DNA from: an uncultured bacterium
Lineage (GTDB): Bacteria > Omnitrophota > Gorgyraeia > Duberdicusellales > CBEUCJ01
Direction of reading: 5' to 3'
NCBI GenBank assembly: GCA_965541615.1
Contig: CBEUCJ010000005.1
Span: 110,251 to 174,250 of the forward strand
DNA length: 64,000 nt
In this document: piece by piece, positions 1 through 64,000 of the stretch
How the letters are laid out: the number at the start of each line of letters is the position of its first letter
How positions within the stretch are numbered: position 1 is the stretch's first letter
The notes under the pieces: model-generated
What the model was told of the DNA's origin: nothing
The model's input: the letters and a program-made list of their open reading frames with translations, nothing else
Database searches by the model: none
Made by a program: the position numbers and the translations under genes

Positions 1-537
1 AAATTTTCTGGCTAATTCAAGTTGTATTTTTCTTGATCTTCCTTTTATAGAAAACAACTTTTCTCTATCTATTTTGCCTTCTTTTTCAAAGATGGTAGGG
101 GGTAATAACTTTGCACTTAAAGGTCTTAAGATTAATCCTTTTAGATTCGTTTCTCTTTCTATTAATTCCAAAACATATTTTCTTTGAGACATACTTCTTT
201 GATTGAGCACTTCTCCTGTAACCATAAGATCTGCTTTTTCTCTTTCCATAATCTCTTTTGCTTTTTTAAAAAAATATATTTTGCAATCTATACAGGGGTT
301 TAAATTCTTACCAAAACCATATTTAGGATTCTTTAATATCTGAATGTAATCAGGCAAAACTTCTATTTCTATTAACTTTAAATTTTCTTTTTTTATAAAT
401 TCTTTAATTGGTTTGATGTCTCTCTTTATAAAAGGAGTAATAAACCTCACACAAATAGGTTCTATTCCCAATTCTTTGACTATCTTTACAGCTAAAGCAG
501 AATCTAACCCTCCTGAATATAAACAAATTGCTTTCAT
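1..537 (-). CDS. PP-loop ATPase, ThiI-like tRNA sulfurtransferase family (partial; C-terminus beyond window start)
   Basis: Reverse-complement of 1-537 reads from ATG at ~535-537: MKAICLYSGGLDSALAVKIV... (SGGxDS PP-loop), TGEVLNQRSMSQ (ThiI-like TGExxxQxxSQ), CIDCK. No stop before position 1. Not in the ORF track because it is truncated. Confidence 0.5.
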   Translation of the reverse strand, partial: MKAICLYSGGLDSALAVKIVKELGIEPICVRFITPFIKRDIKPIKEFIKKENLKLIEIEVLPDYIQILKNPKYGFGKNLNPCIDCKIYFFKKAKEIMEREKADLMVTGEVLNQRSMSQRKYVLELIERETNLKGLILRPLSAKLLPPTIFEKEGKIDREKLFSIKGRSRKIQLELARKF

Positions 538-643
538 TTAACTAAAAGATTCTAAAGATTATTATCCTAAATTTGGCTTTCTTCCTTTATTTGCTCTTTT
601 AGACCTCCAAGAAAGTTTTCTTCTTCTTTTTCTCTTAGACATC

Positions 644-1591
644 TTAAAACCTCCTTTTAATTAAAAAAATTTCTTTAAAGAACCCGCAACTCCAAAAAAT
701 ATAACTTAAAAAAGCAAGCAAAAATAATGTAAAATCAAATTTAAAATAGATTAACAAGGAAAATAGAATTATACTACACAAAATTATAAAGAATAAAACA
801 AAATTAAAAATTATGCTTAAAAAGAATAAAATTAAAAAAAATAAAGAAATTAAAGGTGTTATTTGAATCTTCCTAAAAAATCCATACTTTTTAGTTAAGA
901 ATCCAGCTGATCTTCCATACCTATACATCATTTTTAAAAAATCCTTCAAACTCTGTGGACGGTAGTGATAAACTACAGCTTTTGGATTAAAGATAAGTTT
1001 GTAGCCTTTTTTTCTCAATCTGTAATCTAACTCTACATCCTCTCCTGGCCATAAACCTTCTAAAAAACCTCCCTCTTTTAAAAAAACATCTCTTTTATAC
1101 ATCACATTGCAAGAAGGATTATGATGGGTCTCAATTAACTTTTTGTGAGTCCCTTTTTTTATATAATCTGTGATAAAACTTACCTTCTTCATAAACAAAA
1201 ATACTTTTTTCTCAAAAGGTGTAGCATCTTCTGGAATTTCTTGCCTTCCACCACAACCTACAACTTCAGGAAAACTCTCTATACCTTTAAGAAGTTCCTT
1301 AAGCCAATCTTTTGAGACTATGCAATCAGAATCTGTAAAGGCTAAAAATTCTGCACAAGTATTCTTGGCAGCTAAGTTTCTTGCAAAAGAAGGACCTCTT
1401 CCATAAGATCTTAAAATCTTTATTCTATTTTCAATTCTTTTTAAAAAATCATCATCTAAGAGATCTTTGCCATCATTTACTAAAATTACTTCAAAATCAG
1501 GATAATCTAGATTTAAAATACTTTCTATACATTTCTTAAATTTAAAAGAGACTTTTTTAAAAGGTACTATCACACAAATCTTTTTCTTCAT
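644..1591 (-). CDS. family 2 glycosyltransferase (GT-A) with C-terminal transmembrane helices
   Basis: ORF-track protein has the GT2 nucleotide-sugar binding region (VILVNDG, FTDSDC DxD-type motif) and a hydrophobic tail with about 4 TM segments. Confidence 0.65.
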   Translation of the reverse strand: MKKKICVIVPFKKVSFKFKKCIESILNLDYPDFEVILVNDGKDLLDDDFLKRIENRIKILRSYGRGPSFARNLAAKNTCAEFLAFTDSDCIVSKDWLKELLKGIESFPEVVGCGGRQEIPEDATPFEKKVFLFMKKVSFITDYIKKGTHKKLIETHHNPSCNVMYKRDVFLKEGGFLEGLWPGEDVELDYRLRKKGYKLIFNPKAVVYHYRPQSLKDFLKMMYRYGRSAGFLTKKYGFFRKIQITPLISLFFLILFFLSIIFNFVLFFIILCSIILFSLLIYFKFDFTLFLLAFLSYIFWSCGFFKEIFLIKRRF

Positions 1592-1608
1592 ATCTAAAAA
1601 AAGGTTTG

Positions 1609-2775
1609 TTAATTACGAGTATCATTTTCCATTATAAGAAAACTTATGAAAAAAGAAGAAAATATCATCTGTAAACCTAAGACCATAAGAGTTAAAGCTA
1701 GTATTGCTTCTCTTACTCTATAGAGAGGACCAAAAAGATTTTTCCACCATTCTAAAAATATAAAAAGATTTATTAAAAATCCTATTATAAAGAATAAACT
1801 TCCTAAAAAAACTCCAAATTCTACTTTAAACTTACGCATTAAAAAAAGAGTGAACCTATCATGAGATAAATACCCTTCTCTTACTCCAAAGAGTTTAGCA
1901 TAAATCCCTAAATTAAGGACTTGAAATCCTAAAAGACTTATTAAACTTCCTAAGACCATCATATGTATATCCCATTTATGTCCTAAAAAAAGGAAAGGAC
2001 CCCTTACTAAAATAAAGAGAATTATTAACCCTAAAAGAGTAAAAAATATTCCAGGAAAAATGTAAAGTTGAGTGGGAGAGAATAAAAACATAAATCTAAA
2101 GTATCTCCATGCATCTCTAAAGGGTCTGAGTTTGGATTTTCCTTTCCTTGGATAATAATTTATAGGGATTTCTGCTATCTTCATATTTTTCTGTAATGCT
2201 GAAAGTATCATCTCAATACCAAATTCCATTCCTAAGCATTTTAAATTCATTTTTTCAAAAGCAGATTTAGTAAAAGCTCTCATTCCACACAAAACATCTG
2301 AAAGTTGAGTTCCAAAGAGTTTTTTAAATACCCAAGTAATTATTGGATTTCCTATAAAACGGTGTGAAAAAGGCATAGCTTTTTTAAAAATCTTTCCTTT
2401 AAATCTTGAACCCATAACCAGATCATAACCTTCTTTTAAAAGTTGAATAAATTTAGGAATTTCATAAAAATCATAAGTATCATCTGCATCTCCTATAATA
2501 ATGTACTTTCCTCTTGCTTGTTTTATTCCTTTTAAGTAAGCTGCTCCATAACCTCTAACAGGCTGCAAAACGACTTTAGCACCTAAATTTTTGGCAATCT
2601 CAACAGAGTTATCAGTAGAACCATTATCAGCTACTATGATCTCTCCTTTCAAATTCTCTTTAGAAAAAACATCTTTAATTTTTTTAATACAACTAGCTAT
2701 ACCCTCTTCTTCATTCAAACAAGGCAGAACTACTGAGACTTCTATTTCATTCAAAGTATCTTGTGTCATTTCCAC
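1609..2775 (-). CDS. polyprenol-phosphate glycosyltransferase, GT2 (DPM1/ArnC/GtrB-like)
   Basis: VVLPCLNEE...IIVADNGSTDNS...GDADDTYD motifs typical of Dol-P/Und-P sugar synthases, with C-terminal TM helices. Start overlaps the upstream OST gene by ~10 nt. Confidence 0.65.
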   Translation of the reverse strand: MEMTQDTLNEIEVSVVLPCLNEEEGIASCIKKIKDVFSKENLKGEIIVADNGSTDNSVEIAKNLGAKVVLQPVRGYGAAYLKGIKQARGKYIIIGDADDTYDFYEIPKFIQLLKEGYDLVMGSRFKGKIFKKAMPFSHRFIGNPIITWVFKKLFGTQLSDVLCGMRAFTKSAFEKMNLKCLGMEFGIEMILSALQKNMKIAEIPINYYPRKGKSKLRPFRDAWRYFRFMFLFSPTQLYIFPGIFFTLLGLIILFILVRGPFLFLGHKWDIHMMVLGSLISLLGFQVLNLGIYAKLFGVREGYLSHDRFTLFLMRKFKVEFGVFLGSLFFIIGFLINLFIFLEWWKNLFGPLYRVREAILALTLMVLGLQMIFSSFFISFLIMENDTRN

Positions 2776-5282
2776 TTTATTTTAAATATATAAATTCCAT
2801 TCTTATCATCTAAATAAAACGGCTCAAAATATTTAAGTCCTTCTCCTTTTAAAAAATACAATCTAACTAAAAGAGATTTTCCCAATTCTTCATCTAAAAA
2901 TATAGATTTATATTCATTTTCTTTTAAAATTATTAAAGCTGAAATAAAAGAATCTGAATCTTTAAATTCTATCTTTTTAAACTTACCATCTTTAAAAACA
3001 AATATACTCTTTAAAGTCTTATACTCACCTATTTGAGGCGAAAAAAAGATAGCATAATCTGAATTTAAGTTATAAACTAAACCATTGTCAAAATAAACTA
3101 AATCATCCTTTCTTTCTCCTTTACTTAAAGAAGAGTAAAATCTATTTCTATGAGATAAACTCTCATAAAAATCTTTGCTACCAACTATAAGTGCCATCTC
3201 TTCAAATAAAATTTCAGCTTCTTTTTCTTTTAATTTAAATATCTCTTTTAATCCTTTTAAAATTTCTTCTCTTTTTTTATGAGCAGATATACTCTTTTCA
3301 ATATACACTTTTCTAAAATCCCAATTTCCTAAAAAAGATATAGATGGAATTTTAGAAATCATGCTCTTATCTACTATAAAGTAAGCAGGTTGAGGGACTT
3401 CAAACAAGATTTTTAAAACTTTCTCAGTTACATGAAAAGGAATTTGAGCTTTTTCTAACATATATTTTGCTTTTTCTCTATCAGAATTTAATAACTCTTT
3501 TAAAAAAATTATACATTCAAAAGGATTTTTTATATATCTGTTTAAGATAAAAAATAATCTATCAGAAGAATTGTTCATCATTCTTAATATTCTTAAAGCC
3601 TTTTCTTCATTATTACTTAATAAAACCTGTGCCATCCAGTAAGCAAGGGGTCTATTCTGAGTCTGTCCATCAAATATTACTCTTCTTTTTCCTATCGTTT
3701 TAAAAAAATTTCCATAATCCCACCAAGAGTTAATTATAGAATGAGGAGGTGTGTGATCTTTAACATAATTTAAGGCTTTATACCAACCATCATTCATCGT
3801 AGGATATAAAGAAAACATATCTTTAAATGCGTATTTTAAAAACTTAAATCCTGCATATAAGAGAAACAAAGAAAAGCAAACTCCAAGCCAATTTTTCTTT
3901 AAATCTTTAAAATAATTAACATTTATAATTTGAGAAGATATTTCTCCTACAAAGACTCCAAAGAAGATACCTAAAGGTATGCTTAGAAAACCTACAAATC
4001 TTATCGCTTTATAAGAAGCAGGTATCATAAACATCATCCATAAAATCATCATGCATACAATATCTTTCTTTTCTGATCTTCTCTCTTTAATGAATAAATA
4101 AAGTGCTATAAATAAAGAAAAAATACAGATAAATTTTCCATATAGAGCTTTTGCTATTTCTTGAGATGAAGCTTTTTTGAGTTCTGCGACTGTATAGTAA
4201 ACATTAGGCCAAATTGAAATTTTGAGAGGGGTGCCTAAATTTAGGTTCTCTTTTATTTTAAAGAAAATATCTGTAAATATATTTATATGGTAAAGAATAT
4301 AGCAAAACACAAAACTTCCTATTAAAAATATTCCAAAAGAAATAAGATATTTTTTTACCTCTTCAGAAAGTCTTTTGTTAATTAAATAAAAATTTATTAT
4401 ACTGTAAAAATAAAATCCAACTATTACTACAAATATCCACCAGTATCCTAACCGCCAGCTACTCAAAATTCCAAAGGTAAGAGAAGCAAGAACTGGATAT
4501 AAAACAAACTTTATTCTTTTTGCATTTTTTTTGAAAGAAAAATATAAAAGGAAAACGATTATCAAAGGTAAAGTCATAAGCATTGTATCATAATCAAACC
4601 ATCCTACACAGCTCCTTTTTAAAATAAAACCATTCAGCCCTATAAAAAGTGTACCAAAGAAAGCTCCTAAATCATTTGAGAGTTCTTTAATACCTAAATA
4701 CACTATAGTTAAAAATATAAAAGAATAAAACAAAGGTAACCAAAAAATAAATTTATATAAAGATATCTTTTTGAAGAAATTAAAAATTTTGTATAAGTAA
4801 GCTGAAGGATAAAAGAAAAAATCAGTTACTGGTTCAGAAACCAATCCTAAAGGTGCAAGTAAATATTCATAATAGATTAGTCTTCCTATTCTTTTTTTTC
4901 CTGGACATCTATTCTTTAAAATATTTTCCACACGACGTAACCATTCATATGAATCTGCACCTAAAAGATATGTTTGACCATTTTCATCTTGAAAGTAATC
5001 TTTTAATACTCTATATCTTTTTTTAACCATCTCTCTAAGTTCTTTAGCACCTTCTTTTTTCATTCTTTTTACAGCCATTTTAATTAATTCTTTCTTAACT
5101 AAAGGACTAAACTGAGAATAGTTTTTCTCTATTAACTTATATACATTTTGCAAAAAATTTTTTTCTAATTCTTTTTTTGCTCTATTTTTGAGTTGAGGGA
5201 GCTGAGCAGGAATTATTCTAAAATAAAGATTTATCCCTATACATGAAATAAAAAGAGATAGAGTTATTATCCTTTTTTTCAT
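2766..5282 (-). CDS. oligosaccharyltransferase, STT3/AglB/PglB family (GT-C)
   Basis: 838 aa. About 13 N-terminal TM helices followed by a soluble C-terminal domain containing the hallmark WWDYG motif (WWDYGNFFKTIG). Confidence 0.75.
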   Translation of the reverse strand: MKKRIITLSLFISCIGINLYFRIIPAQLPQLKNRAKKELEKNFLQNVYKLIEKNYSQFSPLVKKELIKMAVKRMKKEGAKELREMVKKRYRVLKDYFQDENGQTYLLGADSYEWLRRVENILKNRCPGKKRIGRLIYYEYLLAPLGLVSEPVTDFFFYPSAYLYKIFNFFKKISLYKFIFWLPLFYSFIFLTIVYLGIKELSNDLGAFFGTLFIGLNGFILKRSCVGWFDYDTMLMTLPLIIVFLLYFSFKKNAKRIKFVLYPVLASLTFGILSSWRLGYWWIFVVIVGFYFYSIINFYLINKRLSEEVKKYLISFGIFLIGSFVFCYILYHINIFTDIFFKIKENLNLGTPLKISIWPNVYYTVAELKKASSQEIAKALYGKFICIFSLFIALYLFIKERRSEKKDIVCMMILWMMFMIPASYKAIRFVGFLSIPLGIFFGVFVGEISSQIINVNYFKDLKKNWLGVCFSLFLLYAGFKFLKYAFKDMFSLYPTMNDGWYKALNYVKDHTPPHSIINSWWDYGNFFKTIGKRRVIFDGQTQNRPLAYWMAQVLLSNNEEKALRILRMMNNSSDRLFFILNRYIKNPFECIIFLKELLNSDREKAKYMLEKAQIPFHVTEKVLKILFEVPQPAYFIVDKSMISKIPSISFLGNWDFRKVYIEKSISAHKKREEILKGLKEIFKLKEKEAEILFEEMALIVGSKDFYESLSHRNRFYSSLSKGERKDDLVYFDNGLVYNLNSDYAIFFSPQIGEYKTLKSIFVFKDGKFKKIEFKDSDSFISALIILKENEYKSIFLDEELGKSLLVRLYFLKGEGLKYFEPFYLDDKNGIYIFKIKWK

Positions 5283-5371
5283 AATTTCTAAATTATAACA
5301 TTTTTCTCCACTTGTATGAAAAAGAATTTGATGGTATGATTATTTAATTTAATAAAAAGGAGGTGTTAAAA

Positions 5372-5989
5372 ATGAAAGATGAAATGGACATATTAAAAGA
5401 GATTGGTAACATAGCTGCAGCTCATGGTAGCATTGCTCTATCAGAAATATTAGGAAGAAAGATCGTTCTAAATGTGCCTGTAGTAAGAGTTGTATCTTGT
5501 AAAGAAATAGAAGAGACTGTTCACATAAAAGGAATGAGTATTGCTCTGCAGAATAAAATTTTAAGTGGTTTAAAAGGTAAAGTTATTTTTGTTTTAGAAG
5601 AAAAAAGTGCTTATAGATTTATAGATATATGTTATAAATTTGATAAGGAAATTAAAAAGGGAAGTATATTTACTGAAATTGGTATGTCTTTAATAAAAGA
5701 AATAGGTGGAGTTGTAATTTCTACTTACATTAATGCTTTAGGATACTATTTAAGGAAAATAATCGTGCCTTCATTACCTGTTTTAATCAATGCTCCTTTT
5801 TTTGAGATAATAAAAATTATTACTTCTGATTATAAAGCTTTAGATTCTCTAGTAGTAATTGAAAGTAATTTTGAAGAAGTTAAAGAAAAGATTAAAGGTG
5901 ATTTTTGGCTATTACTCACTCCTGAAGCAGCACAAGATATAACTTCTTCTTGCAAAAAACTCCTTGAAAGTTTTGAAAAAAAATTATGA
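5372..5989 (+). CDS. cheC: CheC-family chemotaxis phosphatase
   Basis: DILKEIGNIAAAHGSIALSEIL matches the CheC/CheX/FliY signature. AGGAGG at 5358-5363 sits 8 nt before ATG 5372. The track's GTG at 5363 overlaps the RBS and was not used. Confidence 0.7.
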   Translation: MKDEMDILKEIGNIAAAHGSIALSEILGRKIVLNVPVVRVVSCKEIEETVHIKGMSIALQNKILSGLKGKVIFVLEEKSAYRFIDICYKFDKEIKKGSIFTEIGMSLIKEIGGVVISTYINALGYYLRKIIVPSLPVLINAPFFEIIKIITSDYKALDSLVVIESNFEEVKEKIKGDFWLLLTPEAAQDITSSCKKLLESFEKKL

Positions 5990-6277
5990 AACAAGAGGAA
6001 GAGTACTTACCTTTTCAAATCTTACTGCTATCTCCCATTTATTAGGGTCTTTTTGTTGAGTGCGAATGACTCTACCTTTTACAAAGAAAGGGTTTAATTG
6101 AGAGAGAACTTTAAATTCACCATATATTAAACTGCCTATCTCTAAAGGCTGATCAGAAAAAAATCTCATACCACCTGCACTAACATCTAAAAGACTAACT
6201 TCATTCTTTACACCTTCATAAGAGATAGTAGCTTTATTTTGAGTATACCACCTGTTAAACTTCCTTTTCTCTTCCAT
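5984..6277 (-). CDS. PilZ-domain c-di-GMP binding protein
   Basis: 97 aa. RKFNRW (RxxxR) and DVSAGGMRF (DxSxxG) PilZ motifs. Convergent with cheC, 6-nt tail overlap. Confidence 0.7.
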   Translation of the reverse strand: MEEKRKFNRWYTQNKATISYEGVKNEVSLLDVSAGGMRFFSDQPLEIGSLIYGEFKVLSQLNPFFVKGRVIRTQQKDPNKWEIAVRFEKVSTLPLVS

Positions 6278-6293
6278 AATAACACCTCCTTTT

Positions 6294-6911
6294 TTATTCT
6301 TTTACTCCCAACTTTTCAAGTAACTTTACTAAAGACTCCATTTCAGGAAAGAATAAAATTAATCCCTGAAAATCTATACCTTCAATTTCTAATTGAGTCT
6401 TTATGAATATAACTTCTTCTGCATATTGAGCTACTTGTATAAAGAAGAAATCTAAGAGTGCTCCTACCATATCTATTGCTAAAGATGGAGGATTATATAA
6501 AAATACCAAATTTGTCATCTCTGAAAGAACATTAAAGTATGCAGCTGTAAGGATGTTTGTAATTTCTTTTAATGAAGATTGAAAAAGGGAGTCTCTTATG
6601 TCTATTTCTTCAGGTTTTTTATTTAATAATGAAGCTCCTAAGACTTTAGCTTGATTAGGAGGTAAAAGAAAAAACCATCTTCCTTTAATCTCACCTTCCA
6701 TATTAACATCTAAAACAAAAAAGAGGTCATCTGGTTTTCCTAAAACTTTATTGAGTAGTTCTAAAGGGAATATTTTTACTTCAGGCACATTAATCTCTAC
6801 CTTGCAATTTAACATTTCAGCTAAAGCAGTAGCTGCTCTTCCTGCACTGATTGTACCTATCTCTTTTAAAGCATCTAAATGGACAAGAGAGATTTTCTTT
6901 TTTTCATTCAT
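6294..6911 (-). CDS. cheC: CheC-family chemotaxis phosphatase
   Basis: DALKEIGTISAGRAATALAEML CheC signature. Overlaps cheB stop/start (6904-6911). Confidence 0.7.
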   Translation of the reverse strand: MNEKKKISLVHLDALKEIGTISAGRAATALAEMLNCKVEINVPEVKIFPLELLNKVLGKPDDLFFVLDVNMEGEIKGRWFFLLPPNQAKVLGASLLNKKPEEIDIRDSLFQSSLKEITNILTAAYFNVLSEMTNLVFLYNPPSLAIDMVGALLDFFFIQVAQYAEEVIFIKTQLEIEGIDFQGLILFFPEMESLVKLLEKLGVKE

Positions 6912-7947
6912 TTTGAATCTCCTCTATTATCTTTTTAGGAATCTCTTTTAAAGGTAAGATTTTGTCTGCTAAACCAGCTTCAGCTACCATTTTTGGCATT
7001 CCATAAATTATAGAAGTCTTTTCATCTTGAGCAATTATTTTCCCTCCTCTTTCTTTTATCTTTTTGGCTCCTTCTAAACCATCCTTTCCCATACCAGTAA
7101 GTATAACACCTATGATCTTACCATTAAAATTTTCAGCTGCAGAACTCATAGTAATATCTATAGCAGGTCTTACATAATTTACCAAAGGAGTTTGATCTAA
7201 TCTTATGCAATATTTTTCATCTTCTTCACATATCTTTTCTATTAACATATGATATCCACTTGGAGCTACATAAGCTGTTCTGTTTGTAAGTAAATCACCG
7301 TCTTCAGCTTCCTTTGATCTAATCTGAGAATGCCATGAGATCCTTTCAGCAAAACTTCTTGTGAATCCAGAGGGCATGTGTTGAACTATTAAAAAACTAG
7401 CATCTATATCAAAAGGTATTTCTTTCATTATCTCTAATATCGCTTTAGGGCCACCTGTAGAAGCTCCAATTATTACTAAATTTTTTATCTCCAAAGCCTC
7501 TTTTGCAGGTGTAATTTCTTTTATTATTTCTTTAGATCTTTCTATATCTATTGTAGCTACAAATTTAATTTTAGTAATTATTTCCTCTTTAAATTTGTGA
7601 AGATCTAAAGAGACTTCTCCTGAAGGCTTTGGAATAAACTCTAAAGCACCTAACTCTAAAGCTTTAATTGTGATGTCAGCTCCTTTTTGAGTATAAACTG
7701 AGAGCATAACTACTCTGGTAGGAAATAATTTCATTAATCTTTTAAGGACTTCTAATCCATTAATGTCTGGTAGATTTACATCTAAAGTGACTACATCTGG
7801 TTTTAACTGAGGGATAAGTTCTAAAGCTTTTTCTCCTAAAATACTCTTTCCTATAACTTCAATCTCTGGGTCACTCGATAAAATATCTGAAATAATCTTT
7901 TGCATTAAAATAGAATCTTCAACTATAAAGACTTTTATTTTCTTCAC
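6904..7947 (-). CDS. cheB: chemotaxis response regulator protein-glutamate methylesterase CheB
   Basis: N-terminal receiver domain (KVFIVEDS...TLDVNLP) plus C-terminal methylesterase (GASTGGP, HMPSGFT). Confidence 0.85.
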   Translation of the reverse strand: MKKIKVFIVEDSILMQKIISDILSSDPEIEVIGKSILGEKALELIPQLKPDVVTLDVNLPDINGLEVLKRLMKLFPTRVVMLSVYTQKGADITIKALELGALEFIPKPSGEVSLDLHKFKEEIITKIKFVATIDIERSKEIIKEITPAKEALEIKNLVIIGASTGGPKAILEIMKEIPFDIDASFLIVQHMPSGFTRSFAERISWHSQIRSKEAEDGDLLTNRTAYVAPSGYHMLIEKICEEDEKYCIRLDQTPLVNYVRPAIDITMSSAAENFNGKIIGVILTGMGKDGLEGAKKIKERGGKIIAQDEKTSIIYGMPKMVAEAGLADKILPLKEIPKKIIEEIQNE

Positions 7948-8441
7948 AATTCTCTCTCTCCTTGAAAAATAGTCCTAACCTTTACTTTTCCACTATCTAA
8001 ATCAAAGAATATAGTCCTTCCAAAGTTACCTCCTACATCTTCTGCTATAATTTTTATACCAAAAGAATTTAATACCTCTCTTGCCATACTTATATTCCTT
8101 GCTCCTATATTGAGAGGGCTTTCAGGTGGTATTGAAGCGAACATATGCGCACCACCAAAGATTTTTGCTGTAAGATTTTTAATTAAACTTCCTCTCTTCT
8201 TAAACTCTTCTAACATTAAAGAAATACTGCTATCTACAAATTTAAAAGGATTACTTTTAAACCTAGCATTTTTAATACTCGGTAACATTGGATGAGCTAA
8301 AGCTCCAATTTTCTTAAAACTATCATAGAGTACTATTCCTACACATGAACCCAAACCTCTGGTAACCAAAATATTTGGAGCTTCAGATATTCTCATCTCT
8401 GCTATCCCGATCTCTATTGTAAGCTTAGAATCTTGTTGCAT
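7944..8441 (-). CDS. cheD: chemoreceptor glutamine deamidase CheD
   Basis: GLGSCVGIVLYD catalytic-Cys motif. 165 aa. Confidence 0.85.
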   Translation of the reverse strand: MQQDSKLTIEIGIAEMRISEAPNILVTRGLGSCVGIVLYDSFKKIGALAHPMLPSIKNARFKSNPFKFVDSSISLMLEEFKKRGSLIKNLTAKIFGGAHMFASIPPESPLNIGARNISMAREVLNSFGIKIIAEDVGGNFGRTIFFDLDSGKVKVRTIFQGEREL

Positions 8442-8443
8442 CT

Positions 8444-8818
8444 TTATTCTCCTAATACTCTTTTAATAGCTTCTACTACTCTGGAAGGCTGAAAAGGTTT
8501 AACGATAAAATCTCTTGCTCCTGCCTGAATTGCTTCTACTACCAAAGCGTGTTGGCCCATAGCTGATACCATTATGATTTTGGCATTGGGGTCTATTTTC
8601 ATAATTTCTCTTACAGCTGCGATTCCATCTATCTCTTCCATCTTAGGCATTACTATATCCATTGTAACTACATCTGGTCTTAATTCTTTATATTTTTCGA
8701 TAGCTTCTTTTCCATTCTCAGCTTCTCCACATATCTCAAAACCTTCTTTTTTTAAAATATCTGCTAGCATCTTTCGCATAAAGAGAGCGTCATCTACTAT
8801 TAATATTCTCGGAGCCAT
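8444..8818 (-). CDS. cheY: chemotaxis response regulator CheY
   Basis: 124-aa single receiver domain (ILIVDDALFMRKML, DVVTMDIVMP, KPF). Confidence 0.85.
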   Translation of the reverse strand: MAPRILIVDDALFMRKMLADILKKEGFEICGEAENGKEAIEKYKELRPDVVTMDIVMPKMEEIDGIAAVREIMKIDPNAKIIMVSAMGQHALVVEAIQAGARDFIVKPFQPSRVVEAIKRVLGE

Positions 8819-8821
8819 AAC

Positions 8822-9658
8822 TCACCTCCCTGTTTTTTTAAATATTTTATTGGTAATATCTACTGGTGTAAACAGCTTTTTTAAAGAAAAATCTATGGTC
8901 TCTACTTTACCTAAAATTAAATATCCATCTTTTTTCAAACTTTTATAAATTTCTAAAAGGATATCTTTGGCTTTTAAAGGATCAAAATAAATCCTTAAAT
9001 TTCTAAAAAATATTACATCCATGTTTCCTAAAGGTCTTTGCGTAAGAATATTATGTTTTTTAAAAATGACCATCTTTTTTATTTCATCTTTAACTCTATA
9101 AAGACTGTCTGAAATTTTTATGAAATAATTTTTTAAAAAATATTCATTTAATCTTTTTAAAGAATTCAAAGTATACTCTCCTTTCTTGGCTATCTCTAAA
9201 GCTTCTTCGTCTATGTCTGTAGCCCAGATACTCAGTATGAAATTATTAATTTTTTCTTTCAGTGTCTCTCTAAAAACAATAGCTAATGAATAAGGTTCTT
9301 CTCCACAACTACAACCACAAGACCAACATCTAATAATTTTTTGTTTTTTTTCTTCTTTTCTTTTAATTAATTCTGGAATGCATATTTTCTGAAATTGGAA
9401 ATAAACTTCTGGATCACGAAAAAATTCTGAAACATTTATGTTAAGATTATCTAAAAAATATCTCCATTCTTGAGGATCTTTTTTTATTAAATAGAAATAT
9501 TCAGTTAAATTTTTTATGTTTCTTTTAGCCATCCTTATCTTAGTCCTTCTTAAAAGAAAACTTTTTCTATAAGAACTTAAATCTACCCCTTTAATTCTTT
9601 TAACAGAATCTAAAAATTTTTTTAACTCTCTTTCAGTTTCTATATCGAGTTTTACCAC
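8822..9658 (-). CDS. cheR: chemotaxis protein methyltransferase CheR
   Basis: CheR N-terminal helical domain plus SAM-MTase core (FFRDPEVYFQF, CWSCGCSCGEEPYSLAI). Confidence 0.85.
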   Translation of the reverse strand: MVKLDIETERELKKFLDSVKRIKGVDLSSYRKSFLLRRTKIRMAKRNIKNLTEYFYLIKKDPQEWRYFLDNLNINVSEFFRDPEVYFQFQKICIPELIKRKEEKKQKIIRCWSCGCSCGEEPYSLAIVFRETLKEKINNFILSIWATDIDEEALEIAKKGEYTLNSLKRLNEYFLKNYFIKISDSLYRVKDEIKKMVIFKKHNILTQRPLGNMDVIFFRNLRIYFDPLKAKDILLEIYKSLKKDGYLILGKVETIDFSLKKLFTPVDITNKIFKKTGR

Positions 9659-9661
9659 AAT

Positions 9662-9925
9662 TTAATGTTGAGGGTTATTTTTAACTATCTCTATAGCTTT
9701 GGTCACTTCTTTAGTCACATCTGCTTTTAATTGTAACTCTAATTCGGATAATTTAGTGTATATTCTTCCCTTTTGAGTGACGACATACTTAGGAGGTAAT
9801 CTATTCAAAGCTAAAGCCATCATGTCTAACTTACATTTCTCACATTTACACACATCTTCTCTTTCAGCAAGGATTTTTTCTAAAATACTTTTAACTATAT
9901 CTTCCATATAGTTATGAAGTTCCAT
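9662..9925 (-). CDS. ComFB-like small protein (Cys-cluster, NRLPPKY motif)
   Basis: 87 aa. CKCEKCKLDMMALALNRLPPKYV resembles the ComFB family. AAGGAGG RBS upstream. Sits inside the che operon. Confidence 0.45.
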   Translation of the reverse strand: MELHNYMEDIVKSILEKILAEREDVCKCEKCKLDMMALALNRLPPKYVVTQKGRIYTKLSELELQLKADVTKEVTKAIEIVKNNPQH

Positions 9926-9965
9926 TTTTCAAACCTCCTTTTTGAAGTCTTAAAAGTAATATTTT

Positions 9966-9994
9966 ATGATACTTTTTATATTTAAATGCGTCAA
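9966..9994 (-). promoter_or_regulatory. candidate internal sigma-70-type promoter (TTGACG-17-TATCAT) in the cheA-comFB gap
   Basis: On the minus strand: TTGACG (rc of 9989-9994), 17-nt spacer, TATCAT (rc of 9966-9971), ~35 nt upstream of the comFB-like ATG. Confidence 0.3.
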
Positions 9995-10004
9995 ATAAAA
10001 AAAT

Positions 10005-11912
10005 TCATTTTATATTAATCACATCTAAAATTAAAGCTACTCTTCCATCACCCAAAATTGTAGCACCTGCTATACCTTTTATTTTTTTTATATATGCACC
10101 TAAAGGTTTTACTACTATATCTTGTTCTCCTATTATTTCATCTACTACTAAACCTATTCTTTTTATTCTGCTTTCAACTATTACTACAGAAAGCTCCTTT
10201 CTTTCAGTAGAAAAACCTATTCCAAATTCTTCATTTAGATTAACTAAAGGTATAACTTCTTCTCTTAAAGTTATTACTTTATTGGCACCGATTAATTTTA
10301 CATTATCTTTAGGGATCTTTATTACTTCTTTTATGTTCATCAAAGGAATAGCATAAACCTCTTTACCGACACCTACCAGCATAGCTTTTATAATAGCTAA
10401 AGTTAAAGGTAAAGTAAGCTGAAATTTAGAACCTTTTCCTGGTTGAGTTTCTAAGTCTATCCTTCCTCCTAAAGCATCTAACTTTGCCTTTACCACATCT
10501 AAACCTACTCCTCTTCCTGAGACATCAGTGACCTTTTCTTTTGTAGAAAACCCAGGCATAGTTAATATTTCTAAAATTTGAGAAGGTTCTATTTTTAAAG
10601 CTTCTTCTTGGGTAATCAAACCTTTTTCAACAGCTTTTTCTATTACTTTTTTGAAATCTATTCCTCTACCATCATCACTGATTTCTATTATTACATGCCC
10701 CTTTTCTCTCCAAACTTTTATAGAGATCTTTCCCCTAGAAGGTTTTCCCTTCTTAATTCTTTCAGAAGGAGGTTCTATTCCGTGATCGATAGCATTTCTT
10801 ATTAAATGGACTAAAGGGTCTCCAATCTCATCTAAAATAGCTCTATCTAACTCTATGTCACTTCCTGCAATCTCTAAATCTACCTCCTTTCCTTCTTTTT
10901 TTGCCAAATCTCTAACTATCCTGGGGAAATTATCTAATATGTAAGAGATAGGTAACAATCTCATTTTTAAAGTCTCATCCTGTAAAGAAGATACTAATCT
11001 ATCTACTAAATAGACTGAATCTTCTAATAAAGAGTAATCTCTGTCTTGAGTAATTTGAATTAACCTACTTTTAGCAATAGCTAACTCTCCTACAAGATTT
11101 AAAATCTTATCTAACCTTTCTACAGGTATCCTCATACTTTGAATCTTCTTAAATTGAACTACAGAAGGTCTTTCTTTTTCAGTTATCTTTTCTTCATAAT
11201 GAAAAATTTTTATATCTTCTACATCAGTTATTTTTAAAAGTTTACTTTTAATAAAATCTTCTTTTAAAGAGGTAGCTATAATCACTTTAAAAGGAAATTC
11301 TACTTTACCCTCTTTTAAAGCTTCTTTGGAAGGAATGCTTTTTATCACTTCTCCTAAAACTTTAAGATGATTTAAGATAATAAAAGCTCTAGCACTTTTT
11401 AAAGGAGTATCTTTCTTCAAATACACTTCTACAAGAAATATATTTTTCCCTTTATTTTTAAACCTTAGTAATTGCTCTTTGCTTATTATTCTTGTCTCTT
11501 TTTCTAACTTTTTTTCTTTTTCTCTCTTTTCTACTTTAGAAATAGCTTCTTTAAGTTTAGTTATATAGAGAGAAGTATCTACAGAAATAGGAGCTTCTTT
11601 TTTTAAGTCTTCTATAAGGGTGCTTATAACATCTACACTCTCAAATATCAAATCTATCATTTGGGAAGTTAGATTTGCTTTTTTTGATCTTAAAATATCA
11701 AAAATATCTTCTAAATGGTGAGCTAAATCTGCTAATTCTTTATATCCCATGGTAGCAGACATTCCTTTTAAAGTATGCATTAATCTGAATATCTCATTTA
11801 TGGTCTCCAAATCCGAAGGATTTTTCTCTAACTTTACAAGTTCTTTGTTTATCTTTTTTAAATACTCCTGAGACTCACTGAAAAATAATTCTTTGTAATT
11901 TTTATCCATCAT
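10005..11912 (-). CDS. cheA: chemotaxis histidine kinase CheA
   Basis: Hpt (HTLKGMSATMG), dimerisation, HATPase_c (DDGRGID, GRGVGLDVV) and C-terminal CheW-like domain. Confidence 0.9.
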   Translation of the reverse strand: MMDKNYKELFFSESQEYLKKINKELVKLEKNPSDLETINEIFRLMHTLKGMSATMGYKELADLAHHLEDIFDILRSKKANLTSQMIDLIFESVDVISTLIEDLKKEAPISVDTSLYITKLKEAISKVEKREKEKKLEKETRIISKEQLLRFKNKGKNIFLVEVYLKKDTPLKSARAFIILNHLKVLGEVIKSIPSKEALKEGKVEFPFKVIIATSLKEDFIKSKLLKITDVEDIKIFHYEEKITEKERPSVVQFKKIQSMRIPVERLDKILNLVGELAIAKSRLIQITQDRDYSLLEDSVYLVDRLVSSLQDETLKMRLLPISYILDNFPRIVRDLAKKEGKEVDLEIAGSDIELDRAILDEIGDPLVHLIRNAIDHGIEPPSERIKKGKPSRGKISIKVWREKGHVIIEISDDGRGIDFKKVIEKAVEKGLITQEEALKIEPSQILEILTMPGFSTKEKVTDVSGRGVGLDVVKAKLDALGGRIDLETQPGKGSKFQLTLPLTLAIIKAMLVGVGKEVYAIPLMNIKEVIKIPKDNVKLIGANKVITLREEVIPLVNLNEEFGIGFSTERKELSVVIVESRIKRIGLVVDEIIGEQDIVVKPLGAYIKKIKGIAGATILGDGRVALILDVINIK

Positions 11913-12523
11913 TAATACTCTATTGCTTTTAGGAGGAGTTCTAAGCCTGTAGGATTTGGTATGAGGAAGAAATGACCTGTTACTTTGGTCGTCTCTTCTT
12001 TAAATTCAGATTTTATAAGAAGAGCATACTTAGAGACATGGCTAAGTTCTATTAATATGTAATCTATCATAGCAGTAGCCATATCCTCTATTAACTCTGG
12101 AACTGCAGGCACCAAACCAAATCTTACAAACACAGATAAAGCTCCCATGTAAGCATTAGCTAAAATGATTCCTATTTCTTTTAAAGCTGACCGCTCTAAT
12201 TCAGTTATTACTCCTCCATTGGAAGGTTTTTTGTTAGTCATTAAAGAAGCTAAATTCAAAGCATCTTTCTGAGAAAAAATAAGCAAAATAACACTTGGTA
12301 AATCTCCTAAGATTCTTACTACTAATCCTACGACTAATTTATCTTCACCTACTACTTGGGGAACTCTTTCTATAGGAAGAAAATAAACTTCAGGTACAGT
12401 TATTTCAACTTTTTTGTTTACTAATTGACTTAAAGCTGTAGCTGCATTTCCTGCACATATGCTTCCAATTTCTTTTAAAGCATCCTTTTGAAATTGATTT
12501 ATGTTGAATATCTTGTCATTCAT
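11912..12523 (-). CDS. cheC: CheC-family chemotaxis phosphatase
   Basis: DALKEIGSICAGNAATALSQLV CheC signature. Shares a start/stop overlap with cheA at 11912. Confidence 0.7.
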   Translation of the reverse strand: MNDKIFNINQFQKDALKEIGSICAGNAATALSQLVNKKVEITVPEVYFLPIERVPQVVGEDKLVVGLVVRILGDLPSVILLIFSQKDALNLASLMTNKKPSNGGVITELERSALKEIGIILANAYMGALSVFVRFGLVPAVPELIEDMATAMIDYILIELSHVSKYALLIKSEFKEETTKVTGHFFLIPNPTGLELLLKAIEY

Positions 12524-12972
12524 ACTTTAAGAATAAAAGCTTCTTCTTTACACTCAGGAAAATAAACACAGTTTACACATTCACTCCAAATTTTTTGAGG
12601 AAGTTTTGTTTTTCTTATTTTTTTAAATCCTATTTTTTTAAAAAAATCTCCTATAAAAGTGAGCACAAAGATCTTTTTAACACCTAATTCCTTTGCTTCA
12701 TTAATGCAGGCTTTAACTAATTGTCTTCCTATACCTTTATTTTGATGATTTTTTTTCACTACCAATGATTTGATCTCAGCTAAATCTTGCCATCCTATTA
12801 TATGCAAAGCGCATGCGCCTATAATTTTTTTGTTCTTCTCATAAACCCAAAAATCTCTTATATTTTCATATATGTAGTTAAGAGATCTTTCTAATACTCT
12901 TTTTCTCTTTGCCCAGAAATTTATAAGAGAATAAATTTCTTCTGCATCTTTGAGTTTAGCTTTTCTTAACAT
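12520..12972 (-). CDS. GNAT-family N-acetyltransferase (ArgA-short-like, C-terminal Cys cluster)
   Basis: 150 aa. QNKGIGRQLV acetyl-CoA binding motif; CVNCVYFPEC tail. Embedded between cheW and cheC. Confidence 0.55.
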   Translation of the reverse strand: MLRKAKLKDAEEIYSLINFWAKRKRVLERSLNYIYENIRDFWVYEKNKKIIGACALHIIGWQDLAEIKSLVVKKNHQNKGIGRQLVKACINEAKELGVKKIFVLTFIGDFFKKIGFKKIRKTKLPQKIWSECVNCVYFPECKEEAFILKV

Positions 12973-12981
12973 AAGAAAATT

Positions 12982-13449
12982 TTACTGTGAAAGATTGGTC
13001 CTTTTAACTTCCTCTACCTCTTCTGGAGATAAAACTTTTGCTAAGTCAATAAGGATGAGGAGTCTATCATCCAATTTTCCTATTCCTTTTAAATACTCTT
13101 GCTTTATTTGTGTAGCTATAACTTCAGGTGTCTCTTTTACATTCTCTGAAGGAAGTTTTAATACTTCTGTGACTTCATCTACTATCATTCCTACAGTATT
13201 ATTATCTACTTCTACAACGATGATCCTTGTTTTCTCTGAACGAGGATTTGATTTTAGATTTAGTTTTTTTGCTAAATCTATTACTGCTAAAACTTGCCCT
13301 CTTAGATTTACGACTCCTTCAATAAATGAAGGAGCACGTGGAATAGGTGTAATTTGTATTAATCTTACAATCTCTCTTACTTGATTGATAGGGACACCAA
13401 ACTCTTCATTACCTATTTTAAATATAACTAATTGTAATTCTTCCTTCAT
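12982..13449 (-). CDS. cheW: chemotaxis coupling protein CheW
   Basis: FGVPINQVREIV...GVVNLRG CheW fold. GGGAGGAAG RBS directly upstream. Confidence 0.85.
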   Translation of the reverse strand: MKEELQLVIFKIGNEEFGVPINQVREIVRLIQITPIPRAPSFIEGVVNLRGQVLAVIDLAKKLNLKSNPRSEKTRIIVVEVDNNTVGMIVDEVTEVLKLPSENVKETPEVIATQIKQEYLKGIGKLDDRLLILIDLAKVLSPEEVEEVKRTNLSQ

Positions 13450-13688
13450 TTCTTACTTCCTCCCTATTAAAAAAGTTTTCAAACCTTTCTCTTTTAACTC
13501 CTTCTATTTTTTCACCTCCTTTTTCAAACTCCAAATCCCCCAAAGAACCTGTTCCTATTTGAGAAGTTTTTTTCTTTAAAAGTTTTAAAAAAATCTTCTT
13601 TACTCATCTACTCATTACCTTCTGCATGAAGAATACTTAACACTTTAGGCATATAACCTATCATTAAAACTCTTATAATCTTTTTAAA
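13450..13688 (-). pseudogene. decayed 5' fragment of a paralog of the lipoprotein gene at 21544-21954
   Basis: Minus-strand reading gives MIGYMPKVLSILHAEGNE*MSKEDFFK..., broken by stops. Nucleotide similarity to 21640-21950 is visible by eye. Confidence 0.5.
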
Positions 13689-13690
13689 AA

Positions 13691-13719
13691 ATTATCTCAA
13701 AATATTTTTCAATGGTCAA
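13691..13719 (-). promoter_or_regulatory. sigma-70-like promoter (TTGACC-17-GATAAT), duplicated copy of the promoter at 21972-22000
   Basis: rc of 13714-13719 is TTGACC; 17-nt spacer; rc of 13691-13696 is GATAAT. The surrounding ~45 nt are near-identical to 21966-22014. Oriented to transcribe into cheW. Confidence 0.5.
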
Positions 13720-13796
13720 GAATTTTAAATTATTAATGCTCCTTCCAAAAACATTAGTTTAATGTACTTTAACTCAGGAAATTTTTAAAAGCGAAT

Positions 13797-15440
13797 TTAT
13801 TCACTTTCTTTCAATTTAAATTTAGCTACACTTTCTTTCAATTCTGCTGCCAAACGGGCAAGATCTGTTGCTGAAGCAGTCATCTCTTCTATAGAAGCAC
13901 TTTGCTCCTCAATAGATGAAGAGGTTTGTTGAGCTGCACTAGCTGATTCTTCCGCTATACTAGCAACTTCCCCAACAGCAGTTTCTATTCTTTCCATTGA
14001 CTTAAGTTGCTGCTGACTGGCAACAGCAATTTCATTTATCATTGCTGTAATATGCTCCACTGAATCAATTATTTCATCCAGAGCTTGAGAGGCTTTATCT
14101 ACTGCATTCTTCCCTTCAGCAACCTCTTTAGAACCTGCCTCAGCTGAAGTCACTGCTTCTTGGGTCATAGCTTGTATATTCCTAATCAAGTTACTTATTT
14201 TTCCTGCTGCCTTGGCAGAACCTTCCGCCAGCTTTCGAATCTCCTCTGCTACAACTGCAAATCCACGTCCTGCCTCTCCTGCTCTTGCCGCCTCAATTGC
14301 AGCATTTAAGGCTAAAAGATTAGTCTGATCAGCGATAGAAACAACTGTTTCGTTAATCTCACTAATCTGCTGAGATTGTTGGTTCAAACTCTTAATTACT
14401 TCTGTAGTATTATTAACCACTTTAACGATCTCCTCCATTCTCTTAATAGTATCAGTAGTTGCCTTTTTACCTTCCTGAGCTCGCGTCGATGCCTGGTTGG
14501 AAGCAGTTGCCGCTTGCTGAGCATTAGATGCGACTTGCTTCATTGAAACAGCTGCCTCCTGAACAATTTTGGATATCTCCTCTGTCTTCTGTGCCTGAAC
14601 AGTTACCCCTTTCGATATTTGCTGAATACTATTGGTTATCTGCTGAGCAGAAGCATTTACTTCTTGGCTGGAACTGGAAAGCTCCTGGGAGGAAGTAGCT
14701 ACCTTATCAGCACTATTGCGAATTCGTAAAACCATATTATGTGTAGATTCAATAATTCCATTAAATGCCTCAGCTAACTTTCCAATTTCATCATGGCTGG
14801 TAACTTTTATCTTTCTTGTAAGATCAGCAGCCTGAGAAGCAATCTCCCTTGCAGTCTCGGTAATCACAGAAAGAGGTTTAACTAATAAAGTGGTAAAGAA
14901 AAAGATAAGCAAAGTCCCGATAATAATAATAACTATTCCCACCACAGTCAGATTTCTTATCAAGGCAGCGCGAGGTTCAGCTAAGAAATCATCTTCAAAA
15001 GCACTGGCAACAATAATCCAATCAAAATCTTTAAGATATTTATAACTGGCTATTTTATAAGTGTGCGTTTTGGGAGAAATATATCTTATCCTTCCTTCTT
15101 TCTTGGTAATAATCTCCTTAATATGTGGCTTATCTGCCCAATTCTCTCCCTGTGCTTTCTTATGTATTAATAAGTTCCCTTTTGAATCTACTATAAAAAT
15201 AAACCCTTGTTTTCCTATAACTATATCTTCATTACACAGCTTCTCAATTACATCATAATCCATATCTGGATTAGCTTTCAAAAAAGTATAAAATTGTTGC
15301 ACATAACTATCCAAGTCAGCTCTAACTGCTTCAAGAAGTGAACGTCGAGCAATGTTATAAGCAAACAATCCCACAATTAAAACAGCAACTATCAAAAGAG
15401 GAACAAATATGACTATCATCTTACTACGCACAGAATTCAT
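13797..15440 (-). CDS. mcp: methyl-accepting chemotaxis protein (two TM, small periplasmic sensor, HAMP, MA domain)
   Basis: MCP signalling-domain repeats ([15 protein letters not shown]...). GGAGGGG RBS at 15453-15459 favours ATG 15440 over the track's 15449. Confidence 0.85.
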
Positions 15441-15548
15441 TATTCTCATAATCCCCTCCTTTTTAATCTATTTCCCAATATATACAACCAAAAATTTCCT
15501 TTCACAAATTTTGCATACAAATTCAATCTTTCTTATCAATAACAAATT

Positions 15549-17246
15549 TTATAATTCCTCCTCTCCTTTTACATAACTTACTGTAGGTAAACCTGCCTTC
15601 TTCCATGCATCTAATCCTCCCCGGATATAGGTTACATTTTTATAGCCCATCTCTTTTAATATTTTAGCAACAAGAATCGCTCTTTTTCCTGAAGAACAGG
15701 TAACGATTATTGGCGTTCGAGCATCATGAACTTTCTTTTTGATGTTAAAAGGAACTTTTCCTTGTTCAAGTAATAAGGAACCTTCAATTTTACCCAGGAG
15801 GGTATGTTCTATTGGTGTAGAAACATCAAGAATAACTGTGTTGGGGTCTTTATCTATTCTTTCTTTTGCCTCAAGAGGAGTTATTCCTTCACCTGCAACA
15901 GTTTTCGCTTCTTTTAAAAAGTCCTCAGGCGTTTTTCCCTGAGGTATATCTATTTTGTAATAGTAAGGAGAGATTATCACAGGATAACCTGCTTTTTTCC
16001 ATGCTGATATTCCTCCCTCTAAATATCTCACATTAGTATAACCCATCTGAACAAGATAACTACCTGCTATGGCTGCTCTCATTCCTTTTTCGCAATAGGT
16101 TATAATGGGGGTATTCTTGTTGGGAATTCTAGTCCTTGCATCAAAAATCAATCTGCCCAGAGGTATATCCAAACTTCCTTCAATAAACCCACTTTTATAC
16201 TCTGAACGCCTACGCACATCTACAAAAATAGCCTCTTTATTATCAAACTTTTTCTTTGCCTCTTGCACAGAGATACCCCTAACATATCTTTTAGCTTCAT
16301 TGGCGAAATCTTCACCCGTTTTGCCCTGAGGGGGTTCAACTTGAAGAAGATTTAGGGGCTTAATCTTTCTTTCCTCACCAGGCTCATATTTTTCTAAAGG
16401 TAAACCCGCCTTCTTCCATGCATCTAATCCTCCCCGGATATAGGTTACATTTTTATAGCCCATCTCTTTTAATACTTTAGCAATGAGAAGTCCTCTTTTA
16501 CCTTTTGTACAGGTAGTAATTATGGGGGTATTGGCATCAGGAAAATTTTTCTTCATAAAATCTGTAAAAACAATTTCTCCATAAGAAGTAATCACAGCTC
16601 CAGGAATTTTAAAGCCTCTTATAGCATGTTCTCTCCTTGTAGCCACATCAAGAATAACTGTATTGGGGTCTTTATCTATTCTTTCTTTTGCCTCAAGAGG
16701 AGTTATTCCTTTGCCTACAACAGCTTCTGCTTCTTTTAAAAAGTCCTCAGGTGTTTTTCCCTGAGGCATATCGATTGTCCCTACAAAAGATGAATGCATA
16801 ATAGGATAACCTGCTCTTTTCCAACCTAATATTCCTTCCTTCATATATCTCACATTAGTATAACCCATCTGGACTAACTGTGCAGCAGCTATTGCCGACC
16901 TCTTTCCTTTTTTACAATAAGTTATAATAGGTGTATCCTTATTAGGAATTCTGAAGCGAGCATCAAAAATTACTCTTCCTGCAGGTAAGTCCAATCTTCG
17001 AAATAAATATCCATACTTAGCATACTCAGTATAAGGTCTTACATCAACAAAAAGGACAGTTTTATCTTTATCATATATTTGTTTTGCCTCTTCCACAGAT
17101 ATACCCTGAACATATCTTTTGGCTTCATTAACATAATCACTTCCTGATTTTCCTCGTGGTATCTCTACCTGAGCAAATAGGGAAATTAAGAAAAAACAAA
17201 GTGTAGTGATAATTAAACTGCTCAACACTATCTTCACTCTTCGCAT
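15549..17246 (-). CDS. secreted four-domain rhodanese-like sulfurtransferase
   Basis: Signal peptide, then four rhodanese domains with active-site Cys loops (YCKKGKRS, TCTKGKRG, YCEKGMRA, TCSSGKRA). GGGAGGTGAAGG RBS upstream. Internal 810-nt tandem duplication. Confidence 0.8.
   Translation of the reverse strand: MRRVKIVLSSLIITTLCFFLISLFAQVEIPRGKSGSDYVNEAKRYVQGISVEEAKQIYDKDKTVLFVDVRPYTEYAKYGYLFRRLDLPAGRVIFDARFRIPNKDTPIITYCKKGKRSAIAAAQLVQMGYTNVRYMKEGILGWKRAGYPIMHSSFVGTIDMPQGKTPEDFLKEAEAVVGKGITPLEAKERIDKDPNTVILDVATRREHAIRGFKIPGAVITSYGEIVFTDFMKKNFPDANTPIITTCTKGKRGLLIAKVLKEMGYKNVTYIRGGLDAWKKAGLPLEKYEPGEERKIKPLNLLQVEPPQGKTGEDFANEAKRYVRGISVQEAKKKFDNKEAIFVDVRRRSEYKSGFIEGSLDIPLGRLIFDARTRIPNKNTPIITYCEKGMRAAIAGSYLVQMGYTNVRYLEGGISAWKKAGYPVIISPYYYKIDIPQGKTPEDFLKEAKTVAGEGITPLEAKERIDKDPNTVILDVSTPIEHTLLGKIEGSLLLEQGKVPFNIKKKVHDARTPIIVTCSSGKRAILVAKILKEMGYKNVTYIRGGLDAWKKAGLPTVSYVKGEEEL
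15575..15960. repeat. tandem intragenic duplication unit (period 810 nt) within the rhodanese gene; partner at 16385-16770
   Basis: 15575-15670 vs 16385-16480 and 15835-15960 vs 16645-16770 are near-identical at nucleotide level. The protein is [Rhod-Rhod]x2. Confidence 0.7.
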
Positions 17247-17514
17247 CCTTCACCTCCCTTTTTCAAGAAAATAATATTAAACTTCTCTCTCTTTCTATTA
17301 TTCCTTTACCTGTCACCTCAACTCCTCGAAAATACTTCCGATAAACTCTATTTAAACTCTTTTCTTCCCAATTTACTAAACATAATTTAAACATATTAAA
17401 TCAATTATACTTTTTTTCCTACAATCATCAAACTATTAAATCAGGTACTATTAACAAAATTTTGAGTCAAAGTTCATTTTTCTTGCTGGCTTATCATCTC
17501 CTTCTTTTTAGAAA

Positions 17515-17544
17515 GATATAACCCTCTTTGCTTAGGCTGTCAAG
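17515..17544 (-). promoter_or_regulatory. candidate sigma-70-type promoter (TTGACA-17-TATATC) in the 426-nt gap upstream of the rhodanese gene
   Basis: rc of 17539-17544 is TTGACA; 17-nt spacer; rc of 17515-17520 is TATATC. Confidence 0.25.
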
Positions 17545-17672
17545 AATTTATACAAAGTTATTTTACAATGCCTGAAATTAGGTCAGAAAGTAAAGGCATC
17601 TGATTTAATACCACCTAATCATTTAGGGAAATACATCTTTTAAAAGCTTTGCCTCTATTGGATTGGAGAGTT

Positions 17673-19646
17673 TTAGGTTTTTTCTTCTACTTTAAATCTT
17701 TTTAATAACTCTTCTAATTCAGAAGTAGTGCTAACTAATTCCTGTGAAATAGAAGTCATCTCTTCAATACTAGCTGTTATCTCCTCTACAGAACTACTCA
17801 CTTCTTCTACACTTGAAGCATTCTGTTCAGCAACACTGGTTATCTCTTCTGCAGCTTGACTAACTTCATGAGTACTGGCTAACTGAAATTCAGCAGATTT
17901 TGCTATTTCTTCTACTTGTTGGGCTGTTTTTTCTGCAGCTTTTAATATTCTTTCTAACATCTCTTTTACTCTTTCAATTACTTTTTTTCCTTCCTCTACT
18001 TCTTTGTAAGCACTCTCCACAGAATTAACAGCTTCTTTTGTCTCTGTTTGAATATTCCGAATTAACTCTACAATTTGAACAGCTGCTTGTGCTGAATTTT
18101 CAGCTAACTTTCTTACTTCTTCTGCTACGACTGCAAATCCACGACCTGCTTCTCCAGCACGGGCAGCTTCAATTGCTGCATTTAGAGCTAATAAATTTGT
18201 CTGATCAGCAATTTTAGTTATTGTTTCTACGATCCTGCTAATCTCTTGAGAACGTTCACCTAACTTTCCTACAATATTAGAAATATTTACAGCTGTGCTT
18301 ACAATCTTATCTATCTTTTCTGCAGCTTCTAAAGAATTCTGCATTCCTTTTTGAGCTAACTCTTTTGTTTGATGAGAGCTTTGAGCTCCTTGAGTAGCTA
18401 AATCTGTCATTTGTTTTATGGAATTGACCATCTTTCCTATCACTTCTTTTGCTTCTTCTACTCTCTTAACTTGGACATTTGCTCCTTGACTTATCTGTTG
18501 GATAGTAGTTGAAACCTGTTGAGTAGAAACATTTACCTGTTGAGCTGAAGCACTTGAATTTTGTGCAAAGTTATTAACTTTTTCTGTAGTCTTTCTTACT
18601 TCTTTGATTATTTCACTTAGACTCTCTATCATCTTATTAAAAGCTGAAGCTAATCTGCCAATCTCATCTTTAGATTTTATTCTTATTTTTTGAGTAAGGT
18701 CTGATGTGGAAGCTACATTAAAAGCAAACTTCTCTAATGAGAGTAAAGGTTTTACCAATCCTTGAGAAAAAATATACCCTACAAAAGCACTACCTATTCC
18801 TACTACTCCTAAGATCACTGTTAAAACGAACCTCATCCTTTTCTCACTATTTATTAAAGGTTCAGCACTAATGCCTATTGCTATCTCAAAAGGAGTTTCT
18901 GCCTCTTTTAGAGAATATGTGAAAGGAGAAAAGTGAAAGGGTCTTTCTTTTATAGTAAAAAATCTTGTAGCTTTTTTATTTATGACTTCATCATATATTC
19001 TTTCAGTAACTTTCGTTTCAAAGAAACTAGCACAAATTAACTCTTTTTTATAAAAAATAGCTAACTCACTAAGAGTAGCTTGAGAAATCTTTTTAACAAA
19101 TTCTTCATCTAAAAATTCTCCTATACAAATTACTCCTATTATTCCTCCAGCTGTTTTTAGAGGGGCTGCTCCTTTTAATAAATATACTCCTCTTTCTTTT
19201 TCTATACCTATACTTAATTTTCCTTCTAAAGCTTGCTTTATAACATTTTGATATCCTAAATTTTCACCTATACTCTCAACATCATCTGTTCTGACTAAGA
19301 CTTCACCATCTTTTTTAATAATCTGCAAAGTATCTAATCCAATCTGTTTGTAGTAAGGAAGTAAAAGTTCAATTAAAGGTTTTCTGTCCTTTGTGTTAAT
19401 CGTGTATGTTACTGCATCTTGAATTTCAGTAATTTCAGTAAGTAAGTTTAGGTAATTTGTTAATTTCCTTTCAAATTCTTTAAAGGTAGTCTCTAAATAT
19501 TCATGTGCTTTTTCAATCTCTCTTTCTTGCTGTTTAAGAAGAGTATGTTTTAATTCTTTAGAAAAAATAAAAAAAATGATAAGGAGAGGAATTATTGCTA
19601 CAATAACTAATAATAGACCAATCTTATTTTTGAAACTTCTAAACAT
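17673..19646 (-). CDS. mcp: methyl-accepting chemotaxis protein with large (~250 aa, dCache-like) periplasmic sensor
   Basis: N-terminal TM, long periplasmic region, second TM, HAMP, MA signalling domain ([15 protein letters not shown]). AAGGAGGGG RBS upstream. Confidence 0.8.
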
Positions 19647-19709
19647 AAAATAGCTCCCCTTTCCCCTCCTTATTAGAATTTATTTTTGATATTTAAAAAA
19701 ATTTCTTAA

Positions 19710-20285
19710 TTACTCGATCCCTAAAACAGCTTTACAGTCTTTCTCAATCTTAGAGAACTTTCCTTCAATAAAGATTGAATTTTTTTCTTCAATAGCTTTA
19801 GCTAAAAGACCTCCTAAAAGTTCAGTAAAACTTTTTCTTATATCTCTGTCCACCTTAAAATTTCTTTTTTTAACGGCAGGAGAAACTAAAAGATAATCAA
19901 GATAGGCAAATTTTAATGTTTCTTTCAATTGATACAATCCTTTTGTATTTAAATTATTTAGCACTTCACTAAAAACATCTTTAATATCATAAAAAATCAA
20001 AGTGTAGATTGCCTCTCTGATCTTTTCTACATCTTTTGTAGCGACTGCATCTTCTATGAGTGTCTTTAAATCTTTGTTAAATTTACTTTTTATAGCATTC
20101 AGAATCTCTTCTAAAAGAGAGAGTGATTTTAAAATTTTTTTATAATTTCCTTCTTCCAAATAGGAAAGCATCTGTTGATAAACATATACAGGAGAAACTA
20201 CTGCTTCTTTTCTATAATTTTGGCTAAACAAGGAGGGGGAAGAAAGGAACACAATTAATCCTGCTATTAGTATACACTTTTTCAT
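19710..20285 (-). CDS. secreted helical protein of unknown function
   Basis: 191 aa. Signal peptide (MKKCILIAGLIVFLSSPSLFSQ). No recognisable catalytic motif. Confidence 0.4.
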   Translation of the reverse strand: MKKCILIAGLIVFLSSPSLFSQNYRKEAVVSPVYVYQQMLSYLEEGNYKKILKSLSLLEEILNAIKSKFNKDLKTLIEDAVATKDVEKIREAIYTLIFYDIKDVFSEVLNNLNTKGLYQLKETLKFAYLDYLLVSPAVKKRNFKVDRDIRKSFTELLGGLLAKAIEEKNSIFIEGKFSKIEKDCKAVLGIE

Positions 20286-20299
20286 TTTCCCCCTCCTTT

Positions 20300-21544
20300 T
20301 TAAAAATCAGCTACTATTTCTAAAGTTAAACCATCTCCTTTTAAATCAGGTCCTTTTAATTCATCCTGCCATCTGTATCCTAAACGAACCATAAAATGCT
20401 CCCAAGGAGAAAAGTTTAAACCTACTTCAAATGCTTGTCTTTTTCCATAGTGTTCATATTGACTTACGCTATCTGGACAATCTATGTTAGGGTCAAACCA
20501 TTGGTATCTAAATACAGGTTGTAAAAAGTTAATGCCAAATTGTTTTTCAATAATTTTATAACCTCCTACAATATAAAAAGCTCTTTGTTTAACTGTTCCT
20601 CCTGGCCAGATACCACTGAGACCAAGATCTGCATCAGCAGGTGCCTCAAATTTTAACTGAGCAAAACCAATCATTCCATCAAACTTTCCTCTACTAAAAA
20701 AGATTTCAGAAGTTAAATAATTAAAATCTCTATTGTCTTCTGCATCATATTTTCCTTGCATTCCTTCTACTCTTAATAAAAGTCCTTTAAAAGGTGAAAA
20801 ACCTATTCTCCAAGTAACAGGTTTATTATCATTATTATCATAAGACTGACGATTATGAGCATTAAACATTTCATATACATAACCATTTGAATTCATCGTA
20901 GCATAGCCTTTTGTTGTATAATCTCCTGGACCATTCGATACCATTAATCCATATTCTAAAAAAGCTTCTTTTTCTCCAATAGGTATTCTTCCTGTAACGC
21001 AAATTCCTGTATCCCACCAACCAGTAAATCTTAAAAACTTTTCATATACATATGGTTGCCAGGTCATAAAACGATATTTTGAAGTAGGATAATATACTAA
21101 TTCTTGTGAACCTAAAAGTACAAATTGCCTTCCCATAGATAAAATAAATTTGGATGATGGATGCCAAACTACACGACCTGCTCCTACTTTAAACTTACCT
21201 TTTAATCCTTTATACATCTCAAACTCACCTTCAATAAAAACCTGAGGATTCAATTCACTGATTATATCTACATAGAAACTATGTGGTAGAAAAGTGTTTT
21301 GTCCTGGAGCATAAGAAGAAGAACCTGTATTAGCATAATTTCCCTGGACATGGTCTTGTGCATTCCAGTATTGAGAACTTAAGAATCCATGGATTTCAGG
21401 TAATGAAGCTTCAAACCCATAAGGTAAACCTTTCTGAGCAAAAAGAATATCTCTTCCTTTGAGTTCTTCTTTACTTTCTTGACAAAATCCAACTAAAGAA
21501 AAGATTAAAATTCCAACTAAAAATACTCCTACTCTTTTACTCAT
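20300..21544 (-). CDS. putative outer-membrane beta-barrel (porin-like) protein
   Basis: Signal peptide; alternating amphipathic beta-strand pattern rich in Gly/Tyr; C-terminal residue Phe (LTLEIVADF), typical of OMPs. Confidence 0.45.
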   Translation of the reverse strand: MSKRVGVFLVGILIFSLVGFCQESKEELKGRDILFAQKGLPYGFEASLPEIHGFLSSQYWNAQDHVQGNYANTGSSSYAPGQNTFLPHSFYVDIISELNPQVFIEGEFEMYKGLKGKFKVGAGRVVWHPSSKFILSMGRQFVLLGSQELVYYPTSKYRFMTWQPYVYEKFLRFTGWWDTGICVTGRIPIGEKEAFLEYGLMVSNGPGDYTTKGYATMNSNGYVYEMFNAHNRQSYDNNDNKPVTWRIGFSPFKGLLLRVEGMQGKYDAEDNRDFNYLTSEIFFSRGKFDGMIGFAQLKFEAPADADLGLSGIWPGGTVKQRAFYIVGGYKIIEKQFGINFLQPVFRYQWFDPNIDCPDSVSQYEHYGKRQAFEVGLNFSPWEHFMVRLGYRWQDELKGPDLKGDGLTLEIVADF

Positions 21545-21954
21545 TACTCACCCCCTTCTTTTAAATCCTCTACATATTTAATAGCCTTTGCTTTTAAAAC
21601 GACTTTACCAAATAATCTATTAATTTTTCTTTTTGGAAGACTCCACACTAACTCACTTTCTGCATAATGACCTATTTTGGCTTCTTCTAATTTTTTGCCT
21701 CCTTTTTCAAATTCTAAATCCATTAAAGCATCTGCTCCTATTTGAGAAGCTTTTCTCTTTAAAAGTTTTAAAAAATCTTCTTTACTCATCCATTCATTAC
21801 CTTCTACTTGAATTACACCTAACACTTTATAGGGTTTATTAGGAGGAGAAGTTAGTATTTTAACTTCAGGACTTTCTTGTAGATGAGGAAAATAAGTTAC
21901 TTTAGGCACACAGCCTATCATTAAAAATATTATACAAATTTTTAAAACTTTCAT
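21544..21954 (-). CDS. small lipoprotein (lipobox LMIGC)
   Basis: MKVLKICIIFLMIGCVPK signal/lipobox. Start codon ~18 nt downstream of a perfect promoter, with no SD sequence. Confidence 0.5.
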   Translation of the reverse strand: MKVLKICIIFLMIGCVPKVTYFPHLQESPEVKILTSPPNKPYKVLGVIQVEGNEWMSKEDFLKLLKRKASQIGADALMDLEFEKGGKKLEEAKIGHYAESELVWSLPKRKINRLFGKVVLKAKAIKYVEDLKEGGE

Positions 21955-21971
21955 AAATAAATTTTTTAAAA

Positions 21972-22000
21972 ATTATCCCAAAATATTTTTCAATAGTCAA
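21972..22000 (-). promoter_or_regulatory. sigma-70-like promoter (TTGACT-17-GATAAT) for the lipoprotein/porin/MCP transcription unit
   Basis: rc of 21995-22000 is TTGACT; exact 17-nt spacer; rc of 21972-21977 is GATAAT; ATG at 21952-21954. Confidence 0.5.
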
Positions 22001-22042
22001 GTATTTTAAATCAGATTTTTATGAAAAACTTTTTAAAAGAAT

Positions 22043-23014
22043 TTAAAATTCTATCAATCTTCTTCCTTTATAAAAGACCTTCTTATTATACTTAAATTTG
22101 CTGATTAATTTTTTCTCAAGAAGAAATTGCAAAATCCTTTTTAACTTTTTTGAATCAATGTCAAACAATATTTCCAATTCTTTAAAAGTTAAAGGTCTTC
22201 TATTAAGGAGATTCAAAATTTTATTTTCAGTATCTTTTTTTATTCCTAATTGGAAGGGTACTTTTTTTTGGAAGATAAGTTCTGCTCTTTCTAATCCTAA
22301 ATTTTTTAAAAATTGAGAGATATTTTTTTTAAGAGGAGGTTTTACCCATCTTTCAGCAGGTACTCTTACAGGTAAATTTATCTGTATCTTATCAGGATTT
22401 ATTTTAGAGATGATCTTTTTGAATTTCTGTGCATGAGAACTACTATCATTTAAATCTCTTATTAGCATAATTTCGAGCCAAATTTCTCCTTTAAACTCTT
22501 TCCTCAATTCAATTAAACCTTCAATGATTTTTTCAAATTTTAGTTTTTCATGAGGTCTGTTTATTTTTATAAAAGTTTCTTTATCTGGAGCATCTAAAGA
22601 TGGAATTATTAAATCAAAGTCTTTAACTTCTTTTCTTACTTTTTTAAGATAAAATAGACTCCCATTAGTTAAAAGACAGCAAGGCTTATTTGAATATTTT
22701 TTTATTATCTTTAAAATTTTAGAGATTTGAGAATTAAGCAGAGGTTCTCCACTTCCAGAAAAGGTTATAAAGTCTATTTTTTTCTCTGAATTTAATTTTC
22801 TTTTAAGTTCTATTTTAAATCTTTCTAAATCTATGTATTTATTTCTTTTAAGGATTTTCTTTAAAGTCTTACCTAACTGACAGTAAACACAATCAAAGGT
22901 GCAAGTCTTAAATGGAACTACATCTACTCCTAAAGAAAAACCTAATCTTCTTGAAAATACAGGTCCATACAGGTATTTAAAATCTTTAAATTTATTTTCC
23001 ATTTTTTTTCTCAA
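22043..23014 (-). CDS. radical SAM enzyme with C-terminal winged-helix-like domain
   Basis: CTFDCVYCQLG (CxxxCxxC), FSGSGEPLL. The C-terminal 90 aa is helical and basic. Confidence 0.65.
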   Translation of the reverse strand: MRKKMENKFKDFKYLYGPVFSRRLGFSLGVDVVPFKTCTFDCVYCQLGKTLKKILKRNKYIDLERFKIELKRKLNSEKKIDFITFSGSGEPLLNSQISKILKIIKKYSNKPCCLLTNGSLFYLKKVRKEVKDFDLIIPSLDAPDKETFIKINRPHEKLKFEKIIEGLIELRKEFKGEIWLEIMLIRDLNDSSSHAQKFKKIISKINPDKIQINLPVRVPAERWVKPPLKKNISQFLKNLGLERAELIFQKKVPFQLGIKKDTENKILNLLNRRPLTFKELEILFDIDSKKLKRILQFLLEKKLISKFKYNKKVFYKGRRLIEF

Positions 23015-23654
23015 GCTGAGCCAAATATAAAGCTAATATCTCTGCTAATTCTTTATTTAATTTTTTTAAAATCTCAATTTCTTTTAAAGCTAATTTCTTT
23101 TCTTTATTCAAAGAGTAAACTACACCTAAACTAAAATGGACAAAAGCATCAAATGGATCTATCTGAAGAGCTTTTTTAAAATAATAGATAGATAATTTAT
23201 AATTTTTTTTATATTTGAAATAAACCATCCCCAAACTTATGTAAGCTGATTTACAATTTGCATCTATGCTTATGGCTCTATTAAAATACTCAATTCCCTT
23301 ATCATACTCACCTAACCCTACATAAGCTCTACCTAAAGCAAGATAAGCTTCAATCTTATAAGGCATACTTTCTATCACTTTCTGAAATATTTTTATTGCT
23401 TCTTTAAATCTTTTATCTTTTAAAGCTTTCAAACCTTTCTCTATCAACTCACCTACACAAGGCTGTGTGGATTCTATCTTTTCAATCTCATCTTTCCAAA
23501 AAGTTAGAGGTACCCCTTCAAACATTACCTTTATGTATTTATCTGTTTTCTCAAAAATCTTTCCTTCAATTATCTTTCCAGATTTTAAATAGATTCTTTC
23601 TCCAAAAGAAGAAATTATAAAGAGACTAAAAAAGAAAAAAAATATCTTTTTCAT
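22992..23654 (-). CDS. secreted TPR-repeat protein
   Basis: Signal peptide then about 4 TPR units (AYLALGRAYVGLGEYDKGIEYFNRAI...). Overlaps the radical-SAM start by 23 nt. Confidence 0.6.
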   Translation of the reverse strand: MKKIFFFFFSLFIISSFGERIYLKSGKIIEGKIFEKTDKYIKVMFEGVPLTFWKDEIEKIESTQPCVGELIEKGLKALKDKRFKEAIKIFQKVIESMPYKIEAYLALGRAYVGLGEYDKGIEYFNRAISIDANCKSAYISLGMVYFKYKKNYKLSIYYFKKALQIDPFDAFVHFSLGVVYSLNKEKKLALKEIEILKKLNKELAEILALYLAQLEKKNGK

Positions 23655-23727
23655 CTTATTTATTGCTCTCTACTCTATTTTTCTTTATACTTCTATTTTT
23701 AAGTTTGTAAAGAAAAATTATTGATTT

Positions 23728-26700
23728 TTAGCTGAGGCAAGCTTTAAATTTTAAACAGAAAAGTTCACCTAACTTTTCTACTTCATAACCTTTTTCTCTT
23801 AATGCTTTTAAAAAGAGTTCAAGGTTATATTTATATCTTTCACATAGTTCTTCTAAAATTTTAATTATCTCTTTATACCTTTTTTCTATCTTTATAACCG
23901 TTGGGAAAAATTCTAAATCTATTTTGCCTTCTTCCCATCTGTAAATCGTGCATAAATTTGAAGGTAAATATATTTCTTTAAGTTGCAAAACTCCTCTGTA
24001 AATTTCATAAATACCAAAGATTAAGTCTTCTTCGGTAGGTAATGTATTTCCTTCTATTAGTATTCCTTTCTCTTTGAATACAAAAGTTAAGCTTTTCAGC
24101 TTCTTATAAATCTCAAATGGTGGAAAATGCAAAGATACATTGAATATCCTTCCAAAATCAAACTTTATATCTTTTTTATACCTTAACTCCTCAAAACTAC
24201 ATTCAATAAATTCTAAATTTTCAACTCCATAAAATCTTTTTGCAATCTCATAAGGATTAATAAGAATTTTTATTTCTTTGTTTAGTAAGATCTTCTCAGG
24301 CTCTGTCTTATCTATTATTTTAAAAAGACTTATATCTTTTAAACGCAACTTTCTATTAATCTCATTTATTAAATTAATTACTTGTTGGTAATCTAGTTCA
24401 TAAGGTGGCTTTAGTAAATTTCCTTTAAAAATTTGTTGCTCCCTTAATTCTTCTAATAAAAAAATCTCTTTCTTCTGATTAAAAACAAGCCAAAATACTC
24501 TCCAATTCTTTTCATATCTTATAGCTATCTGAGGTATAATTAAATCTATGCCATAAACTTGGAGTTGTGGGAATCTTTTTGCTAACTCTAAAGTGGTAGC
24601 AGGTACCAATAAATCATTTTCTTCATCTACACAACAACCTACCCCAATATCTACAAATGTGCCTTTAATATCTTTCCCATAATGAGCTTCAAACCAATCA
24701 TCGGCTGCTTTCAGTCTTTGAGGATAAGTAGTTAAAGGAACTGAACAGTTTTGAGGATTCAATTTGCAATTGAAAAGAATTATAGCTCCATTAAGCATGT
24801 ATAAAAGTCTTGCATAAAATAATAACTGTTCATCAAGACTTGAAAAAGTAAATTTTTGTGATTTGGGATCATATTCTACTATATGACCCCATTTATCACT
24901 TTTTATCTTAAACTCCTCAACAAATCTTGCTTGAGAAACATATTTATCAATAGAACTCATAATATATTGAATATCAACATTGCTGAAACCTTCGTTTTTT
25001 AAAAGCTTTATTACCTCTTCTGAATTTATTTTTTCAGCTGAAAAACCAGGCAGATTGGTGGCATACACACCTTTACTCGTTTTAAACATCTCTACCTTAA
25101 TTTTTAATCCTTCTTTTTTACTAAAATAATTTATAACTGAGCTTAAAAATAACAATGTTCCACCATATACAAAGATATCTATGATTCTAACTTTATTGTA
25201 ACCAGTAATTTTCTCTTTAATCTCTAACCATACTTTAAAAGCTATCTCTTTAAAACTTTTGTCCTCTTTCATTCTCAATTCAAATTCATTATTGAGCTCT
25301 TTGAAGAATCTTTCTACATTTACTTTATAGCTACCTAATCTATGTTTTTCTATACGACTCTTTAAATAACTTTTGAAAATCATATCTTCCATTTTTTTAT
25401 AAACTGATTCTTCAAACTGCTTTTTTAGAGAATTAGAAATTTCTTTTTCTTCTTCATTAGTTAAACCTATAAATTCTAAAGGGACTCCCATTTTTATTCT
25501 ACTTAAATAAAAATAAGTCTCATTTTCTGAACCTACATTTATCCCTAATAATCTAAGTATCTTTTTAGAGAGCAAATAAAACATACCATCACGCATAATA
25601 TAAATCTCTAAAGCTCTGTCTTGAGGTAACTGCCAAACTACATATGGTAATAATCCATTACATAAAACAAATACTAAACACATACTTTTGGTTTGAAAAA
25701 ACCTTTTTTGCACTATATTTTTTAATCTTTCTTTCTCAAAGTATAATTTTTTGAATTCTGGACTTTTTTTATCTAAATCTTCAGAAAGTTTCTTAAATCT
25801 TTTTTCTATTAAAGATACTATTTGATAAGTTGTAAGAGGTATCTTATTTTCAATAGCTTTTTTAACTTCAGGTTCTTTTAAAAATTCTTCAAATACTTCT
25901 AAGTATTTTTCATAAGCCCAATCTTCATCTTTTTTTAGTGGACTAGAAGAAAAAACATTATTCTTTATTAGAATAGAATTTATCCTCTTCACAATTTGTT
26001 CTACACGTTGCTTACTAATTCCAAATCTTTCTCCAATCTTTTGTAAAGTAAATTCTCTATATCTCTTTTTGAATTCTCTAAACTCTTCATAAGGAATCTT
26101 ATATTTACAGAAGGCAGTTTCAAAATCGAGTTTAGAAATTGGATGCTGGAGAAAGAATTTTCTTTTTAACCATAGTTTATAGATTTCTTTATGTCTCTCA
26201 TTTATCTTCAGACCATTTTCTTTTAACTTCTCTTCAAAAATCCTTACTGCTTCTTTGAAATCTTCTTCTATTTCTCTCTCTATTTCTTTTAAGTTAACAT
26301 TTATTCTTTCTCTATCTCTTTTTTCTCTTTCTTTAAGCAAGTTAAATAATACTCTATTTGGATTTAACTGTAATTGAAGGTCTTCTATACTTAATTCTAT
26401 CTTTTCTTTTCTTTCTTTCTCTTTTAAGTACTCTCTTATTGCTCTTTCTATAATCAGAGTAGCATATGGAGAAAACTTTATGCCTCTTTTGGGATCAAAA
26501 CTTTCTATTGCTAAAATCAAACCATGCCGGAATTTTCCAGTCCCTTTATAAGGACATCCAAAGGTCCCTATATTAATTAATTCTGGTAGTTCTTCTGGAG
26601 GTCTTTTAAATCTTTTCTTAATTACCCATTTAACTAAGGGAATATTTAAAATTATTAAAGCAATTAAAGCAGCTTTATTACCTTTGTGTAATTCCTCAAT

Positions 26701-29700
26701 AAGCTTATTTAATTCTTCTTCTTTAAGCTTTCTGTTTCCTACTACTCTTATCTGACTTCTTTGAAAATCTATTAAGTCAGGAATAATTTCTTTTATTCTT
26801 TTCCAATCACAAAAGGTATAAATTATTTCTTTTCTTTTTTTTCTTTCTAATGGTTTTATACCTGCAGCTTTTAAAGCATTATGCCAAGAACCAAAAAAGA
26901 AATAAGCATAATGAGGAACATCTCTATATCCAGCTTTCTGCCATGATACACTATTTCTTGGATCTTTAACTTCTGGAGGTGGATTTTTTAACCATTCAAT
27001 AATTTTTTCTTTTGTCCATTTTTTAACAGGAGAAGATGTTTTTTTCTCTCTAAAAATAGATACTATATCTTTACAAGAAACCTCGATCTTTCTTTCTATC
27101 TCTTGCCACAGATTTTGGGAAAGCAAATCTTTTCCTTTTTCTTTAATCGAATCAAAATTTTTCTTTATATAATTAAATCTTAATAAAAACTTTTTAATAA
27201 ACCAATCTCTGGCTTTATCTTCTAAAGAAGGATTAAATTCTCTTAAAACATTTATAAATTTTTCTAACATAAATTTTTGTTCATTAAAATCTGGTTCTTT
27301 AATAGTAAAACTACTTACAAAATCTATGTTAAATATTTTGAGAGGATTAAATTCTATTCTTAAATTTGAAGGAGATCTATCAGCTATTCCTATTAGATAA
27401 GCACCTAAAGAAGCTTCTGCTAAAGAAAAAGAAAGCTCTTTGATAAATAGTTCATCTTTAAAATAAAAAGTATAGTATTTGTAAAATTCTTCAAGATCCA
27501 TTTTGCCTACATATTCAAGGATAAAATAATCATCTTCCTCTTCAAAAGAAGGCACATAAAAACCTAAAATTTTTAAAGCTTGCATGCCTTGCTTTGCCCG
27601 GCAGTAAGGCATTTCTTTTATCACAACTCTTTTTTTACCGTGTAAAGTTTTTAATTCTATTCCTACTGTCAAACTCTCATTTTCTTTCTTTAATATACCT
27701 TTGAAAAATAAAATCTTTACATGAGAAGTGGAGTATTTTTTCAATAAAATTTCTTTAATATCTTTTAAAAGATCTTTAAAATTAAGACTTGAAGAAGCTG
27801 AGATTTTATTTAATATCTCTTCTAATGTGTAAAAAGGACAGAAGCTAAATTCTTCAATATTGTATCCATTCATTTTCAATATCTTGTATTCTCCTTCTAT
27901 CTGTTGAGCGTAAGAAGTAATTATTATTTTTTGAGAAGGCAAAATAAAAATGCCTGCTGTGTCTATTTTTGTATTTGGAGGTTCATCTATTTTTATATTT
28001 TCTTTTTTTATTCCTTGCAAGATTAAATAATCTTGAAGTCTCCTAACAAACTCTCTTTTTTCTCTTACTTTACCTACCATTAATACCTTTGTATCCTCAC
28101 TAAAAATTTCTTCATCAAAAAATATGTAATCTCTCCATTCTTCTTTTAAATTTTCTATCTGAGCTTGAGGTTTAATATGAGAAAAAAAGATCTTTTTATT
28201 TTTGAGAAAAACTATACAGATGCACTCAGTAAAGATATCTTTGAAAGGAACTTCTATCTTAAGAAAACTTGATTCATGGAAACAGATAAAATCTGAATTA
28301 GAAAATTCATAAAAATTTATTTTTCTTAATTTTTGAAGAATACTCACTAAAACTTTTTCTTTTGATTTCAATATTTTTGAATAGAGATTTTCTAAAGAAT
28401 TTATGTTAGGTATCTCTTCTTCAAAGAAATAATCATCTAATCTAATTAAAATCCCTCTCTTTTTTTCAGGAAGTCTTAAAAAGATATCTTCTTTTTCAAT
28501 CTTACCTGTAAATACAATTTTTTCTTTCTTTATCTCATAGACTGGACCAAAAGCTTCTAAAGTTAGATGAAATCTATTAGAAATTCTCTTTATCTTTTCT
28601 TCTAAATCTTTAAGTTGTGAGAAAATCTCAACACCATACTTTGCTGTAAGAGTTATTGCTATATCGATATCTGAATGAGATTTCCATTCTCCTTTTGCAA
28701 AGCTTCCAGTAATATAGTAATTTTTAATAATTCTTTCTTTTTGATAAGAATTTAAAAGATTGAGTAACTCTACAAATTTAAAAGAGATTCTTTTTAATGG
28801 AGAAGAACTAAAATGAGATGAATTTTTTACATAAAAAGATTTTACCACAAATACAGGATAACATATCTCTTTATATAAAATCTGTTCATAATATTCTTTA
28901 TACAAAATATCTCCAAAATTCCTTACAAAATTATCCAAATCTTTATCTTCATCAGAATCTTTTTTAGTGCTAAATCCTGTGATTATAAAATACTCAGTCT
29001 GGAAAAATCTTTTCATTGCAAATTCTACAGTCTCTTTGAATTGAGTTTTAGAAATGTTTATTAAAATAATATGAGGTCTTATACTTAAAGAGAGTTTTTT
29101 AAAATCTTCATTTATAAATTCTATATTTTTTACATTATTCTTAAATGCTACTTTTTTAGAAAGTTCTACAAGCTCTTTATTTATCTCTACACCATAAACT
29201 TTTTTAGCTCCTAACTTTGAAGCTATAATACATAAATCTCCTCTACCAGAACCTATATCCAAAATGATCTTTCCTTTAAAAATATTCTTAAATTTAAGCA
29301 TAACTTTGATGATAGCTATAGTAGAAGGATGTAGATACCAAGCACCTGATTGTAAGTAAGGTAAAAATATTAATCTTTTGGCAGGTTGAGCTGTGGGGGT
29401 AAAGAGTAGCCAGTCAATTACTACTAATTTTTTAGTCTCTCCTTCAAAAAGCTCTTTGTTTTCTATAAAATGAAAGATCTTATTTTTATCTGCAAAAAGC
29501 TCTCCTTTCTTTAAATCTAAAGAGATCTTTTCAAAATCTTCTTTAATTTCTAACTCTATAAACCTTATTCCTCTTTCATTTAAATTCTCTTTTACTATCT
29601 TCTTTTCAGGACCAGAACTTTTAGAGATCAGAATACATTTAACATTTCTCTCTTTTATTTTCTGAAAAGTAAAATCTAAGAATTTCTTTATCTTTTCTTT

Positions 29701-32700
29701 TATCTCTTCATTTAAATTTGAATCTCTCTCTGAAGTGAAATTAAGATGGAGTAAAGCTCCTTCTTTTTCTTCACTATAAAAAACTAAGATTATATCTCCA
29801 TCAGAAAATTTGCTTTCAGTCAAATCTTTAAAACCTCTACCCACACAGAGCATATTAGTTAAACCCGTAATAGAAGGAGAAATAGGTGTGTAAGAATCTA
29901 AACAATACTTTTTAATAGCTGAACTTGCAAAAATTACATCTTTCCAATATTTTTGCAGATAATTTTTATTTCTTAAATTTTCCAGAGTCTTTAAAATCTT
30001 TACAAAGAATTGGTAACTGCTCTTTGAAGTATTTACTTTTTGTTTAGTATTCCATCTTACTAACCAGAAAAGCTTATGGAGGAATGCAAGTGCAATTAAG
30101 TAAGGGAAAGATTCTAATTCTAAATTATTTAAAGGATGTAAAGAAAGATTTTGATAAGTATTTATTAAATTTATAAAGCTATCAAATTCTAATTTCTCAT
30201 CTATCTCATAAAGATCTGTTCTGGTCAAATCATAAGCTCTTATCTCTTCTCTTGCTGTATCAAAATCAAAGACTCCAACTACTTCTTTATTAGAGAATTT
30301 AAGATTAGACAGAGTGTAATCTCCATGGATAATAGATTTAGGTAACTTTAAATAAGTCTTTTGAAATTTCTCTTTTAGTTCTTCTATTACTTTTAATATT
30401 AAAGGATAACTTTTGATTATTAACTCTTTAAAAGGTGAATCTTTTTCTTCTTTTACTCTCTTATAATAATTTTGGAAACGAATTAACCTTTTGTCTCTTC
30501 CTCCTTTAAAATTCATCAAAGGATCACATTCTCTATACGCAGAAGCTCTTAATAAATTGCGAGGAGATAAGAGTGTATAATGGTGTAATTGAGATAGTTT
30601 CCTTAAAGCATCTTTAAATTGTGAGGAATTTAGTTCTTGCAGAGAAAGAGTTCTTCCTTCTATATAAGTATAAAGAAAATAAATATTGTTATTAAATTCT
30701 GTGAAAGGTAAATTATATTTGTTCAAAATTATTTTGGGTAAAGGAAAGTTGGGATCTTTCTTATTAAGAAAACTTATCAAATAGTATTCTAAAATAGCTC
30801 CTTTTTCATCCCAAGGAGATTTTTTAAGCACAAATTTTTTTGTTTCTGTAATGATTAATACTATTCCTGATATATTTGAATCGACGGGCTGAATCTCTTT
30901 TATCTTATCCAATTTATAATAATCTGAAACTCGCTCTGCTTCCTGTAAACTATCAAAATGACAGATTCTGTGTCTGTGAATCTTTTCTTCTCTACTGATA
31001 GATGAACTTGCTCTTTTTGCTAACTGTTTTTGGGTAGAAATCTTTGAAGTTAAATCTATTGAAAGAGGTCTTCCATCTTTATCTAAAATTGGAAATCCAT
31101 CTTTTGTTTGTTTAAATATTATTTTTATAGGTTTACCTTTTCTAACTATAACATCTACAACTGCATTAGAATAACGAGGAGATTGAAATATAACTTTTCC
31201 TCCCAAATATAACTGTCCCCAAGAATTTAAAGTAAAATTACAAATTTTATGGTTAGTTAACTTCTTTAACTCTTGTGGAGTAACTTTTTTGTAAAAATAT
31301 CTTTCTGTTTCTTTTGAATCTAAGTTGTAAATGAGACTGGTATATTCCCATTTATTCTCAACAGGCCAATAAACCTTTGTTATTATTGCTTTCTCTAAAC
31401 TCTCTCCTTTCATTAATAAATGTGCGTAAGTGCTTTTTGTCTTAGTATTTGTAATCCATTTTCTACCAGCAAAATATATGCTTTTATTTTTCAATAGAGG
31501 AACAAACTCTAACCTTAAAAGATCTTGAACAGATCTTAACAATCTCTCTAAATCTGAACAGAATATAGTAGTTAAAAATGAATCTAAAAGTTTGCCTCTG
31601 GCCTCATCATAAGCTAAAATGAGTTGAATGTACCTTTTTGCTGATATTAAATAAAGAGCAGTTGTAATACCTTTATAAACGAATCGAATGTATTCTGTTC
31701 CAGGTTCAGCATCTTTTAATTTTGCAGTTTTTTTACCATTACCTATCTTTACTCTCTTGTCACTGCTAACTCTTTCTATTAAAGCGATCTTATCTTCTGA
31801 TTTTTTTGGGTATGGATTAGCTAAAACATATCCGTATTTTCTAGCAATCTCTTTGACTTTAGATGAATCTAAAGAAGAACTTGAATTTCTTCTTTTAGAT
31901 TCTTTTCTTGCTTGGAAAACTACTCTTTCCATAATTTTTTCATTAAAATCATTATTAAAATCGATAGGACTGCTGGTCTTGTAAGAAGTAGATTTAATTC
32001 TTTCTAAAACTTCTATAGGAAAGCCTTGCGTGCGGATTTTTTTCCATATTTTATTTAACTCTTGGAATATCTCTTCTTCATTAATACTATTTATCTTTAA
32101 TGTCTTGTGTAATTTTCTTATTTGAACTTTCCATTTTTCAGGATTAAATCCTTTTAAGATTAAGAGTGTTCTTTTTACAGCTTTAACCTTTTCATCAGAA
32201 TTAGATGAGTTAATATGTGAGAGACATCTATTCAATAATCCATTGAGTTCAAAAGGATTAATAAAAGAGCCAGAGGAAAAATAGAATGAGATTAGAATCT
32301 TTTCTTTTAAAGGAAATATTAACCATCTTCTTTGGAGATAAAAATCATCTCCTTCTTTTATTACTTTAGCATTTGTATTATATTTTTTGAGATAAAAATT
32401 CAGTGTCTTAATAATTTCTTTTAACACCTTTTTATCAAAGTAACCTAAACCTACTCTTACATCTAAATCTCCAAGTAATTCGTAAGGAACTTTTCTGTCT
32501 CCTAAAGCAAGGATACTTCCAAAGAGTTCTAATTCTATGTTTAAACTGTTCTCTGTTTCTTTGAGAATATCTTTTAGCAGTCTTACATTTAAAAATTTAT
32601 CTTCAAATATAGAAGAACTGGAATTCTTTTTGAGAATCTCTTCTAACACTTTTCTCACAAGGATCTTTATATTTGTTTTTTCCTTTAACTCCTCTTGAGA

Positions 32701-35700
32701 AACAGAAAGTCTTTCAATTAAAGAATTAATCTTTTCAGAAGGATAGTTCTTAATTTCAAAGAACTTTTCCTTTATATCTAACTTAAGAGACCAACCTTCT
32801 TTTTTTAGTTGATAATGTAAATCTCTAAATCTCTCTTCAAATTCTTTCCTTTTCTCTTCAAAAAATTCTTTTTCTTTTTTCTTTTTTTCTTTTTGAAGCT
32901 TTTTTATTTTTCGGAAGAAACTTTTTGAAGATTTTCTTCTTCTCTTACATAGTTTTTGAAATACTTCTTGAAATCTCTCGTAAAATTCCTGTAAGATTTT
33001 TTTATACTCCTCATAAACCTTCTCAAACTCTTTATGGACTTCTTCAAAATCTTTACTAAATCTCTTATAAATTTCTTCAATTTCTTTTACAGGATAAAAT
33101 TTCTCTATTTCTTTTAAAATAAAGATTAAGATTATTTTCTCTTCATTTTCTTTTATCTTTTTTATTTTTTCCTCTGCATCTTTAACAAAATTCTCAAATA
33201 CCTCTACTCTTTTCTCTCCTTGAAGAGCCTTTTTAAATTTGAGAAGCTCTTCTCTTTCATTAAATAGGTACTTTATTATTTGAAAAATCTTTCTAACATT
33301 AACAGTTTGAGGTTTTTTCTTATACTTTACATCAACAACTACACGATTTCCTTTATCATCCAGTATAGGGTAACCTTCTCTATCTTCAATAAACTTTACA
33401 AAACGTTTCTTTCCATTTATTACTTTAGCCTCAACTTTAGCTTCAGGAAACTGACTAATGCTAAGCCAGTAATCTCCTACTTCTAAAATTCCCTTTTTAT
33501 CTGTTCTAATATTGGAAATAATATAGCTCTTTAACTCAGTGCCATCTGGAAGGATTAGTTTACCACAACTCAATTTTTCAAAAACACCAATTAACTCTCC
33601 TTTCTCAAAAGATTCAGGAGAGGCGTTTTCAGGTACTTTATAAATTAAAGATAATTCTTTGGTAATTGAAGGTTTTCCTTCTTCATCTTTTACTGTAACA
33701 GATAATATAAATGCTTTTTTTCCTGTAGGATTCAAAATTTTAATAATATCAGCTCTCTTATGACTGTAAAGTTTGCCAAAATTTACCCAATACTTACCAC
33801 CGAGATAAAGTAAACCACATTTATTTAAACGATAATTATGGATTTCATAATCTTCATTTAGCAGATTGAATTCATCTTCAGATAGCTTTTCCCAGAAAGA
33901 AGTTGTGTACTTTCTAATAGATTTTTTCCAAACAAGGGCAAATTCTACATCTAAATCTGTTTCTAAAGAAAATACTCTAAAAATGATCCCTTCTTTAACT
34001 ATTAATCCTACTTTCTCATTTTCGTGTGCAGCACCAAAATGTGCCCAAAATCGTGGTTTCTTAGGCAAACTACCATCGACTAAAGGTCTTCCTCCTCCTA
34101 TCCATAACATGCCTTCTTTTTTTAAGTAGGTATAAATAGTAACATCTTTATACTTAACAAATTTTCTAAAAGGAATTTTCCCAATATAAACATCAATAAT
34201 TTCTCCTGTTTTATTGTCTCTAACCTGCAAAAATTCTTTTAAGAAACTATCCTTTAAGAAAAATATTCTCATAGGTATACCGTCTTTCATCTCCAATTCA
34301 TACTCCAAGTTAGCATAAGCTTCTGACTTTATGTGGGATTTACCTAATCTTAACTCTCCACTTTTAGGAAGCTTTCCTTTAATGATTACATGCCCTAATT
34401 TTTTTATATACTCTTGCTTTTCTCTGTGAGGTATCTCATCCTTATTTATTACTTTTATTTTCTCTTTACCACCAAAAGACCTCTCAATCAATTTCTCCCA
34501 GATATACCTTCTCAATTCTTTTTTATTTAGATCTATTCCTCCTTCTTTTGGATGAAAAATTGCTTTCTGCAAAAGGATTATTCCTTTTTCCCCTTTATTG
34601 AGAAGTTCTTCTACTTTTTCTTTTGTTATCTCTTTTATAAGTGAACTAGAGGAAGTTAGCTCTTTAATTGTCTCTTCTACTCTATTGGTAATCTTAAATA
34701 AATTTAAATCATCTTCTCTTATATATCTTTTCTTTAAAAGCGCCTTTCTTATCCATTCATGCCATCTTTGCCAGTAGTCTTCACCGAACAATATTATCTT
34801 GCGCTTCCTTGTTTTCTTAGTTTGGATTAAAACGAGAATTTCAAATAAAATATCTAAAGTCCTAAAATCAGCAGGAAAGAATACAAAACTATCACTGTGT
34901 TTTGTTAAAGCTATTTTCTGTAGGAAAATATAGTTCAGTTTAAGAATTAAATTTGTAAATACTGAGAAGTTGTATCTTTTTGTGACTACTCCTACAGATT
35001 TTGCATTAATTAAATTTTCAGTTTGAGCTTTCTTTATTCCTCTGCCTAAAGCTTGATAGATTCCACTTTTAGATAAATGCAATATATTAAAATTTTTCTT
35101 AGCTAAATAAAAACTTAACTCTTCTGCACAGTTCCCATTTCCAATAGCATAAAAGACTTTATTTATCTTCTCTATTTCTTCTTTCATCATTTCTAATTTT
35201 TTCCTAATGAACAAAGAGGAAGAGGATTTCTCTGCAGAAGAAATATAAATTATAGAAAATTCTTTTGATTCTTCACTGAAAAGAGAAGGTAATAAAGGTC
35301 TCTCTGTTTTATAGATAATTTTAAAACCTGCTTTTCTGACTATTGCTGAAAGTTCTTTTAATCTGTAAAAACCTTCTGCTAAATTTTTGGTATTTTGAGA
35401 AGAGGTAAATTTAGGATTAATAATAATCAATTTACCTTTAGTTTTAAGAACCCGTTTAACTTCAAAAAGTGATTTGAAAGCATCCATATGGGGGAGAGAA
35501 TAAGGAAATATTACTACATCAAAAAAATTAGATTTAAAAGGAAGATGATGGACATCGGCTACTATTGTTTTTAAATCTTGGTTTTTGACAGCCTTTGCCA
35601 TTTCAAGTACAATATTCACACAAATAATTTGGTTATTTCTTGCAAGTTCTTTTTCTAACTCTCCTCTTCCGCTACCCACAGAAAGAATTTTTTTATTTTT

Positions 35701-38700
35701 TATTTCCCGAGATAAAAAGAAAATTAGCTCAGGCATTGAAATAACAGTGTAAAACTTCAAAAATTTAAGAGGGATTTTCTTCCAACCTTCTTTACCTATT
35801 TGTTTGTAAGCTTCATAAGCAAAAGGTGGGAAATTTTTCTTCAAGATAGAAGAAGCTCTTCCATTCTTAGAAAATTCACTGATTAACTTGCGTAATTTAT
35901 CTAATACTTTCTTTATCTCCTTTTCTTTAGGTTGAACTCCATAAGGAAAGGAGTTTAAAATCCAGGATAAAATTATTTCCTGCTCCTTTTTAGAAAGACA
36001 TCTAAACGCTTGAGTCAAAATTTCGTTTTCAAAGATGCCCTTCTTTAACTCTTCTAATCTTATCTTGTTTATTACCTCTTCTTCAACAGAGATTCTCTGG
36101 CCAGAAAGAATCTTCTTCAAAGTCAGAAGATTTCTACTATTATGGTTAATGTGACTTTCTCTTAGAGGAGCTTCTAAAAAAATATTTCTGTACAAAATTC
36201 TATTATTCTGCTTACGTAAATCTTTATAGAATCTCTTTAAATCTTCTTTAACATAATCTTGAAAGGGAAGTACTGTTTTACTATTCAACTTCAGCTCAGT
36301 ATATCTATCGACTATCTCATATAATCTTATCACTCCCTCACTTATTAAATCTTCATAATAGTCTGAAGAGGGATTAAAAATTTCAGCTACTACCCTCTTA
36401 ACCAGCCAAATATAACTCTCAACAAATAAACTCTTTGCCTTCTTATCACCCTCTTGAATTTTTCTCATTAATTCTACTTCTTCAGTGGAACTAAAAGTTT
36501 TTGGATTGTTATAATAGTTTTTTATAGTGAAAGGAACTGAAGGCTTCTTTCTTTCTTTCTCAATCCCCTGGCAAATTTCTAAATACTTTTTTGCTTTTAC
36601 AAGTAAATTTTCTCTCTCGGGGAAATCAGTCAAATTCTTTCTTAATATTCTTATTAAGTGTTTGAATTTACAGATTGCTTGCTTGTATTTCCTTTGAGAA
36701 AATAACTTTTTGCCCTTTTGATAAAGAGTTTGTATACACGACAATTGTTTTTTTAATTCTTTTTGTTGCTTTTTTAACTTTTGTTTCTCTAATCTTTTCT
36801 CTCGCTTTTCTAACTTTTCTTTTCTTCTTAATTCTTCAATATGACTCTTTGCCTTTTCAGAAAGCTCCTCTTCTTCTCTAATAGGAATCACTCTTCTTTT
36901 TCTTATACGAATTATCTCACTAAATAACTTCTTAGCTTTTCTATATCTACCTTCAGAAAGCAATTTTTCTGCTCGAGTATAGAGCTCCCTAGAAGTCTCT
37001 GATCTCAAACTCTGCAAAAGTTGAGATCTTTTTAATATCTGTCTTTTTATACTTTTTTTAACATCAACAACTAAAGGATTCCCTTCAACATCCAGTATGG
37101 GATTACCTTCTTTATCTTTAATAAACTTTACGAAACGCTTTTCTCCATCTACCACCTTAGCTTCAACTTCAGCTCCAGGAAAGTAACTAAATTTACCCCA
37201 ATAACCCCCTACATCTAAAATCCCATTAGTATCGACTTTGATATTGGAAATAACATATGTCTCTAATTTGGTGCCATCTGGAAGGATTAACTTATCACGC
37301 CTCAACTTCTCAAAAACCTCAACCAAATCTTCTTTAGCAAAAGATTCAGCAGGAGCATCTTGAGATACTGTATAAATTAAAGAAAGTTCTTTAGTAATTA
37401 AAGGTTCTCCTTTTTCATTTTTTACTGTAGCAGCTAAGATGAATGCTTTTCCCCCTGTAGGATTCAAAATTTTAATAATATCGACCCTCTTATAACTGTA
37501 AGGTGCACCAAAATCTATCCAATCCTCTCTACCACCAAGATGAAGTGAGCCATCTTTACTTAAACGATAATTGTGGATTTCATAGTCTTCATTTAGCAGA
37601 TTAAATTCATTTTCAAATAGTTTCCCCCAGAAAGAAGTTGTATACTTTTTCTCAGATTTTTTCCAAACAAGGGCAAATTCTACATCTAAATCTGTTTCTA
37701 AGGAAAATACTCTAAAGACCACCCCTTCTTTAACTACCACTGCTACCTTTTCGTTTTCATGCTCAATACCAAATTTTGCCCAATATCGGGGTTTCTTAGG
37801 CAAACTACCATCGACTAAAGGTCTTCCTCCTCCTATCCACAAAATACCTTCCTTTCCCAAATAGGTATGAATAGTAACGTCTCTATACTTATCAAATTTT
37901 CTACGGATGATTCTCCCGATATGAACATCAATGACTTCTCCTGTCTCATTATCTCTAACCTGCAAAAATTCTTTTAAGAAACTATCCTTTAAGAAAAATA
38001 TTCTCATAGGTATACCGTCTTTCATCTCCAATTCATACTCCAAGTTAGCATAAGCTTCTGACTTTATGTGGGATTTACCTAATCTTAACTCTCCACTTTT
38101 AGGAAGCTTTCCTTTAATGATTACATGCCCTAATTTTTTTATATACTCTTGCTTTTCTCTGTGAGGTATCTCATCCTTATTTATTACTTTTATTTTCTCT
38201 TTACCACCAAAAGACCTCTCAATCAATTTCTCCCAGATATACCTTCTCAATTCTTTTTTATTTAGATCTATTCCTCCTTCTTTTGGATGAAAAATTGCTT
38301 TCTGCAAAAGGATTATTCCTTTTTCCCCTTTATTGAGAAGTTCTTCTACTTTTTCTTTTGTTATCTCTTTTATAAGTGAACTAGAGGAAGTTAGCTCTTT
38401 AATTGTCTCTTCTACTCTATTGGTAATCTTAAATAAATTTAAATCATCTTCTCTTATATATCTTTTCTTTAAAAGCGCCTTTCTTATCCATTCATGCCAT
38501 CTTTGCCAGTAGTCTTCACCGAACAATATTATCTTGCGCTTCCTTGTTTTCTTAGTTTGGATTAAAACGAGAATTTCAAATAAAATATCTAAAGTCCTAA
38601 AATCAGCAGGAAAGAATACAAAACTATCACTGTGTTTTGTTAAAGCTATTTTCTGTAGGAAAATATAGTTCAGTTTAAGAATTAAATTTGTAAATACTGA

Positions 38701-41700
38701 GAAGTTGTATCTTTTTGTGACTACTCCTACAGATTTTGCATTAATTAAATTTTCAGTTTGAGCTTTCTTTATTCCTCTGCCTAAAGCTTGATAGATTCCA
38801 CTTTTAGATAAATGCAATATATTAAAATTTTTCTTAGCTAAATAAAAACTTAACTCTTCTGCACAATCATAATAGAAGCTATTTTTCTTAATATTTTGTG
38901 AACCAATGATTGCAACTGCAGGTTTTAAATTTAAAGAATAGATATTGGCTACATCTGATAATACTTTGTTCATATCTATTTTTTTAGACCTTCTTTTACA
39001 ATTTTTATCGAATAATTCCTTTATTTCAGAAAGAGAATCTTTTACAACAAAGCTTTTTAAATCTTCTTTATCTAAAAAACCTTCTTTGGCACTTTCTTCT
39101 AAAATTTTCTCTAAACCACCATAGAAATCTGTATCTAATAAAACTACAGGTACATCTTTTTCAATAACACCTTCTTTTTTAAGAGCTAATATTTCAAAAA
39201 TTTCATCTAAAGTTCCAAAACCACCTGGTAAACTTACAAACCCACACGATGATAAAACAAAAGCTAATTTTCTGCTGTAAAAATAATGAAAGAGTAAATT
39301 TAAACTCGCATAATTTTCTGTAGACTCAAAAGGAAGTCTCATTTTTAAACCTACAGTCTTTTTTGCCTCTTTTGAGACTGCTTCCATTAATCCTGGACCT
39401 CCACCAGTTACTATAAAATAATCACCACTTAGCAATCTACCTAAGTCTTTGGCTAAGTTATAGTAATAAGTGCCTTCTCTTTCCCTGGCTGAGCCAAAAA
39501 CACCAATACCTTTTTCGATCGATGATAAGACTTTATTGACTTTTTCTATCTCTTCTTTTACTTTTTTAAATCTTTGAAGTATTGAACTTGAAGATTTTGA
39601 ATCATCAATAATTGAAACTTTCTTAATAAGAATAAAAAATATCTCTTGGTCAATAAATTTCTCTATCTCTAAAGAAAACCTAAAAAGCAAATCTTTTATC
39701 TCTTCTTTTTCAGGTAATTTATCTAACGGAAAAGGAAGGAATTTCTTTAGTTTTTTATCTATAAATTCTTTTCCTTCAGGATGAGATATAATTATCTTTC
39801 CATCTTCTTTTAATACTCTAAAGGCTTTTTCTATAATCTTTTCTTTCTCTTTCAAATTAGACCAGACTGCATTAAAGAAAATATAATCTATAGAATTTTC
39901 TTCTAACTCATCTAATAAAGGAGAAACATCTTTATGATAAATCTCTAATTCGAAAATCTCATTAAATTGAGAATTTAATTTTTGATAATTTTCCTTTAGT
40001 TTCTCTATCATCTCTTTTGATAGCTCACAAGCAATTACTTTAGAAGGTCTGTATTTTGCAAAATAAGAAAATAACACTCCTGTACCTGCTCCTACATCTA
40101 AGATTACACTTTCAGGTTTAATTTGAGCTTCTTTTACTATCCTTTCTAATCTTTGCTTTAAATATGAGGGGAATCTATCTAAGCTTAAAATATCTGAAGT
40201 GTAATCAAAAAATCTTGCCTGAAGGTTGTAATACTCTTTGGTATTCTCTTTTAGTGAAGGAGGAGTTTCAACTAATTTAAGGAAAATAAGCAAATCTTTG
40301 ATTTGGGATTGAAATTTTTGAGGTAAGAACGATAACTCTATCTCATTTAAAGTCTTTCTTTTTGGAGGAGCATTGATTTTAATAACTGAAAGAAGTTTTT
40401 CTAAAATGGGCTTAGGTAAAACTTCTTTTAAATTTTCTTCTATTATTTTCAAAGCTAATCTGTACTGATTTTGAACATCTTCATAATGCCCCAGATTCTT
40501 AAACAACTGAGAATAGAAAGAAAGAATAATCTTCTTTATCTTAGAATCTATCTTTGAAGACTCAATTGGAGAAGAAGATCTTTCTAAAAATTCTTTTATT
40601 ACTTTACATTGCTTGAGTATCTCTTGTGGGGAAAATTCATTATTTATTATTACTCTTGCATATTCTTCTTCTCCAGGAAATAAATGGGTTTCAAGAAAAT
40701 AAAGAGCTCTTTTTTCTACTTGGGAAAGTTCTAAATAGTCAAAGTATCTCTCTGATTTTACCCAACGATATATGAAATTATGAATTAAATTCGCAGGTTC
40801 AGTTTTTACATACCACTTATCATCGAACTCATCTAAGAAACATCTGTATCTTAAAGCCTGTTCTCCTTCAATTATATAAATTTTATCTTTAGGAATTATG
40901 TACTCTAAGATGTCACCTGTTAAAGCGTCAATAAGTATTTTACTATCTTTTTCAATGCAAATATCTTTTAACTTAGTATTTTTTAAGTAATCTTCAACTT
41001 TTTTGGCTCTTTCAGGAGCTTTTATTTTTACTTCTTTAATTTTATTTTTCACCTCTTCTCCTACCAGTTCTATTAACCTTTTCTCTCTGATTTCAGAAGG
41101 AGCATCTAAAACCTCATAATCTAACTCCTCTTTAAAAAGTGCTCTTTTTCTTTCTTTTTCTATTTTTCTTAAATCTATTTTTAATCTATCTCTTATAATC
41201 TGTAAGTAAAAAGGAAGAACAAAAGGCTTTCCTTCAATTATATGATAGACACTAATCATAAATCTATCTATTTCAAAAGTATTATAAGGATAAGGTCTTT
41301 TGTCTGTTCTTCTGTCTTCAGGTAAAAGATATCTATCTACCTCAACAACACAAATCTTATCAGCTAAATACTTTAAATCTTTATCCATATATTCTTTTAA
41401 CTTCTTTATTAAATATCCTTTTCCAGAAGCAAATTCTCCTCCCAAAGCAATTATTAACCTTCCTTTTTTGAGTTCATACATTTTCTTTAATCTGTAAGCT
41501 AAAGTTTGAGGTGCTTCTTTTATGTTTAAATAGATGCGTTCTGCTAAATGACGTAAAGCAAACATTCTCCATTCTTTGTAAGATAAACTAAAGATACCAT
41601 TGATTATCGTAGCTGTATTCAAAATTATTGCTAAGTTATCTTCTTTTACAAAGAAAGAAAAGATACCTGCTAAAAGAGCAATTAAAGAACTCATAAATAC

Positions 41701-44700
41701 ACCTGCACCACCTATTGTTACTAATTGATGAAAACTACCTATTTTAGGATAGGTAATCCCTTTTTTTGAAATCTCTATCTTTAACCAATATCCTAACTTT
41801 AATCTGGCAACTAAACTGTGAGCAAATTCATGTAAAAAGATAGAGACCAAATATGTAAAGAACACTAAATTAATAATTTGAACAGGCTCAAATAATCTTC
41901 CAAATCGAATAAAGACCAAAACAAAAGAAATCACCAAAGCTGAGATTAATCTGTGCCAACTTAGAGCTATCTCAGAAGTATGTATTGAAGAAGAGGCTTT
42001 TTTCAGCTCTTTTGGAATATCTTGAAAATAAATTCTGGATATATTTTCTGTTATTCTCTTTACTTTGCTTACATTTTTTCTTTCCATTGCTTTCAGAATC
42101 TCTTTAAATTTTTCAGATAAGACAATTTCAAATTGCAAAGCGCAATATTTTTCTTTTCTAATTCTCCTGTAAATTTTAAAAGCTAAGTTTATGTAAAATA
42201 GAATTGAAAGAAAAGAGATAGCTATAGGAAGATTTTCTTTTTTAACTTCATAACCTATTATTGGAAAGTAATAGTGAGAAAATTTATCTTCAAAAAACTT
42301 GATTTTACCAAAATGTGAAAGGAAGGTTAAAATAATCTTTATCTCTTTTTGGAACTTTATTATTTCTTTTAAATATTTCTCCTTATCTATTTCTTTACTG
42401 AAAATTCCTTCATTGAAGAGCTCTATTCCTATCTCAAAATCTCCTTCAATAATTCCTAACTCCAACATAAAAATTAAGTTAGCAATAATTACATCTATAT
42501 GATGAGAAGTTATTATTAACTTTGGAGAGAGCTTTTCTATAGAGCTAAGTTCTTCTAACAAGAAAGATTTTGAAGAAGGATCTAAAATAATCTCTATGAA
42601 TTGATCAAAGAATATAGAATTTAAACCCCTGATATCATTGATAATCACATTAAATAATCTTTCTAAAAAGAAGGGGATCTCTTCAGAAAAGATCTCTTCA
42701 TTTACAAAATATCTGAATATAAACATATCCAAAAATAATTTTTCTCCTGAAAGAAAACTTTCTTGAAAACTCTTTGAAAAATCATTTAAAATAATTTTTC
42801 TTGTTATATAAGCTAATCTCAAAAGAGATTGAGGATCAAAACTAAATTTATTCTTTTCTAAATTCTTAAATATATCAAAGAGGATCTCAAATGGCGCTTT
42901 TTCAGAAAGTCTCAAAAGTTGTAGAGTTGCTCTTTCTCTTATTTTTCTATCCTGATTTTTTAACTTTTGAAGTAAATCATAGCAAGAAAGAGAGCTCAAT
43001 GAACTACTTGCATTTTTGGACTCTTTTCTTAAAGGAGGCAAAATTTCTTTTCTTATCAAAATATCCATAAATGCACTTAAAGCTAAAGCTGTATCTTTTG
43101 CTTGAGGAATTTCTAATAAAGTTTGAGGCCAATTCCAAAGGATAACAAAAAGATTTGAAGTAGAAAGACCACCTGTAATTGAAGCTAATTCTCTGATGCT
43201 ATTTAAAAGGGTAGCTCTTAAACTCATTATCATTTTTATAAGAGTTCCTATTAACTCAAATTCATCTTCTTTCACAAAGATCTCAACGATTTTATCTTCA
43301 ACTTTATATCTATATTTATTAAATCCTTCAAATTGCCATCTATACTCTAAGAGCTGTGGCAAAAAGAATAAAGGTCTATAACTTATCTGTGTCTCCATTG
43401 CTTTTAATGTAGAAAAAAGCTCAAAGATTTCTTTTGATAACTCTTGAAAAGCAGAAAGAAAATAGAAACTTCTGCCTATCTCTAACAATAATTCTTGAAG
43501 TTTTGAAATCTCCTCCAAACTAACATTCTGAACCCCTCTTAAATAATCTACCAATTTTATAAATTCGATTAATACTATCTCAGTTGAATCTAATAAATCA
43601 GACTGAACTTTTGGTACTTTACTTCTGATAAAATTAAATTTATTAAATACTCTTTGATAATAAGGTAAATCAAAGATAGAAGAACTGGTTTTAGAAATTT
43701 TTTCTTTTGCTTCTTTAGAAATTGTAATTTTATCTTCAATCTTTTCTTTTTTCTTTCCTTTCCTTAGAAACTCTTGGCTTTGAGATCTTTTTTGGAATCC
43801 TATTCTAAAAATAGATAAAATCTTTTGAATAGGCAAAATAGAAGAACTTGAAGAAGATAAAAGAGCTTTAAAGATTTTAAGGTAATCTAATAGATGTCTT
43901 ATACTTGAATAATTCAAAAATACATTATTTTGAGCTTCTTTTGCTCTTCTGTAAGCTTCTTTGGGATTTTTAAAGCATTCTAAAATCTTTCCTGCTGTCT
44001 CTTCAGGAGTATACTTTAATCTTCCTTCTATTTCTTTTCCTTTTACTCCATATCCATACTTATCCTCTCCTACTAAGTGTTTTGGTCCTCCTACATACCC
44101 TGCAATCACTAATTTTCTCTTACTCATACCTTCTACAATAGTTAAACCTAAACCTTCTTTTAAAGATTTCTGTAAGATGATTGTAGCCTCTCTCTGTAAA
44201 GCATTTATTATCAAAGGTGCATAATCTATGTTAATAATATAAATTTCTCCATTCCTCCAGATAGTTCCTTTAGGAATCAATTCTCTTTTCAAAGGTTTTG
44301 TCCTTCTAAGGTTTAAAGAATAGATTAATCCTTTTAGAATCTCTCCTGCTTCTGGATCGTCTTTAGCCATATTTCCTGCATAAACAAGCTGAATATTTAT
44401 ACCTTCATCCTCCAAAGCTTCTTTTGCCATCCTAAAAGCTTCTACTACTCCTTCAGGATCCTTCCAAGGATCAAATCTTGATATCTGTAGTATTAAAGGT
44501 TTATTTACATTTATTCCTAAACTCTCTAAAACATAGAAGATAAAACCTTCAGGTAAAGGTATATTTTTTGGAGATAACAGATTAATGCTTGCAGGAACAA
44601 GATATATAGGAATTTCATTTTCTAATTCTTTCAAAACAAATTCTTCAAAATGGAATATAGCTGCATCATATTCTTTAATAAAAGGTAACAGGTAATCTAC

Positions 44701-47700
44701 AATCTCTTGATTGGGAGAAGATAAGTCTATATGACATCTCCAAATTTTTTTTATATCTTTTTTAACTTTAGATAAAGCTAACAATACAGCTAAAAGAGGT
44801 TGAGGATCATGGCAAACTACAATATCAGCTTTTTCTAATTCATCTTTAATTCTATAAGCTATATATTTACTGTTTTCTTCATAAATCTTTTTCATCTCTT
44901 GTGTAAGCTTAATTTCTCTATTTCCTTGCAACATATTATGGAAAACTTTTGTAACCTCAAAGAATCTTTTATCTTTAGGTTTTATAACTACCCACTTTGT
45001 ATCTAAGCCTAAAGAATTTGATAAAGGTATCATCCATTCTAAAATCTCAGCTACTCCTCCGCCTACTCTTGTAGAATTTATATGCACTATTTTTACTCCT
45101 TTTAACTCCTTGCTGATTTTTCTTATTTCATTTATCTGGTTATTTATTCCTTCTATTACTCCTTTAGAGAGTCTTTCTTTTCTACACAGTTCTAATAAAA
45201 GTTCAACATATTTATTGAAACCTTCTTTTCTCCAGCTTAAATATTTCTTTTCCAATTCTAAAGTTTTATTTATAACTTTTCTGTAATCTGTGGGCTTTTT
45301 TGATTTTTTAAATATATAAAGTAAATTCTTTCTATCTACAATTAAAGGCTTTATTATTCCTAATTCTACAGCTAAATTTTCACATTCTCTTGCCTGTTTT
45401 TTCAACTCTATCAGAGTTTTCTGGATATCTTCTTTTGAAATACCTAATCTTTGTGCAATTCTGTCGATTAACTCTTTTATAAACCAATTCATTTCAATCT
45501 GTGATTCTCCTCCCAAAAATCCCACAGAAGGTATTCCTCTTCCTTTTTCTCTATATAAAGCCCAGCTGAATATGCTTAAAGGTAAAAACTTTCCTTTTTC
45601 TACTTCTAAGATTACATAATAGACATCTAAAAATTCAGATAAAATTTTATTTAATTCCTCAGATTCCTTTAATTTTTTAACGAATTCTTCAAATACTAAT
45701 GCCTTAAAGTATCTGTAAGATGATAACTCATCTTTAGAGAATCTACCTTTTAAAGAATTTTTGAGATAAAAACTAAATTCCTTCTCATTTAGAATTTCTC
45801 TTAAATAATCTGAGAATAATTCTATTTCTGAAAGGAGCACTCCTATGCGAGTAAGATAAAAAATGTAAGGATATTTTAGAGTAACTCCTTTGGGAAAAGG
45901 TGTAACCAAAATCTTTCCACACAGTAATTCTACAAAAGAAAGTTTTTTATCTTCTACTCTTGCCCATTTAATAAAATCTTTAGACTCTTCAACAATAAAA
46001 GCTATTTTTCTTACTTCGAACCACTCACTTTTAAAATTCTTAATCCAGTTTAAGAATTTATCTCGAACTTTTTCATTTATAAAATAATTCAAAATTAAAT
46101 TATCTACAGGTGAAAGTTCTTTAAAAATTTTCAATAAAGATTTATTTTCTTCTAAAAATCTCTTTATTATCTCCTCTTTTAAAAATAAACCTTCTTTAAT
46201 TTCTAAACATCCAGATAAGTTGTTTACTAATTCTTTTACACCTTTTTTAGAATAAATCTCTCCTTTTAATAACCCTTCTAATTTCTTTTCTACTTTACAA
46301 AATTCTTTTTCTAAAGCTCTTGCTTTCTTCTTACCTGAAAGAGCTAAATCTATTCCAAGAGACATTAAGAATCTTTCTCCTTTCTTCTTAACTTTTTCTA
46401 AAAGCTTTTCATATATATCAAAAACATCAACACCTTTTACTTTTTTAGGTATCCTTAAAGGAAATCCTTCTAAATACTCTAACATCACTTCTTCTTTAGA
46501 AGGAGGCAGATACATTAATTCTTTCTTCTTAAACTTCTTTTTAAACTTTTTGACTAATTTTGAAAACTCAATTATTTCTTTTTCTAATGATTCCTGAGCA
46601 TGCATTTTCTTTAAGTTTTCATCTTTTATCTCTTTGAGTTCCTTAAAGAAAGTAGCTAATCTTGCTCTATACAAAGCTACAAAGCAGTTTAGAATATCAC
46701 CTTTGGGAATATTTGAATAAAAGTAAGCTAAAATCAAACTAAATACAATTTTTGCCCAATCTGAAGGATCTAGTTTGAACTTTTCTATTTCTTTTTTGGT
46801 TAAATTCTCTAATTTTCTATAGAAGAAGGGAGGAAAGACTCTTTCATAGAGGTAAGTTTTATACCTTTTAAAATTGTCTATGAAAGACTTTATCTCTTCA
46901 GATACATTTAATTCAACAGGAGGTGCTCTTAAAAGAAGTGGTTCTCCGTAAAAAGGAGGTTTAACAGGTATAAACTCCTTTTTGGTATAGATATATTCAA
47001 AATTTCTCTCAATTTCATTAAAGAGTGTTTTTACAACTTCTCTTAATCTTAAAGGATATTTGTAAGGTGAATGTATTTGGAGTTTGGTCCCTAAATAAGT
47101 TTGGCAAATTTTTAAATTACTTACGATAGCTTTTATACACAAATAAATATCTATTCCATACCTACCAACATCTGTCTTAAAAAATAATTCTTCTTCATCT
47201 TCTAATAAAGCTTTGAAAGCATTTTTATTTATAGCATAAACTCCTCCTATAGGTTCTTCTATCTCATATCCAAAAAGAGTAAGTAAAATAGGTCTTACTA
47301 TGTGATCAGTAATTCTTTTTCCCTCAATAGGTCTATTAAATACAGGAAATACAAAATCATAACCTGCCATTATAGGTTCATATAATTTTCTTATCCACTC
47401 AGGCTGAATTCCCTGGTTTTCTTTTCTTAATAAATCTGCTTCTAAAATAATCAAATCAGAATTTAAATTTTGTGCTTTTTCTATCATCTCTCTAATCGCC
47501 CATCCTTTTCCTTCTTTTCTTCTTTCTAAAACAACAAATTCTCCATCTATCTTTTCTTCTTCAAAAATCTTTTTGATCTTTTCTTCCCATCTTTTACCAA
47601 TAAAAGAACTTATGATCAAAAATTTAGCTACTTTCTCAGGATAAATTTTTAAACCTTCTTTAGCTGTCTTTAAAACTCCTTTTAAAGTCTTCAACTCCTT

Positions 47701-50700
47701 TTCTACTCCTGCAAAAGGAATACCAATTATTATATCTGCTTTATGAGAGAATTTGTTATTCAGACTACTAGAACTTGAAAGGTATGCTTTTAATCTATTT
47801 ATCCTTTCTTTATCTTCAGGATGAGAAAATCTTGGAGTTGGATGGTCTTTGAATAAATCTTCAATCTCATATCTTTCTAACCTCTTTTTTCTTTCTTCTA
47901 ATTGAACCTTTTCTTTAAGAGAATCTAATTTTTCTAAAAAGGTGAGAGCTCTGTAAGGATTAAACTTAGCTTTAATAATGTATCTTAAACCTTCTTTATC
48001 AGCTTCAAATTCTTGATTGCGAAATTCTTTATATAATTTTTCTTCAAGATTATTTATTTCTGAAGAGAACCAGAGTTTGGCAAATTTTCTTACATGGTTC
48101 ATTTCAAGATGAGCAATCTCATGGGCAATTGTTAAAGCGAGTTGATCTTGATTAAGTCCTTTTACAGTCATTTCATCTATTTCAATAAAATCAGGAAAGT
48201 TATTTCCTCCACTGTAAGCGTAAGCAAAAGTAAAAGGATAAGTTTGAGTTACTATGAGAAAATATTTTTTATTTATCTTATTTTCTTTTAAAATTTTATT
48301 GAGAATATTCTTTGCCATTTGGTACTCTGGAGAAGAATAAGAAAATACTTTTTCCCAAAGAGCAATTTTTAGTAAATTATAAAACTTTCTTGTCTCTAAA
48401 TATCTTTCTATATATTCTTTCCTGTGTTCTCTGTGTGTTGAAATTATAACTTGACATAACTTCTTTGATCTCTCACTTAGTTTTGAAATCAATCCTTTTA
48501 TAAAGAAAGTAAATTCTGATCTTCTTAATTGAGAAGAGGGTAAAGAAGGCACATCTCCTTTGTATACTCCTTTAACCATATTTAGCATCAATTCAATATC
48601 TTTTAAAACTGATTTAACAAATTTATCTTTAAATGGATTACCTATAAATCTTTGAGATAAAACTTGAAGAGAAGCTAAATCTTCTTCAACATTTTCTAAA
48701 ATCTCATTGAATCTTTCTTGAATTTTTAGAGTAGAACTTGCTTTAGTATTTATAATCTCTTCTAATTTTTTAAGTGTCTTTTCTGAATCTTTTAATTTAC
48801 TCCATTTATCTATTGCTTTATAAATTATAAGCAACCTTAATTTATATTTTTCTTTTAAATAAGAGATCAACAATTGATTAAGATTTAAAGATAAACTTTT
48901 TTCTTCTATCTCTTTTATCCAACTCTCTATTTTCTTTTTGCCTTCTTTTAACATCAACTCCAAAAGAACATTTTCTTTCCATTCTTCTGAGATATTAAGT
49001 TTTGATTTTAAATTATCTATATTTTCTTTTATTATTTGAGAATGCTCTTTTTTCTGCTCAAACTCTATTTTTAAATTGTCTGCTCTTTCAATTAAATCTC
49101 TGTTTATTATTCCTTTTAATTTTTTAATCTTTGAGAAGAGAAGTTTAATTCTTTCTTCTATTTCTCTCATTTCTTTTAAATCTTTTTCTGTAAGCAATTT
49201 GACGTATTCTTCTAAATCTTCAATTTCTTTCTCAATGCTTGAAACAAAAAGGCTTTTTGTGATCTCTTCTATTATCTCTTTCTTTTTAGGTTTAATCTTT
49301 AATAAAACATTTACTAATTTTTCTTCATCTAATTTTTTAATATGGAACAACTCTTTAAGAACCTTTAAAATCTCTTCAAAAGAATCTTTATAGTAATCTA
49401 AAAAGTAAGTAATTGCATATTCTAAACCTTCTTGTGTAACACCTGCTACTTCTAAAATCTCTCTTTCTGATTCATAAGGTTTTATTTCTTTTTTCTTTAT
49501 TAATAAAGGATAAAAGCTTAATGCCTTCTTTAAATAAGAGATATCTTTTTCTAAAAGATATTTTTCTAAATAATAAACTATACTAATCTTTTCTTCTCTG
49601 GTTTTATTTAATACCTCTTCTGCAATTTTCATAAATTCTTTTGATTTTTCTTTATTTATCTTTTTCCACTCATAATAGAGACCAGTAAGATTTATTTTAG
49701 TTTTTAATAATAAGTAAGGTTTTTCTAACTTTTCTAACTCTTTTATTCCTTTTAAATATAACTCTTCAACTTTTTTATATTTTCTTTCTTTATCCTTTTT
49801 ATCCTTATCAAATTCTGCCAATTCAAAGATAACTACTGCCAAATTCAAATCACACAGTATCTTCTCTTTTGGAGATAAAATTTTTTCTCCCATTTTTTCA
49901 ATTTCATCTTTAGCTTCTTCTAACAGTTCTTTATTCTTTTCTTTAAGAGCCCATTCTGTATAGATCGTTATCAATGCAGATTTAAATTCCTCAATATTTG
50001 GAGTTTTCTCTATCTGTCCTTTTAAGATTTTGATCGCCTCTTTATATTTTGATTCTTCAAAAGCTAATTTTTGAACTTGTGCATATATTTTCATAATCTT
50101 AACTTCTAAAAGACTAATTTTCCTCTCTATTTTTTCCATTTCTTCTATTACCTCTAATGCTCTTGTAAAATCTTTCTTGGTCTCATTTCCTCTCTTTAAA
50201 TACAAAGAAGCTAACAACTCATATAATCCAAGTAAAACTTCTTTTCTTTCTTGAGAGGGTAAAGCTACAGTCTTAGCATAAACTATAGTTCTTTTCACCA
50301 TAGAGATAAGTTTATTTAAATCTTCAGGTGTCTTAATATTTCTTCTTAATTTTTCTATCTGTCTAATTTGAGAACGGAATTTTTTTAGAGTGCTACTTGC
50401 ATTATAAAACTTTGACATTTCTTCTTTGGCAAGTTGTATGAATTCATCTTGATATTTTGTTCTTATGATTAACTGTGCTAATTTTTCTTTTATTTGAGGA
50501 GGAAGATTTATCCACTCATCTAATGATGGAAGATTGTATCCTAACCTTTCTCTTACAAACCAGAATACTATTTCAGAATCGACATATTTAACATCTTCTT
50601 TTTGAATAATGAAATCTATCTCTTTAAATTTTAAACCTGTTTTTTCTTTATAATATTCTGCTGCTTTCTCACCTAATTCTCTGCCTCTATATCTTAACCA

Positions 50701-53700
50701 GAAAATGAAATGATAATGGCTCCATCCCCTTTTATTTAGTCTCTGCTGAATTCCAAAAGGTTTAGAAGGCATATAGTAAACATCTCTAAGATTGGAGATA
50801 GTTTCAAAAGGATCATCAGTAGCATACCCACAATCTAAAAGAAAAATTCTGCCTTGAGAGTCTACACCATATTGGGTTATAAAACTATCATGAACATAGA
50901 TTCCCCTTCTTAAAATAGCTCTATCTAACTCAATTTTCTTCTCAAGAAGTTTTTCTATCTTTTGCCAATCTTTTTCATTGAAAGCTAAAATTAAAGCTTC
51001 ATCTAAAGGAAGAGTTTTAATCTGCACAATAACATTTTCCCATTTCTTCATTTCTCCTTTAATCTTAATATATAAACTCAAATTCATAATAAAATCTGCT
51101 ACTAAACCACTTAATTTTTCTTTTGCCTTTTGATAACCTCTCAAAGTAAATTGCTGAAACTCATCTTTAGGAATCTTTATAACAAAATTTAAATCTTTTC
51201 TTTTCAAAACAATTGTCTGCCCTGAGTAAATCAAATCTTCCTCTGTGAAGTTGTATTTCTGTATTTTTTCTTGTATTTCTACTGAATTCAAAGAAGAGGA
51301 GGCTGATTGAATTCTGGAATCTTTATTTTCATCTTTCTTAAAAACTATTCTTTCATTTTTTCTTGGAAAAAGAATGAAAGAACCGGTCATTGCTAAAGTT
51401 AAAAGCACTTTTTTACCAATAGGAGGACCAATAATAATTAAAAATACAGGAGCTAATCCATTCCATAATCCATGTGCAAGAATAGGACATTTTAGAGATT
51501 TAGTCTTTACATACAAAGAAGCATAGATAATACCTGGAAAGAATTGGTAAACAGGGATACAATAACCTTTTGAAATATGAGACAATGCAAAGACAATTGA
51601 AGAAATAAATATACTCTTTTTTACACCAATATTTAATTTGTTTATAAGCAAACGTCTAAATATCCATTTTCTAAATATTATTTCTTCTATTATAGGCGCG
51701 AGCACTGTATCTTGAAGTAAAATTACTCCTATAACCAAAATAGGATTTTTAATGATCTCAAACAATAAGAGTCCATACAAGAATAGATGAATGTTATAAA
51801 GGGTAATAACAACTGCTAATTCTTTTAGAAAAGAATTTTTATTCAAGTTATCTATAGCACTGCTTGAAGTCAAAGAAAGAGATTTCTTTTCTTTTCGCCA
51901 CCAGTCTTCAGTAATTTGTTGAAAACCAATTTTTTCAAAAAATTCCTCCCTGCCACGTACAACCTTTGCCCATAGAGGAATTTTGCCAATTTTATCGGTT
52001 AATTTTTCAATTAAAAGTTTAGCTATTCCTTTTCTCTGATAAGAAGAATCTACTTCTATTAAAGCAATTATAAATCCTTCTTCTTCAAAACTCTTTTCTT
52101 TAAATAATCCGATTTCTCCTATTTTAAAAATGTCTTTTTTATACCCTAAAAGGAGACCTACTACTTCTTTTTCTATCTTTGCTACAAGAAAAGTAATCTC
52201 TTTATCTTTTGCATTACAAAATTCCATTTCCCATACTAACCTTCTAAAATAACGCTTTTTCTTAAACCATTCTTCAAATACTTTATTTATTTCATTAATA
52301 TCTTTTATCTGGATAATCTCTATATTCATTGATGAGGAAGAAACAAGATCAGCAAACTCTTTATTGAGTCGACTAATAAACCAATCTTTACTTTCTACAG
52401 GATACCCTTTATTTAGAAGTTGTTTAGCTAACTGAAAACATTCTTTACTGATACCTAATGAACTTGAACCAAATTCTGGGCTCTTGTAAGGTTGTCTATA
52501 AGGAGGTGTTGTAGAAGGAATAAATGGTTTAAATTCAATATTGCAAGAAGGATTTAACAATTCTTCAGCAGATGGGAAAAATGGTCTGTTTGATGGTAAA
52601 ATAGCTCCAGATAATACTTGCCATAATACAGAACGTATATCAGGCATTTTGTGTTGAGTGTAAAATAAGGCTTTAAGAGCATTTTCATAGCCAAAGAATA
52701 CTCTATCAAAAAGTTCCTTAAAATAATCTCTCTCTTTTGAAGGTAAAGATCTAAATATTTCTAAAATACTTTTAATAGTTTGCTGTTTGTAAAATTTTAT
52801 CTCACTAAATATCTCAGAATAATACATTTTGATTTTGTCTTCGGCTATTTTCATCATAAAGGGCACCAATACATGGAGAGTTATCTTTTTTGTATCAACA
52901 TATTGAGAAAGGAATATAAAAGGCTTAATTATTTCGTAGAGTTTATCTCCAGAAAAAGCACAGTCATCGATTACCAAAATATCTTGAATTCTTTTCTTTT
53001 TAATTTTTTCAACGAGTTGATTATCAACAAAATATGGCTGTATTTCTCTAATATTTACAATAAAAGCATTTTCAGGAAGTAATTCTTTTTCTACAAGCAA
53101 ATCTCTTATCCAAATATCACTTTTCTTATTTTCAGGAGTGCTTTCTTGAAGAATGAGATAAGATCTATCTCTTATTTCATCTTTAAATCCTTCTCCAGCT
53201 AACTGTAAGTTTAATTCAAATTCAAATTGATCAACATATCTAATATTTTTAACAAGGAACTCAGCTAATTCTTTAGGAAATCTCTTAGGCTGAAGAGATA
53301 TCCATTCTTTAGCTTTTTCTTCATCTATATAAGCATCTTCAAAAGGACGAGGAATGATATTTTCTGGAGATATTTTTCTTTTATTATTAAGATAAGTCAT
53401 AATAATAGCTGATTTACTTTTCTCAGAAAGCTTTTTATTTCTTTCTATTTCTTTAATTGCTTTTAAAATTTCTTGAATTCTTGATAATTCAATGGGAGAA
53501 GCAGCTTCTACTCTATTTCTTCCTTTATTTTTTGCAGTGTACAGAGCTTCATCTGCTTTCTTAATCATTTCTTCTATCTGATCAATAGAGTTAACTTTGC
53601 GTGTAGTTAGTCCTATACTTATTGTGATCTTAATAGAACCTTTTGAAGTCTTAAATTCTTTTTCTTCTACACTCTTTCTTAATCTTTCTGCTACTTTCAA

Positions 53701-56700
53701 AGCAGATTTCTTAGAAGAGAATGGAAGAATTAATATAAACTCTTCTCCTCCCCATCTACATTTCAAGTCTTCTTTTCTGCATATTTTTCTTATAATCTCT
53801 GCTAACTCTCTTAAAATTTGATCTCCTATTTCATGTCCATAAGTATCGTTGATTTCTTTAAAATGATCTATATCTATTACTAATACAGAAATTGATGCCT
53901 CTAAAAGTTCTCTATCTTTTTTCCATTTTTTAATTACTTCTTTAAATCCCCATCTATTTAATAAACCTGTTAATTCATCACTGTAAGCAAATCTTAAAGT
54001 GACTTTAGGAATTTCTAACATTTCTTTTATAAACCTTCCAAGGACAAAGATCTCTTCTAATATTGAAGAATAAAATTCAAATTTTTCTTCACACTCTTTT
54101 ATCTTATGGAAAGGTGTGAGGAGAATTACATCTGCATAAATGCGAGAAGAATGAATAATCCAGAAAAGTAAAGACTTTACCTTTTCTTTGTCTCCATTTG
54201 CATATTCTACAGCGTCTTTTTCCCAATTAGAAAAGTTTACTTGAGTAGAATAATTTTGAACAAGCTTTCCTCTATCTCTAATAAGTAGTAATATTTCCTT
54301 TTCTTTTGATATCCATTCTATTCCAAAGCTCTCTTTTTCTTTATTATTTAATTCTATTATCTTATGCAAAATACCTTTATTAAGGTATTCGTATAATCTG
54401 GAAGCAAAATAATCTTTTTCTATACACTTTGCTTTTTGAGGTTCATCTTCATAAGTAGACTTCCTTAAAGTAGCTATTCTTGCTAGAGTCTTCCATTTTA
54501 AAGTAGGAATATACAATCTGTAATAATAGCCACTTAAACCTAATATTTCTTTAAAAAGAGAAAGTATAAATTCACAATATTTTCTTTCAAACTCTTCTTC
54601 AAAAGCTCCTCTTACTTCTTCTCTAAACTCTTTAAGTTTTTTAGAAAGGAGAAGTATTATTTGTTGAGTTTCTTTATTTAAAGAAGAGCTGGTTGCAAGA
54701 AGGTTGCGTATGCTCTTTTCTAAAAGCAAATTCAAATCAGATGCAGTTTGAAAAGAGGACTCATTTTTAAATTTTTGAGGAGGAGCATTTTGAGTATATC
54801 CTTTAATTAATTGCAAGAATCTATAAAAACTCTTTCTCAAAGAAATTTTTTGGAAAATTGAACTACTTGCTTCTCCTATAATTGAAGAGAGGCGATCACT
54901 TATTAATTTAATGTCAACTTCTCTGGATGAATTAAGAAAAGGAATTAAATTCAAATCTATTTTTTTACTATTTACATTTAAAGAGATGCTTATTCCTTTC
55001 TTATTCATTTCAAATAAAATAGGCTGCCAATTTCTCTTAAAGAATTCTTTTAAGACTGAGGTTTTTCTCTTATTTATAATCTCTTCTGCATATCCTCTAT
55101 TCCTCAATTGAGTAATTTCTTCTGTAATCTTTTCTAAAATTTTTTCTTCCAAAGTTAAAAGGATTTTTTCAAAAACATTAAACTCCCAGATCCCTGCAGA
55201 AATTAAAATAAGCTCAAACTTCTTTAAATCTGATTTTTGAAATGCACTTAAAGTATCTTTTACAGTGTTCTTTAAACAACAGCTAAAGGCTCCTCCTAAA
55301 ATGTATACTTTTTGGATATTATAGAAAAATTCATATTCTCCCCATTGGCTGTTTATTTCTAAGATTTCAATTTCTAACTCTTTTAAAGGTAATGATGAAA
55401 ACATAGAGTTTGTTAAAACTATTAAAGGTGAATTTCTGTGTTCTAAAATAATCTTTCTATAGATTTCTTTATGTGCTTCAATAGGATGGGTCAAAACAAT
55501 AACTTTTTCTGCTAAAAGTTGTTTCTTTACCCTTTCTGCTATTGGACTACTAGAAAGAGTCATCTTTTTTGTATTAACATGGGATGAATTTCCCAGAGAG
55601 CTACTTGAAGAAAGAAATTCAAAGCTTTCAAATGTTCCTATAAATATACTTTTTTCATTTTGATTCCATTCCTCATAATTTTTGTAACAAAGCTCTTTTT
55701 CTTTTTCGTCTCTCATCTTTAAAGCTATCTTTTCTAATTCTTCTAACTTATTTCTTATTCCTCTTTCTTCTATCAGTTTCTTAGCTGTTTCCAAAACCTT
55801 AAAATCACCTGCTAAGTGCATACTCGTAAGGATAATATTTTTAGCTGTTCTTAAATCTTCGTAAGAATCCTTATTAAATTTTGCTATTTCTTGAATACTT
55901 ACTTTCTCAAAGTCTACTTCTGTTCTTTCTTCTTCAGGCAAAATATCTTCAGCAAAGGCTATTGTTTTCTCTATAGATAATAATGCATTTGGAGAGACTT
56001 TTTCTTTATCATAAATTTTTTCTTTATCATAAATCATAATTATATCTATATCTGAACCATACATTCTTTCTCTAGTCAAAGGATTAAATCTAATTTCATT
56101 GTGAGCCATACCTATAGATAAATCTCCTGTTAATAATAAACAAACGCCCTCTAAAGGAAGGAAAGTATAAGAGAGAATATCTTTTGCTAACATTCTCTTT
56201 TTAATATTTACAAATTCTCTTTCTTTTCTTAATTTATCTGTAATTATTCTCATTCTCTCATCATTCTTCAATCCCACTACGGAATAGGTATGAAACTCTC
56301 TAAGAATACTTGGAGAAATTTGAGGAATAATTTTTCCTTCCTCATCTCTTTCTATTCTTAAATATCTTTTTCCTTCAAAAACTATCTCAATCTCTGAGCA
56401 TTTTTTACATATCTGCCATACTCTTACAGCACCAGCTATAGTTTTTACATCTAATTTTTCAAACAATTGCTTTCCTAAAAGAGGTTGTTTAGATAAAATT
56501 TGTTTAATTAACTTTTCTGAAATAGGAGAAGACCTTTTTTCTAAAATGGGACTAGAACTCTTTTTCTTTAAGAGCCAAATTCCTTCTCCATAATATTCAT
56601 TGAGTTTATTTAATAGAGAAGTTAAAGGAGAGATTATAATTAGAAATTCTTTATCTCTGTATCTTCTTGTTTGTCCAATAGTAAAATCAACAGCAATTCC

Positions 56701-59700
56701 TGTTTTTTCTATAAGAAAGAATAAGAAATGATGTTCTTCAAAATAAGTTTGGTCAATATCTCTAAAACTGCCTATTATTATCTGAGGATCAAATTCCTTT
56801 AACTTTTCTGCCAGCCATAATGTAACGATTTCACATTTTCCTTCAACATCACCTTTTGTAAATAGATTTACCTCATTAACTAACTCTAATATTTTCTTTA
56901 AGAGTTTCTGGTGTTCAGCAGAACTCTTTCTGATTGCTTCTTCCAAATCCTTTCTATCAGAAATTATTAAAGAAGAAGAGGAAATTGTGAGTTTGTAGAT
57001 AAAAATCTCATTATTTGAAAATGAGAGAATGTAATCTAATCCTCTTTGTTTTATCAATCTCTCTATTCCAAAATTTTCCAAAGAACCAACTAAAGCAAGA
57101 TAAAAAATTCCATTTACATTAAGATAAAAAGGTAAAATTTCAATTAATTTTCTAAGATGCTGAGTTAACTCTTCTTTAGAGAGTTCTGATACTCCTTGAC
57201 GTGAGATAATTCCAAAATCTGTTTCTAACCCTGGTGCATAATGAATAATCACATCATATTTTTTGTTTTTGATTTGAGGAGTTTTAAAGAAATCTCCCCA
57301 AACAATAATGGCATTCTTTACATCTCTTAATGTGAGTAGAGTATTTAAATAAGCAGAAAGTTTGTAATCTATAGCTGTAATCTGGGTGTAACCTTTGGTA
57401 GCTAAAGCATATCCAATAATTCCAGTCCCTGAACCTAAATCTAAAATTTTGATATCTTTTGTTTTGAATCGTTTTATATCCTTTAAGACGAACTCTATTA
57501 ATTTTCTTGTAGCAAAACTATGAGGAGGAAATACACCTTCTATATAAGGAATAAACAATTGAGTTTTTCCTATTTCTACTTTTTCTAAAGAAATTTTAAT
57601 AGGTGTGTATTTTGAAAAATATAAACTTAAAGGTAAATCAAATTTCTTTGATAATAATTCTCGCCAGTCAATAAAGTAAATTCTTCCTATGCCTAAGTCT
57701 GAATATACAATTATTCCTAAGATTATTTCTTTATCAGCAGCAAAAACACTTACTTTCTTTGTTCTTATTCTGTTAATATCTATTGCGACTATATCTTCAA
57801 GAAACTTTATGTTCTTAGAGAAGAGCTCATATAGAGATTTGCTTTCTTTTTCTAATCTATCTAAAGAAATAGAACTAGAAGAAAATTTAGCAAGAAAGAT
57901 TTGTCTGTATTTTTTAAATTCTTCATATAAATCTTTTTTTGTTCTCTCTTTAATTTCTTCTATATCAATTTTTTCTTTATCAGAAACTACCTCAAGAAAT
58001 TCTTTCATCCAGGGATACTCAAAATATTTCTTTTCTGCTTTCTGAAGGATCATATTATACAATTCTTCAGCCTCTTTAAATCTTTTCTCTCCCAATAAAT
58101 AAATAACTTTCCAGCTTAAAGCTTGCAACTCTTCCTCTTTCATATTACATTCCCTACCAGTTTCAATACATCTATTAATATTTTCCTCTGCCTTAAAATA
58201 ATTACCTTCCAAAAATCTAAAAATACTTGCTTTAAAAAGAAGTCTTAATTCTTTTTTTCTTTCCTTTATTTCTTTATTAATTAAACTGCCTTCTTCCAGC
58301 AGTTTAGCTGCTCTTTTAAAATCTTCCAAAAGAAAATAAATATCTGCCTTCCATTTTTTGCATTTAGCTTTGATTTCTGCCCATTCTTTCTCTCCATAGA
58401 TTTTTCTTTTATAAAGCATTAAACCATCTTTTTCTATCCTCTTTAAGTTCTCAAAAAGAATACTTACTTTTTCTTTTCTTTTTTGGGATAATAAATAATC
58501 AACAAAATTCCAATGAGCAGAGGTTCTTCTTTTTATAGCTTTTTCAAATTCTTCTAACTCCTCTTCCAGTTGGGCGCTCTTAAGAGAGTAATGACCTGCT
58601 TCATAAAATTTTTTATTCCTAAAATATTCTAAAGCTTTTCCATAAAACTCTGAAGCTAAGGATTTCATTACTTTTTTCTTTTCCTCTTTATATTTCTCAA
58701 CTTCTTCTTTTCCAGAAACTTTCGCCTTTCTTATTCCCTTCTCACAAACAGAGATAATCTTTGAAAAGGTAGAAATAATCCCTTCTTTATCTTTCAGTTT
58801 ATGATAAATATGCGTAATCTCAAAAAGTCCTGCAATTGCTCCTTTTATATTTCCTCTCTCTAAATCTAAATTCACAGCTTTCTGGAGATATTCTAAAGCT
58901 TCTCTAAATCTTCCTAATCTCTCATAAACTAAACCTATAAAAGTATAATCTTTAGCTATCCTTTCTTTATTTTCTAATTTTTTATGGATCTCCAATATCT
59001 TAAATTGAAGTTCTAAATATTTCTCCCAATCTTTCTCACGATAAGACATTGCCTTAAAAGTGTAAAGTTTTACTACCATCTCTAACAAATCTTTTCTTTC
59101 CTTTTTACTTTTTAGTCTTTCAACCCACTCTTTACATAATCTATCTACTTTTTCATACTCTTCCTTTTCCATTAAAATCTGAATTTTTCTCTTAATATTC
59201 CTTATATTCTCTTTTTTACTTAAAGGACTGCTGGAATAAGAAAAGCAATTCAGGATTTGATTCTTCCAGAATTCAGGATTCTTTCTATTGAGATTAATTT
59301 GAATTACTGGGCTGGAAGTTGTTTGTAAATATAATTCTTCTAAAAATTTCTTTACTGCTTTTATTGCTTCATCCTCAACGTCTTTAATAAGCCTAAAATT
59401 GGATTTTCTGCCTTCTAATCCTCTAAGCATATCTTTTATATTAGTAGCAAAGTCCATACCTACAGGACCATTTTGTGCAGTAACAGCTACAGCCCTAAAT
59501 TCTTTATCATCCCAAATTAAGTACGGGGAACCTGAATCTCCAGGAATAGAATGAGCTCCTACTAATACAACATTGCCTTCTTTTAAAGGTAACAAAAAGC
59601 CACTAGATACAATCTCATTACAACCACTCACTAAAACAGCTAACTCACTTTCACTAAACTTAAGCTTTATTTTAATTGGTAAAAGCTTTCTATCTTGCAC

Positions 59701-62700
59701 TTCTTCTTTTCTGAGAACGAGTATAGCTAAGTCTCCTCTATCAGGAGATGAGAGATGATGGTGCAAAAGTACTTTAGCTACACCTATCTTTTCTGAAAGG
59801 TGAGTATTAGTTTGAAGTAAAACATTTTTAACACCATAAACTACATGGGTACAGGTTAAAAGTATATACCAATCTCCAACTTCACCAGCTACAAAAGCAC
59901 TACCTCTCTTTTCAATCGTTAAAATACTCCTTGAAAATCCTCCATTTTGCTTTTCTTGTTTAGCCTGCATTTCTAATTTTTTGCATTCATTTTTGCATCG
60001 AGATAGTTTCTCTTCTAAATTAATCCTTACTTGAGTGAACTCAGCAGGATTATTAGTCTGGTATAAGATTTGTTTAAGGATAAAGATTATAGTATCAGGG
60101 TCTACTCCTGCTTTTTCGAGTATTTTGGAAAGACGAATAATCTCTTGAAATGTCTGTATATTTATACATCTCAAAACATTATTTAGCTTTTTAAGATACT
60201 TTTCTAAACTATTAACTATTTTTCTTAAATATGATGCAAACTCAAGCTCAATAATCCTAATAGGAGAACTACTCAGCATCTTACTAAAAGTTTCTAAGTA
60301 TCTTTCAAGATGTTTAGTTACAAGAAATTCTTTTCTTACCCTCTCTTGTGCTTCTTTTCCTATTTTTCTGGCTAACTCATTATCTTTAAAAAGTTGTAAG
60401 ATTTTAAATTTTGCTTCTTCTTTATTTTCTACTAAAAATCCACTTCTTCCATTTTCTATCTGAACTTTTATTCCTCCACAGTTTGTAGCTACAACTGGCT
60501 TTTTCTTCCACATAGCTTCAGTAACTACCAATCCGAACCCTTCTTTTTGTGCTAAATGCACCACCAAATAAGCTGCTCTCTGTAAAGCATTTACCTCTAA
60601 AGCATTTTCTTTTCCTTCACTTTTTAAGCGAAGAAGGTGAATATCTTCTTTAAATTCATATTCTTCTCTTAAAGATTTGAACATCTCAAAAATAAATAAT
60701 CCTTCAGCATCATCACGAGGGAAATTACTTGCCAACACCAGTTGACAATCTATATCCTTTCTAATCTCCTCAAATATTTTCATTGCAACTTCTTGACCTT
60801 TAAAAGGATCAAAACGAGAGACTTGAAGAATTATGGGTTTGTAAGGATTAATTTGATACTTTTCTAATACTCTTCTAATTAATTTTTGAGGAATCTCTTT
60901 ATTTTTGGGACTTAAAGGATTAATACTTGCAGGTATAATTACTATTTTCTCATTAGGCAAATCTTTTTGGACAAATTCTTCTGTATGAAAGACTACTTTA
61001 TCTGCTAAACTGACAAACTCATAGATAAATTTCCACACTTCTTTGTTAGGAGAAGATAAATCTATATGGCATCTCCAGATGATTTTAATATGAGGATACT
61101 TTTCTCTTATCAAAGGAATAATCCCTGCTGTCTGAGGATCATGGCAGATTACAATATCTAAATCTTTAAAAGCTCCTTTTTTCTCCAAGTTTTTAAATTC
61201 CCTCTGAGATATAATCTTATAGAATTCCTTCTCATCTTCACCAAGCTCTACTCTGTTTCCTTGTAGACCATTGTGAAGCTTCTTTTTAGTGAAATTAAAA
61301 AATTCACTGCTTCCTTCAAATACTTCCCAACTTGCTTTTATACCGACTTTGCCAAAAAGAGGAACAAGATTACCTAAAAGTTCAGCTACCCCTCCTCCTT
61401 CTTTGGTAGTATTTATGTGTAAGACTCTTAAACCTTTTAAATTTTTATATTTTTCTTTTAATCTTTGAATCTGCTTTTCTATATACAACCACTCATATAC
61501 ATTTCTTAAAGACACAAATACATCTTTTTTATCCAATTTATCTAATAGTCTTATTATTGAAGATGAAGAAACTTTTTTTGCTAAAGTAGTAGTTTTATTT
61601 ACATTTGAGTAATAATCTTTATCTAATTCAATTTTAAAAATTTCTAAAGCTATCAGATATTTTATTAATTCTTGAGGATACAATTTAAAATATTTGATGC
61701 TTTTAGATTGAGCTTCTTCTTCATTTAATCCTTTAATAAGGTGGGAAATTTCATGGAGAATAACATCATTAATGAGGGTTTGGAAGATTTGAGATTTTTC
61801 TGATTCCGGAGGTGGTGCTCTTGAAGCTAAACTTTCTAAAATCGCTATTTTTTGAGGTACAGTTACTATATCTGCCAATTTACCAGTTTTAGTCTTATCA
61901 ACTAAAATTACTAATTTTTTGGGAGCAATTGCTAGGTTAAACTTTTCAAAACTATTCTTTAAGTAATAATTGTAAAAGATTTTTTTCTGTTTGGAAGCAG
62001 GTTTTTGGTAAGGTTCTTTTAACCTTGCTGGATACTCAAATTGCACATGTTTTAATTCTTTTTCTAAATCCTTTTTCTTTCCAAAGCAAGCTATAACTTC
62101 TTCAGTTAAAAACCAAGCCAAAATCCAGAACTTTATTAATGAAGGTTTTAGTGCTTTTGTTCCTTTAATCTGCAAATCTATAAATTCTTCACTTCCTGCT
62201 TCCTCAGCTGTTCCTGGCAAGAAGAATGCCAAATCTACATCTAATTCTGGGTTTTCTAAAGCAGTTATAACCACAATTTTTGCCTTTGCTTTTTTAGCAG
62301 TCTCTATTAATTTTTTGATTCTCATCTTGCGAGAAGAAACACCAATAATTATTACTAAATCACCTTTTTCTATTCTTGCCTGAACATGTCTTGCACCTGC
62401 AACAGTTGCGATAATTCCTAACTGCTTAAGACGAGTCATAAAAGATAAAGCTACTTGATGGGACACTCCATCACCCAAAATATAAACTTTAGAAAAAGAT
62501 GTAGGCTTAAAAAGAAGTTTAAATCTCTTAAAAATAGGAGGATTTCCAATCTTTTTTAACATCTTGTAGAACTTTTCTATTTTTTCTTTTGTTACTTCCT
62601 TTCTAAATTCTTCACTTCCTGTGATTTGTATGGCTTCTAAATGGGTTAATATATAATTCTTTAATGTTTTAAATACCTCTTCTTCAGTTTTACATTCATT

Positions 62701-64000: not shown

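Follow-up and report, generated by a model that had tools for sequence, protein, structure and literature searches.

The window (the whole stretch of DNA that was analysed, 64,000 nucleotides) contains one minus-strand reading frame in which there is no TAA, TAG or TGA in the 13,423 codons between 23731 and 63999. It continues, still without a stop, to the window edge (64000), so its N-terminus lies outside the window and 13,423 is a lower bound; counted from the first TTG, at 63867, the length is 13,379 aa, the figure given in the original prediction. Each of the five alternative frames over the same stretch has 568 to 1,575 stops and, at about 0.1 stops per codon, an open run of this length is impossible by chance. 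Stop-codon reassignment is irrelevant because the frame is without stop codons of any type. The ORF has a GC content of 25-32% over its length, and the neighbouring genes have 26-37%. The window gave no matches in Rfam and tRNA scans.

The neighbouring genes encode TPR, radical SAM, chemotaxis and STT3 proteins, and their order is syntenic in two related contigs (L001 and L005). The named matches to the neighbouring CheA, among the top 120 matches listed, are all from Candidatus Omnitrophica/Omnitrophota (50-63% identity). Judged by these neighbouring genes, the source organism is an uncultured, AT-rich Omnitrophota bacterium.

L001, an independent metagenome contig, carries the C-terminal 4,769 codons of the ORF with 98.4% amino acid identity; the overlap leaves out aa 1-8656. 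It is colinear with the ORF across 14.3 kb, all the indels are in-frame and dN/dS is 0.20. A metagenome scan for an upstream extension returned only L004, a 3.3-kb relative and likewise an independent contig, which shares aa 48-796 of the ORF (dN/dS 0.25 at a dS of 0.5). Independent assemblies show an unbroken ORF on which purifying selection acts. This confirms the original prediction of a single minus-strand frame, stop-free to the window edge, under selection and of the same composition as its neighbours.

It is extremely improbable that the ORF is an artefact or dead DNA, and we regard a chimeric assembly, a collapsed repeat or an untranslated relic frame as largely refuted. There is a 1.8-kb direct repeat (90.6% nucleotide identity) within the gene which could mislead assemblers, L004 carries one in-frame TGA, and related MAG contigs end at or within the giant gene. 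Against this, the colinearity with L001 takes in copy 2 of the repeat, with its flanks confirmed. The absence of stops in a frame whose alternatives have more than 500 each, the dN/dS ratios and the intact catalytic motifs also argue against an artefact.

The ORF encodes 32 or more modules in a chain, the majority of them sized like free-standing proteins (Table 1). At least 20 distinct Pfam families tile it and none is dominant, the highest copy numbers being those of methyltransferases (4-5), LOG (3) and TreT (2). HMM and PDB searches gave solid recoveries of HPS (HUMPS), PHI (two SIS domains), both TreTs, GGDEF, PRTase-CE, GNAT, CPBP/Rce1-like and M48 proteases, three LOGs, four SAM-methyltransferases, an APH kinase, one NTase and sigma-70 regions 2 and 4. 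Pfam scans of the ORF found no condensation, adenylation, carrier or KS/AT domains of NRPS/PKS, and no Ig-like, cadherin, RTX or similar repeat arrays were found by Pfam or TRF; the only tandem repeats found by TRF are four short arrays of at most 79 nt, and the 1.8-kb duplication is the sole long internal repeat. The gene is thus neither a repetitive adhesin nor an NRPS/PKS, and it contains the cores of numerous enzymes that normally stand alone (Pfam, NCBIfam, PDB), as was originally proposed.

Table 1. Features of the giant ORF and its junctions; positions are those of the window
Feature	Position	Strand	Remarks
Giant ORF	23728..63999	-	At least 13,423 codons plus stop codon (23728-23730)
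Module 1, HPS-like	63298..63999	-	aa 1-234; Pfam OMPdecase/HUMPS E 6e-16; PDB 9lj9 HPS E 1.5e-38
Module 2, PHI-like, two SIS domains	61570..63285	-	aa 239-810; Pfam SIS; NCBIfam RuMP_HxlB E 3e-26
Module 3, complete TreT trehalose synthase	60274..61557	-	aa 815-1242 (428 aa); flanked by SSSS and SSS
Module 4, S1/trypsin-like	59236..60264	-	aa 1246-1588; core ~aa 1366-1535; candidate processing protease
Module 12, N-terminal region, GGDEF diguanylate cyclase, PRTase-CE	52468..54681	-	aa 3107-3844
Module 14, GNAT acetyltransferase	51868..52329	-	154 aa; profile matches
Module 15, CPBP/Rce1-like intramembrane protease	51301..51858	-	186 aa; Pfam E 4e-19
M48 zinc metalloprotease core (HEIAH ... EFEAD)	47779..48225	-	End of module 16; Pfam E 1e-11
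Second TreT	43858..45144	-	aa 6286-6714; 38% identity to first TreT
Module 21, M50-like membrane metalloprotease, then P-loop-like region	40579..41985	-	Pfam M50B E 3e-3, weak
Module 23, LOG (PGGFGTLDE intact), then degenerate LOG copy	38389..39582	-	Pfam E 3e-39
1.8-kb direct repeat, copy 1	37042-38865	-
1.8-kb direct repeat, copy 2	33316-35130	-
All-beta domain, copy 1	36970..38025	-	aa 8659-9010, ~330 aa; conserved, no Pfam family
Sigma-70-like region after all-beta copy 1	35938-36582	-
All-beta domain, copy 2	33250-34290	-
All-beta domain, copy 3	31009-31794	-	Divergent
Module 29, APH-type kinase and PrmA-like SAM-methyltransferase	28810..30999	-	Pfam, NCBIfam
Module 30, Pol-beta-type nucleotidyltransferase	27796..28800	-	Pfam
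Sigma-70 regions 2 and 4	25984..26523	-	Within module 31; Pfam
SSS(S) junctions	63286-63297, 61558-61569, 60265-60273, 59227-59235, 57871-57882, 56971-56982	-	First is HPS/PHI
SSS(S) junctions	56551-56559, 55597-55611, 55546-55554, 54859-54867, 54682-54690, 52459-52467	-
SSS(S) junctions	52330-52341, 51859-51867, 51292-51300, 47764-47778, 43840-43857, 43678-43686	-
SSS(S) junctions	43000-43008, 41986-41994, 40570-40578, 39583-39594, 38377-38388, 35215-35226, 34642-34653	-
SSS(S) junctions	32611-32622, 31873-31884, 31000-31008, 28801-28809, 27787-27795, 25942-25950	-

The matches vary in strength. The GGDEF domain of module 12 (Pfam E about 1e-46 to 2e-46; NCBIfam GGDEF 179 bits, above cut-off) has its GGEEF motif and RxxD I-site intact and is followed by the PRTase-CE domain (Pfam E 2e-7). 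The intact LOG of module 23 (187 aa) matches NCBIfam TIGR00730 above cut-off (172 bits). Module 31 matches sigma-70 region 2 at E 1.4e-6 and region 4 at 5.9e-6 in the module scan, and both at 4e-6 when scanned in 1000-aa chunks. The second sigma-like module is a weak match (E 9e-3) with 41% identity to a relative annotated as sigma-70 by precomputed Pfam and source name. GT-A (MGS_GT, E 0.056), a PI3/4-kinase-like fold (E 2.6e-3) and a GT4-conflict domain (Pfam) also match weakly. Most of the module calls in the original prediction were recovered by the HMM scans, those for S1, M50-like, the second sigma-like module and GT-A only weakly (E 8e-4, 3e-3, 9e-3 and 0.056), and its counts of three NTases, four kinase folds and at least six methyltransferases were reproduced only in part, some domains having been over-called. 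It also described the catalytic cores as complete. Many motifs are indeed intact, but at least two of the three LOG copies lack the PGGxGTxxE motif, and HPS has no match to the HxlA profile before position 34.

Several modules can be compared with free-standing proteins over nearly their whole length. The HPS module matches NCBIfam HxlA over profile positions 34-205 of 205 (154 bits, below the cut-off of 200), and the match reaches the final profile position one residue ahead of an SSSS junction. Residues 21-425 of the first TreT align with residues 19-412 of the 416 in the PDB 2x6q chain (E 8e-104), and the module covers positions 17-411 of 412 of NCBIfam TreT_Thcocales. By these alignments TreT is matched end-to-end by its homologue of known crystal structure. 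The second TreT stops two residues short of an SSSSSS junction. Modules 1 and 2 stand in the same HPS-PHI order as in the Thermococcales fusions (PDB 9lj9; NCBIfam RuMP_HxlAB). They differ from these in that SSSS lies between them, they open a chain of 32 or more modules, their scores are below the equivalog cut-off and HPS has no match to the 33 N-terminal profile positions.

The modules abut head-to-tail and the sole linker between them is essentially S-S-S-(S)-[L/I/P]. There are 31 SSS(S) runs in the ORF compared with 3.2 in shuffled sequences (maximum 11). The next residue is L, I, P, M or A in 31 of 31, and none of the 31 lies inside a Pfam envelope; all are between domains. In the neighbouring ordinary genes, SSS occurs five times in 6,879 aa; relative to this local background the raw enrichment is only about threefold, and the argument rests on the position of the runs and the P1' pattern. 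Two-Ser variants (xSS[L/I]) occur at background frequency (13 observed, 10.9 expected), so that the motif requires three Ser, or SSP. The Ser codons are a mix of TCN and AGY at background proportions, and a DNA-level origin of the motif in this ORF, as a slippage or recombination site, is rejected on the basis of this mixture.

The junctions also mark where similarity to other proteins starts and stops. The HSPs of more than 15 proteins begin at aa 8542-8560, right after the SSSS at 8538-8541, and that of P0131 stops at aa 8537, just ahead of it. For copy 3 of the all-beta domain, the HSPs stop at 10990-10996, before the SSS at 10998. The L004 contig shares HPS and PHI with the ORF and then diverges at the same junction, with different modules beyond. 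As read from the alignments, homology to other proteins begins and ends at Ser-run junctions. This punctuation motif seems to be a new element of this ORF.

A search for related giant ORFs, as suggested with the original prediction, found L001, L004 and more distant homologues that are multi-kiloresidue, multi-enzyme proteins. Two of the latter (P0003 and P0126) are source-labelled Candidatus Omnitrophica and the rest are metagenome proteins without an organism label. The N-terminal part of the ORF retrieved two distant fragments, and in genome contigs an A1 domain profile matched a single, distant locus that looks stand-alone (L003). Lineage-specific motifs recur in these related giants: SSSP (22 observed, 0.16 expected), SSPA (6, 0.07) and SSPV (5, 0.045), GARLA (16, 0.03) and GARMA (4, 0.001), and SFRRH; SSS (21, 2.9) and ARMA (5, 0.017) are also in excess. 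In about half of the related long proteins there is no obvious recurring motif. The GARLA codons vary synonymously (CGN/AGR, CTN/TTR), which suggests that the motif is kept at the protein level. There is a DNA-level codon consensus in the GARLA giant (GGC GCG CGG CTG GCG), and this leaves room for an explanation at the nucleic acid level or by common descent. In contig L006, a Reprolysin-like gene lies beside the GARLA-type ORF.

Giant ORFs with glycosyltransferase, methyltransferase, peptidase, GNAT, GGDEF and sugar-phosphate enzyme domains have been described in Omnitrophota (bioRxiv 10.1101/2023.11.21.568195; bioRxiv 10.64898/2026.06.07.730766; Seymour et al., 2023, PMC10066038). The ORF belongs to this class, and the original claim that no described family has such an architecture is therefore incorrect (West-Roberts et al., 2023; Nielsen & Lui, 2026). 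Class 1 of Nielsen & Lui (bioRxiv 10.64898/2026.06.07.730766), the "multi-enzyme metabolic clusters", for which no junction motif or cleavage model was reported, is from the same phylum and has proteins of more than 10,000 aa tiled by many Pfam families with none dominating. Part of the ORF's content is shared with their modules 1 and 2 (methyltransferase, GNAT, GT1, sugar-phosphate enzymes, TPR and peptidases). Its TM density is apparently lower, at about 14 candidate segments by crude hydropathy compared with a reported average of 22 in their proteins of 10 kaa or more (5,761 proteins), and 94% of their catalog has TM helices and/or a signal peptide. The "Archaeovorins" of West-Roberts et al. 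(bioRxiv 10.1101/2023.11.21.568195), whose type is the 39,678-aa protein of Velamenicoccus archaeovorus, are likewise Omnitrophota giant ORFs with glycosyltransferases, methyltransferases, peptidases, TPR and GGDEF-type domains. They have a C39 or S8 peptidase close to a signal peptide in the N-terminal region, which in the ORF would lie outside the window. In contrast to them, the 13,423 aa of the ORF within the window yielded no SecA_DEAD, HEAT, NUDIX, glycoside hydrolase or lytic transglycosylase domain, the visible 40 kb are below their threshold of >90 kb, and the module content lends no support to the role in cell-wall degradation proposed there.

The enzymes in the chain depend on GTP, SAM, ATP, UDP-sugar and acetyl-CoA. 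Hydrophobic segments are few (about 14 candidates in a crude Kyte-Doolittle scan) and cluster in three to four modules, namely CPBP, M50-like and a few further segments, and Pfam scans found no glycoside hydrolase, adhesin-repeat or SecA domains in the 13,423 aa. Taken together, this points to work in the cytoplasm and not to digestion of prey cell walls. A rival explanation is that the ORF is a delivered effector polyprotein, exported to a host or prey cell, processed there and acting through its modules on host physiology. An episymbiotic or predatory life has been inferred for the Omnitrophota, with a link between their giant proteins and contact with hosts, and PRTase-CE, SLOG/LOG, NTase, GNAT, the methyltransferases, the kinases and the weak GT4-conflict match belong to families that are common in conflict systems. 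There is also a precedent in the MARTX toxins, large bacterial proteins whose several unrelated effector domains are freed when an internal protease cuts at short sites between them, and the ORF resembles these in carrying several unrelated enzyme domains. However, it has no RTX repeats or cysteine protease domain and is three to four times longer, with about 30 modules compared with about three to five. Published Omnitrophota giants bear signal peptides, C39 peptidases or SecA domains at the N-terminus; no secretion signal, RTX repeat, SecA, C39 or adhesin domain was found in the 13,423 aa, from which the N-terminus is missing at the window edge. The adjacent genes do not include secretion genes, and HPS, PHI and TreT resemble housekeeping or compatible-solute metabolism. 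Delivery of the ORF as an effector is thus distinctly improbable.

There is an S1-like protease module inside the chain. It matches Pfam Trypsin and Trypsin_2 at E 8e-4 each, both under the cut-off (19.7 compared with 20.6 bits, and 20.6 compared with 27.6 bits). The motifs LTCTH, GDLAIL and GDSGSP, which keep the His/Asp/Ser triad intact, are invariant in two copies in P0126 (38% identity). A phmmer search of the module against PDB gave no match and a single-sequence AF2 model had a pLDDT of 36. In addition to S1, there are three further processing-type protease modules: CPBP, M48 and M50-like. Module 15 has EExxxR, FxxxH and HxxxN intact, several hydrophobic segments and NCBIfam matches to Mrt/myxosortase-like CPBPs, and the HEFAH of module 21 sits in hydrophobic segments. 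The CPBP and M48 matches are solid, but both belong to membrane or processing proteases that differ in specificity.

The locus is very probably a genuine Omnitrophota multi-enzyme giant gene of punctuated modules. Our best explanation goes further and proposes that translation of the gene would yield a polyprotein precursor, which a protease embedded in it would recognise and cleave at the Ser motif. The foremost candidate for this role is the S1-like module, probably with the cut inside the Ser run. One transcript would in this way supply cytoplasmic enzymes, sigma-like factors and small proteases of the membrane in a fixed 1:1 ratio. We put the probability of the whole statement, from the giant gene to its processing, at about 0.45. 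Against it count the roughly half of the related long proteins in which no recurring motif is obvious, and the codon consensus of the GARLA giant. The S1 score under the Pfam cut-off weighs against the embedded-protease part. Pro follows the Ser run in SSSP-type relatives and is disfavoured at P1' by serine proteases, which argues against cutting by such an enzyme. Under the bacterial N-end rule, a cut directly before Leu would give N-degron-like product termini, and this weighs against a cut at that position.

The viral polyproteins offer an architectural resemblance. Those of picornaviruses and flaviviruses contain an embedded chymotrypsin-like protease (3C and NS3, respectively) and, like the ORF, have mature-protein-sized units, a boundary motif and a trypsin-fold protease inside, which in the ORF is a predicted one. 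Unlike them, the ORF is a cellular gene with ordinary metabolic and signalling modules, and it has no sequence relation to the viral proteases.

The same junctions could instead belong to an uncut mega-enzyme or scaffold, tethered to the inner membrane by a few membrane modules, with the Ser runs as minimal hydrophilic linkers between fused genes. Ser-rich linkers are common in fusion proteins, and the hydrophobic clusters of the ORF are limited to the few modules given above. Peptides of the V. archaeovorus giant protein have been detected and the papers cited here report no fragments, and Nielsen & Lui (bioRxiv 10.64898/2026.06.07.730766) read giants that have TM helices only as membrane-anchored proteins with cytoplasmic domains. 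However, passive linkers normally vary in length and composition, whereas the Ser motif is short and fixed and restricted in its next residue throughout. In other lineages it is replaced by unrelated fixed motifs (GARLA, SFRRH), and GARLA is neither flexible nor hydrophilic. Additionally, it is hard to imagine sigma-like modules and small intramembrane proteases functioning within a 1.5-MDa chain. An uncut chain therefore seems to us rather unlikely. By extension from the polyprotein explanation, we tentatively suggest that the giant multi-enzyme genes of Omnitrophota may be cellular polyproteins with lineage-specific cleavage motifs and a co-evolving protease such as the S1-like module.

Giant ORFs are a hallmark of the Omnitrophota, and whether each makes one protein or many is a standing question for which the published analyses give no candidate cleavage points; West-Roberts et al. 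(bioRxiv 10.1101/2023.11.21.568195) suspected cleavage and stated that the cleavage points are unknown. The ORF offers a rule that can be checked, in that 31 Ser-run junctions fall where recognisable enzymes have their native ends, and these junctions are principled cut sites for structure prediction and annotation of giant proteins. As assigned from profile matches, the compatible-solute, RuMP, c-di-GMP, LOG, methyltransferase, kinase and sigma-like content argues against the prevailing reading of prey cell-wall degradation for this gene. If the polyprotein explanation is true, one ORF of more than 40 kb would stand in for about 30 separately regulated genes, its modules would be swappable between genomes at the motifs, and the cleavage points missing for West-Roberts et al. 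would be supplied. It would then be the first bacterial analogue, at such a scale, of the polyprotein strategy of RNA viruses.

The observation of a giant multi-enzyme ORF was confirmed. The window has a GC content of 29%, and its minus-strand frame runs through 13,423 codons without a TAA, TAG or TGA and is still open at the window edge, whereas each of the other five frames has between 568 and 1,575 stops over this region. The length of 13,379 aa in the original prediction is that counted from the first TTG, at 63867. A repeat scan of the window revealed no sizeable tandem repeats, and Rfam and tRNA scans found no Rfam families or tRNAs in it.

An independent assembly shows no frameshifts over the last 4,769 codons. 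These codons and the matching downstream genes are present, colinear with the window, on L001 (JGI metagenome contig 3300021498, Ga0190309_1000087, 31 kb). Protein identity is 98.4%, the only indels are three small events, all in-frame, and the differences (94.5 synonymous and 79.5 non-synonymous; dS 0.035) give a dN/dS of 0.20. Less closely related is L004 (Ga0164318_10069294; 77-88% amino acid identity to the giant ORF), in which aa 48-796 are matched at 77% identity (dS 0.50, dN/dS 0.25). There is a direct repeat of 1.8 kb within the gene (90.6% nucleotide identity), in which an orphan all-beta domain, an SSSS junction and a degenerate copy of LOG are duplicated. Over the first ~123 codons of the repeat protein identity reaches 99%, and the repeat has the look of a recent event within the giant gene, either segmental duplication or gene conversion. 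Such a repeat could trouble assemblers, but the flanks of its second copy are confirmed by L001. For the first 8,656 codons the support consists of the open frame, domain integrity and L004. It is very unlikely that the ORF is an assembly artefact; the data show that it is a real, selected, single reading frame made of gene-sized modules.

On L004 the frame upstream of the HPS module (1-190) is packed with stops, so the ORF on this contig may begin within HPS (about window aa 48). At ~1477, L004 carries a single in-frame TGA in place of a Leu codon of the window (aa ~509, LKQ-L-GII), which may reflect a sequencing error, a pseudogene or a genuine gene boundary. Met makes up 0.89% of the giant protein and 1.86% of 20 neighbour proteins (644-23654, initiators excluded), and is found within 10 residues downstream of 2 of the 31 junctions. 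Both values are consistent with there being no internal initiation.

Overlapping 1,000-aa chunks and single modules were scanned against Pfam, NCBIfam and PDB. There were solid matches for an HPS-like module, a PHI-like module (with a pair of SIS domains), two TreT trehalose synthases (E 8e-104 to P. horikoshii TreT), TPR, four SAM-methyltransferases, GGDEF (E 1e-46; GGEEF and the RxxD I-site present), PRTase-CE, GNAT, a CPBP/Rce1-like protease (EExxxR, FxxxH and HxxxN intact), M48 (HEIAH...EFEAD), LOG (PGGFGTLDE intact, with two further degenerate copies), an APH-type kinase, a Pol-beta NTase and sigma-70 regions 2 and 4. Weaker, credible matches were the S1/trypsin-like module 4 (see below), an M50-like module (HEFAH within a hydrophobic stretch), another sigma-like module (41% identity to a relative called a sigma-70 factor in precomputed Pfam annotation and by source name), an MGS-type GT-A (E 0.056) and a PI3/4-kinase-like stretch (E 2.6e-3). 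The predicted module list was therefore largely recovered, but three NTases, four kinases and six or more methyltransferases had been over-called and some modules are degenerate. Nearly all NCBIfam equivalog scores lie under their cut-offs, so the modules are divergent family members rather than orthologues of the named enzymes.

Coordinates of the features in the window
Feature	Position (strand)	Residues (aa)	Remarks
Giant ORF frame	23731-63999 (-)		
Giant ORF stop codon	23728-23730 (-)		
HPS-like module		57-234	
S1-like module 4		1246-1588	LTCTH, GDLAIL, GDSGSP
CPBP/Rce1-like module	51301-51858 (-)		
1.8-kb repeat, first copy	37042-38865 (-)	8379-8986	
1.8-kb repeat, second copy	33316-35130 (-)	9624-10228	
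Degenerate LOG-like copy	38389-~38870 (-)		PADFRTLDI
Degenerate LOG-like copy	34654-35214 (-)		PADFRTLDI
All-beta domain, copy 1	36970-38025 (-)		
All-beta domain, copy 2	33250-34290 (-)		
All-beta domain, copy 3	31009-31794 (-)		
Three consecutive genes	19710-21954 (-)		191, 414 and 136 aa; no Pfam match
Cache/HAMP MCP and four-rhodanese-domain protein	13797-17246 (-)		550 and 565 aa
Locus with STT3/PglB-type oligosaccharyltransferase	2766-5282 and 644-2775 (-)		oligosaccharyltransferase of 838 aa; adjoins chemotaxis cluster

In both degenerate LOG-like copies PGGxGTxxE is lost. In the HPS module the first 33 profile positions are unmatched and DLKTIS replaces DxKxxD. Judging from these motifs, some modules may be pseudo-enzymes. 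The best NCBIfam matches of the CPBP module, all under their cut-offs, are Mrt/myxosortase-type sorting proteases (MrtS, MrtJ, PEP-CTERM CAAX-like), and it may process C-terminal sorting signals rather than Ser junctions. Hydrophobic segments are few (~14 candidates), clustered in the CPBP and M50-like modules and two or three other places.

The 'Ser linkers' mentioned in passing in the original prediction proved to be strongly over-represented, with 31 runs of three to six Ser compared with 3.2 in shuffles (maximum 11). The residue after each of the 31 runs is L (13 cases), I (9 cases), P (7 cases), M or A, and these five account for 29% of the protein. Within the runs TCN and AGY codons are both used, in proportions equal to those of other Ser residues, indicating that the motif is kept at the protein level and ruling out a slippage or recombination sequence as its origin. 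Two Ser are insufficient, because xSS[L/I] occurs only at background frequency. None of the 31 runs falls inside a Pfam envelope, and the 32 pieces between them have the sizes of free-standing proteins (GNAT, 154 aa; CPBP, 186 aa; LOG, 187 aa; HPS, 234 aa; MTase, 296 aa; and TreT, 428 aa). Modules with a good reference extend over the full length of that protein, and the motif sits directly at its native end: TreT#1 aligns to residues 19-412 of 416 in 2x6q, HPS reaches profile position 205 of 205 and stops one residue ahead of SSSS, and TreT#2 ends two residues ahead of SSSSSS. At the SSSS at 8538-8541, alignments of more than 15 different proteins start at aa 8542-8560 and one ends at 8537, and at the SSS at 10998 alignments to the third all-beta copy stop at 10990-10996. 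L004 has HPS and PHI in common with the window, with an identical junction (KISSSSLKRDN), and then different modules. Taken together, the data show that a short protein-level motif also marks evolutionary module boundaries.

We infer, with a probability of about 0.45, that the giant chain would be translated as a polyprotein and cut at the Ser motif, giving cytoplasmic enzymes, small membrane proteases and sigma-like factors in stoichiometric amounts. The cut would probably lie inside the Ser run, because cutting directly before Leu would leave termini that resemble N-degrons, and serine proteases cut poorly ahead of Pro.

In the related giant proteins listed here, the top over-represented short word is also a junction-like motif, spaced ~40-1,300 aa apart. 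Observed and expected counts are 21 and 2.9 for SSS in P0003, 22 and 0.16 for SSSP in P0149 (38 SS(S)P sites in total), 18 and 0.12 for SSSP in P0146, 6 and 0.07 for SSPA in P0004, 5 and 0.045 for SSPV in P0126, 16 and 0.03 for GARLA in P0005, 5 and 0.017 for ARMA in P0178 (GARMA, 4 and 0.001) and 4 and 0.001 for SFRRH in P0133. By the same word over-representation, about half of the other long relatives have no clear motif, so the punctuation rule is not universal. P0005 is a complete 4,971-aa multi-enzyme ORF (L006, 10001-27079; JGI 3300001199, 233-kb contig, GC 53%) punctuated 20 times by [S/A/T]GARL[A/S]. Its GARLA codons are mostly GGC GCG CGG CTG GCG; AGG/AGA/CGA and TTA/TTG variants occur, so the protein sequence is conserved, but shared DNA ancestry or a DNA-level role is possible in this ORF. 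Directly downstream lies a 688-aa gene with a weak Reprolysin-like metalloprotease match. The main rival to polyprotein cleavage is that the chain stays intact as a membrane-tethered mega-enzyme in which the motif is merely a linker. We consider this rather unlikely; motifs that are fixed and specific to a lineage, GARLA among them, speak against a passive linker.

A candidate protease lies within the chain itself. Module 4 matches two Pfam families at E 8e-4 each, below their cut-offs (Trypsin, 19.7 bits against 20.6; Trypsin_2, 20.6 against 27.6), and has its three motifs in the His/Asp/Ser order and spacing of the trypsin fold. A PDB search with this module gave no match and its single-sequence AF2 model has a pLDDT of 36, so neither confirms the fold. 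P0126, of the SSPV type, has two homologous copies (38% identity overall) in which all three motifs are kept. These comparisons show that a conserved S1-like module is embedded in the chain, along with three other protease modules (CPBP, M48 and M50-like).

No other element is shared as widely by the related giants as the all-beta domain (~330 aa, no Pfam family). Its AF2 model is good (pLDDT 87, pTM 0.83) and has no fold match in PDB. The domain is found in 76 clusters among 1.84 billion representative proteins, mostly giant proteins, and also within a 620-aa ORF of contig L003 (3371-5233). A sigma-70-like region follows copy 1 in the giant ORF and the copy in P0004. The guess that this domain is the protease found no support.

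Downstream of the giant gene are, in this order, genes for a TPR protein and a radical-SAM protein, three unannotated genes, a chemotaxis cluster (MCPs, CheW, CheC, CheA, CheR, CheD and CheB), an STT3-type oligosaccharyltransferase and a GT2. L001 matches the CheA at 99%, and the NCBI MAG GCA_053996315.1, in which gene order is syntenic, matches it at 77%. Among the further matches listed, at 50-63%, all those with an organism name are Candidatus Omnitrophica/Omnitrophota, including 4484_70.1 and 4484_171, which we take to be Guaymas Basin MAGs. The distant giant-ORF homologues are multi-kiloresidue multi-enzyme proteins, and P0003 and P0126 are source-labelled Candidatus Omnitrophica. The 191- and 136-aa genes have similar-sized counterparts beside the giant gene in L001 and another contig, L005 (131 aa in L005); the 414-aa gene is kept in L001 and L005 has genes of 270 and 151 aa in its place. 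The MCP and four-rhodanese pair is absent from the otherwise syntenic L001 and L005, an apparent strain-level insertion or deletion inside the chemotaxis cluster. By synteny with L005, the STT3/PglB gene is followed by a GT2 and a B12-binding radical-SAM gene, which suggests an N-glycosylation locus in this Omnitrophota genome. That the giant ORF encodes a MARTX-like delivered effector chain is improbable; the visible sequence and the neighbour genes offer no support for it.

The claim that no described family has this architecture was wrong, because Omnitrophota giant proteins have already been published. ORFs of >20 kb occur in most Omnitrophota classes (Seymour et al., 2023, PMC10066038), and proteins reach 85,804 aa, among them 'Archaeovorins' rich in glycosyltransferases, methyltransferases, peptidases, NUDIX, HEAT/TPR and sugar-phosphate enzymes (West-Roberts et al., 2023, bioRxiv 10.1101/2023.11.21.568195). 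A catalogue of 916 proteins of at least 10 kaa has 'multi-enzyme metabolic clusters' as class 1, and its text makes no mention of linkers, cleavage or polyproteins (Nielsen & Lui, 2026, bioRxiv 10.64898/2026.06.07.730766). The giant ORF belongs to this class, a known but poorly understood kind. In contrast with Archaeovorins, the SecA_DEAD, HEAT, NUDIX and glycoside-hydrolase domains are all missing from its visible part. The modules require GTP, SAM, ATP, UDP-glucose and acetyl-CoA and there are no hydrolases or adhesins, so for this member, at any rate, the evidence speaks against the proposed Archaeovorin role in cell-wall degradation. To the extent searched, the punctuation motif and the conserved S1-like module are new, being undescribed in West-Roberts et al. 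(2023), Nielsen & Lui (2026) and a full-text literature search on Omnitrophota giant proteins and polyproteins. Together, they make the question of 'one protein or many?' directly testable.

Follow-up and report, generated by a model that had tools for sequence, protein, structure and literature searches.

The 64,000-nucleotide stretch analysed here (hereafter the window), from an uncultured Omnitrophota bacterium, carries on its minus strand a giant open reading frame (ORF; 23728..63999) that Pfam and PDB homology describe as a chain of approximately 32 serine-delimited units. From the first listed in-frame start the ORF runs for 13,379 codons, and with the open frame up to the window edge it exceeds 13,400 aa; its N-terminus lies beyond that edge, and all counts given here refer to the C-terminal part, at least 40.3 kb of open frame. 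The window holds the C-terminal at least 13,400 residues of one Omnitrophota-type giant ORF, in which about 30 units matching complete stand-alone proteins follow one another head to tail. Among them are HPS, a PHI-like double-SIS unit, two TreT glycosyltransferases, at least five SAM methyltransferases, GGDEF, GNAT and LOG units, an APH-type kinase, a nucleotidyltransferase and a sigma-70 factor, together with membrane proteases of CPBP (Rce1-like), M48 and S2P-like types. An unannotated HExxH module with the pattern 'YPARL...RAPP...HExxH' is also present; RAPP was considered as an extra punctuation mark and rejected, being part of this conserved module and occurring one to two times per protein. 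A crude hydropathy scan located about 12 hydrophobic segments, clustered in the CPBP and S2P-like units, with the remainder mostly soluble-looking; the units look cytoplasmic in type, and the giant ORF showed no signal peptide. Approximately 20 kb away, the window also encodes a GT2 (AglJ-like) glycosyltransferase and an STT3-like oligosaccharyltransferase.

Giant ORFs of 20–400 kb are a hallmark of Omnitrophota. Those of the 'Archaeovorin' type were reportedly described in a 2023 preprint by West-Roberts et al., by Seymour et al. in 2023 and by Kizina et al. in 2022, and the length criteria for giant genes are said to be >20 kb (Seymour et al.) and >90 kb (West-Roberts et al.). With its frame continuing past the window edge, the present ORF exceeds the 20 kb threshold. 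Glycosyltransferases, many SAM methyltransferases, peptidases and GGDEF domains are common to it and to the Omnitrophota giants, the HExxH module is shared with three of them (P0001, P0116 and L010), and a related locus (L012) has the HEAT repeats that are a further trait of these proteins. Published accounts of the giants emphasise numerous transmembrane helices, a role in extracellular adhesion or cell-wall degradation, and C39/S8 and SecA-like domains at the N-terminus, whereas the part in the window is mostly a chain of cytoplasmic-type enzymes with few hydrophobic segments and a sigma factor. No NUDIX, glycoside hydrolase or SecA domain was found in the 13,379 aa present (Pfam E <= 1e-3), although the missing N-terminal part could hold them. 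A sequence-only reading of this DNA had regarded the object as unfamiliar, but giant multi-enzyme ORFs of Omnitrophota are already known (bioRxiv 10.1101/2023.11.21.568195; PMC10066038). According to the preprint, the cleavage points within such ORFs are unknown, which blocked even their computational dissection (bioRxiv 10.1101/2023.11.21.568195). We found no mention of Ser-run or DGG punctuation in the searched literature on Omnitrophota giants.

Thirty-one runs of three to six serines (16 SSS, 12 SSSS, two of five residues and one of six) are distributed over the giant ORF from 25942-25950 to 63286-63297, all in its minus-strand frame. The sequence-only reading had counted about 30 such runs, often followed by P, L or I, and both observations held, as did the placement of all nine of its examples in the frame of this one ORF. 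Shuffling the giant protein gave 3.1 ± 1.8 runs (maximum 10 in 2000 shuffles), and SSS is its most over-represented tripeptide (49 overlapping occurrences against 3.4 expected), followed by SSP (15 against 1.6); runs of other common residues are not comparably enriched (K 0.7x, L 0.55x, E 1.3x). Of the 31 runs, 29 have L (13), I (9) or P (7) as the next residue, and where this is P, I or L comes after it. Spacing is less regular than the 150–750 aa originally proposed, extending from 17 to 1308 aa with a median of about 330. Outside the giant, the window has 19 further ORFs totalling 6826 aa with 6.1% Ser (6.3% in the giant); they contain five runs, only one with I after it. As far as these 6.8 kaa show, Ser runs are not a genome-wide compositional bias, an outcome that the sequence-only reading had named as a possible refutation.

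Serine codons within runs do not differ from those elsewhere in the ORF (chi-square p = 0.36), with TCT, TCA, AGT, TCC and AGC all represented. Because the mixed codons match the rest of the gene, the signal lies at the protein level, as had been supposed from the sequence, and the S(3-6)+[L/I/P] motif is selected at the amino-acid level. A DNA-level repeat was rejected, given the mixture of TCN and AGY codons and the lack of a common DNA word, as was rare-codon pausing at junctions, given the identical Ser codon usage inside and outside runs. An AT-rich genome (~28% GC) and a low-complexity protein of extreme composition (K 13%, L 11.5%, E 10%, I 10%) might suggest chance, compositional bias or an ORF produced by a wrong genetic code or misassembly. 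The probability of this is negligible: the runs stand ten-fold over shuffles, neighbouring ORFs of the same Ser content lack the motif and a stop-free 40-kb frame at 28% GC cannot be random. Moreover, the same ORF recurs at 98.5% identity in independent assemblies (in L001 over the C-terminal 2,604 aa), the frames of relatives stay open along whole contigs of 8-16 kb and the genes flanking the giant ORF are of ordinary size under table 11.

Following the protein from its N-terminal side (all coordinates on the minus strand), the first run (SSSS, aa 191-194, 63286..63297) lies between the HPS (OMPdecase-family) unit and a unit combining the PHI-like SIS-SIS domains with the HExxH module; it is kept in relative P0024 and replaced by DGG in P0025 and P0127. 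The HExxH module is divided from TreT by SSSS (aa 767-770, 61558..61569), and SSS-P marks the C-terminus of the first TreT unit, where stand-alone TreT proteins stop (aa 1199-1201, 60265..60273; kept in P0022 and P0023). After another SSS-P (aa 1545-1547, 59227..59235), SSSS-I stands between a TPR-containing unit and a methyltransferase unit (aa 1996-1999, 57871..57882), and SSSS-L comes after a methyltransferase unit (aa 2296-2299, 56971..56982). The subsequent region holds SSS-P (aa 2437-2439, 56551..56559), SSSSS-L (aa 2753-2757, 55597..55611), a further SSS-P only 14 aa past the preceding run (aa 2772-2774, 55546..55554) and SSS-I (aa 3001-3003, 54859..54867). A GGDEF+PRTase-CE unit is preceded by SSS-L (aa 3060-3062, 54682..54690), with the next SSS-L 58 aa past the end of the PRTase-CE domain (aa 3801-3803, 52459..52467). 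SSSS-M stands immediately ahead of the GNAT unit, which begins with this Met (aa 3843-3846, 52330..52341), SSS-A separates GNAT from the Rce1-like (CPBP) membrane protease (aa 4001-4003, 51859..51867), SSS-L lies behind the latter (aa 4190-4192, 51292..51300) and SSSSS-L behind a unit with an M48 peptidase motif (aa 5364-5368, 47764..47778).

Further along the chain, the single hexaserine (SSSSSS-I, aa 6671-6676, 43840..43857) begins 3 aa past the end of the second TreT, as placed by alignment with PDB entry 2x6q. SSS-I (aa 6728-6730, 43678..43686) and SSS-L (aa 6954-6956, 43000..43008) follow, and another SSS-I (aa 7292-7294, 41986..41994) precedes a membrane unit that contains HEFAH within a hydrophobic segment and that we read as site-2-protease-like. 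Beyond SSS-P (aa 7764-7766, 40570..40578), SSSS-I separates a methyltransferase from a LOG unit whose homology begins 8 aa on (aa 8092-8095, 39583..39594), and SSSS-L lies behind a LOG-like unit (aa 8494-8497, 38377..38388) within a duplicated segment. SSSS-L also occurs 30 aa past a methyltransferase domain end (aa 9548-9551, 35215..35226) and 3 aa past a LOG domain end (aa 9739-9742, 34642..34653), the latter being the second copy of the duplicated junction. This internal duplication of 1.8 kb copied the junction run along, while its end-points fall inside units and not at runs; self-BLAST of the whole giant protein returned the self match only, and detecting the duplication needed prior splitting at the Ser runs. 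Towards the C-terminus are SSSS-I (aa 10416-10419, 32611..32622), SSSS-L (aa 10662-10665, 31873..31884), SSS-I where the APH/YtaA-like kinase unit has its native N-terminus (aa 10954-10956, 31000..31008; kept in L001), SSS-P between a PRMT-like methyltransferase and the nucleotidyltransferase (aa 11687-11689, 28801..28809), SSS-L behind the nucleotidyltransferase unit (aa 12025-12027, 27787..27795) and SSS-P directly at the C-terminus of the sigma-70 (regions 2-4) unit (aa 12640-12642, 25942..25950).

Homology envelopes cover 28.5% of the giant protein and contain none of the 31 runs, where 20,000 random placements gave a mean of 8.8 and never reached zero. A run begins no more than 30 aa behind the end of 10 of the 21 envelopes (random mean 1.4, maximum 7). 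As domains are defined for only ~29% of the protein, many runs are only presumed to lie between domains. One domain-free region (aa 2300-3062) had no homologue in a protein search and gave an uninformative single-sequence AlphaFold model (mean pLDDT 37.7). A 3,062-aa query against a 5.8-billion-protein index returned one weak match, low-complexity words having swamped the candidates; profile A1 had no match with the same tool, and a genome scan with a 4,651-aa query likewise found none.

The stand-alone homologues TreT, RpoS, a YtaA-type kinase and LOG start or stop within a few residues of runs. In stand-alone TreT (~410 aa), residues 10-20 through 395-415 align with an interval bounded by two runs; the alignment of Pyrococcus TreT 2x6q (residues 26-413 of 416) finishes at aa 6668 where a run starts at aa 6671, that of RpoS (residues 134-333 of 338) finishes at the aa 12640-12642 run, and residue 37 of PDB chain 2q83 (YtaA-type kinase) aligns 36 aa past the aa 10954-10956 run. 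Such proximity of native termini to runs indicates that the modules are whole proteins, and we consider it very probable that Ser runs are the delimiter between whole-protein units. The original proposal that runs mark nearly every module boundary was too strong: no run falls inside a homology domain, but several boundaries lack one (between GGDEF and PRTase-CE, between SIS-SIS and the HExxH module, and on the N-terminal side of the second TreT), and what the runs delimit are protein-sized units, some of them multi-domain. Similarly, the suggestion that whole genes were captured is upheld by the coincidence of homologue ends with runs and not by modules starting with Met after a linker, of which there is one case (SSSS-MNIEIIQ, GNAT), since in 'KKMTLSSSP' the Met precedes the run. 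Internal translation starts after runs were rejected, as only one run is followed by ATG, the codons behind the others including CTA, TTA, CTT, CCN and GCT, which are not start codons.

AlphaFold modelling of aa 1-420 gave confident HPS and SIS domains with pLDDT below 50 at residues 192-206, where the helix spanning 179-192 stops at the run and the next begins at residue 201 after a coil. This geometry is consistent with a passive hinge or insulator, in which the Ser run (DGG elsewhere) is never cut and lets whole-protein units fold and work independently within one megadalton chain, a reading only slightly less probable than cleavage. The run would stop the helix at the C-terminal end of one unit, cap that of the following unit (Ser as N-cap, Pro at N1) and contribute a few flexible residues. 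Ser and Gly are canonical flexible, helix-breaking residues, helix read-through over junctions is a plausible hazard in a protein so rich in K, L, E and I, and Pro or an aliphatic residue after the run is more typical of the beginning of a helix than of the P1' site of a protease. Yet a passive role does not need a uniform motif at ~30 junctions, and three to six residues are short for a linker between oligomeric enzymes. The first two units, HPS then SIS (PHI-like), resemble archaeal HPS-PHI fusions (e.g. Pyrococcus), and a 406-aa protein (P0137) that aligns over both is a natural two-domain fusion; unlike in those fusions, the junction here has the same SSSS as ~30 unrelated junctions and lies within a chain of more than 13,000 aa.

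Poly-Ser linkers of secreted CAZymes (Saccharophagus, Cellvibrio, Teredinibacter) are long, often tens of residues, and join a catalytic domain to a CBM. The present runs share with them mixed Ser codons and a position between independently folding units, but differ in having three to six residues, a fixed next residue, unrelated cytoplasmic-type enzymes on either side and ~30 recurrences per protein. The likeness to secreted glycoside hydrolase linkers raised in the sequence-only reading does not extend to these short runs among cytoplasmic-type enzymes, a sigma factor and membrane proteases, and membership of the CAZyme linker class was rejected because no tract of about 10 or more residues and no CBM was found.

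The nearest relatives come from MAGs of Candidatus Omnitrophota that seem to originate in hydrothermal sediments; the window itself carries no marker gene. Giant-gene fragments 81-89% identical over shared units are encoded on JAGGWS010000034.1 and JAGGWS010000051.1 of Candidatus Omnitrophota bacterium isolate AUK132, with remoter relatives in AUK026 and an Omnitrophota SAG; one relative (L009) carries the label candidate division Kazan, taken as a binning label. These closest relatives retain Ser runs at corresponding module ends, also next to a different neighbour, so that the orthologue conservation suggested earlier as a check is present. The TreT unit has Ser runs on both sides in the window, P0022 and P0023, each of which has a different upstream unit. 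The HExxH module carries SSSS, SSS or SSP at its C-terminal end in relatives at 45-81% identity (P0022, P0023, L012, L008, L009, L013 and P0100), and at the sigma-70 end L001 has SSSS-A-L in place of SSS-P-L. Enrichment is also seen in L008 (Omnitrophota AUK026; SSS 17 against 2.2 expected, SSP 11 against 1.3), while L012 has fewer runs (seven in 4,823 aa). The variable run length and the exchange of SSSP and SSSS between close relatives suggest loose constraints, in keeping with a hinge.

More distant giant proteins carry [K/R/N]DGG at equivalent junctions, with nine DGG in P0025 (0.6 expected) and four in P0127 (0.4 expected), where DGG brackets the same SIS-SIS-HExxH unit and comes after TreT, T6P-phosphatase and GT20 units. 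The two motifs are mutually exclusive (31 Ser runs and no DGG in the window giant, one SSS and nine DGG in P0025), and this clean switch without mixing is unexplained by a passive hinge. In the distant Omnitrophota enzyme-chain giants P0001, P0116 and P0154, no tripeptide punctuation was detectable. The Ser-run delimiter is a lineage-specific feature of a type of gene already described, the giant multi-enzyme ORF of Omnitrophota.

These comparisons also bear on two further explanations. Shuffling of units among relatives with Ser runs kept at both ends, the junction run carried along by the internal duplication and the pyrimidine-rich TCT/TCA repeats of many runs, able to slip or pair, could mean that runs are scars or recombination handles left by unit insertion or shuffling (e.g. 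through microhomology) with no protein function. We regard this as very unlikely, as TCN and AGY codons are mixed (two or three positions apart) at the usual Ser codon usage without a common DNA word, the conserved L/I/P after the run has many different codons, DGG codons vary too (in L006) and the duplication ends within units rather than at runs. Post-translational modification, with Ser clusters O-glycosylated or phosphorylated to shield junctions from proteolysis or regulate neighbouring units, for example, is quite unlikely. Clustered Ser in exposed linkers is the usual O-glycosylation substrate of secreted multidomain enzymes, the GT2 and STT3-like genes lie nearby, and the giant itself has kinase-like and glycosyltransferase units. 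However, the units are of cytoplasmic type without a visible signal peptide, STT3 targets Asn sequons rather than Ser, and no dedicated modifying enzyme co-varies with the motif; moreover, as DGG at equivalent junctions has no hydroxyl residue, modification cannot be the shared function.

Our preferred reading, held tentatively, is that the Ser motif is an exposed recognition and cleavage signal and the giant protein a putative polyprotein. A lineage-matched protease would cut at or beside the Ser runs and so free cytosolic enzymes, a sigma factor and membrane proteins in fixed stoichiometry, and DGG would be a double-glycine version of the same logic. One short motif recurring at the junctions of complete units is a likeness to viral polyproteins, polyubiquitin (...RGG|M) and C39-cut double-glycine leaders, as is the difference in motif between lineages (SSS+[LIP] or [K/R/N]DGG) while unit boundaries are unchanged. 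To our knowledge, chromosomal bacterial polyproteins of ~30 unrelated enzymes are not an established category. In favour of cleavage, a short conserved motif (29 of 31 S(3-6)+[LIP]) stands at native-terminus junctions of complete units, and one chain combines soluble enzymes with a sigma factor and multi-pass membrane proteases; for a hinge, it is hard to picture the sigma factor and these proteases as functional while tethered in a chain of ~1.5 MDa. The domains reported at the N-terminal end of Omnitrophota giants include C39-type peptidases.

Against cleavage, most endopeptidases accept P poorly at P1', yet it follows 7 of the 31 runs; a cut exactly behind the run would expose a bacterial N-degron wherever L comes next (13 of 31); and SSS and DGG, composed of classic flexible helix-breakers, could be passive hinges. 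We know of no protease specific for Ser runs, and none of the in-chain candidates in the window part (CPBP, M48, S2P-like and the HExxH module) could be tied to the motif, which suits the hinge. That P0001, P0116 and P0154 chain enzymes without detectable punctuation, and that L012 is run-poor, counts against cleavage, and the existence of enzyme-chain giants that do without such a motif also counts against a hinge. The broader form of the cleavage reading, in which an apparently hydrothermal Omnitrophota clade would express dozens of ordinary proteins as one chromosomal polyprotein cut at lineage-specific punctuation, is possible but doubtful.

Overall, the Ser-run motif gives the first concrete candidates for hinge or cut sites in such giant proteins. 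Short and statistically unambiguous, and with a different motif taking its place in another lineage, it provides a rule for splitting giants for annotation and structure prediction, defines precise peptides to be sought in proteomes, either neo-termini or junction-spanning, and offers a handle for finding the matching protease through co-variation. If the chain remains uncleaved, the motif shows how ~30 unrelated enzymes are insulated within one polypeptide. Were cleavage confirmed, the scale of this polyprotein system would be without precedent in cells. Should the clade-wide polyprotein reading be true, a cellular organism would be using a virus-like strategy of gene expression in which punctuation and protease specificity co-evolve.

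The giant ORF occupies 23728-63867 on the minus strand (13,379 codons), and its frame continues without a stop over a further 44 codons (63868-63999) to the window edge, so the N-terminus lies outside the window and the gene exceeds 40 kb. The upstream residues at 63868-63999 (KECAETAKSYNKKLYLD...) aligned to the middle of three homologous proteins (P0024, P0040 and P0027), each with an additional HPS-like domain, indicating that a further unit precedes the first one seen in the window. The region has a GC content of ~28%, with Lys, Leu, Glu and Ile abundant in the protein. An assembly artefact was rejected, as proteins identical to the neighbouring ones have been recorded from a 187-kb contig, and a second, independent assembly (L001) contains the last 2,604 residues of the giant protein at 98.5% identity. 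The remaining genes are of ordinary size, the majority on the same strand, and include a radical-SAM protein, a TPR protein, a GT2, an STT3-like protein and, immediately downstream of the giant gene region in this inferred Omnitrophota genome, a complete chemotaxis cluster (6294-19646; CheA, CheW, two CheC, CheD, CheR, CheB, CheY-like and two MCPs). The syntenic relatives L001-L004 lack an extra MCP and a four-rhodanese protein encoded here (13797-17246). The object matches the giant multi-enzyme ORFs known from Omnitrophota ('Archaeovorin' type; bioRxiv 10.1101/2023.11.21.568195; PMC10066038), a context the sequence-only reading had missed. Its inferred taxon, its size class and its mix of domains agree with theirs, but in the part seen here most units are cytoplasmic-type enzymes and hydrophobic segments are few; any N-terminal hallmark domains would lie beyond the window edge.

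A regular-expression scan detected 31 runs of 3-6 Ser in the giant protein, recovering every example run listed in the earlier reading. Chance is an unlikely source, with 2000 shuffles of the protein yielding 3.1 ± 1.8 runs (maximum 10); the pattern is genuine and far from random. Among all tripeptides, scanned without bias, the most over-represented was SSS (49 vs 3.4 expected), followed by SSP (15 vs 1.6 expected), and no excess runs of other residues were found in the giant protein. As the following residue was Leu, Ile or Pro in 29 of 31 cases, with Pro then followed by Ile or Leu, the motif is written S(3-6)-[L/I/P], often SSS-[S/P]-[I/L]. Five Ser runs, one followed by Ile, occurred in the remaining 19 ORFs of the window (6,826 aa, equal Ser content). 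Ser codons within runs (TCT, TCA, AGT, TCC and AGC) were used as elsewhere (p = 0.36); both a DNA repeat and a rare-codon cluster were rejected on this basis, and the signal is at the protein level.

Homology envelopes cover 28.5% of the giant protein, and none of the 31 runs fell inside one (random placement mean 8.8, never 0 in 20,000 trials), while 10 of 21 envelopes had a run no more than 30 residues past their end (random mean 1.4, maximum 7). Native protein termini also coincided with runs. Residues 26-413 of Pyrococcus TreT (2x6q, 416 aa) aligned up to 3 residues before the Ser6 run, the RpoS alignment extended to residue 333 of 338 and stopped exactly at a run, residue 37 of YtaA aligned 36 residues downstream of one, and LOG homology began 8 residues past another. 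Exhaustive HMMER searching of 1.84 billion representatives returned dozens of stand-alone TreT proteins (~410 aa) whose residues 10-20 to 395-415 aligned between two runs, and in a multiple alignment these proteins began and ended at run positions. Residues 1-420, modelled with AlphaFold on a small alignment, gave confident HPS and SIS domains, a helix terminating at the run and pLDDT <50 for residues 192-206. Together, the placement outside envelopes, the native termini and the modelled coil indicate that the runs mark the limits of whole-protein units; the median distance between runs is ~330 aa (range 17-1308). The proposal that runs link captured whole genes at nearly every module boundary was therefore largely right as regards native termini and whole-protein units but overstated, since no run occurred from GGDEF to PRTase-CE, from SIS-SIS to the HExxH module or on the N-side of the second TreT.

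Pfam and PDB-sequence searches identified HPS (OMPdecase family), SIS, two TreT-type GT1 glycosyltransferases, TPR, at least five SAM methyltransferases, GGDEF, PRTase-CE, GNAT, an APH/YtaA-like kinase, a Pol-beta-type nucleotidyltransferase and two to three LOG (cytokinin riboside 5'-monophosphate phosphoribohydrolase-like) domains. A sigma-70 factor (regions 2-4; 25951-26526, minus strand, aa 12448-12639), aligning to RpoS residues 134-333, is embedded in the chain, its C-terminal end coinciding exactly with a Ser run; unless released, a transcription factor tethered in a >1 MDa protein would be odd. Three membrane-type metalloprotease signatures occur within the one ORF, namely an HEFAH motif in a hydrophobic helix, read as site-2-protease-like (~41640-41970, minus strand, aa ~7300-7410), an Rce1-like CPBP protease (51292-51858, minus strand, aa 4004-4192) and an M48 motif, HEIAH, in a third unit (aa 5249), the first two forming hydrophobic-segment clusters in an otherwise soluble-looking chain. 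The HExxH module (YPARL...TGK(L/I)AD...(S/A)RAPP...LINDxIxHExxH; 61588-62034, minus strand, aa 612-760) had no Pfam match and is common to several Omnitrophota giants at 37-80% identity (P0001, P0116/L010, P0051, P0100, L008 and L012), and may be a zincin-like protease specific to giants. Very short units of 14-56 aa between consecutive runs (55555-55596, 52342-52458, 54691-54858 and 43687-43839) may represent small peptides, double delimiters or what is left of deleted units.

The runs are unlikely to be recombination scars marking where units were joined. One SSSS junction does lie within a 1.82-kb internal duplication (37044-38865 and 33317-35130; 90.6% nucleotide identity), with identical codons in both copies, and the end-points of this duplication lie inside units, not at Ser runs. 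Amino-acid identity along the duplication is very uneven, at 99% over a LOG-like C-terminal part and 70% over the ~520 aa that open the next unit, a pattern suggestive of gene conversion or of recent partial re-copying.

The closest sequences to the giant protein were fragments of other giant ORFs, with the reading frame open across the entire contig piece (8-16 kb) in all. These came from a MAG titled Candidatus Omnitrophota bacterium AUK132 (P0022, P0023 and P0024, ~82-89% identity; L005, L007 and L011), Omnitrophota AUK026 (L008), a Guaymas MAG (L009) and metagenomes (L012 and L013). P0024 retained the SSSS between HPS and SIS, and the C-terminal end of the HExxH module carried SSSS, SSS or SSP in relatives with identities between 45% and 81%. 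The TreT unit was bracketed by Ser runs in the window, P0022 and P0023 despite a different upstream unit in each (the HExxH module, an unidentified unit and an MFS-like transporter matching Pfam MFS_1, respectively), showing that units are shuffled between genomes with the delimiter kept. In L008 (5,437 aa) SSS and SSP were again the top tripeptides (17 vs 2.2 and 11 vs 1.3 expected), lying outside Pfam domains, and SSS was also the top word, in fewer copies, in L007 and L012. Between the 98.5% identical strains, one delimiter reads SSS-P-LKK in the window (25939-25950) and SSSS-A-LKK in L001 (residue ~1864), which shows rapid evolution of run length and S/P position within a conserved motif class. 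L012 (Ga0190286_1000019, a 105-kb contig) encodes a related giant ORF with 74-81% identity in the shared module, a long HEAT-repeat array (residues ~4400-4800) and a phosphoglucomutase unit; it otherwise shares almost no units with the window, indicating very fast turnover of unit content between relatives.

A second delimiter was found in P0025 (L006; 4,210 aa), which fills the 12.6-kb contig JAOAET010000011.1 of GCA_026416665.1. This protein has only one SSS and nine DGG (0.6 expected), each after K, R or N, and P0127 has four DGG (0.4 expected). DGG codons vary. These sites lie at junctions equivalent to Ser runs, bracketing the same SIS-SIS-HExxH unit, and also ~20-90 residues past TreT, trehalose-phosphatase and GT20 units; the chain punctuated by [K/R/N]-D-G-G in P0025 comprises trehalose-metabolism enzymes (TreT, ROK, T6P phosphatase and GT20). 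DGG was absent from the window giant protein, and comparable tripeptide punctuation was not found in the more distant Omnitrophota giants P0001, P0116/L010 and P0154. The S(3-6)-[L/I/P] motif is a protein-level, lineage-specific delimiter between complete protein units of an Omnitrophota-type giant ORF.

We tentatively favour a processing signal, in which a co-evolving protease would read the delimiter, as in polyproteins and multi-copy precursors. This reading is favoured by a uniform motif at ~30 junctions that is swapped wholesale in another lineage with unit boundaries unchanged, and by a chain mixing a sigma factor, multi-pass membrane proteases and soluble, normally oligomeric enzymes. 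Earlier work has proposed that Omnitrophota giants are processed by their own C39 or S8 domains, at cleavage sites not yet known, which also speaks for it. So does the Gly-Gly of the alternative delimiter, Gly-Gly being the canonical C39 site. The main rival, an uncleaved hinge, is only slightly less probable. In its favour, Ser and Gly are classic flexible, helix-breaking residues, Ser-Pro fits a helix N-cap, a following Pro or Leu is awkward for cleavage at exactly that bond, and no protease could be linked to the motif. Modification of the Ser runs, as a third role, is unlikely. Poly-serine linkers of secreted CAZymes were rejected as a parallel, the long tracts and the catalytic-CBM secreted architecture both being absent when tested. 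In layout, the chain resembles protease-processed polyproteins.

Full-text searches of two Omnitrophota giant-gene preprints, a Nature Microbiology survey and a wider set of papers returned no mention of Ser or DGG punctuation. The giant ORF type itself is known, and the new element is the delimiter grammar with its lineage-specific alternative, which makes the question of whether and where Omnitrophota giants are cut directly testable.

Follow-up and report, generated by a model that had tools for sequence, protein, structure and literature searches.

Two sigma-70-family modules lie in frame within a giant open reading frame of an Omnitrophota bacterium

A sigma factor, the protein that directs RNA polymerase to its start sites, poses the question of how one works when it lies within a megaprotein of more than 13,000 codons. 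In the stretch of DNA analysed here (the window, 64,000 nucleotides), the 3′-terminal 40 kb of a giant ORF is present; the ORF is stop-free, under purifying selection and of the "multi-enzyme" type known from Candidatus Omnitrophota. Table 1 gives the features, with residues numbered, as in a first-pass annotation of this DNA, from a TTG at 63867; because the frame stays open up to base 63999, the protein must be longer than the 13,379 aa counted from there. The frame contains one stop in 13,424 codons, compared with 569-1,575 in the other five, and 40 kb without stops in DNA of 28% G+C implies selection for read-through translation. An independently assembled sibling contig encodes the same last 4,769 aa (98.4% identity, pN/pS 0.21) and likewise carries both sigma modules in one ORF. 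In addition to these, Pfam models identify HPS/SIS, two TreT-GT1, GGDEF and GNAT modules, protease-like modules (CPBP, M48 and M50-like), at least four methyltransferases, three LOG domains, an APH and an NTP-transferase.

Table 1. Features of the giant ORF, in window coordinates
Feature	Position	Strand	Residues	Remarks
Giant ORF	23728..64000	minus		At least 13,423 codons; stop at 23728-23730; open at window edge
CPBP/Rce1-like intramembrane metalloprotease module	51457..51723	minus	4049-4137	Pfam E=1.9e-18
Peptidase M48-like module	47785..48225	minus	5215-5361	HEIAH; Pfam E=3.4e-10
M50B-like module, weak	41608..41859	minus	7337-7420	Pfam E=0.036, 14 bits, under cut-off
sigB, divergent sigma-like module	35863..36507	minus	~9121-9335
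Junction motif TSSP/V	27025..27039	minus	12277-12281	Directly upstream of sigA
sigA, complete unit	25948..27027	minus	12281-12640	Order: HNH_repeat, sigma2, helical linker, sigma4
HNH_repeat-like unit (PF18780)	26848..27015	minus	12285-12340	N-terminus of sigA
sigA sigma2 (regions 1.2-2.4)	26422..26736	minus	12378-12482	Pfam Sigma70_r2
Insertion CPYKGTGKFRH(G)	26521..26556	minus	12438-12449	Splits the region 2.2 helix
sigA sigma4 (regions 4.1-4.2)	25963..26202	minus	12556-12635	Pfam Sigma70_r4
Junction motif SSSP/L	25936..25950	minus	12640-12644	Directly downstream of sigA

The ORF shares with previously described Omnitrophota giants (10.64898/2026.06.07.730766; 10.1101/2023.11.21.568195; PMC10066038) a stop-free length of more than 10,000 codons, a single chain tiled by many Pfam families (PF08241 methyltransferase, PF00534 GT1, PF00583 GNAT and others), few membrane segments, and protease domains, the last of which underlie the cleavage hypothesis in that literature. 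It differs in the kind of protease: C39 and S8 there, CPBP, M48 and M50-like here. Sigma factors are not mentioned in the two preprints (10.64898/2026.06.07.730766 and 10.1101/2023.11.21.568195) or in one supplement file that was searched, and in PMC10066038 the word "sigma" occurs only as a supplier's name. Host ORFs at 80 ordinary sigma-bearing metagenome loci had a median length of 382 aa, and the longest reached 929 aa.

The first-pass annotation had proposed two sigma-70-like modules within the giant protein, and we find exactly two, at the places it gave; a family HMM detected no third in 13,379 aa. They are two whole sigma-70-family genes that are now in-frame modules of the giant ORF. 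In the stronger one, sigA, the region 2 and region 4 strings originally picked out (FDPKRGIKFSPYATLIIERAIREYL and ISKQRVEQIVKRI) are both present, and both Pfam models score above their cut-offs (Sigma70_r2, 29-38 bits against 24; Sigma70_r4, 24.2-27.1 bits against 24.1), as does NCBIfam TIGR02937 (62.3 bits against 42.9, E=4e-17, profile positions 2-160 of 165). AlphaFold2 predicts a sigma fold for aa 12281-12640 (pLDDT 83.7) that resembles the sigmaA, sigmaS, sigma32 and WhiG structures, and all 50 of the PDB matches listed by Foldseek are sigma factors (probability 0.98-1.00). Among solved structures, sigma2 aligns with region 2 of RpoS and sigma4, which contains the helix-turn-helix TLQKIGERFGISKQRVEQIV, with its region 4.2; the tyrosine of the sigA "SPYA" motif aligns with that of the canonical "STYA" and is invariant in the family. 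Both the HMM scan and the fold prediction, which the first-pass annotation had named as ways to refute its proposal, thus support sigA: it is a genuine, intact sigma-70-family unit.

Like group 3 and 4 sigma-70 factors (SigF/G/E/K, FliA/WhiG; TIGR02937), sigA combines sigma2 with sigma4 and shares the signatures DLI.IG..G, FDP..G.KFS.YA and TL..IG...G.S..RV.QI, but those factors are 20-40-kDa proteins whereas the modules here sit in more than 13,000 aa, and sigA also differs in having an N-terminal HNH_repeat and two insertions. The 12-residue insertion annotated in region 2 is borne out by a MAFFT alignment that included canonical primary, SigK-like and HNH_repeat sigma factors: it falls between "IGTFG" and "GLILAIE", and AlphaFold renders it as a small hairpin. 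The second, of ~35 aa, separates regions 4.1 and 4.2 (aa 12570-12604) and is unique to sigA in the family alignment. The region 2.2 helix of canonical sigma factors touches the beta-prime clamp helices, and because of the inserts in this helix and in sigma4, core binding by sigA could be altered or lost. The N-terminal repeat, the occurrence of the sigA clade in Omnitrophota giants and the distinct SigK/E-like type of sigB had escaped the first-pass annotation. The repeat scores 16.5-18.1 bits on PF18780, under the Pfam cut-off of 26, and phmmer ties this stretch to multi-repeat proteins, of which three sampled (P0014, P0016 and P0019) score 137-836 bits. The same order of HNH_repeat(s), regions 1.2/2 and region 4 is found in two other fusions, P0050 (627 aa), which, unlike sigA, has a complete region 3 and lacks the insert, and P0002 (416 aa), which differs in being free-standing.

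SigB is a different case. It has clear regions 1.2-2.2 but no longer the FSTYA motif of region 2.3, and its region 4 helix-turn-helix is doubtful. It matches the family HMM across aa 9121-9180 (E=4.6e-9), TIGR02937 (E=6e-10; 38.9 bits, under the cut-off) and a SigK model (E=2e-10, positions 20-216 of 227; 40.7 bits where 298.65 are needed), and it reaches 18 bits on the Pfam region 2 model, below the cut-off, with no match to the region 4 model. The best solved structure is SigK (PDB 8vjl, E=1.6e-5), its nearest relatives, 223 aa long, are sigma factors of the SigK/E-like type (27% identity, 91% coverage), and Foldseek matches to its AlphaFold model (pLDDT 64) are all sigma factors, weakly. 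Judged by these matches, sigB is truly homologous to sigma factors, though not threshold-passing. It had been annotated as a weaker copy at aa 9140-9330, a label that is accurate since the homology is statistically real but under the cut-offs; the module starts earlier (~9121) and ends at ~9335, and its identity as regions 2 and 4 holds only in part. SigB is SigK/E-like, partly degenerate and without the region 2.3 promoter-melting motif; most probably this copy is decaying or has been exapted, and has ceased to recognise promoters.

Both modules might be gene-fusion relics, perhaps exapted to serve as helical scaffolds or as surfaces to which proteins bind, with no role in transcription initiation. 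The loss of FSTYA from sigB, its lack of an HMM-detectable region 4.2 helix-turn-helix and its position under every curated cut-off would fit this, as would the odd insertions in the core-binding helix and sigma4 of sigA and the giant ORF itself, which looks as if it had taken up unrelated gene modules indiscriminately. Differences from the sibling contig point the same way for sigB (5 nonsynonymous, 0 synonymous), but these counts are too small for significance, and those in sigA (3 synonymous, 2 nonsynonymous) are too few to show selection on the module. We nevertheless consider a relic origin unlikely overall, given the relatives of sigA. The closest, by NCBI source names, are proteins of Candidatus Omnitrophota MAGs, mostly of 2,000-4,900 aa; the clade recurs in other giant proteins of such MAGs, often as two copies, and the whole unit of repeat, sigma2 and sigma4 is kept in many independent giants. 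Relatives only 22-33% identical to sigA retain the G, GL.RA.E and STYA tyrosine residues of regions 2.2/2.3, and they have an insert at the same site in region 2.2, which is shorter in the members that were aligned with canonical sigmas. Decay would not keep canonical positions and the whole unit in this way, and the family profile matches bona fide primary sigma factors (E=2e-24).

How, then, would the modules be made? Each resembles a complete gene, the giant ORF joins units that elsewhere are separate genes, and one homologue is free-standing, so that the ORF could be imagined as an operon without stop codons, in which transcription and translation start internally to yield each sigma module as a protein of its own. 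We regard this as very improbable. Neighbouring genes have strong GGAGG Shine-Dalgarno sites, whereas we found no internal ribosome-binding site with a start codon ahead of either sigA or sigB: the only in-frame combination of the two in 13,379 codons is at aa 8161, inside a LOG domain at its conserved GGGPG motif, and far from both modules. The first residue after the upstream sigA junction is a valine encoded by GTT, not a start codon, and the selection for read-through noted above also argues against an operon. Since both lack a ribosome-binding site with a start codon of their own, sigA and sigB are made within the giant chain.

The edges of sigA suggest how it might leave that chain. The motif [ST]SSP[ILV] brackets sigA exactly and is enriched more than 20-fold in the giant ORF (SSSP, 7 observed against 0.11 expected; SSP[ILV], 11 against 0.46), where its sites fall between Pfam domains; it is absent from the other 22 genes (7,164 aa). 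The heterogeneity of its serine codons suggests selection at the protein level. Among homologues, the motif lies on both sides of the module in P0004 and after sigma4 in P0005, occurs without tight bracketing in P0086, and is absent from the giants P0006, P0008 and P0010; it may be no more than a linker, or it may cap the domain that follows. The chain also carries candidate proteases, with catalytic motifs intact in all three metalloprotease-like modules (EEIIFR, FALSH and HGLWN in the CPBP/Rce1-like one; HEFAH inside a hydrophobic segment in the M50B-like one).

Our preferred reading, held tentatively and with somewhat less than even confidence, is that sigA is a latent, tethered pro-sigma freed by proteolysis. 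The hydrophobic segments of the protease-like modules, few in number, would anchor the megaprotein in the inner membrane (topology was taken solely from a Kyte-Doolittle scan), its bulk would be cytoplasmic, and sigA would be cut out at the flanking junctions, perhaps through the action of the same chain's CPBP, M48 or M50-like modules, and would then serve as an alternative sigma factor by binding the core RNA polymerase. Such release is plausible and consistent with the junction bracketing, the three metalloprotease-like modules, the missing internal start and the free-standing homologue. This last, P0002, is a gene of ~416 aa, preceded by stops in its own frame, ending in a stop ~25 aa past sigma4 and surrounded by housekeeping genes; it is 41% identical to sigA, has the same "YxDW..V..IIPD" lead-in and likewise carries the region 2.2 insert.

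Bacillus provides a precedent: pro-sigmaK and pro-sigmaE are inactive, membrane-associated precursors, activated by SpoIVFB (an M50 site-2 protease), in the case of pro-sigmaK, or SpoIIGA. Common to both systems would be a sigma factor with extra polypeptide and proteolytic activation at the membrane, as proposed for sigA; in addition, the best models and structure for sigB are SigK, and an M50-like module with HExxH in a membrane segment is present in cis. The Bacillus pro-sequences are about 20-27 aa, whereas the extra polypeptide here amounts to thousands of residues and both ends of sigA would need cutting. Sigma-70 cores fused to other domains are also found in ECF sigmas with C-terminal or anti-sigma/TM fusions and in MzaA of the MZA anti-phage system, proteins of a few hundred to ~800 aa in which one added regulatory domain controls sigma activity. 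Against the MzaA model the score here is just 24.6 bits, where the cut-off is 800, and unlike the ECF anti-sigma fusions, neither sigA nor sigB is flanked by an anti-sigma domain, so the anti-sigma-like sequestration suggested in the first-pass annotation gains nothing.

Cleavage would not be needed if the modules acted while tethered, the anchored megaprotein using sigma2 and sigma4 to hold RNA polymerase and/or promoter DNA at its own surface, a possible though rather doubtful arrangement. The sigma2 and sigma4 hallmarks of sigA are intact, and hydrophobic, TM-like segments follow directly after sigma4 in P0009, both copies in P0010 and the second copy in P0006, so that tethered versions recur in the clade; most long Omnitrophota proteins are reported to be membrane-anchored (10.64898/2026.06.07.730766). 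Against this, the holoenzyme would have to form with more than 12,000 aa ahead of sigA and another 740 aa behind it, P0002 indicates that the unit works alone, and the enriched motif that sits exactly at either edge of sigA would have no explanation. If tethering were nevertheless correct, transcription could be localised beside the enzyme array in ultra-small cells, or core polymerase could be titrated.

A more exotic fate for the modules would be export. Phage-encoded sigma factors redirect the RNA polymerase of their victim, and the megaprotein or its fragments could in principle be delivered to prey or host for the same purpose, with the nucleotide-, kinase- and methyl-transferase modules as further effectors. 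A predatory or parasitic life has been proposed for Omnitrophota, whose giant proteins have been linked with prey contact (PMC10066038; 10.1101/2023.11.21.568195). We consider such delivery extremely improbable: the domains are of the sort usually seen in cofactor-dependent enzymes of the cytoplasm, no signal peptide, secretion domain or adhesin was found in the 13,379 aa, and the housekeeping surroundings of P0002 also speak against it. If instead sigA is released by proteolysis, as we tentatively prefer, a transcription programme would be coupled to the synthesis and processing of the giant protein.

A giant multi-enzyme ORF contains two sigma-70-family genes as in-frame modules. Every large ORF in the window lies on the minus strand, and the longest one listed encodes 13,379 residues from a TTG codon at 63867, from which we count residue numbers, as did the first-pass annotation. 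No stop interrupts 63868-63999, and the frame is still open at base 63999; the gene therefore runs past the window, its protein exceeds 13,379 residues, and this TTG is not the true start. Over 23728-64000 the giant frame contains only its terminal stop, compared with 569-1,575 stops in each of the other five frames (G+C content is ~28%). With at least 13,423 codons and at least 20 distinct domain types recognized by Pfam, it has the size and tiling typical of the giant multi-enzyme ORFs of Omnitrophota (at least 10,000 residues, many Pfam families). It forms a mosaic whose pieces most bacteria encode as individual genes: HPS/SIS, two TreT-type glycosyltransferases, GGDEF, GNAT, a CPBP/Rce1-like protease, an M48 peptidase, a weak M50B-like module, several SAM methyltransferases, three LOG/"lysine decarboxylase" domains, an APH kinase, a nucleotidyltransferase and the two sigma modules. 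The two TreT-type modules, which resemble trehalose synthase and are 36-41% identical to one another, either arose by an ancient internal duplication or were captured independently. The genes 3′ of the giant ORF are ordinary chromosomal ones (TPR, radical SAM, MCPs, rhodanese, CheA/W/Y/B/R/C/D, glycosyltransferases and STT3), and no Rfam families were found in the window.

The stronger of the two modules, which we call sigA, had been proposed from sequence inspection to contain sigma-70 regions 2 and 4, and all three relevant profiles agree: it scores 29.4-38.0 bits with Pfam PF04542 (Sigma70_r2; cut-off 24, profile positions 33-70 of 71), 62.3 bits with TIGR02937 (cut-off 42.9, E=4e-17, profile positions 2-160 of 165) and, passing only marginally, 24.2-27.1 bits with PF04545 (Sigma70_r4; cut-off 24.1). 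The sequence strings quoted for it are present as stated. It also matches sixty solved sigma-factor chains, and its region 4.2 aligns to RpoS in solved structures. Given a 16-row family alignment, AlphaFold2 produced a model with a mean pLDDT of 83.7, and all 50 of the matches listed in a Foldseek search of the PDB are sigma factors (sigmaA, sigmaS, sigma32 and WhiG, with probabilities of 0.98-1.00). The low TM-scores of these matches reflect a domain arrangement that differs between the free model and the holoenzyme-bound structures. The HMM scan and the structure prediction, both set beforehand as tests that might refute the assignment, came out in its favor. Judged by its sequence and predicted fold, sigA is an intact sigma-70-family unit, one that may bind core RNA polymerase and direct promoter-specific initiation. 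It is not its own polypeptide, however, but is embedded in the megaprotein.

Two inserts distinguish sigA. Alignment with primary, SigK-like and other sigma factors bore out the insertion noted earlier in region 2: about 12 extra residues (CPYKGTGKFRH) separate "IGTFG" from "GLILAIE", interrupting the region 2.2 helix midway. In canonical sigma factors this helix makes the principal contact with the beta-prime clamp helices, and the insert is therefore our main reason for caution about sigA's function. The second insert, of ~35 residues between regions 4.1 and 4.2, is predicted with good confidence to be helical and is missing from all 15 aligned family members.

Although regions 2 and 4 do lie within the segment originally assigned to sigA, its first ~60 residues are not sigma but an HNH_repeat (PF18780) unit. 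PF18780 run on sigA by itself gives 16.5-18.1 bits, under its cut-off of 26. The segment nonetheless has the features of a clade of units built from this repeat, sigma2 and sigma4: the PF18780 repeat, a "YxDW..V..I.PD" lead-in and an insert between "G..G" and "GL.RA.E". Its phmmer matches to homologues P0002-P0010, with E=2e-51 to 6e-22, cover the repeat and sigma2.

Features of the giant ORF and its surroundings (residue numbers are those of the giant ORF)
Feature	Window position	Residues	Remark
Longest listed ORF, minus strand	23728-63867	1-13,379	
sigA	25948-27027	12281-12640	HNH_repeat unit, then sigma regions 2 and 4
sigA region 4 insert	26056-26160	12570-12604	
Junction motif at sigA start	27025-27039		TSSP, then V12281; exact bracketing
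Junction motif at sigA end	25936-25950		S12640SSP, then L; exact bracketing
Nine further [ST]SSP[ILV] sites		1200, 1518, 1546, 2438, 2446, 2773, 7765, 10632, 11688	
sigB	35863-36507	~9121-9335	
CPBP/Rce1-like module	51457-51723		all three motifs: EEIIFR, FALSH, HGLWN
M48 module	47785-48225		HEIAH
Weak M50B-like module	41608-41859		HEFAH within hydrophobic segment
Direct repeat, first copy	37078-38868	8334-8930	
Direct repeat, second copy	33346-35133	9579-10174	
TreT-type module	60241-61617	751-1209	
TreT-type module	43825-45288	6194-6681	
Region with two-gene indel	13797-17246		counterpart of sibling contig L002 18397-20848

An exhaustive representative search for relatives of sigA found that its clade recurs in giant proteins and also occurs free-standing. 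P0001, from an independent JGI assembly, corresponds to the last 4,769 residues of the giant protein, is 98.4% identical to it and collinear, and carries both modules in one ORF. We rejected the 91% identity listed for P0001 as a sign of local divergence in sigA, since the two aligned directly differ at 76 of 4,770 columns, and only ~1-4 of these differences fall in sigA. In P0002-P0010 and P0086, the stretches that match sigA span the HNH_repeat and sigma2 and show 29-41% identity to it. Most lie within contig-truncated proteins of 2,000-4,900 residues, several come from Candidatus Omnitrophota MAGs according to their NCBI source names, and one 2,083-residue fragment is already auto-annotated as "sigma-70 family RNA polymerase sigma factor, partial". 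A provisional placement of the present genome in Omnitrophota follows these source names, as the window contains no marker gene. Two such modules each are found in P0005, P0006, P0007, P0008 and P0010, amid unrelated enzyme and HTH domains (5-FTHF cyclo-ligase, PALP, GNAT, TPR, methyltransferase and multiple HTH_3). P0002 (416 residues) is a complete gene standing on its own among those for DegV, H+-PPase and P-type ATPase, with in-frame stops upstream and an end ~25 residues past sigma4. P0034, called as 410 residues, was rejected as free-standing: it is open upstream to the contig start (L004 1-61), where it continues into another HNH_repeat, and is thus N-terminally truncated. Across the family, diagnostic sigma2 positions, including the invariant Tyr of "STYA", are kept at 22-33% identity to sigA, and the family profile matches primary sigma factors with E=2e-24. 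The GTDB representative genomes gave no close match; the only hit, in a Eubacteriales MAG, is to the HNH_repeat part. As a background for host-ORF length only, a generic "KFSTYA" box, which retrieves ordinary sigma genes, was located at 80 metagenome loci; the ORFs hosting these sigma2 boxes have a median length of 382 residues and a maximum of 929.

The weaker module, sigB, had been placed at residues 9140-9330. Its homology to sigma factors is clear statistically (TIGR02937 E=6e-10), but every curated cut-off is missed, and it starts ~20 residues further upstream, opening with a typical region 1.2 ("NPKTFSSTEEVELMRKIQEGDKKAK"). It scores 38.9 bits with TIGR02937 (cut-off 42.9) and 18.3 bits with Pfam r2 (cut-off 24), and Pfam r4 gives no match. 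The SigK model matches with E=2e-10 over 20-216 of its 227 positions, although the 39-41 bits obtained with SigK models are far from the 252-299 at which a SigK equivalog is called; the family HMM gives E=4.6e-9 and the PDB SigK entry 8vjl 1.6e-5. The nearest relatives of sigB are free-standing 223-residue SigK/E-like sigma factors (27% identity over 91% coverage). Its spacing is canonical, without an insert. The region 2.3 motif (F-S/T-T-Y-A) is lost, with "LPFQDY" in its place and the register shifted, and neither the region 4.2 recognition helix nor its HTH can be recognized from sequence. The predicted model is mediocre (pLDDT 64) and matches sigma structures only, with its sigma2 part giving TM-scores of 0.67-0.83 to isolated sigma2 domains, but this is a weak test of the fold because the alignment given to AlphaFold was made of sigma factors. 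As read from these changes, sigB is partly degenerate. That the sigma modules are relics, or have been exapted, is the most likely state of affairs for sigB; as an account of the modules overall it appears improbable.

The two modules do not match one another in a composition-corrected self-BLAST and are therefore not recent duplicates; the self-similarity reported by uncorrected self-BLAST was rejected, as that search gave dozens of spurious K/E-rich matches. The family HMM found no third sigma module in the 13,379 residues. A direct repeat lies on either side of sigB, its first ~900 nt 99-100% identical and the remainder falling to 77-84%, which suggests a recent duplication or gene conversion. 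The sibling contig starts within the first copy, as would be expected had the assembly broken at this repeat.

It is very unlikely that the modules are made separately, by internal initiation. Whereas neighboring genes have strong GGAGG Shine-Dalgarno sites, the giant ORF has a single in-frame start with such a site, at residue 8161 within a conserved LOG motif, and no Shine-Dalgarno site with a start codon was found near sigA, arguing that the modules are translated within the megaprotein. Comparison with the sibling contig gives a pN/pS of 0.21 over 4,767 codons, implying that the giant frame is under purifying selection; the differences within sigA (3 synonymous, 2 nonsynonymous) and sigB (0 and 5) are too few to judge the modules. 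Outside the giant ORF, a 657-residue MCP adjoins CheW directly in the sibling, and the rhodanese (565 residues) and second MCP (550 residues) are missing, so the strains differ by a two-gene indel.

The motif [ST]SSP[ILV], which brackets sigA exactly, occurs at ~11 sites in the giant ORF, a more than 20-fold enrichment (SSSP is found 7 times vs 0.11 expected, and SSP[ILV] 11 times vs 0.46 expected), and at none in the other 22 genes of the window (7,164 residues). The sites lie between Pfam domains, and their mixed serine codons point to selection at the protein level. Of the homologues, P0004 carries the motif on both sides of its module, P0005 has it after sigma4, and P0086 shows a 40-fold enrichment; P0006, P0008 and P0010 lack it. 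We regard it as a candidate linker or processing-site code. The same chain carries three metalloprotease-like modules, all with intact catalytic motifs. Tentatively, and at somewhat less than even confidence, we read sigA as a latent, tethered sigma factor that would be excised at the flanking junctions, perhaps by the protease modules acting in cis. This reading draws on analogy with pro-sigmaK and SpoIVFB, a precedent for sigma activation. Unlike a pro-sigmaK-type precursor with its cognate M50 protease, the giant ORF has an M50B-like module that reaches only 14 bits against a cut-off of 26. It also differs from sigma factors with a fused anti-sigma domain or extension: within ~490-740 residues on each side of sigA and sigB, Pfam at E≤1 finds no anti-sigma or regulatory extension, only NTP-transferase, kinase-like, methyltransferase, LOG and TPR matches.

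The junction motif may instead be a linker. That the sigma modules act while tethered is an alternative we consider doubtful. Hydrophobic, membrane-helix-like segments lie ~30-60 residues past the sigma unit in P0009 (residues ~730-790), P0010 (both modules) and P0006 (second module), so membrane-tethered versions of the clade seem common. In the giant protein, no such segment lies beside either sigma module; the sole candidate, residues 12398-12416, is the amphipathic region 2.1 helix. A hydrophobicity scan, the sole basis for topology, finds strongly hydrophobic stretches in the 13,379 residues only in the CPBP and M50-like regions.

Excision of sigA might be part of something broader. Set beside a virus-style polyprotein, the giant ORF has an enriched, ORF-specific motif marking candidate cleavage sites, and protease modules with intact motifs that might cut them. 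We think it unlikely, if worth stating, that this is a true cellular polyprotein, in which motif-delimited units, including the complete HNH_repeat-sigma factor, would be cut out by membrane metalloprotease modules of the same chain, so that making or processing the megaprotein would turn on a sigma-dependent transcription programme of its own. A more speculative variant, in which the released sigma would be an effector acting on the RNA polymerase of prey cells, strikes us as barely plausible.

Giant ORFs are known in Omnitrophota (PMC10066038; 10.1101/2023.11.21.568195), and a preprint from 2026, which counts 5,761 Omnitrophota proteins of at least 10,000 residues, describes a "multi-enzyme metabolic cluster" class whose domains are of the kinds seen in this ORF (10.64898/2026.06.07.730766). 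In this literature, C39 and S8 peptidases have prompted the proposal of cleavage into several products. Sigma factors are not mentioned in these three works, and we found no literature that places them in giant proteins or polyproteins of bacteria. Here a known protein family sits in a known giant-gene class; we did not find the combination, or the junction motif, described.

Sigma factors are normally small and diffusible, and their availability sets which genes a bacterium transcribes. In this organism a complete one, as predicted, is built into a megaprotein exceeding 13,000 residues, and relatives often have two. This would mean either that regulation relies on freeing the factor from a precursor, at a scale without precedent, or that RNA polymerase is recruited to a membrane-anchored enzyme array. 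For the question of whether the giant genes of Omnitrophota make one protein or many, sigA may offer a handle, with a known size, an assayable activity and a flanking candidate processing motif.

Follow-up and report, generated by a model that had tools for sequence, protein, structure and literature searches.

The 64-kb stretch of DNA analysed here, referred to below as the window, contains a giant open reading frame of 13,379 codons on the minus strand (23728..63867). This ORF holds both copies of the repeat that we describe here, the spacer between them and their flanks, and all features discussed below are encoded on the same strand. No stop codon interrupts the 13,379 codons in DNA of 28% GC, and the frame stays open through every repeat junction. 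Pfam searches revealed at least 15 distinct domain types in the product, including HPS and SIS, two TreT/GT1 domains, TPR, several methyltransferases, GGDEF, GNAT, a Rce1-like domain, M48, LOG, APH, a nucleotidyltransferase and sigma-70 regions 2 and 4. There are few hydrophobic segments. We rejected the idea of a generally repetitive protein, since only two internal paralogous pairs are found at E < 1e-4. Homologues of the neighbouring CheA are 99%, 77% and 63-50% identical, and all names that identify an organism are Candidatus Omnitrophica/Omnitrophota; the contig of the relative with the 77% identical CheA (L006) stops at the 3' end of its own giant gene. Two relatives of the beta-rich module described below (L007 and L008) likewise come from Omnitrophica/Omnitrophota MAGs. 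The gene belongs to the multi-enzyme, "Archaeovorin-like" giant genes of the Omnitrophota. The original prediction had correctly placed a module duplication inside a gene, but the Omnitrophota giant-gene nature of the host was missed.

Giant multi-enzyme genes of Omnitrophota have been described only recently. The Archaeovorin type was introduced by West-Roberts et al. 2023 (bioRxiv 10.1101/2023.11.21.568195) and the 'multi-enzyme metabolic cluster' class by Nielsen & Lui 2026 (bioRxiv 10.64898/2026.06.07.730766). Our gene shares with both descriptions the Omnitrophota host, a single ORF of more than 10,000 codons and many unrelated enzyme domains; glycosyltransferases, methyltransferases, peptidases, Lysine_decarbox/LOG, GGDEF, GNAT and TPR occur in this ORF and in the domain lists of both papers. 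Archaeovorin-type proteins as described by West-Roberts et al. have at least 30,000 aa and carry SecA-like, C39/S8 peptidase, HEAT and NUDIX domains, whereas the protein studied here is small in comparison (13.4 kaa, below that strict size), and no Pfam match to SecA, C39/S8 peptidase, HEAT, NUDIX or dockerin was found in the giant ORF at E <= 0.01. A conserved type II secretion-like locus lies upstream of the Archaeovorin-type genes, while the window has only 133 nt upstream of the ORF start. The features of the gene agree better with the broader '>=10 kaa multi-enzyme' class defined by Nielsen & Lui than with the strict Archaeovorin type.

The repeat consists of an identical core and a diverged part. 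Positions 34217-35130 (copy A, aa 9580-9884) and 37952-38865 (copy B, aa 8335-8639) are the same base for base over 914 nt at a constant offset of 3735 nt, or 1245 codons, and extension by even a single base fails at either end. Both copies lie in the same frame of the ORF, and the identical tract starts at codon position 1 in each. When the window was compared with itself by blastn, a single alignment was obtained for this region (33317-35130 against 37044-38865; 1824 columns, 90.6% identity, E = 0), and the runner-up repeat anywhere in the 64 kb reaches 84% identity over 159 nt only. The diverged parts, which we call A' (33317..34216, aa 9885-10184) and B' (37044..37951, aa 8640-8942), share 81.1% identity in an alignment of 908 columns, of which 8 contain gaps. 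With the divergence of this flank, the core should show about 170 differences; it shows none, which excludes chance. In its geometry the original prediction held throughout: the perfect 914-nt core at a frame-preserving offset of 3735 nt, some 900 nt of further homology at lower identity, and the two peptides quoted from the diverged part (ETGEVIDVHIGRIIRRK and KTGEIIDVYIGKIPFRK) were all recovered.

The duplicated unit encodes a degenerate type-II LOG domain (LOG'), an SSSS linker and a beta-rich domain of about 440 aa, and these elements, a LOG-like domain, a linker and a beta-rich module, had been read correctly from the sequence in each copy. The identical core covers most of LOG', the linker (38377-38388 in copy B, 34642-34653 in copy A) and some 140 aa at the start of the beta module; B' and A' encode the rest of the module. 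LOG' matches PF03641 (Lysine_decarbox), and both of its signature motifs are lost: GGGPGLM has become SKSGIYQ and PGGFGTLDE has become PADFRTLDI. The LOG domain that lies upstream and is not duplicated keeps PGGFGTLDE and GGGPGLM, and the two paralogues share 25-29% aa identity. An AF2 model of the copy A version (aa 9548-9745), which is a LOG/LOG' hybrid, has a pLDDT of 80, and Foldseek aligns it to type-II LOGs at TM 0.78-0.82 (E 5e-14). The modelled domain is thus predicted to have the fold of type-II LOG/SLOG proteins (PF03641, PF18306 LDcluster4; PDB 5wq3, 5zi9, 1wek, 9us2; TM 0.8), from which it differs by the absence of both motifs. Because these motifs are gone, LOG' is probably a non-catalytic partner or a ligand-binding pseudo-enzyme. 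The beta module gave no Pfam family at E <= 1 and no PDB match, sequence profiles included. It is a new, confidently folded, unclassifiable domain family of ~440 aa that recurs in many giant proteins. A scan of the GTDB species representatives with copy B gave no match, and a scan with a four-sequence alignment of the beta module found 3 loci only. The word-indexed protein search returned 1 match for copy B and 2 for the profile; the giant-protein relatives came from an exhaustive search of the representatives.

The two copies differ in what precedes them. Upstream of copy B (38866..39594) we find an SSSS linker and leader (39523-39594), the canonical LOG with intact PGGFGTLDE (about 39013-39522) and the first strand and loop of LOG'. 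The equivalent of this stretch is missing from copy A, the leader excepted. The leader of copy A (35131..35226, SSSS LFIRKKLEMMKEEIEKINKVFYAIGNGN) matches the leader of the canonical LOG upstream of copy B at 39 of 50 nt (78%; score 41 against 21 +/- 2.2 in shuffles, z about 9), and it would supply strand beta-1 of the hybrid LOG'. Homology on this 5' side ends at a deletion junction (35130/35131), the exact start of the identical tract, and leader homology resumes 630 nt further upstream in copy B. On the 3' side the tract passes into the diverged homology of 81% identity. Copy A thus appears to be the derived one, in which an in-frame deletion of ~215 aa would have fused the LOG leader to the degenerate LOG'. 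Copy B, the upstream copy, is likely ancestral, judging from its context, which is conserved in other giant genes: the order LOG-LOG'-beta is also present in two of them (L003 and P0126), and a beta module followed by a spacer-like region is present in three (P0125, P0127 and L007). The spacer itself (35227..37043, aa 8943-9547) is unique in the window. It comprises a weak TPR/helical region, a sigma-like stretch and, at about 35419-35682, a methyltransferase of the class-I SAM type, and over its first ~400 aa it is collinear with the region behind the beta module of other giant genes. A Pfam search verified the methyltransferase that had been proposed here, while the proposed "sigma-like" module has only a sub-threshold Sigma70_r2 match (E 0.007). 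Similarly, the sharp identity switch of the original prediction is real, but the deletion junction of copy A at the start of the tract had escaped it.

The change in divergence is abrupt. dS rises from 0 over the 304 core codons to 0.46 over the next 300 codons with no gradient between them. Between A' and B' dN is 0.17 and dN/dS 0.37, the profile of dS per 50 codons is flat (0.34-0.66), and the substitutions (120 transitions and 44 transversions) involve all base pairs with enrichment at third positions. An independent view of the locus is provided by the JGI contig Ga0190309_1000087 (L002) from a sister strain, which is 98.74% identical to window positions 38032-23292. It begins inside core B, of which it holds 81 nt, and reads on through B' and the spacer into core A and A'. 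Of the four repeat junctions it contains three (core tail to B', B' through spacer to core A, and core A to A'), and the identity step falls on the same base as in the window; the fourth junction, from the upstream flank into core B (38866/38865), is seen in the window only. In the core, copies A and B of the window differ at 0 of 914 positions, and core A of the window differs from core A of L002 at 12 of 914, which equals the genome-wide divergence of the strains. In the flank, 180 fixed differences separate A from B in the two strains alike, next to 38 strain-specific singletons. Within the tract the paralogues are closer to each other, and outside of it the orthologues are, which is the classic pattern of concerted evolution. 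In this test core B of L002 is represented by the 81 nt only, and the two copies of L002 differ at 2 of these 81 comparable positions. Homogenisation is therefore not complete in all strains.

We consider it probable, though far from certain, that the locus carries a real intragenic duplication of a whole module whose 5' half was homogenised by recent, likely repeated, gene conversion between the copies. The dS step and the contrast between paralogues and orthologues speak in favour of the earlier suggestion of a recent conversion between older duplicates. We infer the following order of copying, deletion and conversion. The ancestral unit would have consisted of an SSSS linker, leader, LOG, LOG', SSSS linker and beta module (aa 8092-8942), followed by a TPR/sigma-like region as in other giant genes. 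A copy of about 2.55 kb, reaching from a linker through the whole beta module, may then have been placed in frame at a second linker that follows a methyltransferase module. The copies would subsequently have diverged to a dS of about 0.46 under purifying selection, which suggests that both are expressed and useful. In copy A, the in-frame loss of ~215 aa would have brought helix alpha-1 of LOG' directly behind the leader and strand beta-1 of LOG, giving a hybrid that is still predicted to adopt the LOG fold. Finally, non-reciprocal homologous recombination, in either direction, could have erased the differences across 914 nt. The tract would be limited at one end by the deletion junction, beyond which homology is lacking, and at the other by a point within the beta module. 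Such an island of identity may be self-limiting, because a divergence of 15-20% beyond the boundary would block the extension of heteroduplex. A two-sided conversion tract would normally leave a diverged homologous flank at its 5' end, which this tract does not have; the deletion junction could account for this, and a single one-sided event would fit equally well.

The perfect identity of the cores may have another origin. The duplication and an old homogenised tract may both be real, while a de Bruijn-graph assembler or polisher collapsed cores that differ by ~1% and traversed one consensus twice. The 2 of 81 differences in L002, whose contig breaks inside the repeat, are in line with such a collapse. 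Had the copies of the window simply drifted since the strains split, ~12 differences per 914 nt would be expected, a level easily lost by bubble-popping. Against this, the window's contig traverses a 914-nt repeat in both places, which points to long reads or good pairing. The two singletons of L002 lie near a contig end, and the window itself gives no sign of collapse. We regard a collapse as the less likely origin, with perhaps one chance in a handful, and would take the cores to be exactly identical in the cell.

Rather less probable is a single recent event in which the region of copy B between helix alpha-1 of LOG' and the middle of the beta module overwrote copy A, with homologous resolution at 34216/34217 and an illegitimate or mis-registered LOG/LOG' join at 35130/35131. 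The tract does begin exactly at the junction, at codon position 1 and with no diverged flank there, and the paralogy of LOG and LOG' (25-29% aa identity) makes a mis-registered pairing conceivable. However, the junction and the step boundary already exist in the sister strain, and the core tail of L002 shows that the ancestor was already homogenised. The event must therefore be older than one would conclude from the zero divergence of the window, and one or more additional rounds of homogenisation, or an assembler collapse, would still be required.

It is very improbable that the second copy is an assembly artefact, arising from a false loop through a single repeat or from a chimera of two strains, with one real copy. 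Mis-resolved graphs can produce perfect repeats with sharp boundaries, and exact look-ups of CheA and of a neighbouring 220-aa protein gave no record of the window's own contig. Against this, an independent assembly from another sample contains B', spacer, core A and A' in this order and also the core tail before B', so the core occurs at least twice. In addition, the sole alternative pairing of the junctions would leave a 3.7-kb circle without replication functions, the ORF is open across all junctions, and the divergence of B' and A' (dS 0.46, dN/dS 0.37) is that of paralogues and not of strains. The junctions and the step in the JGI contig thus largely exclude the artefactual duplication that had been offered as the alternative. 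Similarly remote is a maintenance of identity by selection or by a dedicated mechanism. This could be a programmed in-frame removal or amplification of the 1,245-codon interval, as in phase variation, or a diversity-generating retroelement with template and variable repeats. The two direct, in-frame repeats do have the length that RecA-dependent deletion requires. However, the Pfam matches of the ORF and of the genes next to it include neither a recombinase nor a reverse transcriptase, no variant without the interval came to light, and the A'/B' differences are ordinary third-position transitions and not adenine-specific, a spectrum on which the retroelement was rejected. A gene on the opposite strand or an RNA element in the region was rejected as well, since no plus-strand ORF exceeds 87 aa and Rfam gave no match.

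Gene conversion in bacteria is well known from tufA/tufB and from surface proteins that bear repeats. As in these cases, the tract found here is a non-reciprocal stretch of identity within older, diverged paralogues with a sharp boundary. The differences are that both partners lie in one reading frame, 3.7 kb apart, and that one end of the tract is a deletion junction and not diverged homology. The hybrid LOG' resembles Lepore-type hybrid genes, in which tandem paralogues have recombined unequally. In copy A, the leader and first strand of one LOG are followed in frame by the remainder of the next paralogue, with the middle deleted; here the proposed event would have taken place between adjacent domains of one polypeptide and not between adjacent genes. 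Interlocus and intragenic gene conversion and the concerted evolution of duplicates have been reviewed (PMC3924818). Duplication and gene conversion are textbook genome evolution, and current understanding is therefore not overturned; they are a real but ordinary route for the growth and uniformity of giant genes. Nielsen & Lui, in the one large survey, reported that the repeats of giant genes are generally old and not recent expansions at the nucleotide level, and the identical 914-nt tract is a counter-example. The locus shows, resolved to the base in two strains, that modules are still being copied, trimmed and homogenised, with breakpoints on linker motifs. Since the two 914-nt repeats are direct and in frame, we predict that the 3,735-nt interval is readily lost or amplified in frame.

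In the giant protein, almost all modules are flanked by SSS(S)-[L/I/P] motifs, which also stand at both ends of the duplicated unit. A conserved recombination signal at the nucleotide level was rejected for these linkers, as the serine runs use mixed codons. According to West-Roberts et al. the cleavage points of the giant proteins are unknown. Tentatively, and as a possibility that we would still rate well below even, the motifs may be the delimiters of giant-protein modules, acting as processing sites at which the polyprotein is divided into gene-sized enzymes or as obligatory linkers, and the intervals between them would be cassettes that are duplicated, deleted, exchanged among giant genes and homogenised by conversion. 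If this is true, the duplication would be a snapshot of cassette-level evolution in progress, and the linkers, noted here as a side observation, may matter more than the duplication itself.

Two stretches of 914 nt, 34217-35130 and 37952-38865, are identical at 914 of 914 positions, and the identity cannot be extended by a single base on either side. The identical core at an offset of 3735 nt (3 x 1245) described in the original prediction was borne out base for base, and in a blastn self-comparison it lies in the one outstanding match of the window (33317-35130 vs 37044-38865; 1824 columns, 90.6% identity); the remaining internal repeats reach at most 84% identity and 754 nt. A repeat finder (find_repeats) with the reference copy limited to 300 nt listed the diverged flanks alone. 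Past the core the two copies can be aligned for about 900 nt further with 81.1% identity and 8 gap columns, in agreement with the predicted diverged homology, and the peptides quoted with the prediction are present in the sequence. The whole repeat region is enclosed by a giant ORF of 13,379 codons on the minus strand (23728-63867), in which the upstream copy (copy B) occupies aa 8335-8942 and the downstream copy (copy A) aa 9580-10184. The core, aa 8335-8639 and aa 9580-9884, starts at codon position 1 in both copies.

Giant multi-enzyme ORFs are already known from Omnitrophota, where the 'Archaeovorin' type (West-Roberts et al. 2023, bioRxiv 10.1101/2023.11.21.568195) and the 'multi-enzyme metabolic cluster' class (Nielsen & Lui 2026, bioRxiv 10.64898/2026.06.07.730766) have been described; 5,761 Omnitrophota proteins of 10 kaa or more are published. 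According to its Pfam matches, the ORF studied here is a string of otherwise independent enzymes: HPS-like OMPdecase and SIS, two trehalose synthase/GT1 modules, TPR, several class-I methyltransferases, GGDEF, GNAT, Rce1-like and M48 peptidases, LOG, APH kinase, a Pol-beta-type nucleotidyltransferase and sigma-70 regions 2 and 4. The 23 kb downstream of it, all on the same strand, carry an ordinary chemotaxis cluster, an STT3-type oligosaccharyltransferase, GT2s, a rhodanese protein and a radical-SAM enzyme. GC content is 26-32% with uniform strand skew, and no tRNAs were found in the window. One CheA homologue is 99% identical, followed by hundreds at 50-77%, and all those whose source names identify the organism are from Candidatus Omnitrophica/Omnitrophota. 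Together with the multi-enzyme ORF, this places the gene among the recently described giant genes of Omnitrophota. In size it stands at the small end of the class, and it differs from the Archaeovorins in being without the SecA, C39/S8, HEAT and NUDIX domains emphasised for these.

Several other repeats were seen in the window. The two trehalose-synthase/GT1 modules (60241-61617 and 43825-45288; aa 751-1209 and 6194-6681) form a second internal paralogous pair of the giant protein, an old duplication with 34-41% identity and no nucleotide-level similarity. Downstream of the giant gene, the intergenic stretches 13489-13647 and 21672-21829, as well as 13664-13730 and 21942-22011, are about 84% identical; one set adjoins an MCP gene and the other the radical-SAM gene, and they may be a regulatory or mobile element that is present twice. 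A tandem duplication (15572-16301 vs 16385-17129, 75% identity) lies within the four-domain rhodanese gene (15549-17246).

The first approximately 160 aa of each copy match PF03641/PF18306, and the AF2 model of this domain from copy A (pLDDT 80) superposes on type-II LOG crystal structures (TM 0.8, E 5e-14). Both LOG signature motifs are lost (GGGPGLM to SKSGIYQ, PGGFGTLDE to PADFRTLDI), whereas the LOG domain directly upstream of copy B retains both, and hence the domain, termed LOG' here, is indeed a degenerate LOG domain with a predicted LOG fold. The SSSS linker that was expected behind it is present, and the module that follows (37044-38376 and 33317-34641, about 440 aa) is mainly beta in its AF2 model (pLDDT 92.4, pTM 0.87), as had been read from the sequence. 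For this beta module we found no Pfam match at E <= 1, no PDB sequence match and, with Foldseek, no structural match in the PDB (best E 0.13, TM 0.1); there were weak MORN-repeat-like matches only, among viral models. An exhaustive HMMER search placed it in 32 clusters at E < 1e-30, some of them stand-alone proteins of 500-700 aa, others within proteins or fragments of 2,000-7,600 aa. The three loci that were fetched, L003 (13 kb), L005 (8.9 kb) and L007 (20 kb, from an Omnitrophota MAG with 56% GC), are open frame throughout. Because of these clusters and end-to-end open loci, the beta module is a recurrent, unnamed building block of giant genes.

The module sometimes occurs twice per giant protein (database proteins P0123 and P0128), and a weak third copy with 24-30% identity lies in the window at about 30988-31710 (aa ~10720-10960). 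A stand-alone version, P0001 (670 aa, with a Pro/Lys-rich tail), is encoded in another genome (GCA_975902295.1, CDLKHZ010000044.1, 1793-6817) directly downstream of a 998-aa TPR protein, and it retains the same TPR-like helix after the beta module as copy B. This locus suggests that the counterpart of the giant-gene arrangement elsewhere is a small operon.

Relatives of the duplicated module bear on which of the copies is original. LOG-LOG' precedes the beta module in L003 and in the protein P0126, and what comes after the beta module in P0125, P0127 and L007 is collinear with aa 8943-9340 of the spacer between the copies. Copy B thus stands in the ancestral context, LOG-LOG'-SSSS-beta-TPR/sigma-like. 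Copy A has a methyltransferase before it and unrelated sequence after it. Upstream of the core the copies look unrelated (about 30% identity); the 32 residues preceding core A, K-SSSS-LFIRKKLEMMKEEIEKINKVFYAIGNGN, resemble the start of the canonical LOG module before copy B, K-SSSS-ILQRFKKVKEEIEKVNKV..., and at the DNA level 39 of 50 nt match (score 41 vs 21 +/- 2.2 in shuffles). The homology of this leader points to an original unit of aa 8092-8942 that would have begun with the SSSS linker and included the whole beta module, whose 3' end is also where the beta-family alignment ends. From copy A about 215 aa are missing: the LOG domain together with the first strand of LOG' and its loop. The deletion junction, 35130/35131, falls in the loop that connects strand beta-1 with helix alpha-1; since VFYAI of the leader serves as beta-1 in the AF2 model, the hybrid LOG' of copy A probably still folds as a domain. 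It is exactly at this junction that the identical tract starts.

Divergence between the copies changes abruptly at the other end of the tract. By the Nei-Gojobori method the core (304 codons) has dS and dN of 0, and the next 300 codons have dS 0.46 and dN 0.17 (dN/dS 0.37). Over six 50-codon bins of the diverged part dS ranges from 0.34 to 0.66, which is a step without a gradient. At the divergence of the flank, the core should show about 60 synonymous and about 110 non-synonymous differences, but it has none. The differences between the diverged parts are ordinary (120 transitions, 44 transversions, mostly in third positions). Both diverged flanks are under purifying selection, a further argument for translation of the ORF across both copies.

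Copy B, used to scan JGI metagenome contigs, brought up Ga0190309_1000087 (31,347 nt), whose first 14.7 kb are 98.74% identical to 38032-23292 of the window; it therefore represents a sister strain from a separate data set. The contig begins 81 nt inside core B and continues through the diverged part of copy B, the whole spacer, the junction of spacer and core A, core A and the diverged part of copy A. Three of the four repeat junctions are thereby corroborated, and with a core tail before the diverged part of copy B and a core after the spacer, the core must be present at least twice. A contig end inside the repeat, as here, is the behaviour of short-read assemblers at a long near-exact repeat. 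Both strains switch from near-identity to divergence at one and the same base, and the boundary is therefore older than their split. Core A differs between the strains at 12 of 914 sites, equal to the genome-wide strain divergence, whereas cores A and B of the window differ at none; in the flanks, 180 sites are fixed between the copies in both strains. Within the tract the paralogues are the closer pair and beyond it the orthologues, which is the signature of concerted evolution. Had the window's cores only drifted since the strains separated, about 12 differences between them should have accumulated, and by our calculation the probability of seeing none is about 6e-6. Thus, either conversion recurred in the lineage of the window, or the assembler merged two cores of about 99% identity into perfect identity. 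The merging is favoured by the sister strain, whose copies differ at 2 of 81 comparable core positions, each a singleton, so that homogenisation is not perfect everywhere; we nevertheless regard it as rather unlikely. Junction and identity could also stem from one event that ended in homologous sequence on one side and in a mis-registered join on the other, but junction and boundary predate the zero divergence. False duplication is disfavoured by the independent record of the sister strain, and a programmed excision system or a DGR behind the repeats is likewise disfavoured.

Gene conversion between paralogues is textbook knowledge and is reviewed, for example, in PMC3924818. We propose an old module duplication whose 5' half was homogenised by gene conversion. 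An in-frame duplication from linker to module end would have been followed by divergence of the two copies, then by the in-frame LOG/LOG' fusion-deletion in copy A, and finally by RecA-type conversion restricted to an 'identity island'. On one side it would be bounded by the deletion junction, where homology ends; on the other, 15-20% mismatch would make heteroduplex extension fail. Once established, such an island would perpetuate itself, which would explain the boundary common to both strains. Repeats in Omnitrophota giant genes are reported to be generally old (Nielsen & Lui 2026, 10.64898/2026.06.07.730766), and what is particular here is a recent tract of nucleotide-level identity in this class, with breakpoints at linkers and module ends, a tract that abuts a domain-fusion junction and a divergence step present in two strains. 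Since the 914-nt in-frame direct repeats flank an interval of 3,735 nt, its in-frame loss or gain should occur.

Divergence from the sister strain is locally far above the average of 1.26%: positions 33559-33630, in the diverged part of copy A, show about 20 differences and a 6-nt indel in 70 nt and are not a simple copy of the diverged part of copy B, and divergence is raised near the 3' end of the gene as well (24000-26000, 27000-27500). Small patches recombined in from a third source may lie behind this. A further contig of 670 nt and coverage 2.9 (ENA ERZ1742239 NODE_305001) matches 35129-34997 and 38864-38732 with its positions 387-519; these 133 nt agree to 99% with the first 133 nt of the core, start 1 nt from its 5' boundary and are flanked by sequence with no relation to any part of the window. 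The contig may come from a related genome that has a third, partial copy of the core at another site, or it may be a low-coverage chimera. Its database protein, P0219, reads TGA as Trp. In GCA_053996315.1, a genome at intermediate distance, the contig breaks off at the 3' end of the giant gene.

In the spacer (35227-37043), the predicted methyltransferase is solid (PF08241, E 3e-14) and a TPR match is weak. The module predicted to be sigma-like gave a sub-threshold Sigma70_r2 match only (E 0.007), together with weak Sigma70_r4 matches in one relative with a spacer-collinear region. The locus L003 (Ga0180301_10000411, JGI; 13 kb entirely in open frame, 35% GC) begins with 449 aa that share 78% identity with the C-terminus of the giant protein in the window (23728-25107 vs L003:2-1367), and its frame runs on into LOG-LOG'-beta, GH130, M54 peptidase and HATPase modules. 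P0123 has the same order, with the C-terminal-like region ahead of the beta module. Modules thus appear to have been shuffled between giant genes.

A side observation on serine runs may be worth more than the duplication itself. The giant protein has 31 runs of at least three Ser where 3.2 are expected (e.g. 39583-39594, 38377-38388, 35215-35226 and 34642-34653), spaced by 19-1307 aa, and 29 of the 31 are followed by L, I or P. Their Ser codons are mixed, and the motif is therefore selected at the peptide level. Other giant proteins with the beta module are enriched too (P0152 with 22 runs, P after every one; P0139 with 26, P0177 with 16, L003 with 12), and the enrichment is absent from some others. 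Neither West-Roberts et al. 2023 nor Nielsen & Lui 2026 mentions the motif, and the former state that the cleavage points in giant proteins are unknown (bioRxiv 10.1101/2023.11.21.568195). The runs are candidate module linkers or processing sites. When domain and run positions are compared, no Pfam domain is interrupted by a run, and several are tightly bracketed: GNAT (aa 3871-3987) by runs at 3843 and 4001, the Rce1-like domain (aa 4049-4137) by runs at 4001 and 4190, LOG-LOG' by runs at 8092 and 8494, and the hybrid LOG' by runs at 9548 and 9739.

Follow-up and report, generated by a model that had tools for sequence, protein, structure and literature searches.

Serine marks between the modules of a giant Omnitrophota reading frame as candidate processing sites

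Giant open reading frames (ORFs) that combine many enzymes are known from the phylum Omnitrophota (bioRxiv 10.1101/2023.11.21.568195; PMC10066038). Post-translational cleavage by embedded peptidases has been suggested for the giants of West-Roberts et al. 2023, the 'Archaeovorins', and the same study reports that C39 and S8 domains lie close to the N-terminal ends of the Omnitrophota giants (bioRxiv 10.1101/2023.11.21.568195). Giant ORFs are also described by Seymour et al. 2023 (PMC10066038), and a 'multi-enzyme metabolic cluster' class of giants has been distinguished (bioRxiv 10.64898/2026.06.07.730766). The ORF analysed here resembles the Omnitrophota giants in phylum, in its length of more than 10,000 aa, in its many unrelated enzyme domains and scattered membrane helices, and in its poor conservation; glycosyltransferases, methyltransferases, peptidases, GGDEF domains and kinases are common to both. 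It differs from them in its peptidases, which belong to the S1, CPBP and M48 families, whereas those named in the other giants are C39 and S8, neither of which was found by Pfam in the visible ~13,400 residues. It also differs from the Archaeovorins, whose NUDIX and glycoside-hydrolase domains had no Pfam match in the visible 13,379 aa, although such domains may lie in the portion beyond the window. Because cutting of Omnitrophota giants by embedded peptidases has already been proposed (bioRxiv 10.1101/2023.11.21.568195), the idea, which the original prediction called unusual for bacteria, is not new for them. However, neither 10.1101/2023.11.21.568195 nor 10.64898/2026.06.07.730766 mentions linkers, a boundary motif or modules of the S1, CPBP and M48 families, and the punctuation motif described below is apparently an undescribed feature within this known class.

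Several other systems invite comparison. MARTX toxins are likewise very large chains with an array of unrelated effector enzymes, in which each domain is freed when an embedded protease cleaves between the effectors (PMC6315884) and recombination exchanges members of the effector set (Kwak et al. 2011, as cited in PMC6315884). Their RTX-type repeats, InsP6-activated cysteine protease, maximum length of ~5,200 aa and action in eukaryotic cells were not seen here; the visible part has no Pfam match to RTX-type glycine-rich repeats or a C80 cysteine protease domain, the candidate protease is a serine protease and the modules number ~38. The polyvalent proteins of phages and conjugative elements are also mosaics of unrelated enzymes in one polypeptide, with 2-15 domains that often include a metallopeptidase predicted to release the others (Iyer et al. 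2017, PMC5512222). Unlike the present ORF, they are much smaller, reside on mobile elements and have DNA-centred anti-restriction functions, and no conserved boundary motif has been described for them. Viral polyproteins share a small embedded chymotrypsin-fold protease (arterivirus nsp4, norovirus 3C-like) and boundary motifs that vary between lineages, but the structural similarity of the S1 module to these proteases is weak and does not establish homology, and the genome here is cellular. In cyanobactin-type precursors, variable cassettes of 6-10 residues are flanked by invariant motifs, which dedicated subtilisin-like proteases, separately encoded, recognize; the cassettes there are peptides, whereas here they are enzymes of 300 residues.

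A modular giant reading frame

The ORF lies on the minus strand of the 64,000-nucleotide stretch of DNA that was analysed (the window). It runs from a stop at 23728-23730 to the window end at 64000, where the frame is still open, so that it comprises at least 13,423 codons and its N-terminus is beyond the window edge. We count amino acids from a TTG at 63867, which gives a visible part of 13,379 aa. The frame has no stop across 40 kb at a GC content of 28%, and a chance origin of some 13,400 stop-free codons at this composition is impossible. Well-scoring Pfam domains are found along the whole length, and independent ENA and JGI assemblies contain the last 2.4 kb at the 3' end unbroken, matching it at 97% nucleotide identity. 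Thus, the region is true coding sequence and part of a single minus-strand ORF. One relative (L002) has an in-frame stop and assemblies are often broken by giant ORFs, but in view of this evidence it is extremely improbable that the ORF is an artefact or pseudogene, that is, a misassembled or untranslated stretch that resembles one ORF.

The genome is cellular, and the ORF is neighboured by chemotaxis genes. The window has no ribosomal marker, but the named matches of the adjoining CheA are, among those listed, all Omnitrophota/Omnitrophica. The Omnitrophota label is also carried by relatives of the S1 module (L001, P0005, P0007, P0016, P0040 and P0014) and by P0196, a relative of another module. 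We regard this as almost certainly a real modular giant ORF of Omnitrophota.

Some 38 self-contained modules make up the chain, spaced at a median of 333 aa; they represent more than 15 different Pfam families, none of them dominant. The modules include sugar-phosphate enzymes, glycosyltransferases, methyltransferases, GGDEF, GNAT and LOG domains, kinase-like, nucleotidyltransferase and sigma-70-like modules, as well as three genuine proteases and many modules without known function. Relatives match single modules of the ORF at 61-84% identity, but the modules next to these differ, and the breakpoints lie at runs of serine between modules, as observed in three of them (P0001, L002 and P0196). 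Modules are thus swapped as cassettes between related ORFs, breaking at these marks. The SSS-L mark that stands after the CPBP module (51292-51300) recurs in P0196, where it comes before the homologous module. The ORF itself contains a segmental duplication (33031-38868, minus strand) that includes its delimiters, with one copy at nt 36823-38868 (aa 8334-9015) and the other at nt 33031-35133 (aa 9579-10279); identity between the copies falls from 98% to 47% along their length.

Serine marks at module boundaries

The motif that marks every boundary between modules has the form (A/T)-S-S-S-(S)-(L/I/P)-hydrophobic. The tripeptide SSS occurs 49 times against 3.4 expected, and none of the 31 runs of three or more Ser falls inside a Pfam envelope, where 6.3 would be expected (P ~9e-4). 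The residue following the run is L, I or P at 29 of the 31 sites (94%, against a background of 25%) and is Pro at seven, while A/T is over-represented at position -1, as are hydrophobic residues at position +2. The regularly spaced serine linkers of the original prediction are therefore confirmed, and prove to be more sharply defined than described, as 31 runs with preferred flanking residues. The linkers between modules are very short. The final three Ser codons form 21 different 9-mers among the 31 sites, with TCN and AGY codons mixed as in the remainder of the ORF, so that selection acts on the amino acids rather than on a DNA repeat. In 19 neighbouring proteins, SSS runs are ~3 times rarer than in the giant ORF, and SSS-[L/I/P] is ~15-fold rarer. 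ATG codons show no enrichment behind the marks (4 of 31 sites; expectation 7.7), so the modules are not hidden cistrons.

Other giant ORF fragments that bear an S1 module carry marks of other types, which we found by unbiased k-mer enrichment. These are ASSP[VLI] (8 occurrences against 0.06 expected), SGGH within SKSGGH (7 against 0.05), DGG (10 against 0.22) and EGRSLPN within EGRSLPNP (5 against 0.1); AKPA is also enriched. The SKSGGH and DGG marks resemble double-glycine sites. Whatever its type, the first mark downstream of the catalytic Ser is 65-94 residues away in 12 of 14 embedded S1 modules. Enriched punctuation is absent from ~10 S1-bearing proteins of at least 1,000 aa.

Protease modules of the chain

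The original prediction placed four to five proteases in the chain. Its module coordinates are all accurate, and all lie on the minus strand of the one ORF; the S1, CPBP and M48 assignments hold, and that of the M50B-like module is weak. The S1 module (59317-60264, aa 1202-1517) has an N-terminal helical part, a protease domain and a C-terminal helix. It is preceded by an SSS-P delimiter (60265-60273, aa 1199-1201), and similarity to the relative P0001 begins 13 residues downstream of this mark, at aa 1215. An SS-P variant follows the module (59311-59316, aa 1518-1519), 73 residues past the catalytic Ser, and the next delimiter is SSS-P at 59227-59235. The chymotrypsin-fold domain (nt 59368-59937, aa 1311-1500) has its motifs in canonical order (TCTH1341VV, GD1379LAIL and GDS1445GSP), and GDSG is found once (0.06 expected). 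Scores fall just short of the cut-offs for Pfam Trypsin (E=7.9e-4, 19.7 bits, cut-off 20.6) and Trypsin_2 (E=8e-4, 20.6 bits, cut-off 27.6); the family is a divergent one. The AF2 model (pLDDT 65, pTM 0.72) has low confidence in the second barrel. Its Foldseek matches listed are all chymotrypsin-fold proteases, with TM scores of only 0.3-0.45; EAV nsp4 ranks first and norovirus 3CL proteases are among the others, while HtrA, DegQ and MucD score equally with the viral enzymes. The module is thus predicted to have the double beta-barrel chymotrypsin fold.

The S1 family is rare: a profile search returned only 73 clusters among 1.84 billion representatives. All members with a source name are Omnitrophota, and the family appears specific to this phylum. 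With an ordered triad, 73 relatives and chymotrypsin-fold matches, the trypsin-like protease inferred earlier from GDSGSP is well founded. The original prediction had also made active-site conservation a point to check: 62 of the 65 full domains retain the H/D/S triad, but the closest relative, P0001 (83% identity), has GDLGSP with Leu replacing the catalytic Ser, and in P0040, despite its dense DGG punctuation, none of the three catalytic residues survives. Stand-alone S1 homologues have N-terminal signal or lipoprotein-like sequences, as read from the sequence, which suggests that they act outside the cytoplasm.

The CPBP (Rce1-like) intramembrane glutamic protease module (51301-51858, aa 4004-4189) is delimited by SSS-A (51859-51867, aa 4001-4003) and SSS-L (51292-51300, aa 4190-4192). 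Its assignment is upheld by Pfam (PF02517, 3.9e-19, 69.2 bits against a cut-off of 22.4) and by the presence of all three motifs, EExxxR (E4061-E4062...R4066), FxxxH (F4093...H4097) and HxxxN (H4132...N4136), in a module with ~6 predicted hydrophobic membrane helices; the myxosortase-type models of NCBIfam do not reach their cut-offs. The M48 zinc metalloprotease module (47779-48729, aa 5047-5363) stands between an A-SST-L variant (48730-48738, aa 5044-5046) and SSSSS-L (47764-47778, aa 5364-5368). The HExxH peptidase predicted here is likewise supported, by a Pfam score of 49.6 bits (cut-off 20.3) and by HEIAH at 5249-5253 followed by EFEAD, with the downstream Glu, at 5286-5290. No hydrophobic segment that could serve as a membrane anchor, as in HtpX/Ste24, occurs in aa 5044-5368, and by sequence the module resembles soluble M48 members.

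The candidate M50B-like membrane metalloprotease (41548-41985, aa 7295-7440), preceded by A-SSS-I (41986-41994, aa 7292-7294), is weakly supported. The predicted M50/S2P-like HEFAH motif (7346-7350) does lie within a predicted membrane helix (7331-7349), in a cluster of ~4 helices, but Pfam scores are below cut-off (Peptidase_M50B, E=7.8e-4, 19.6 bits against 26; M50, 10.5 against 27.2) and no LDG-type second metal-ligand motif is visible in the module sequence. HExxH is found three times where 0.19 would be expected; the third copy, at aa 705, falls beyond the range of the original prediction. A candidate papain/transglutaminase-like module (56560-56970, aa 2300-2436; C2345, H2379/H2380, D2394) lies between SSSS-L (56971-56982, aa 2296-2299) and a further delimiter (56551-56559). 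The CPBP, M48 and M50B-like modules are each single-copy and have no detectable orthologues, which gives them the look of cargo rather than of processing machinery.

Processing at the marks and its alternatives

The sequence evidence favours proteolytic processing at the marks without proving it. Self-contained modules with a protein-level boundary motif are the anatomy expected of a polyprotein, and the lineage-varying punctuation suggests a parallel with protease sites that differ between virus lineages. The marks would be recognition sites at which the chain is severed into separate proteins during or after synthesis; we consider the chances of this to be a little short of even. The self-processing polyprotein originally proposed thus gains from the modules, the boundary motif and the conserved S1 triad, but not from the number of proteases, which is itself weak evidence. 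The leading candidate cutter would be the embedded S1 module (H1341/D1379/S1445), although its being the cutting enzyme is doubtful; a peptidase in the N-terminal part beyond the window, or encoded elsewhere, would be nearly as likely, and for the CPBP, M48 and M50B-like modules a role as cargo enzymes is the more probable one.

Several observations count against cutting: the S1 defects of P0001 and P0040, the long S1 proteins that lack marks, the even-numbered clusters of membrane helices and the very short linkers. The apparent extracytoplasmic action of S1 homologues also suggests a conflict, because the cofactors that most modules require are cytoplasmic. A further count against is the Pro that directly follows the Ser run in seven marks, since most serine proteases accept Pro poorly at P1'. 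An alternative is an uncut, tethered mega-enzyme that the CPBP and M50B-like helices would anchor in the membrane and whose proteases act on other substrates; the Ser marks would then be short hinges, or sites modified without cleavage, for example by phosphorylation or O-glycosylation through the embedded kinase-like or GT4 modules. With even helix numbers (~6 and ~4), such a chain could keep its soluble modules all on the same membrane side, and most giants are read as membrane-anchored in bioRxiv 10.64898/2026.06.07.730766. We judge this a substantial possibility, if a minority one, that is also helped by the dead or mutated S1 of two punctuated relatives. However, a generic hinge explains neither the strong preference for L/I/P after the Ser run nor the complex SKSGGH and EGRSLPNP motifs of other lineages, no single modification chemistry fits all motif types, and a sigma-70-like module in a ~1.5 MDa chain would be hard to square with RNA polymerase binding.

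Cutting could also be the work of a peptidase outside the modules of the window, either an N-terminal C39 or S8 or one separately encoded, in which case every protease module in the window would be cargo. This is a sub-case of cutting and does not exclude it. The double-glycine likeness of SKSGGH and DGG would suit such an enzyme, as would the DGG punctuation of P0040 despite its dead S1 and the position of the ORF's N-terminus outside the window. C39 and S8 domains lie near giant N-termini according to West-Roberts et al. (bioRxiv 10.1101/2023.11.21.568195), but both are missing from the visible residues and SSS-L/I/P is not a double-glycine site, and we hold this version to be unlikely. Finally, the coincidence of module-exchange breakpoints with marks, and a recent internal duplication that took its marks along, would be compatible with marks that are functionless in the protein, as joining by-products, recombination scars or products of concerted linker evolution. 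This is quite improbable, since the Ser codons, as heterogeneous here as elsewhere, leave recombination no nucleotide homology to act on, and the motif, including the +1 and +2 flank preferences, is held at the amino-acid level.

Returning to processing at the marks, we tentatively propose, as a possibility below even, that the marks of the different lineages (SSS-L/I/P, ASSPV, SKSGGH, DGG and EGRSLPNP) are sites for co-evolving dedicated proteases, S1 included, and that the giants are cellular polyproteins whose cassettes are swapped at the marks and perhaps released in prey. If so, the giant ORF would be an operon written as one reading frame, with enzyme cassettes exchanged as MARTX effectors are and maybe delivered into prey before their release. 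The cutting of such giants, proposed earlier and still unproven, is made directly testable by the marks found here.

The giant ORF and its punctuation

The giant open reading frame (ORF) on the minus strand has at least 13,423 codons; it ends at 23728 and its frame is still open at 64000. Because the DNA of the window is only 28% G+C, a stop-free stretch of 40 kb is not attributable to chance. Residues are numbered from the TTG at 63867, evidently as in the original prediction. The frame is also open upstream of this TTG, which the ORF lister set as the start, and positions 63868-64000 (minus strand) encode ...KKLYLDTE..., which resembles the absent N-terminal part of a HUMPS domain. Thus, the giant ORF extends past the window. 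It is one of the giant multi-enzyme ORFs already known from Omnitrophota, whose giant ORFs measure 20 kb to more than 400 kb and include a 'multi-enzyme' class (bioRxiv 10.1101/2023.11.21.568195; bioRxiv 10.64898/2026.06.07.730766; PMC10066038), with proteins of up to 147,000 aa (bioRxiv 10.64898/2026.06.07.730766).

Pfam matches occur along the entire length of the ORF, and about half of the chain is without a recognisable domain. The minus-strand matches comprise HUMPS and SIS, two TreT/GT4 glycosyltransferases, five SAM methyltransferases, GGDEF, PRTase-CE and GNAT domains, two LOG/SLOG domains, an APH kinase-like domain, a nucleotidyltransferase, TPR, and sigma-70 regions 2 and 4 (25984-26523, aa 12449-12628). 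There is also a weak sigma-70 region-2 match in aa 8498-9379.

Between the modules stands a punctuation mark, (A/T)-S-S-S-(S)-(L/I/P)-hydrophobic. No other tripeptide of the giant ORF comes near the over-representation of SSS (49 occurrences against 3.4 expected), and SSSS is found 18 times where 0.22 would be expected. Ser runs of at least three residues number 31, besides SSP and ASST variants, at a median spacing of 333 aa, and none lies inside a Pfam envelope (6.3 expected; P about 9 × 10−4). Of the 31 runs, 29 are directly followed by L, I or P, against a background of 25%, with A or T preferred at position −1 and hydrophobic residues at +2. The spaced Ser linkers of the original prediction are therefore borne out as a defined mark. 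Among the 19 other proteins encoded in the window, SSS runs are about 3 times rarer and SSS-[L/I/P] about 15-fold rarer. Two marks flank the sigma-70 regions.

The last three Ser codons of the marks form 21 different 9-mers, with the same mix of TCN and AGY codons as the rest of the ORF. This heterogeneity indicates that the motif is kept at the amino-acid level, and rules out a DNA-level repeat. Nor are the modules concealed cistrons of their own, since ATG follows the marks no more often than expected (4 of 31, with 7.7 expected).

Module exchange among relatives

Public databases contain very few counterparts of the modules of the giant ORF. With 751 aa around the S1 protease module as query, 4 of 5.8 billion proteins matched, and the 1,411 aa from the CPBP to the M48 module matched one (P0196), in which only an adjoining unknown module was aligned and no CPBP or M48 orthologue was found. 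The first 600 residues had no match among genome contigs and a sole match among metagenomes, the 3.3-kb relative L002.

Comparison with these relatives places breakpoints at marks. In the related protein P0001 the S1 module is 83% identical to ours but is preceded by an adenosine-deaminase module absent from our ORF, and the similarity begins directly after an SSS. The first ~750 residues of L002 are 77% identical to ours, and from a mark onwards its modules are different. P0196 carries a counterpart of our aa 12027-12279, then an SSS-L mark, then a counterpart of our aa 4192-4493. Within our ORF, a recent internal duplication of about 680 aa (33031-35133 and 36823-38868) covers LOG and the subsequent modules, marks included; the two copies are 98% identical at first and 47% at last, and a 26-aa junction with SSSS is identical. 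By these breakpoints and this duplication, the modules behave as cassettes swapped at the marks. The last module also differs in L003, the contig of a 77% relative (GCA_053996315.1, JBMXYS010000003.1), which opens at 1-132 with the last 43 codons of an ORF at the giant-gene position; these 43 residues are unrelated to the C-terminus of our ORF.

L002 (Ga0164318_10069294), a 77-84% relative, has several stops ahead of its HUMPS module (1-100), and its ORF seems to begin within the HUMPS domain; a single in-frame stop lies within its SIS-like module around codon 495. Decay, rearrangement or sequencing error could account for these features.

We also used unbiased k-mer enrichment to find marks in S1-bearing giant fragments, a set picked through S1 itself, such that co-occurrence of S1 and punctuation in it is not an independent test. 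The marks differ between lineages: ASSP[VLI] in P0007, P0047 and P0005, (T)SKSGGH in P0016 and P0024, (L)DGG in P0040 (ten DGG marks in 1,804 aa), EGRSLPNP...EPAP in P0029, AKPA in P0053, and (K)ASS(S) in L001 and P0003. We take the SKSGGH and DGG marks to look like double-glycine leader sites, which SSS-L does not. The catalytic Ser is followed after 65-94 residues by the start of a mark, of any type, in 12 of 14 embedded S1 modules. S1-pocket residues inspected by eye gave no clear pattern tracking punctuation type.

Protease modules and candidate cleavage of the chain

The original prediction had read four to five embedded protease modules as the makings of a self-processing polyprotein, and marks flank every one of the five at the positions predicted. 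Their extents are 59317-60264 for S1, 56560-56970 for the papain-like candidate, 51301-51858 for CPBP, 47779-48729 for M48 and 41548-41985 for the M50B-like candidate. The S1 module has its triad motifs in canonical order (TCTH1341VV, GD1379LAIL, GDS1445GSP). Pfam trypsin models score marginally below their cut-offs (E about 8 × 10−4), and a PDB sequence search gave no meaningful match. A profile of the module together with the first three relatives retrieved only 73 clusters among 1.84 billion representatives, and the catalytic triad is complete in 62 of the 65 family domains covered end to end; in P0001 the catalytic Ser is Leu, and the S1 module of P0040 is catalytically dead. An AlphaFold model based on four aligned sequences (pLDDT 65, pTM 0.72, second barrel ill-defined), one of two structure models of moderate confidence, gave only chymotrypsin-fold proteases among the structural matches listed, with modest scores: EAV nsp4, MucD/HtrA/DegQ/DegS, MamO and norovirus 3CL. 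A viral link through the top match, arterivirus nsp4, was rejected because the match is too weak. The S1 module is a genuine and probably active serine protease, as first proposed, and its family is divergent.

This family appears to be Omnitrophota-specific, with a conserved active site, and many of its matches sit in long stop-free multi-enzyme fragments labelled Omnitrophota. P0005 has two S1 modules within 2,767 aa. The stand-alone homologues of ~500 aa (P0006, P0014, P0018, P0020, P0021, P0025 and P0032) combine a signal or lipoprotein-like N-terminus with helical repeats (...ILxAIAPxxD...) and an S1 domain, such that the family may also act outside the cytoplasm.

The CPBP and M48 assignments hold. 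CPBP scores 3.9 × 10−19 in Pfam and has all three motifs and about six membrane helices (Kyte-Doolittle scan, as for all helix counts here); M48 scores 49.6 bits against a cut-off of 20.3, has HEIAH and EFEAD, and is without a membrane helix. The M50/S2P-like identity of the M50B-like module is no more than plausible: its HEFAH lies within a predicted membrane helix of a four-helix cluster, but the M50B match is below the cut-off (E = 7.8 × 10−4; 19.6 bits against 26) and no second metal-ligand motif was seen in the module. We read the CPBP, M48 and M50B-like modules as cargo, because each occurs once in the giant ORF, none was found in relatives and they are of membrane-protein type. For the papain-like candidate, too, no orthologue was available. 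HExxH occurs three times in the giant ORF against 0.19 expected. The third instance (VILHEISHL; aa 705-709, about 61741-61755) lies outside the predicted protease range, in an un-annotated module that has no Pfam match and nothing beyond the motif, and may mark a further zincin-like module. A re-scan of all un-annotated segments of the ORF for more peptidases found nothing.

Cleavage of Omnitrophota giant proteins was hypothesised in 2023, so the central idea of the original prediction is not new; the same work left open whether these giants are one chain or many cut proteins, and West-Roberts et al. found structure prediction blocked for want of known cleavage points (bioRxiv 10.1101/2023.11.21.568195). 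The punctuation, its lineage specificity and cassette exchange at marks appear to be undescribed in the literature searched, as the boundary motif and linkers, like the trypsin-like, M48 and CPBP modules, are unmentioned in both dedicated preprints (bioRxiv 10.1101/2023.11.21.568195; bioRxiv 10.64898/2026.06.07.730766).

Our tentative reading, to which we give a little less than an even chance, is that the giant chain is cut at the marks, which would be recognition sites for endoproteolysis freeing the modules. Protease sites in cassette-type peptide precursors have the same look as the marks, and those of viral polyproteins are likewise short lineage-specific motifs at the boundaries of unrelated units. 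The marks also resemble the protease sites in the inter-effector regions of MARTX toxins (PMC6315884). MARTX toxins and viral polyproteins are the nearest functional precedents, and the giant ORF belongs to neither. A generic flexible hinge would need neither L/I/P at +1 nor motifs like SKSGGH. The main alternative, an uncut, membrane-anchored chain, is credible but rather doubtful: both helix clusters are even-numbered in a simple hydropathy scan, such that an intact chain could hold all cofactor-dependent enzymes in the cytoplasm. A sigma factor tethered within a chain of ~1.5 MDa would be odd unless freed.

The S1 module of the giant ORF is the foremost candidate for the enzyme that cuts, although its doing so is rather unlikely. 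Its link to the marks is weakened by about ten S1-bearing proteins of at least 1,000 aa without k-mer punctuation enrichment, by the signal-like sequences of the stand-alone homologues, and by the dead P0040 and Ser-to-Leu P0001 modules. Nearly as likely as S1 is a C39 or S8 peptidase in the N-terminus beyond the window, which would suit SKSGGH and DGG, given their likeness to double-glycine sites, but would not suit SSS-L, which has no such likeness. Such cutting has been proposed for other giants (bioRxiv 10.1101/2023.11.21.568195).

The boundary motif, with its protein-level selection, lineage specificity and position at exchange breakpoints, yields exact predicted cut sites, open to a search of existing metaproteomes and to assays on small recombinant fragments. 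If confirmed, these sites would define by far the largest polyprotein strategy of any cellular organism, and a natural system in which dozens of enzymes are co-expressed stoichiometrically. Even if refuted as cut sites, the marks would still delimit modules for the annotation and modelling of the giants' dark half.

Module order and genomic setting

The HUMPS (hexulose-phosphate synthase-like) and SIS (phosphohexulose isomerase-like) modules adjoin, with one mark between them (62865-63867, aa 13-334). They correspond to two consecutive enzymes of the ribulose-monophosphate pathway, and their adjacency may reflect a degree of local pathway logic in how the modules are arranged.

The window is cellular chromosome. 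Beside the giant ORF lie an ordinary chemotaxis cluster, a radical-SAM enzyme, an STT3-type oligosaccharyltransferase and a GT2, and all named organisms among the matches listed for the adjacent CheA are Candidatus Omnitrophota. An exact look-up of this CheA gave no match, and it was by homology that the near-identical strain came to light. The same neighbouring genes are present in ENA, JGI and Logan contigs of 97% nucleotide identity, and the 3′ end of the giant ORF is intact in the ENA and JGI ones. A segment of ~4.2 kb (13455-17671), encoding a Cache/HAMP chemoreceptor and a four-rhodanese protein, is missing in the otherwise 97% identical contigs L004-L006, and is a strain-level insertion or deletion.
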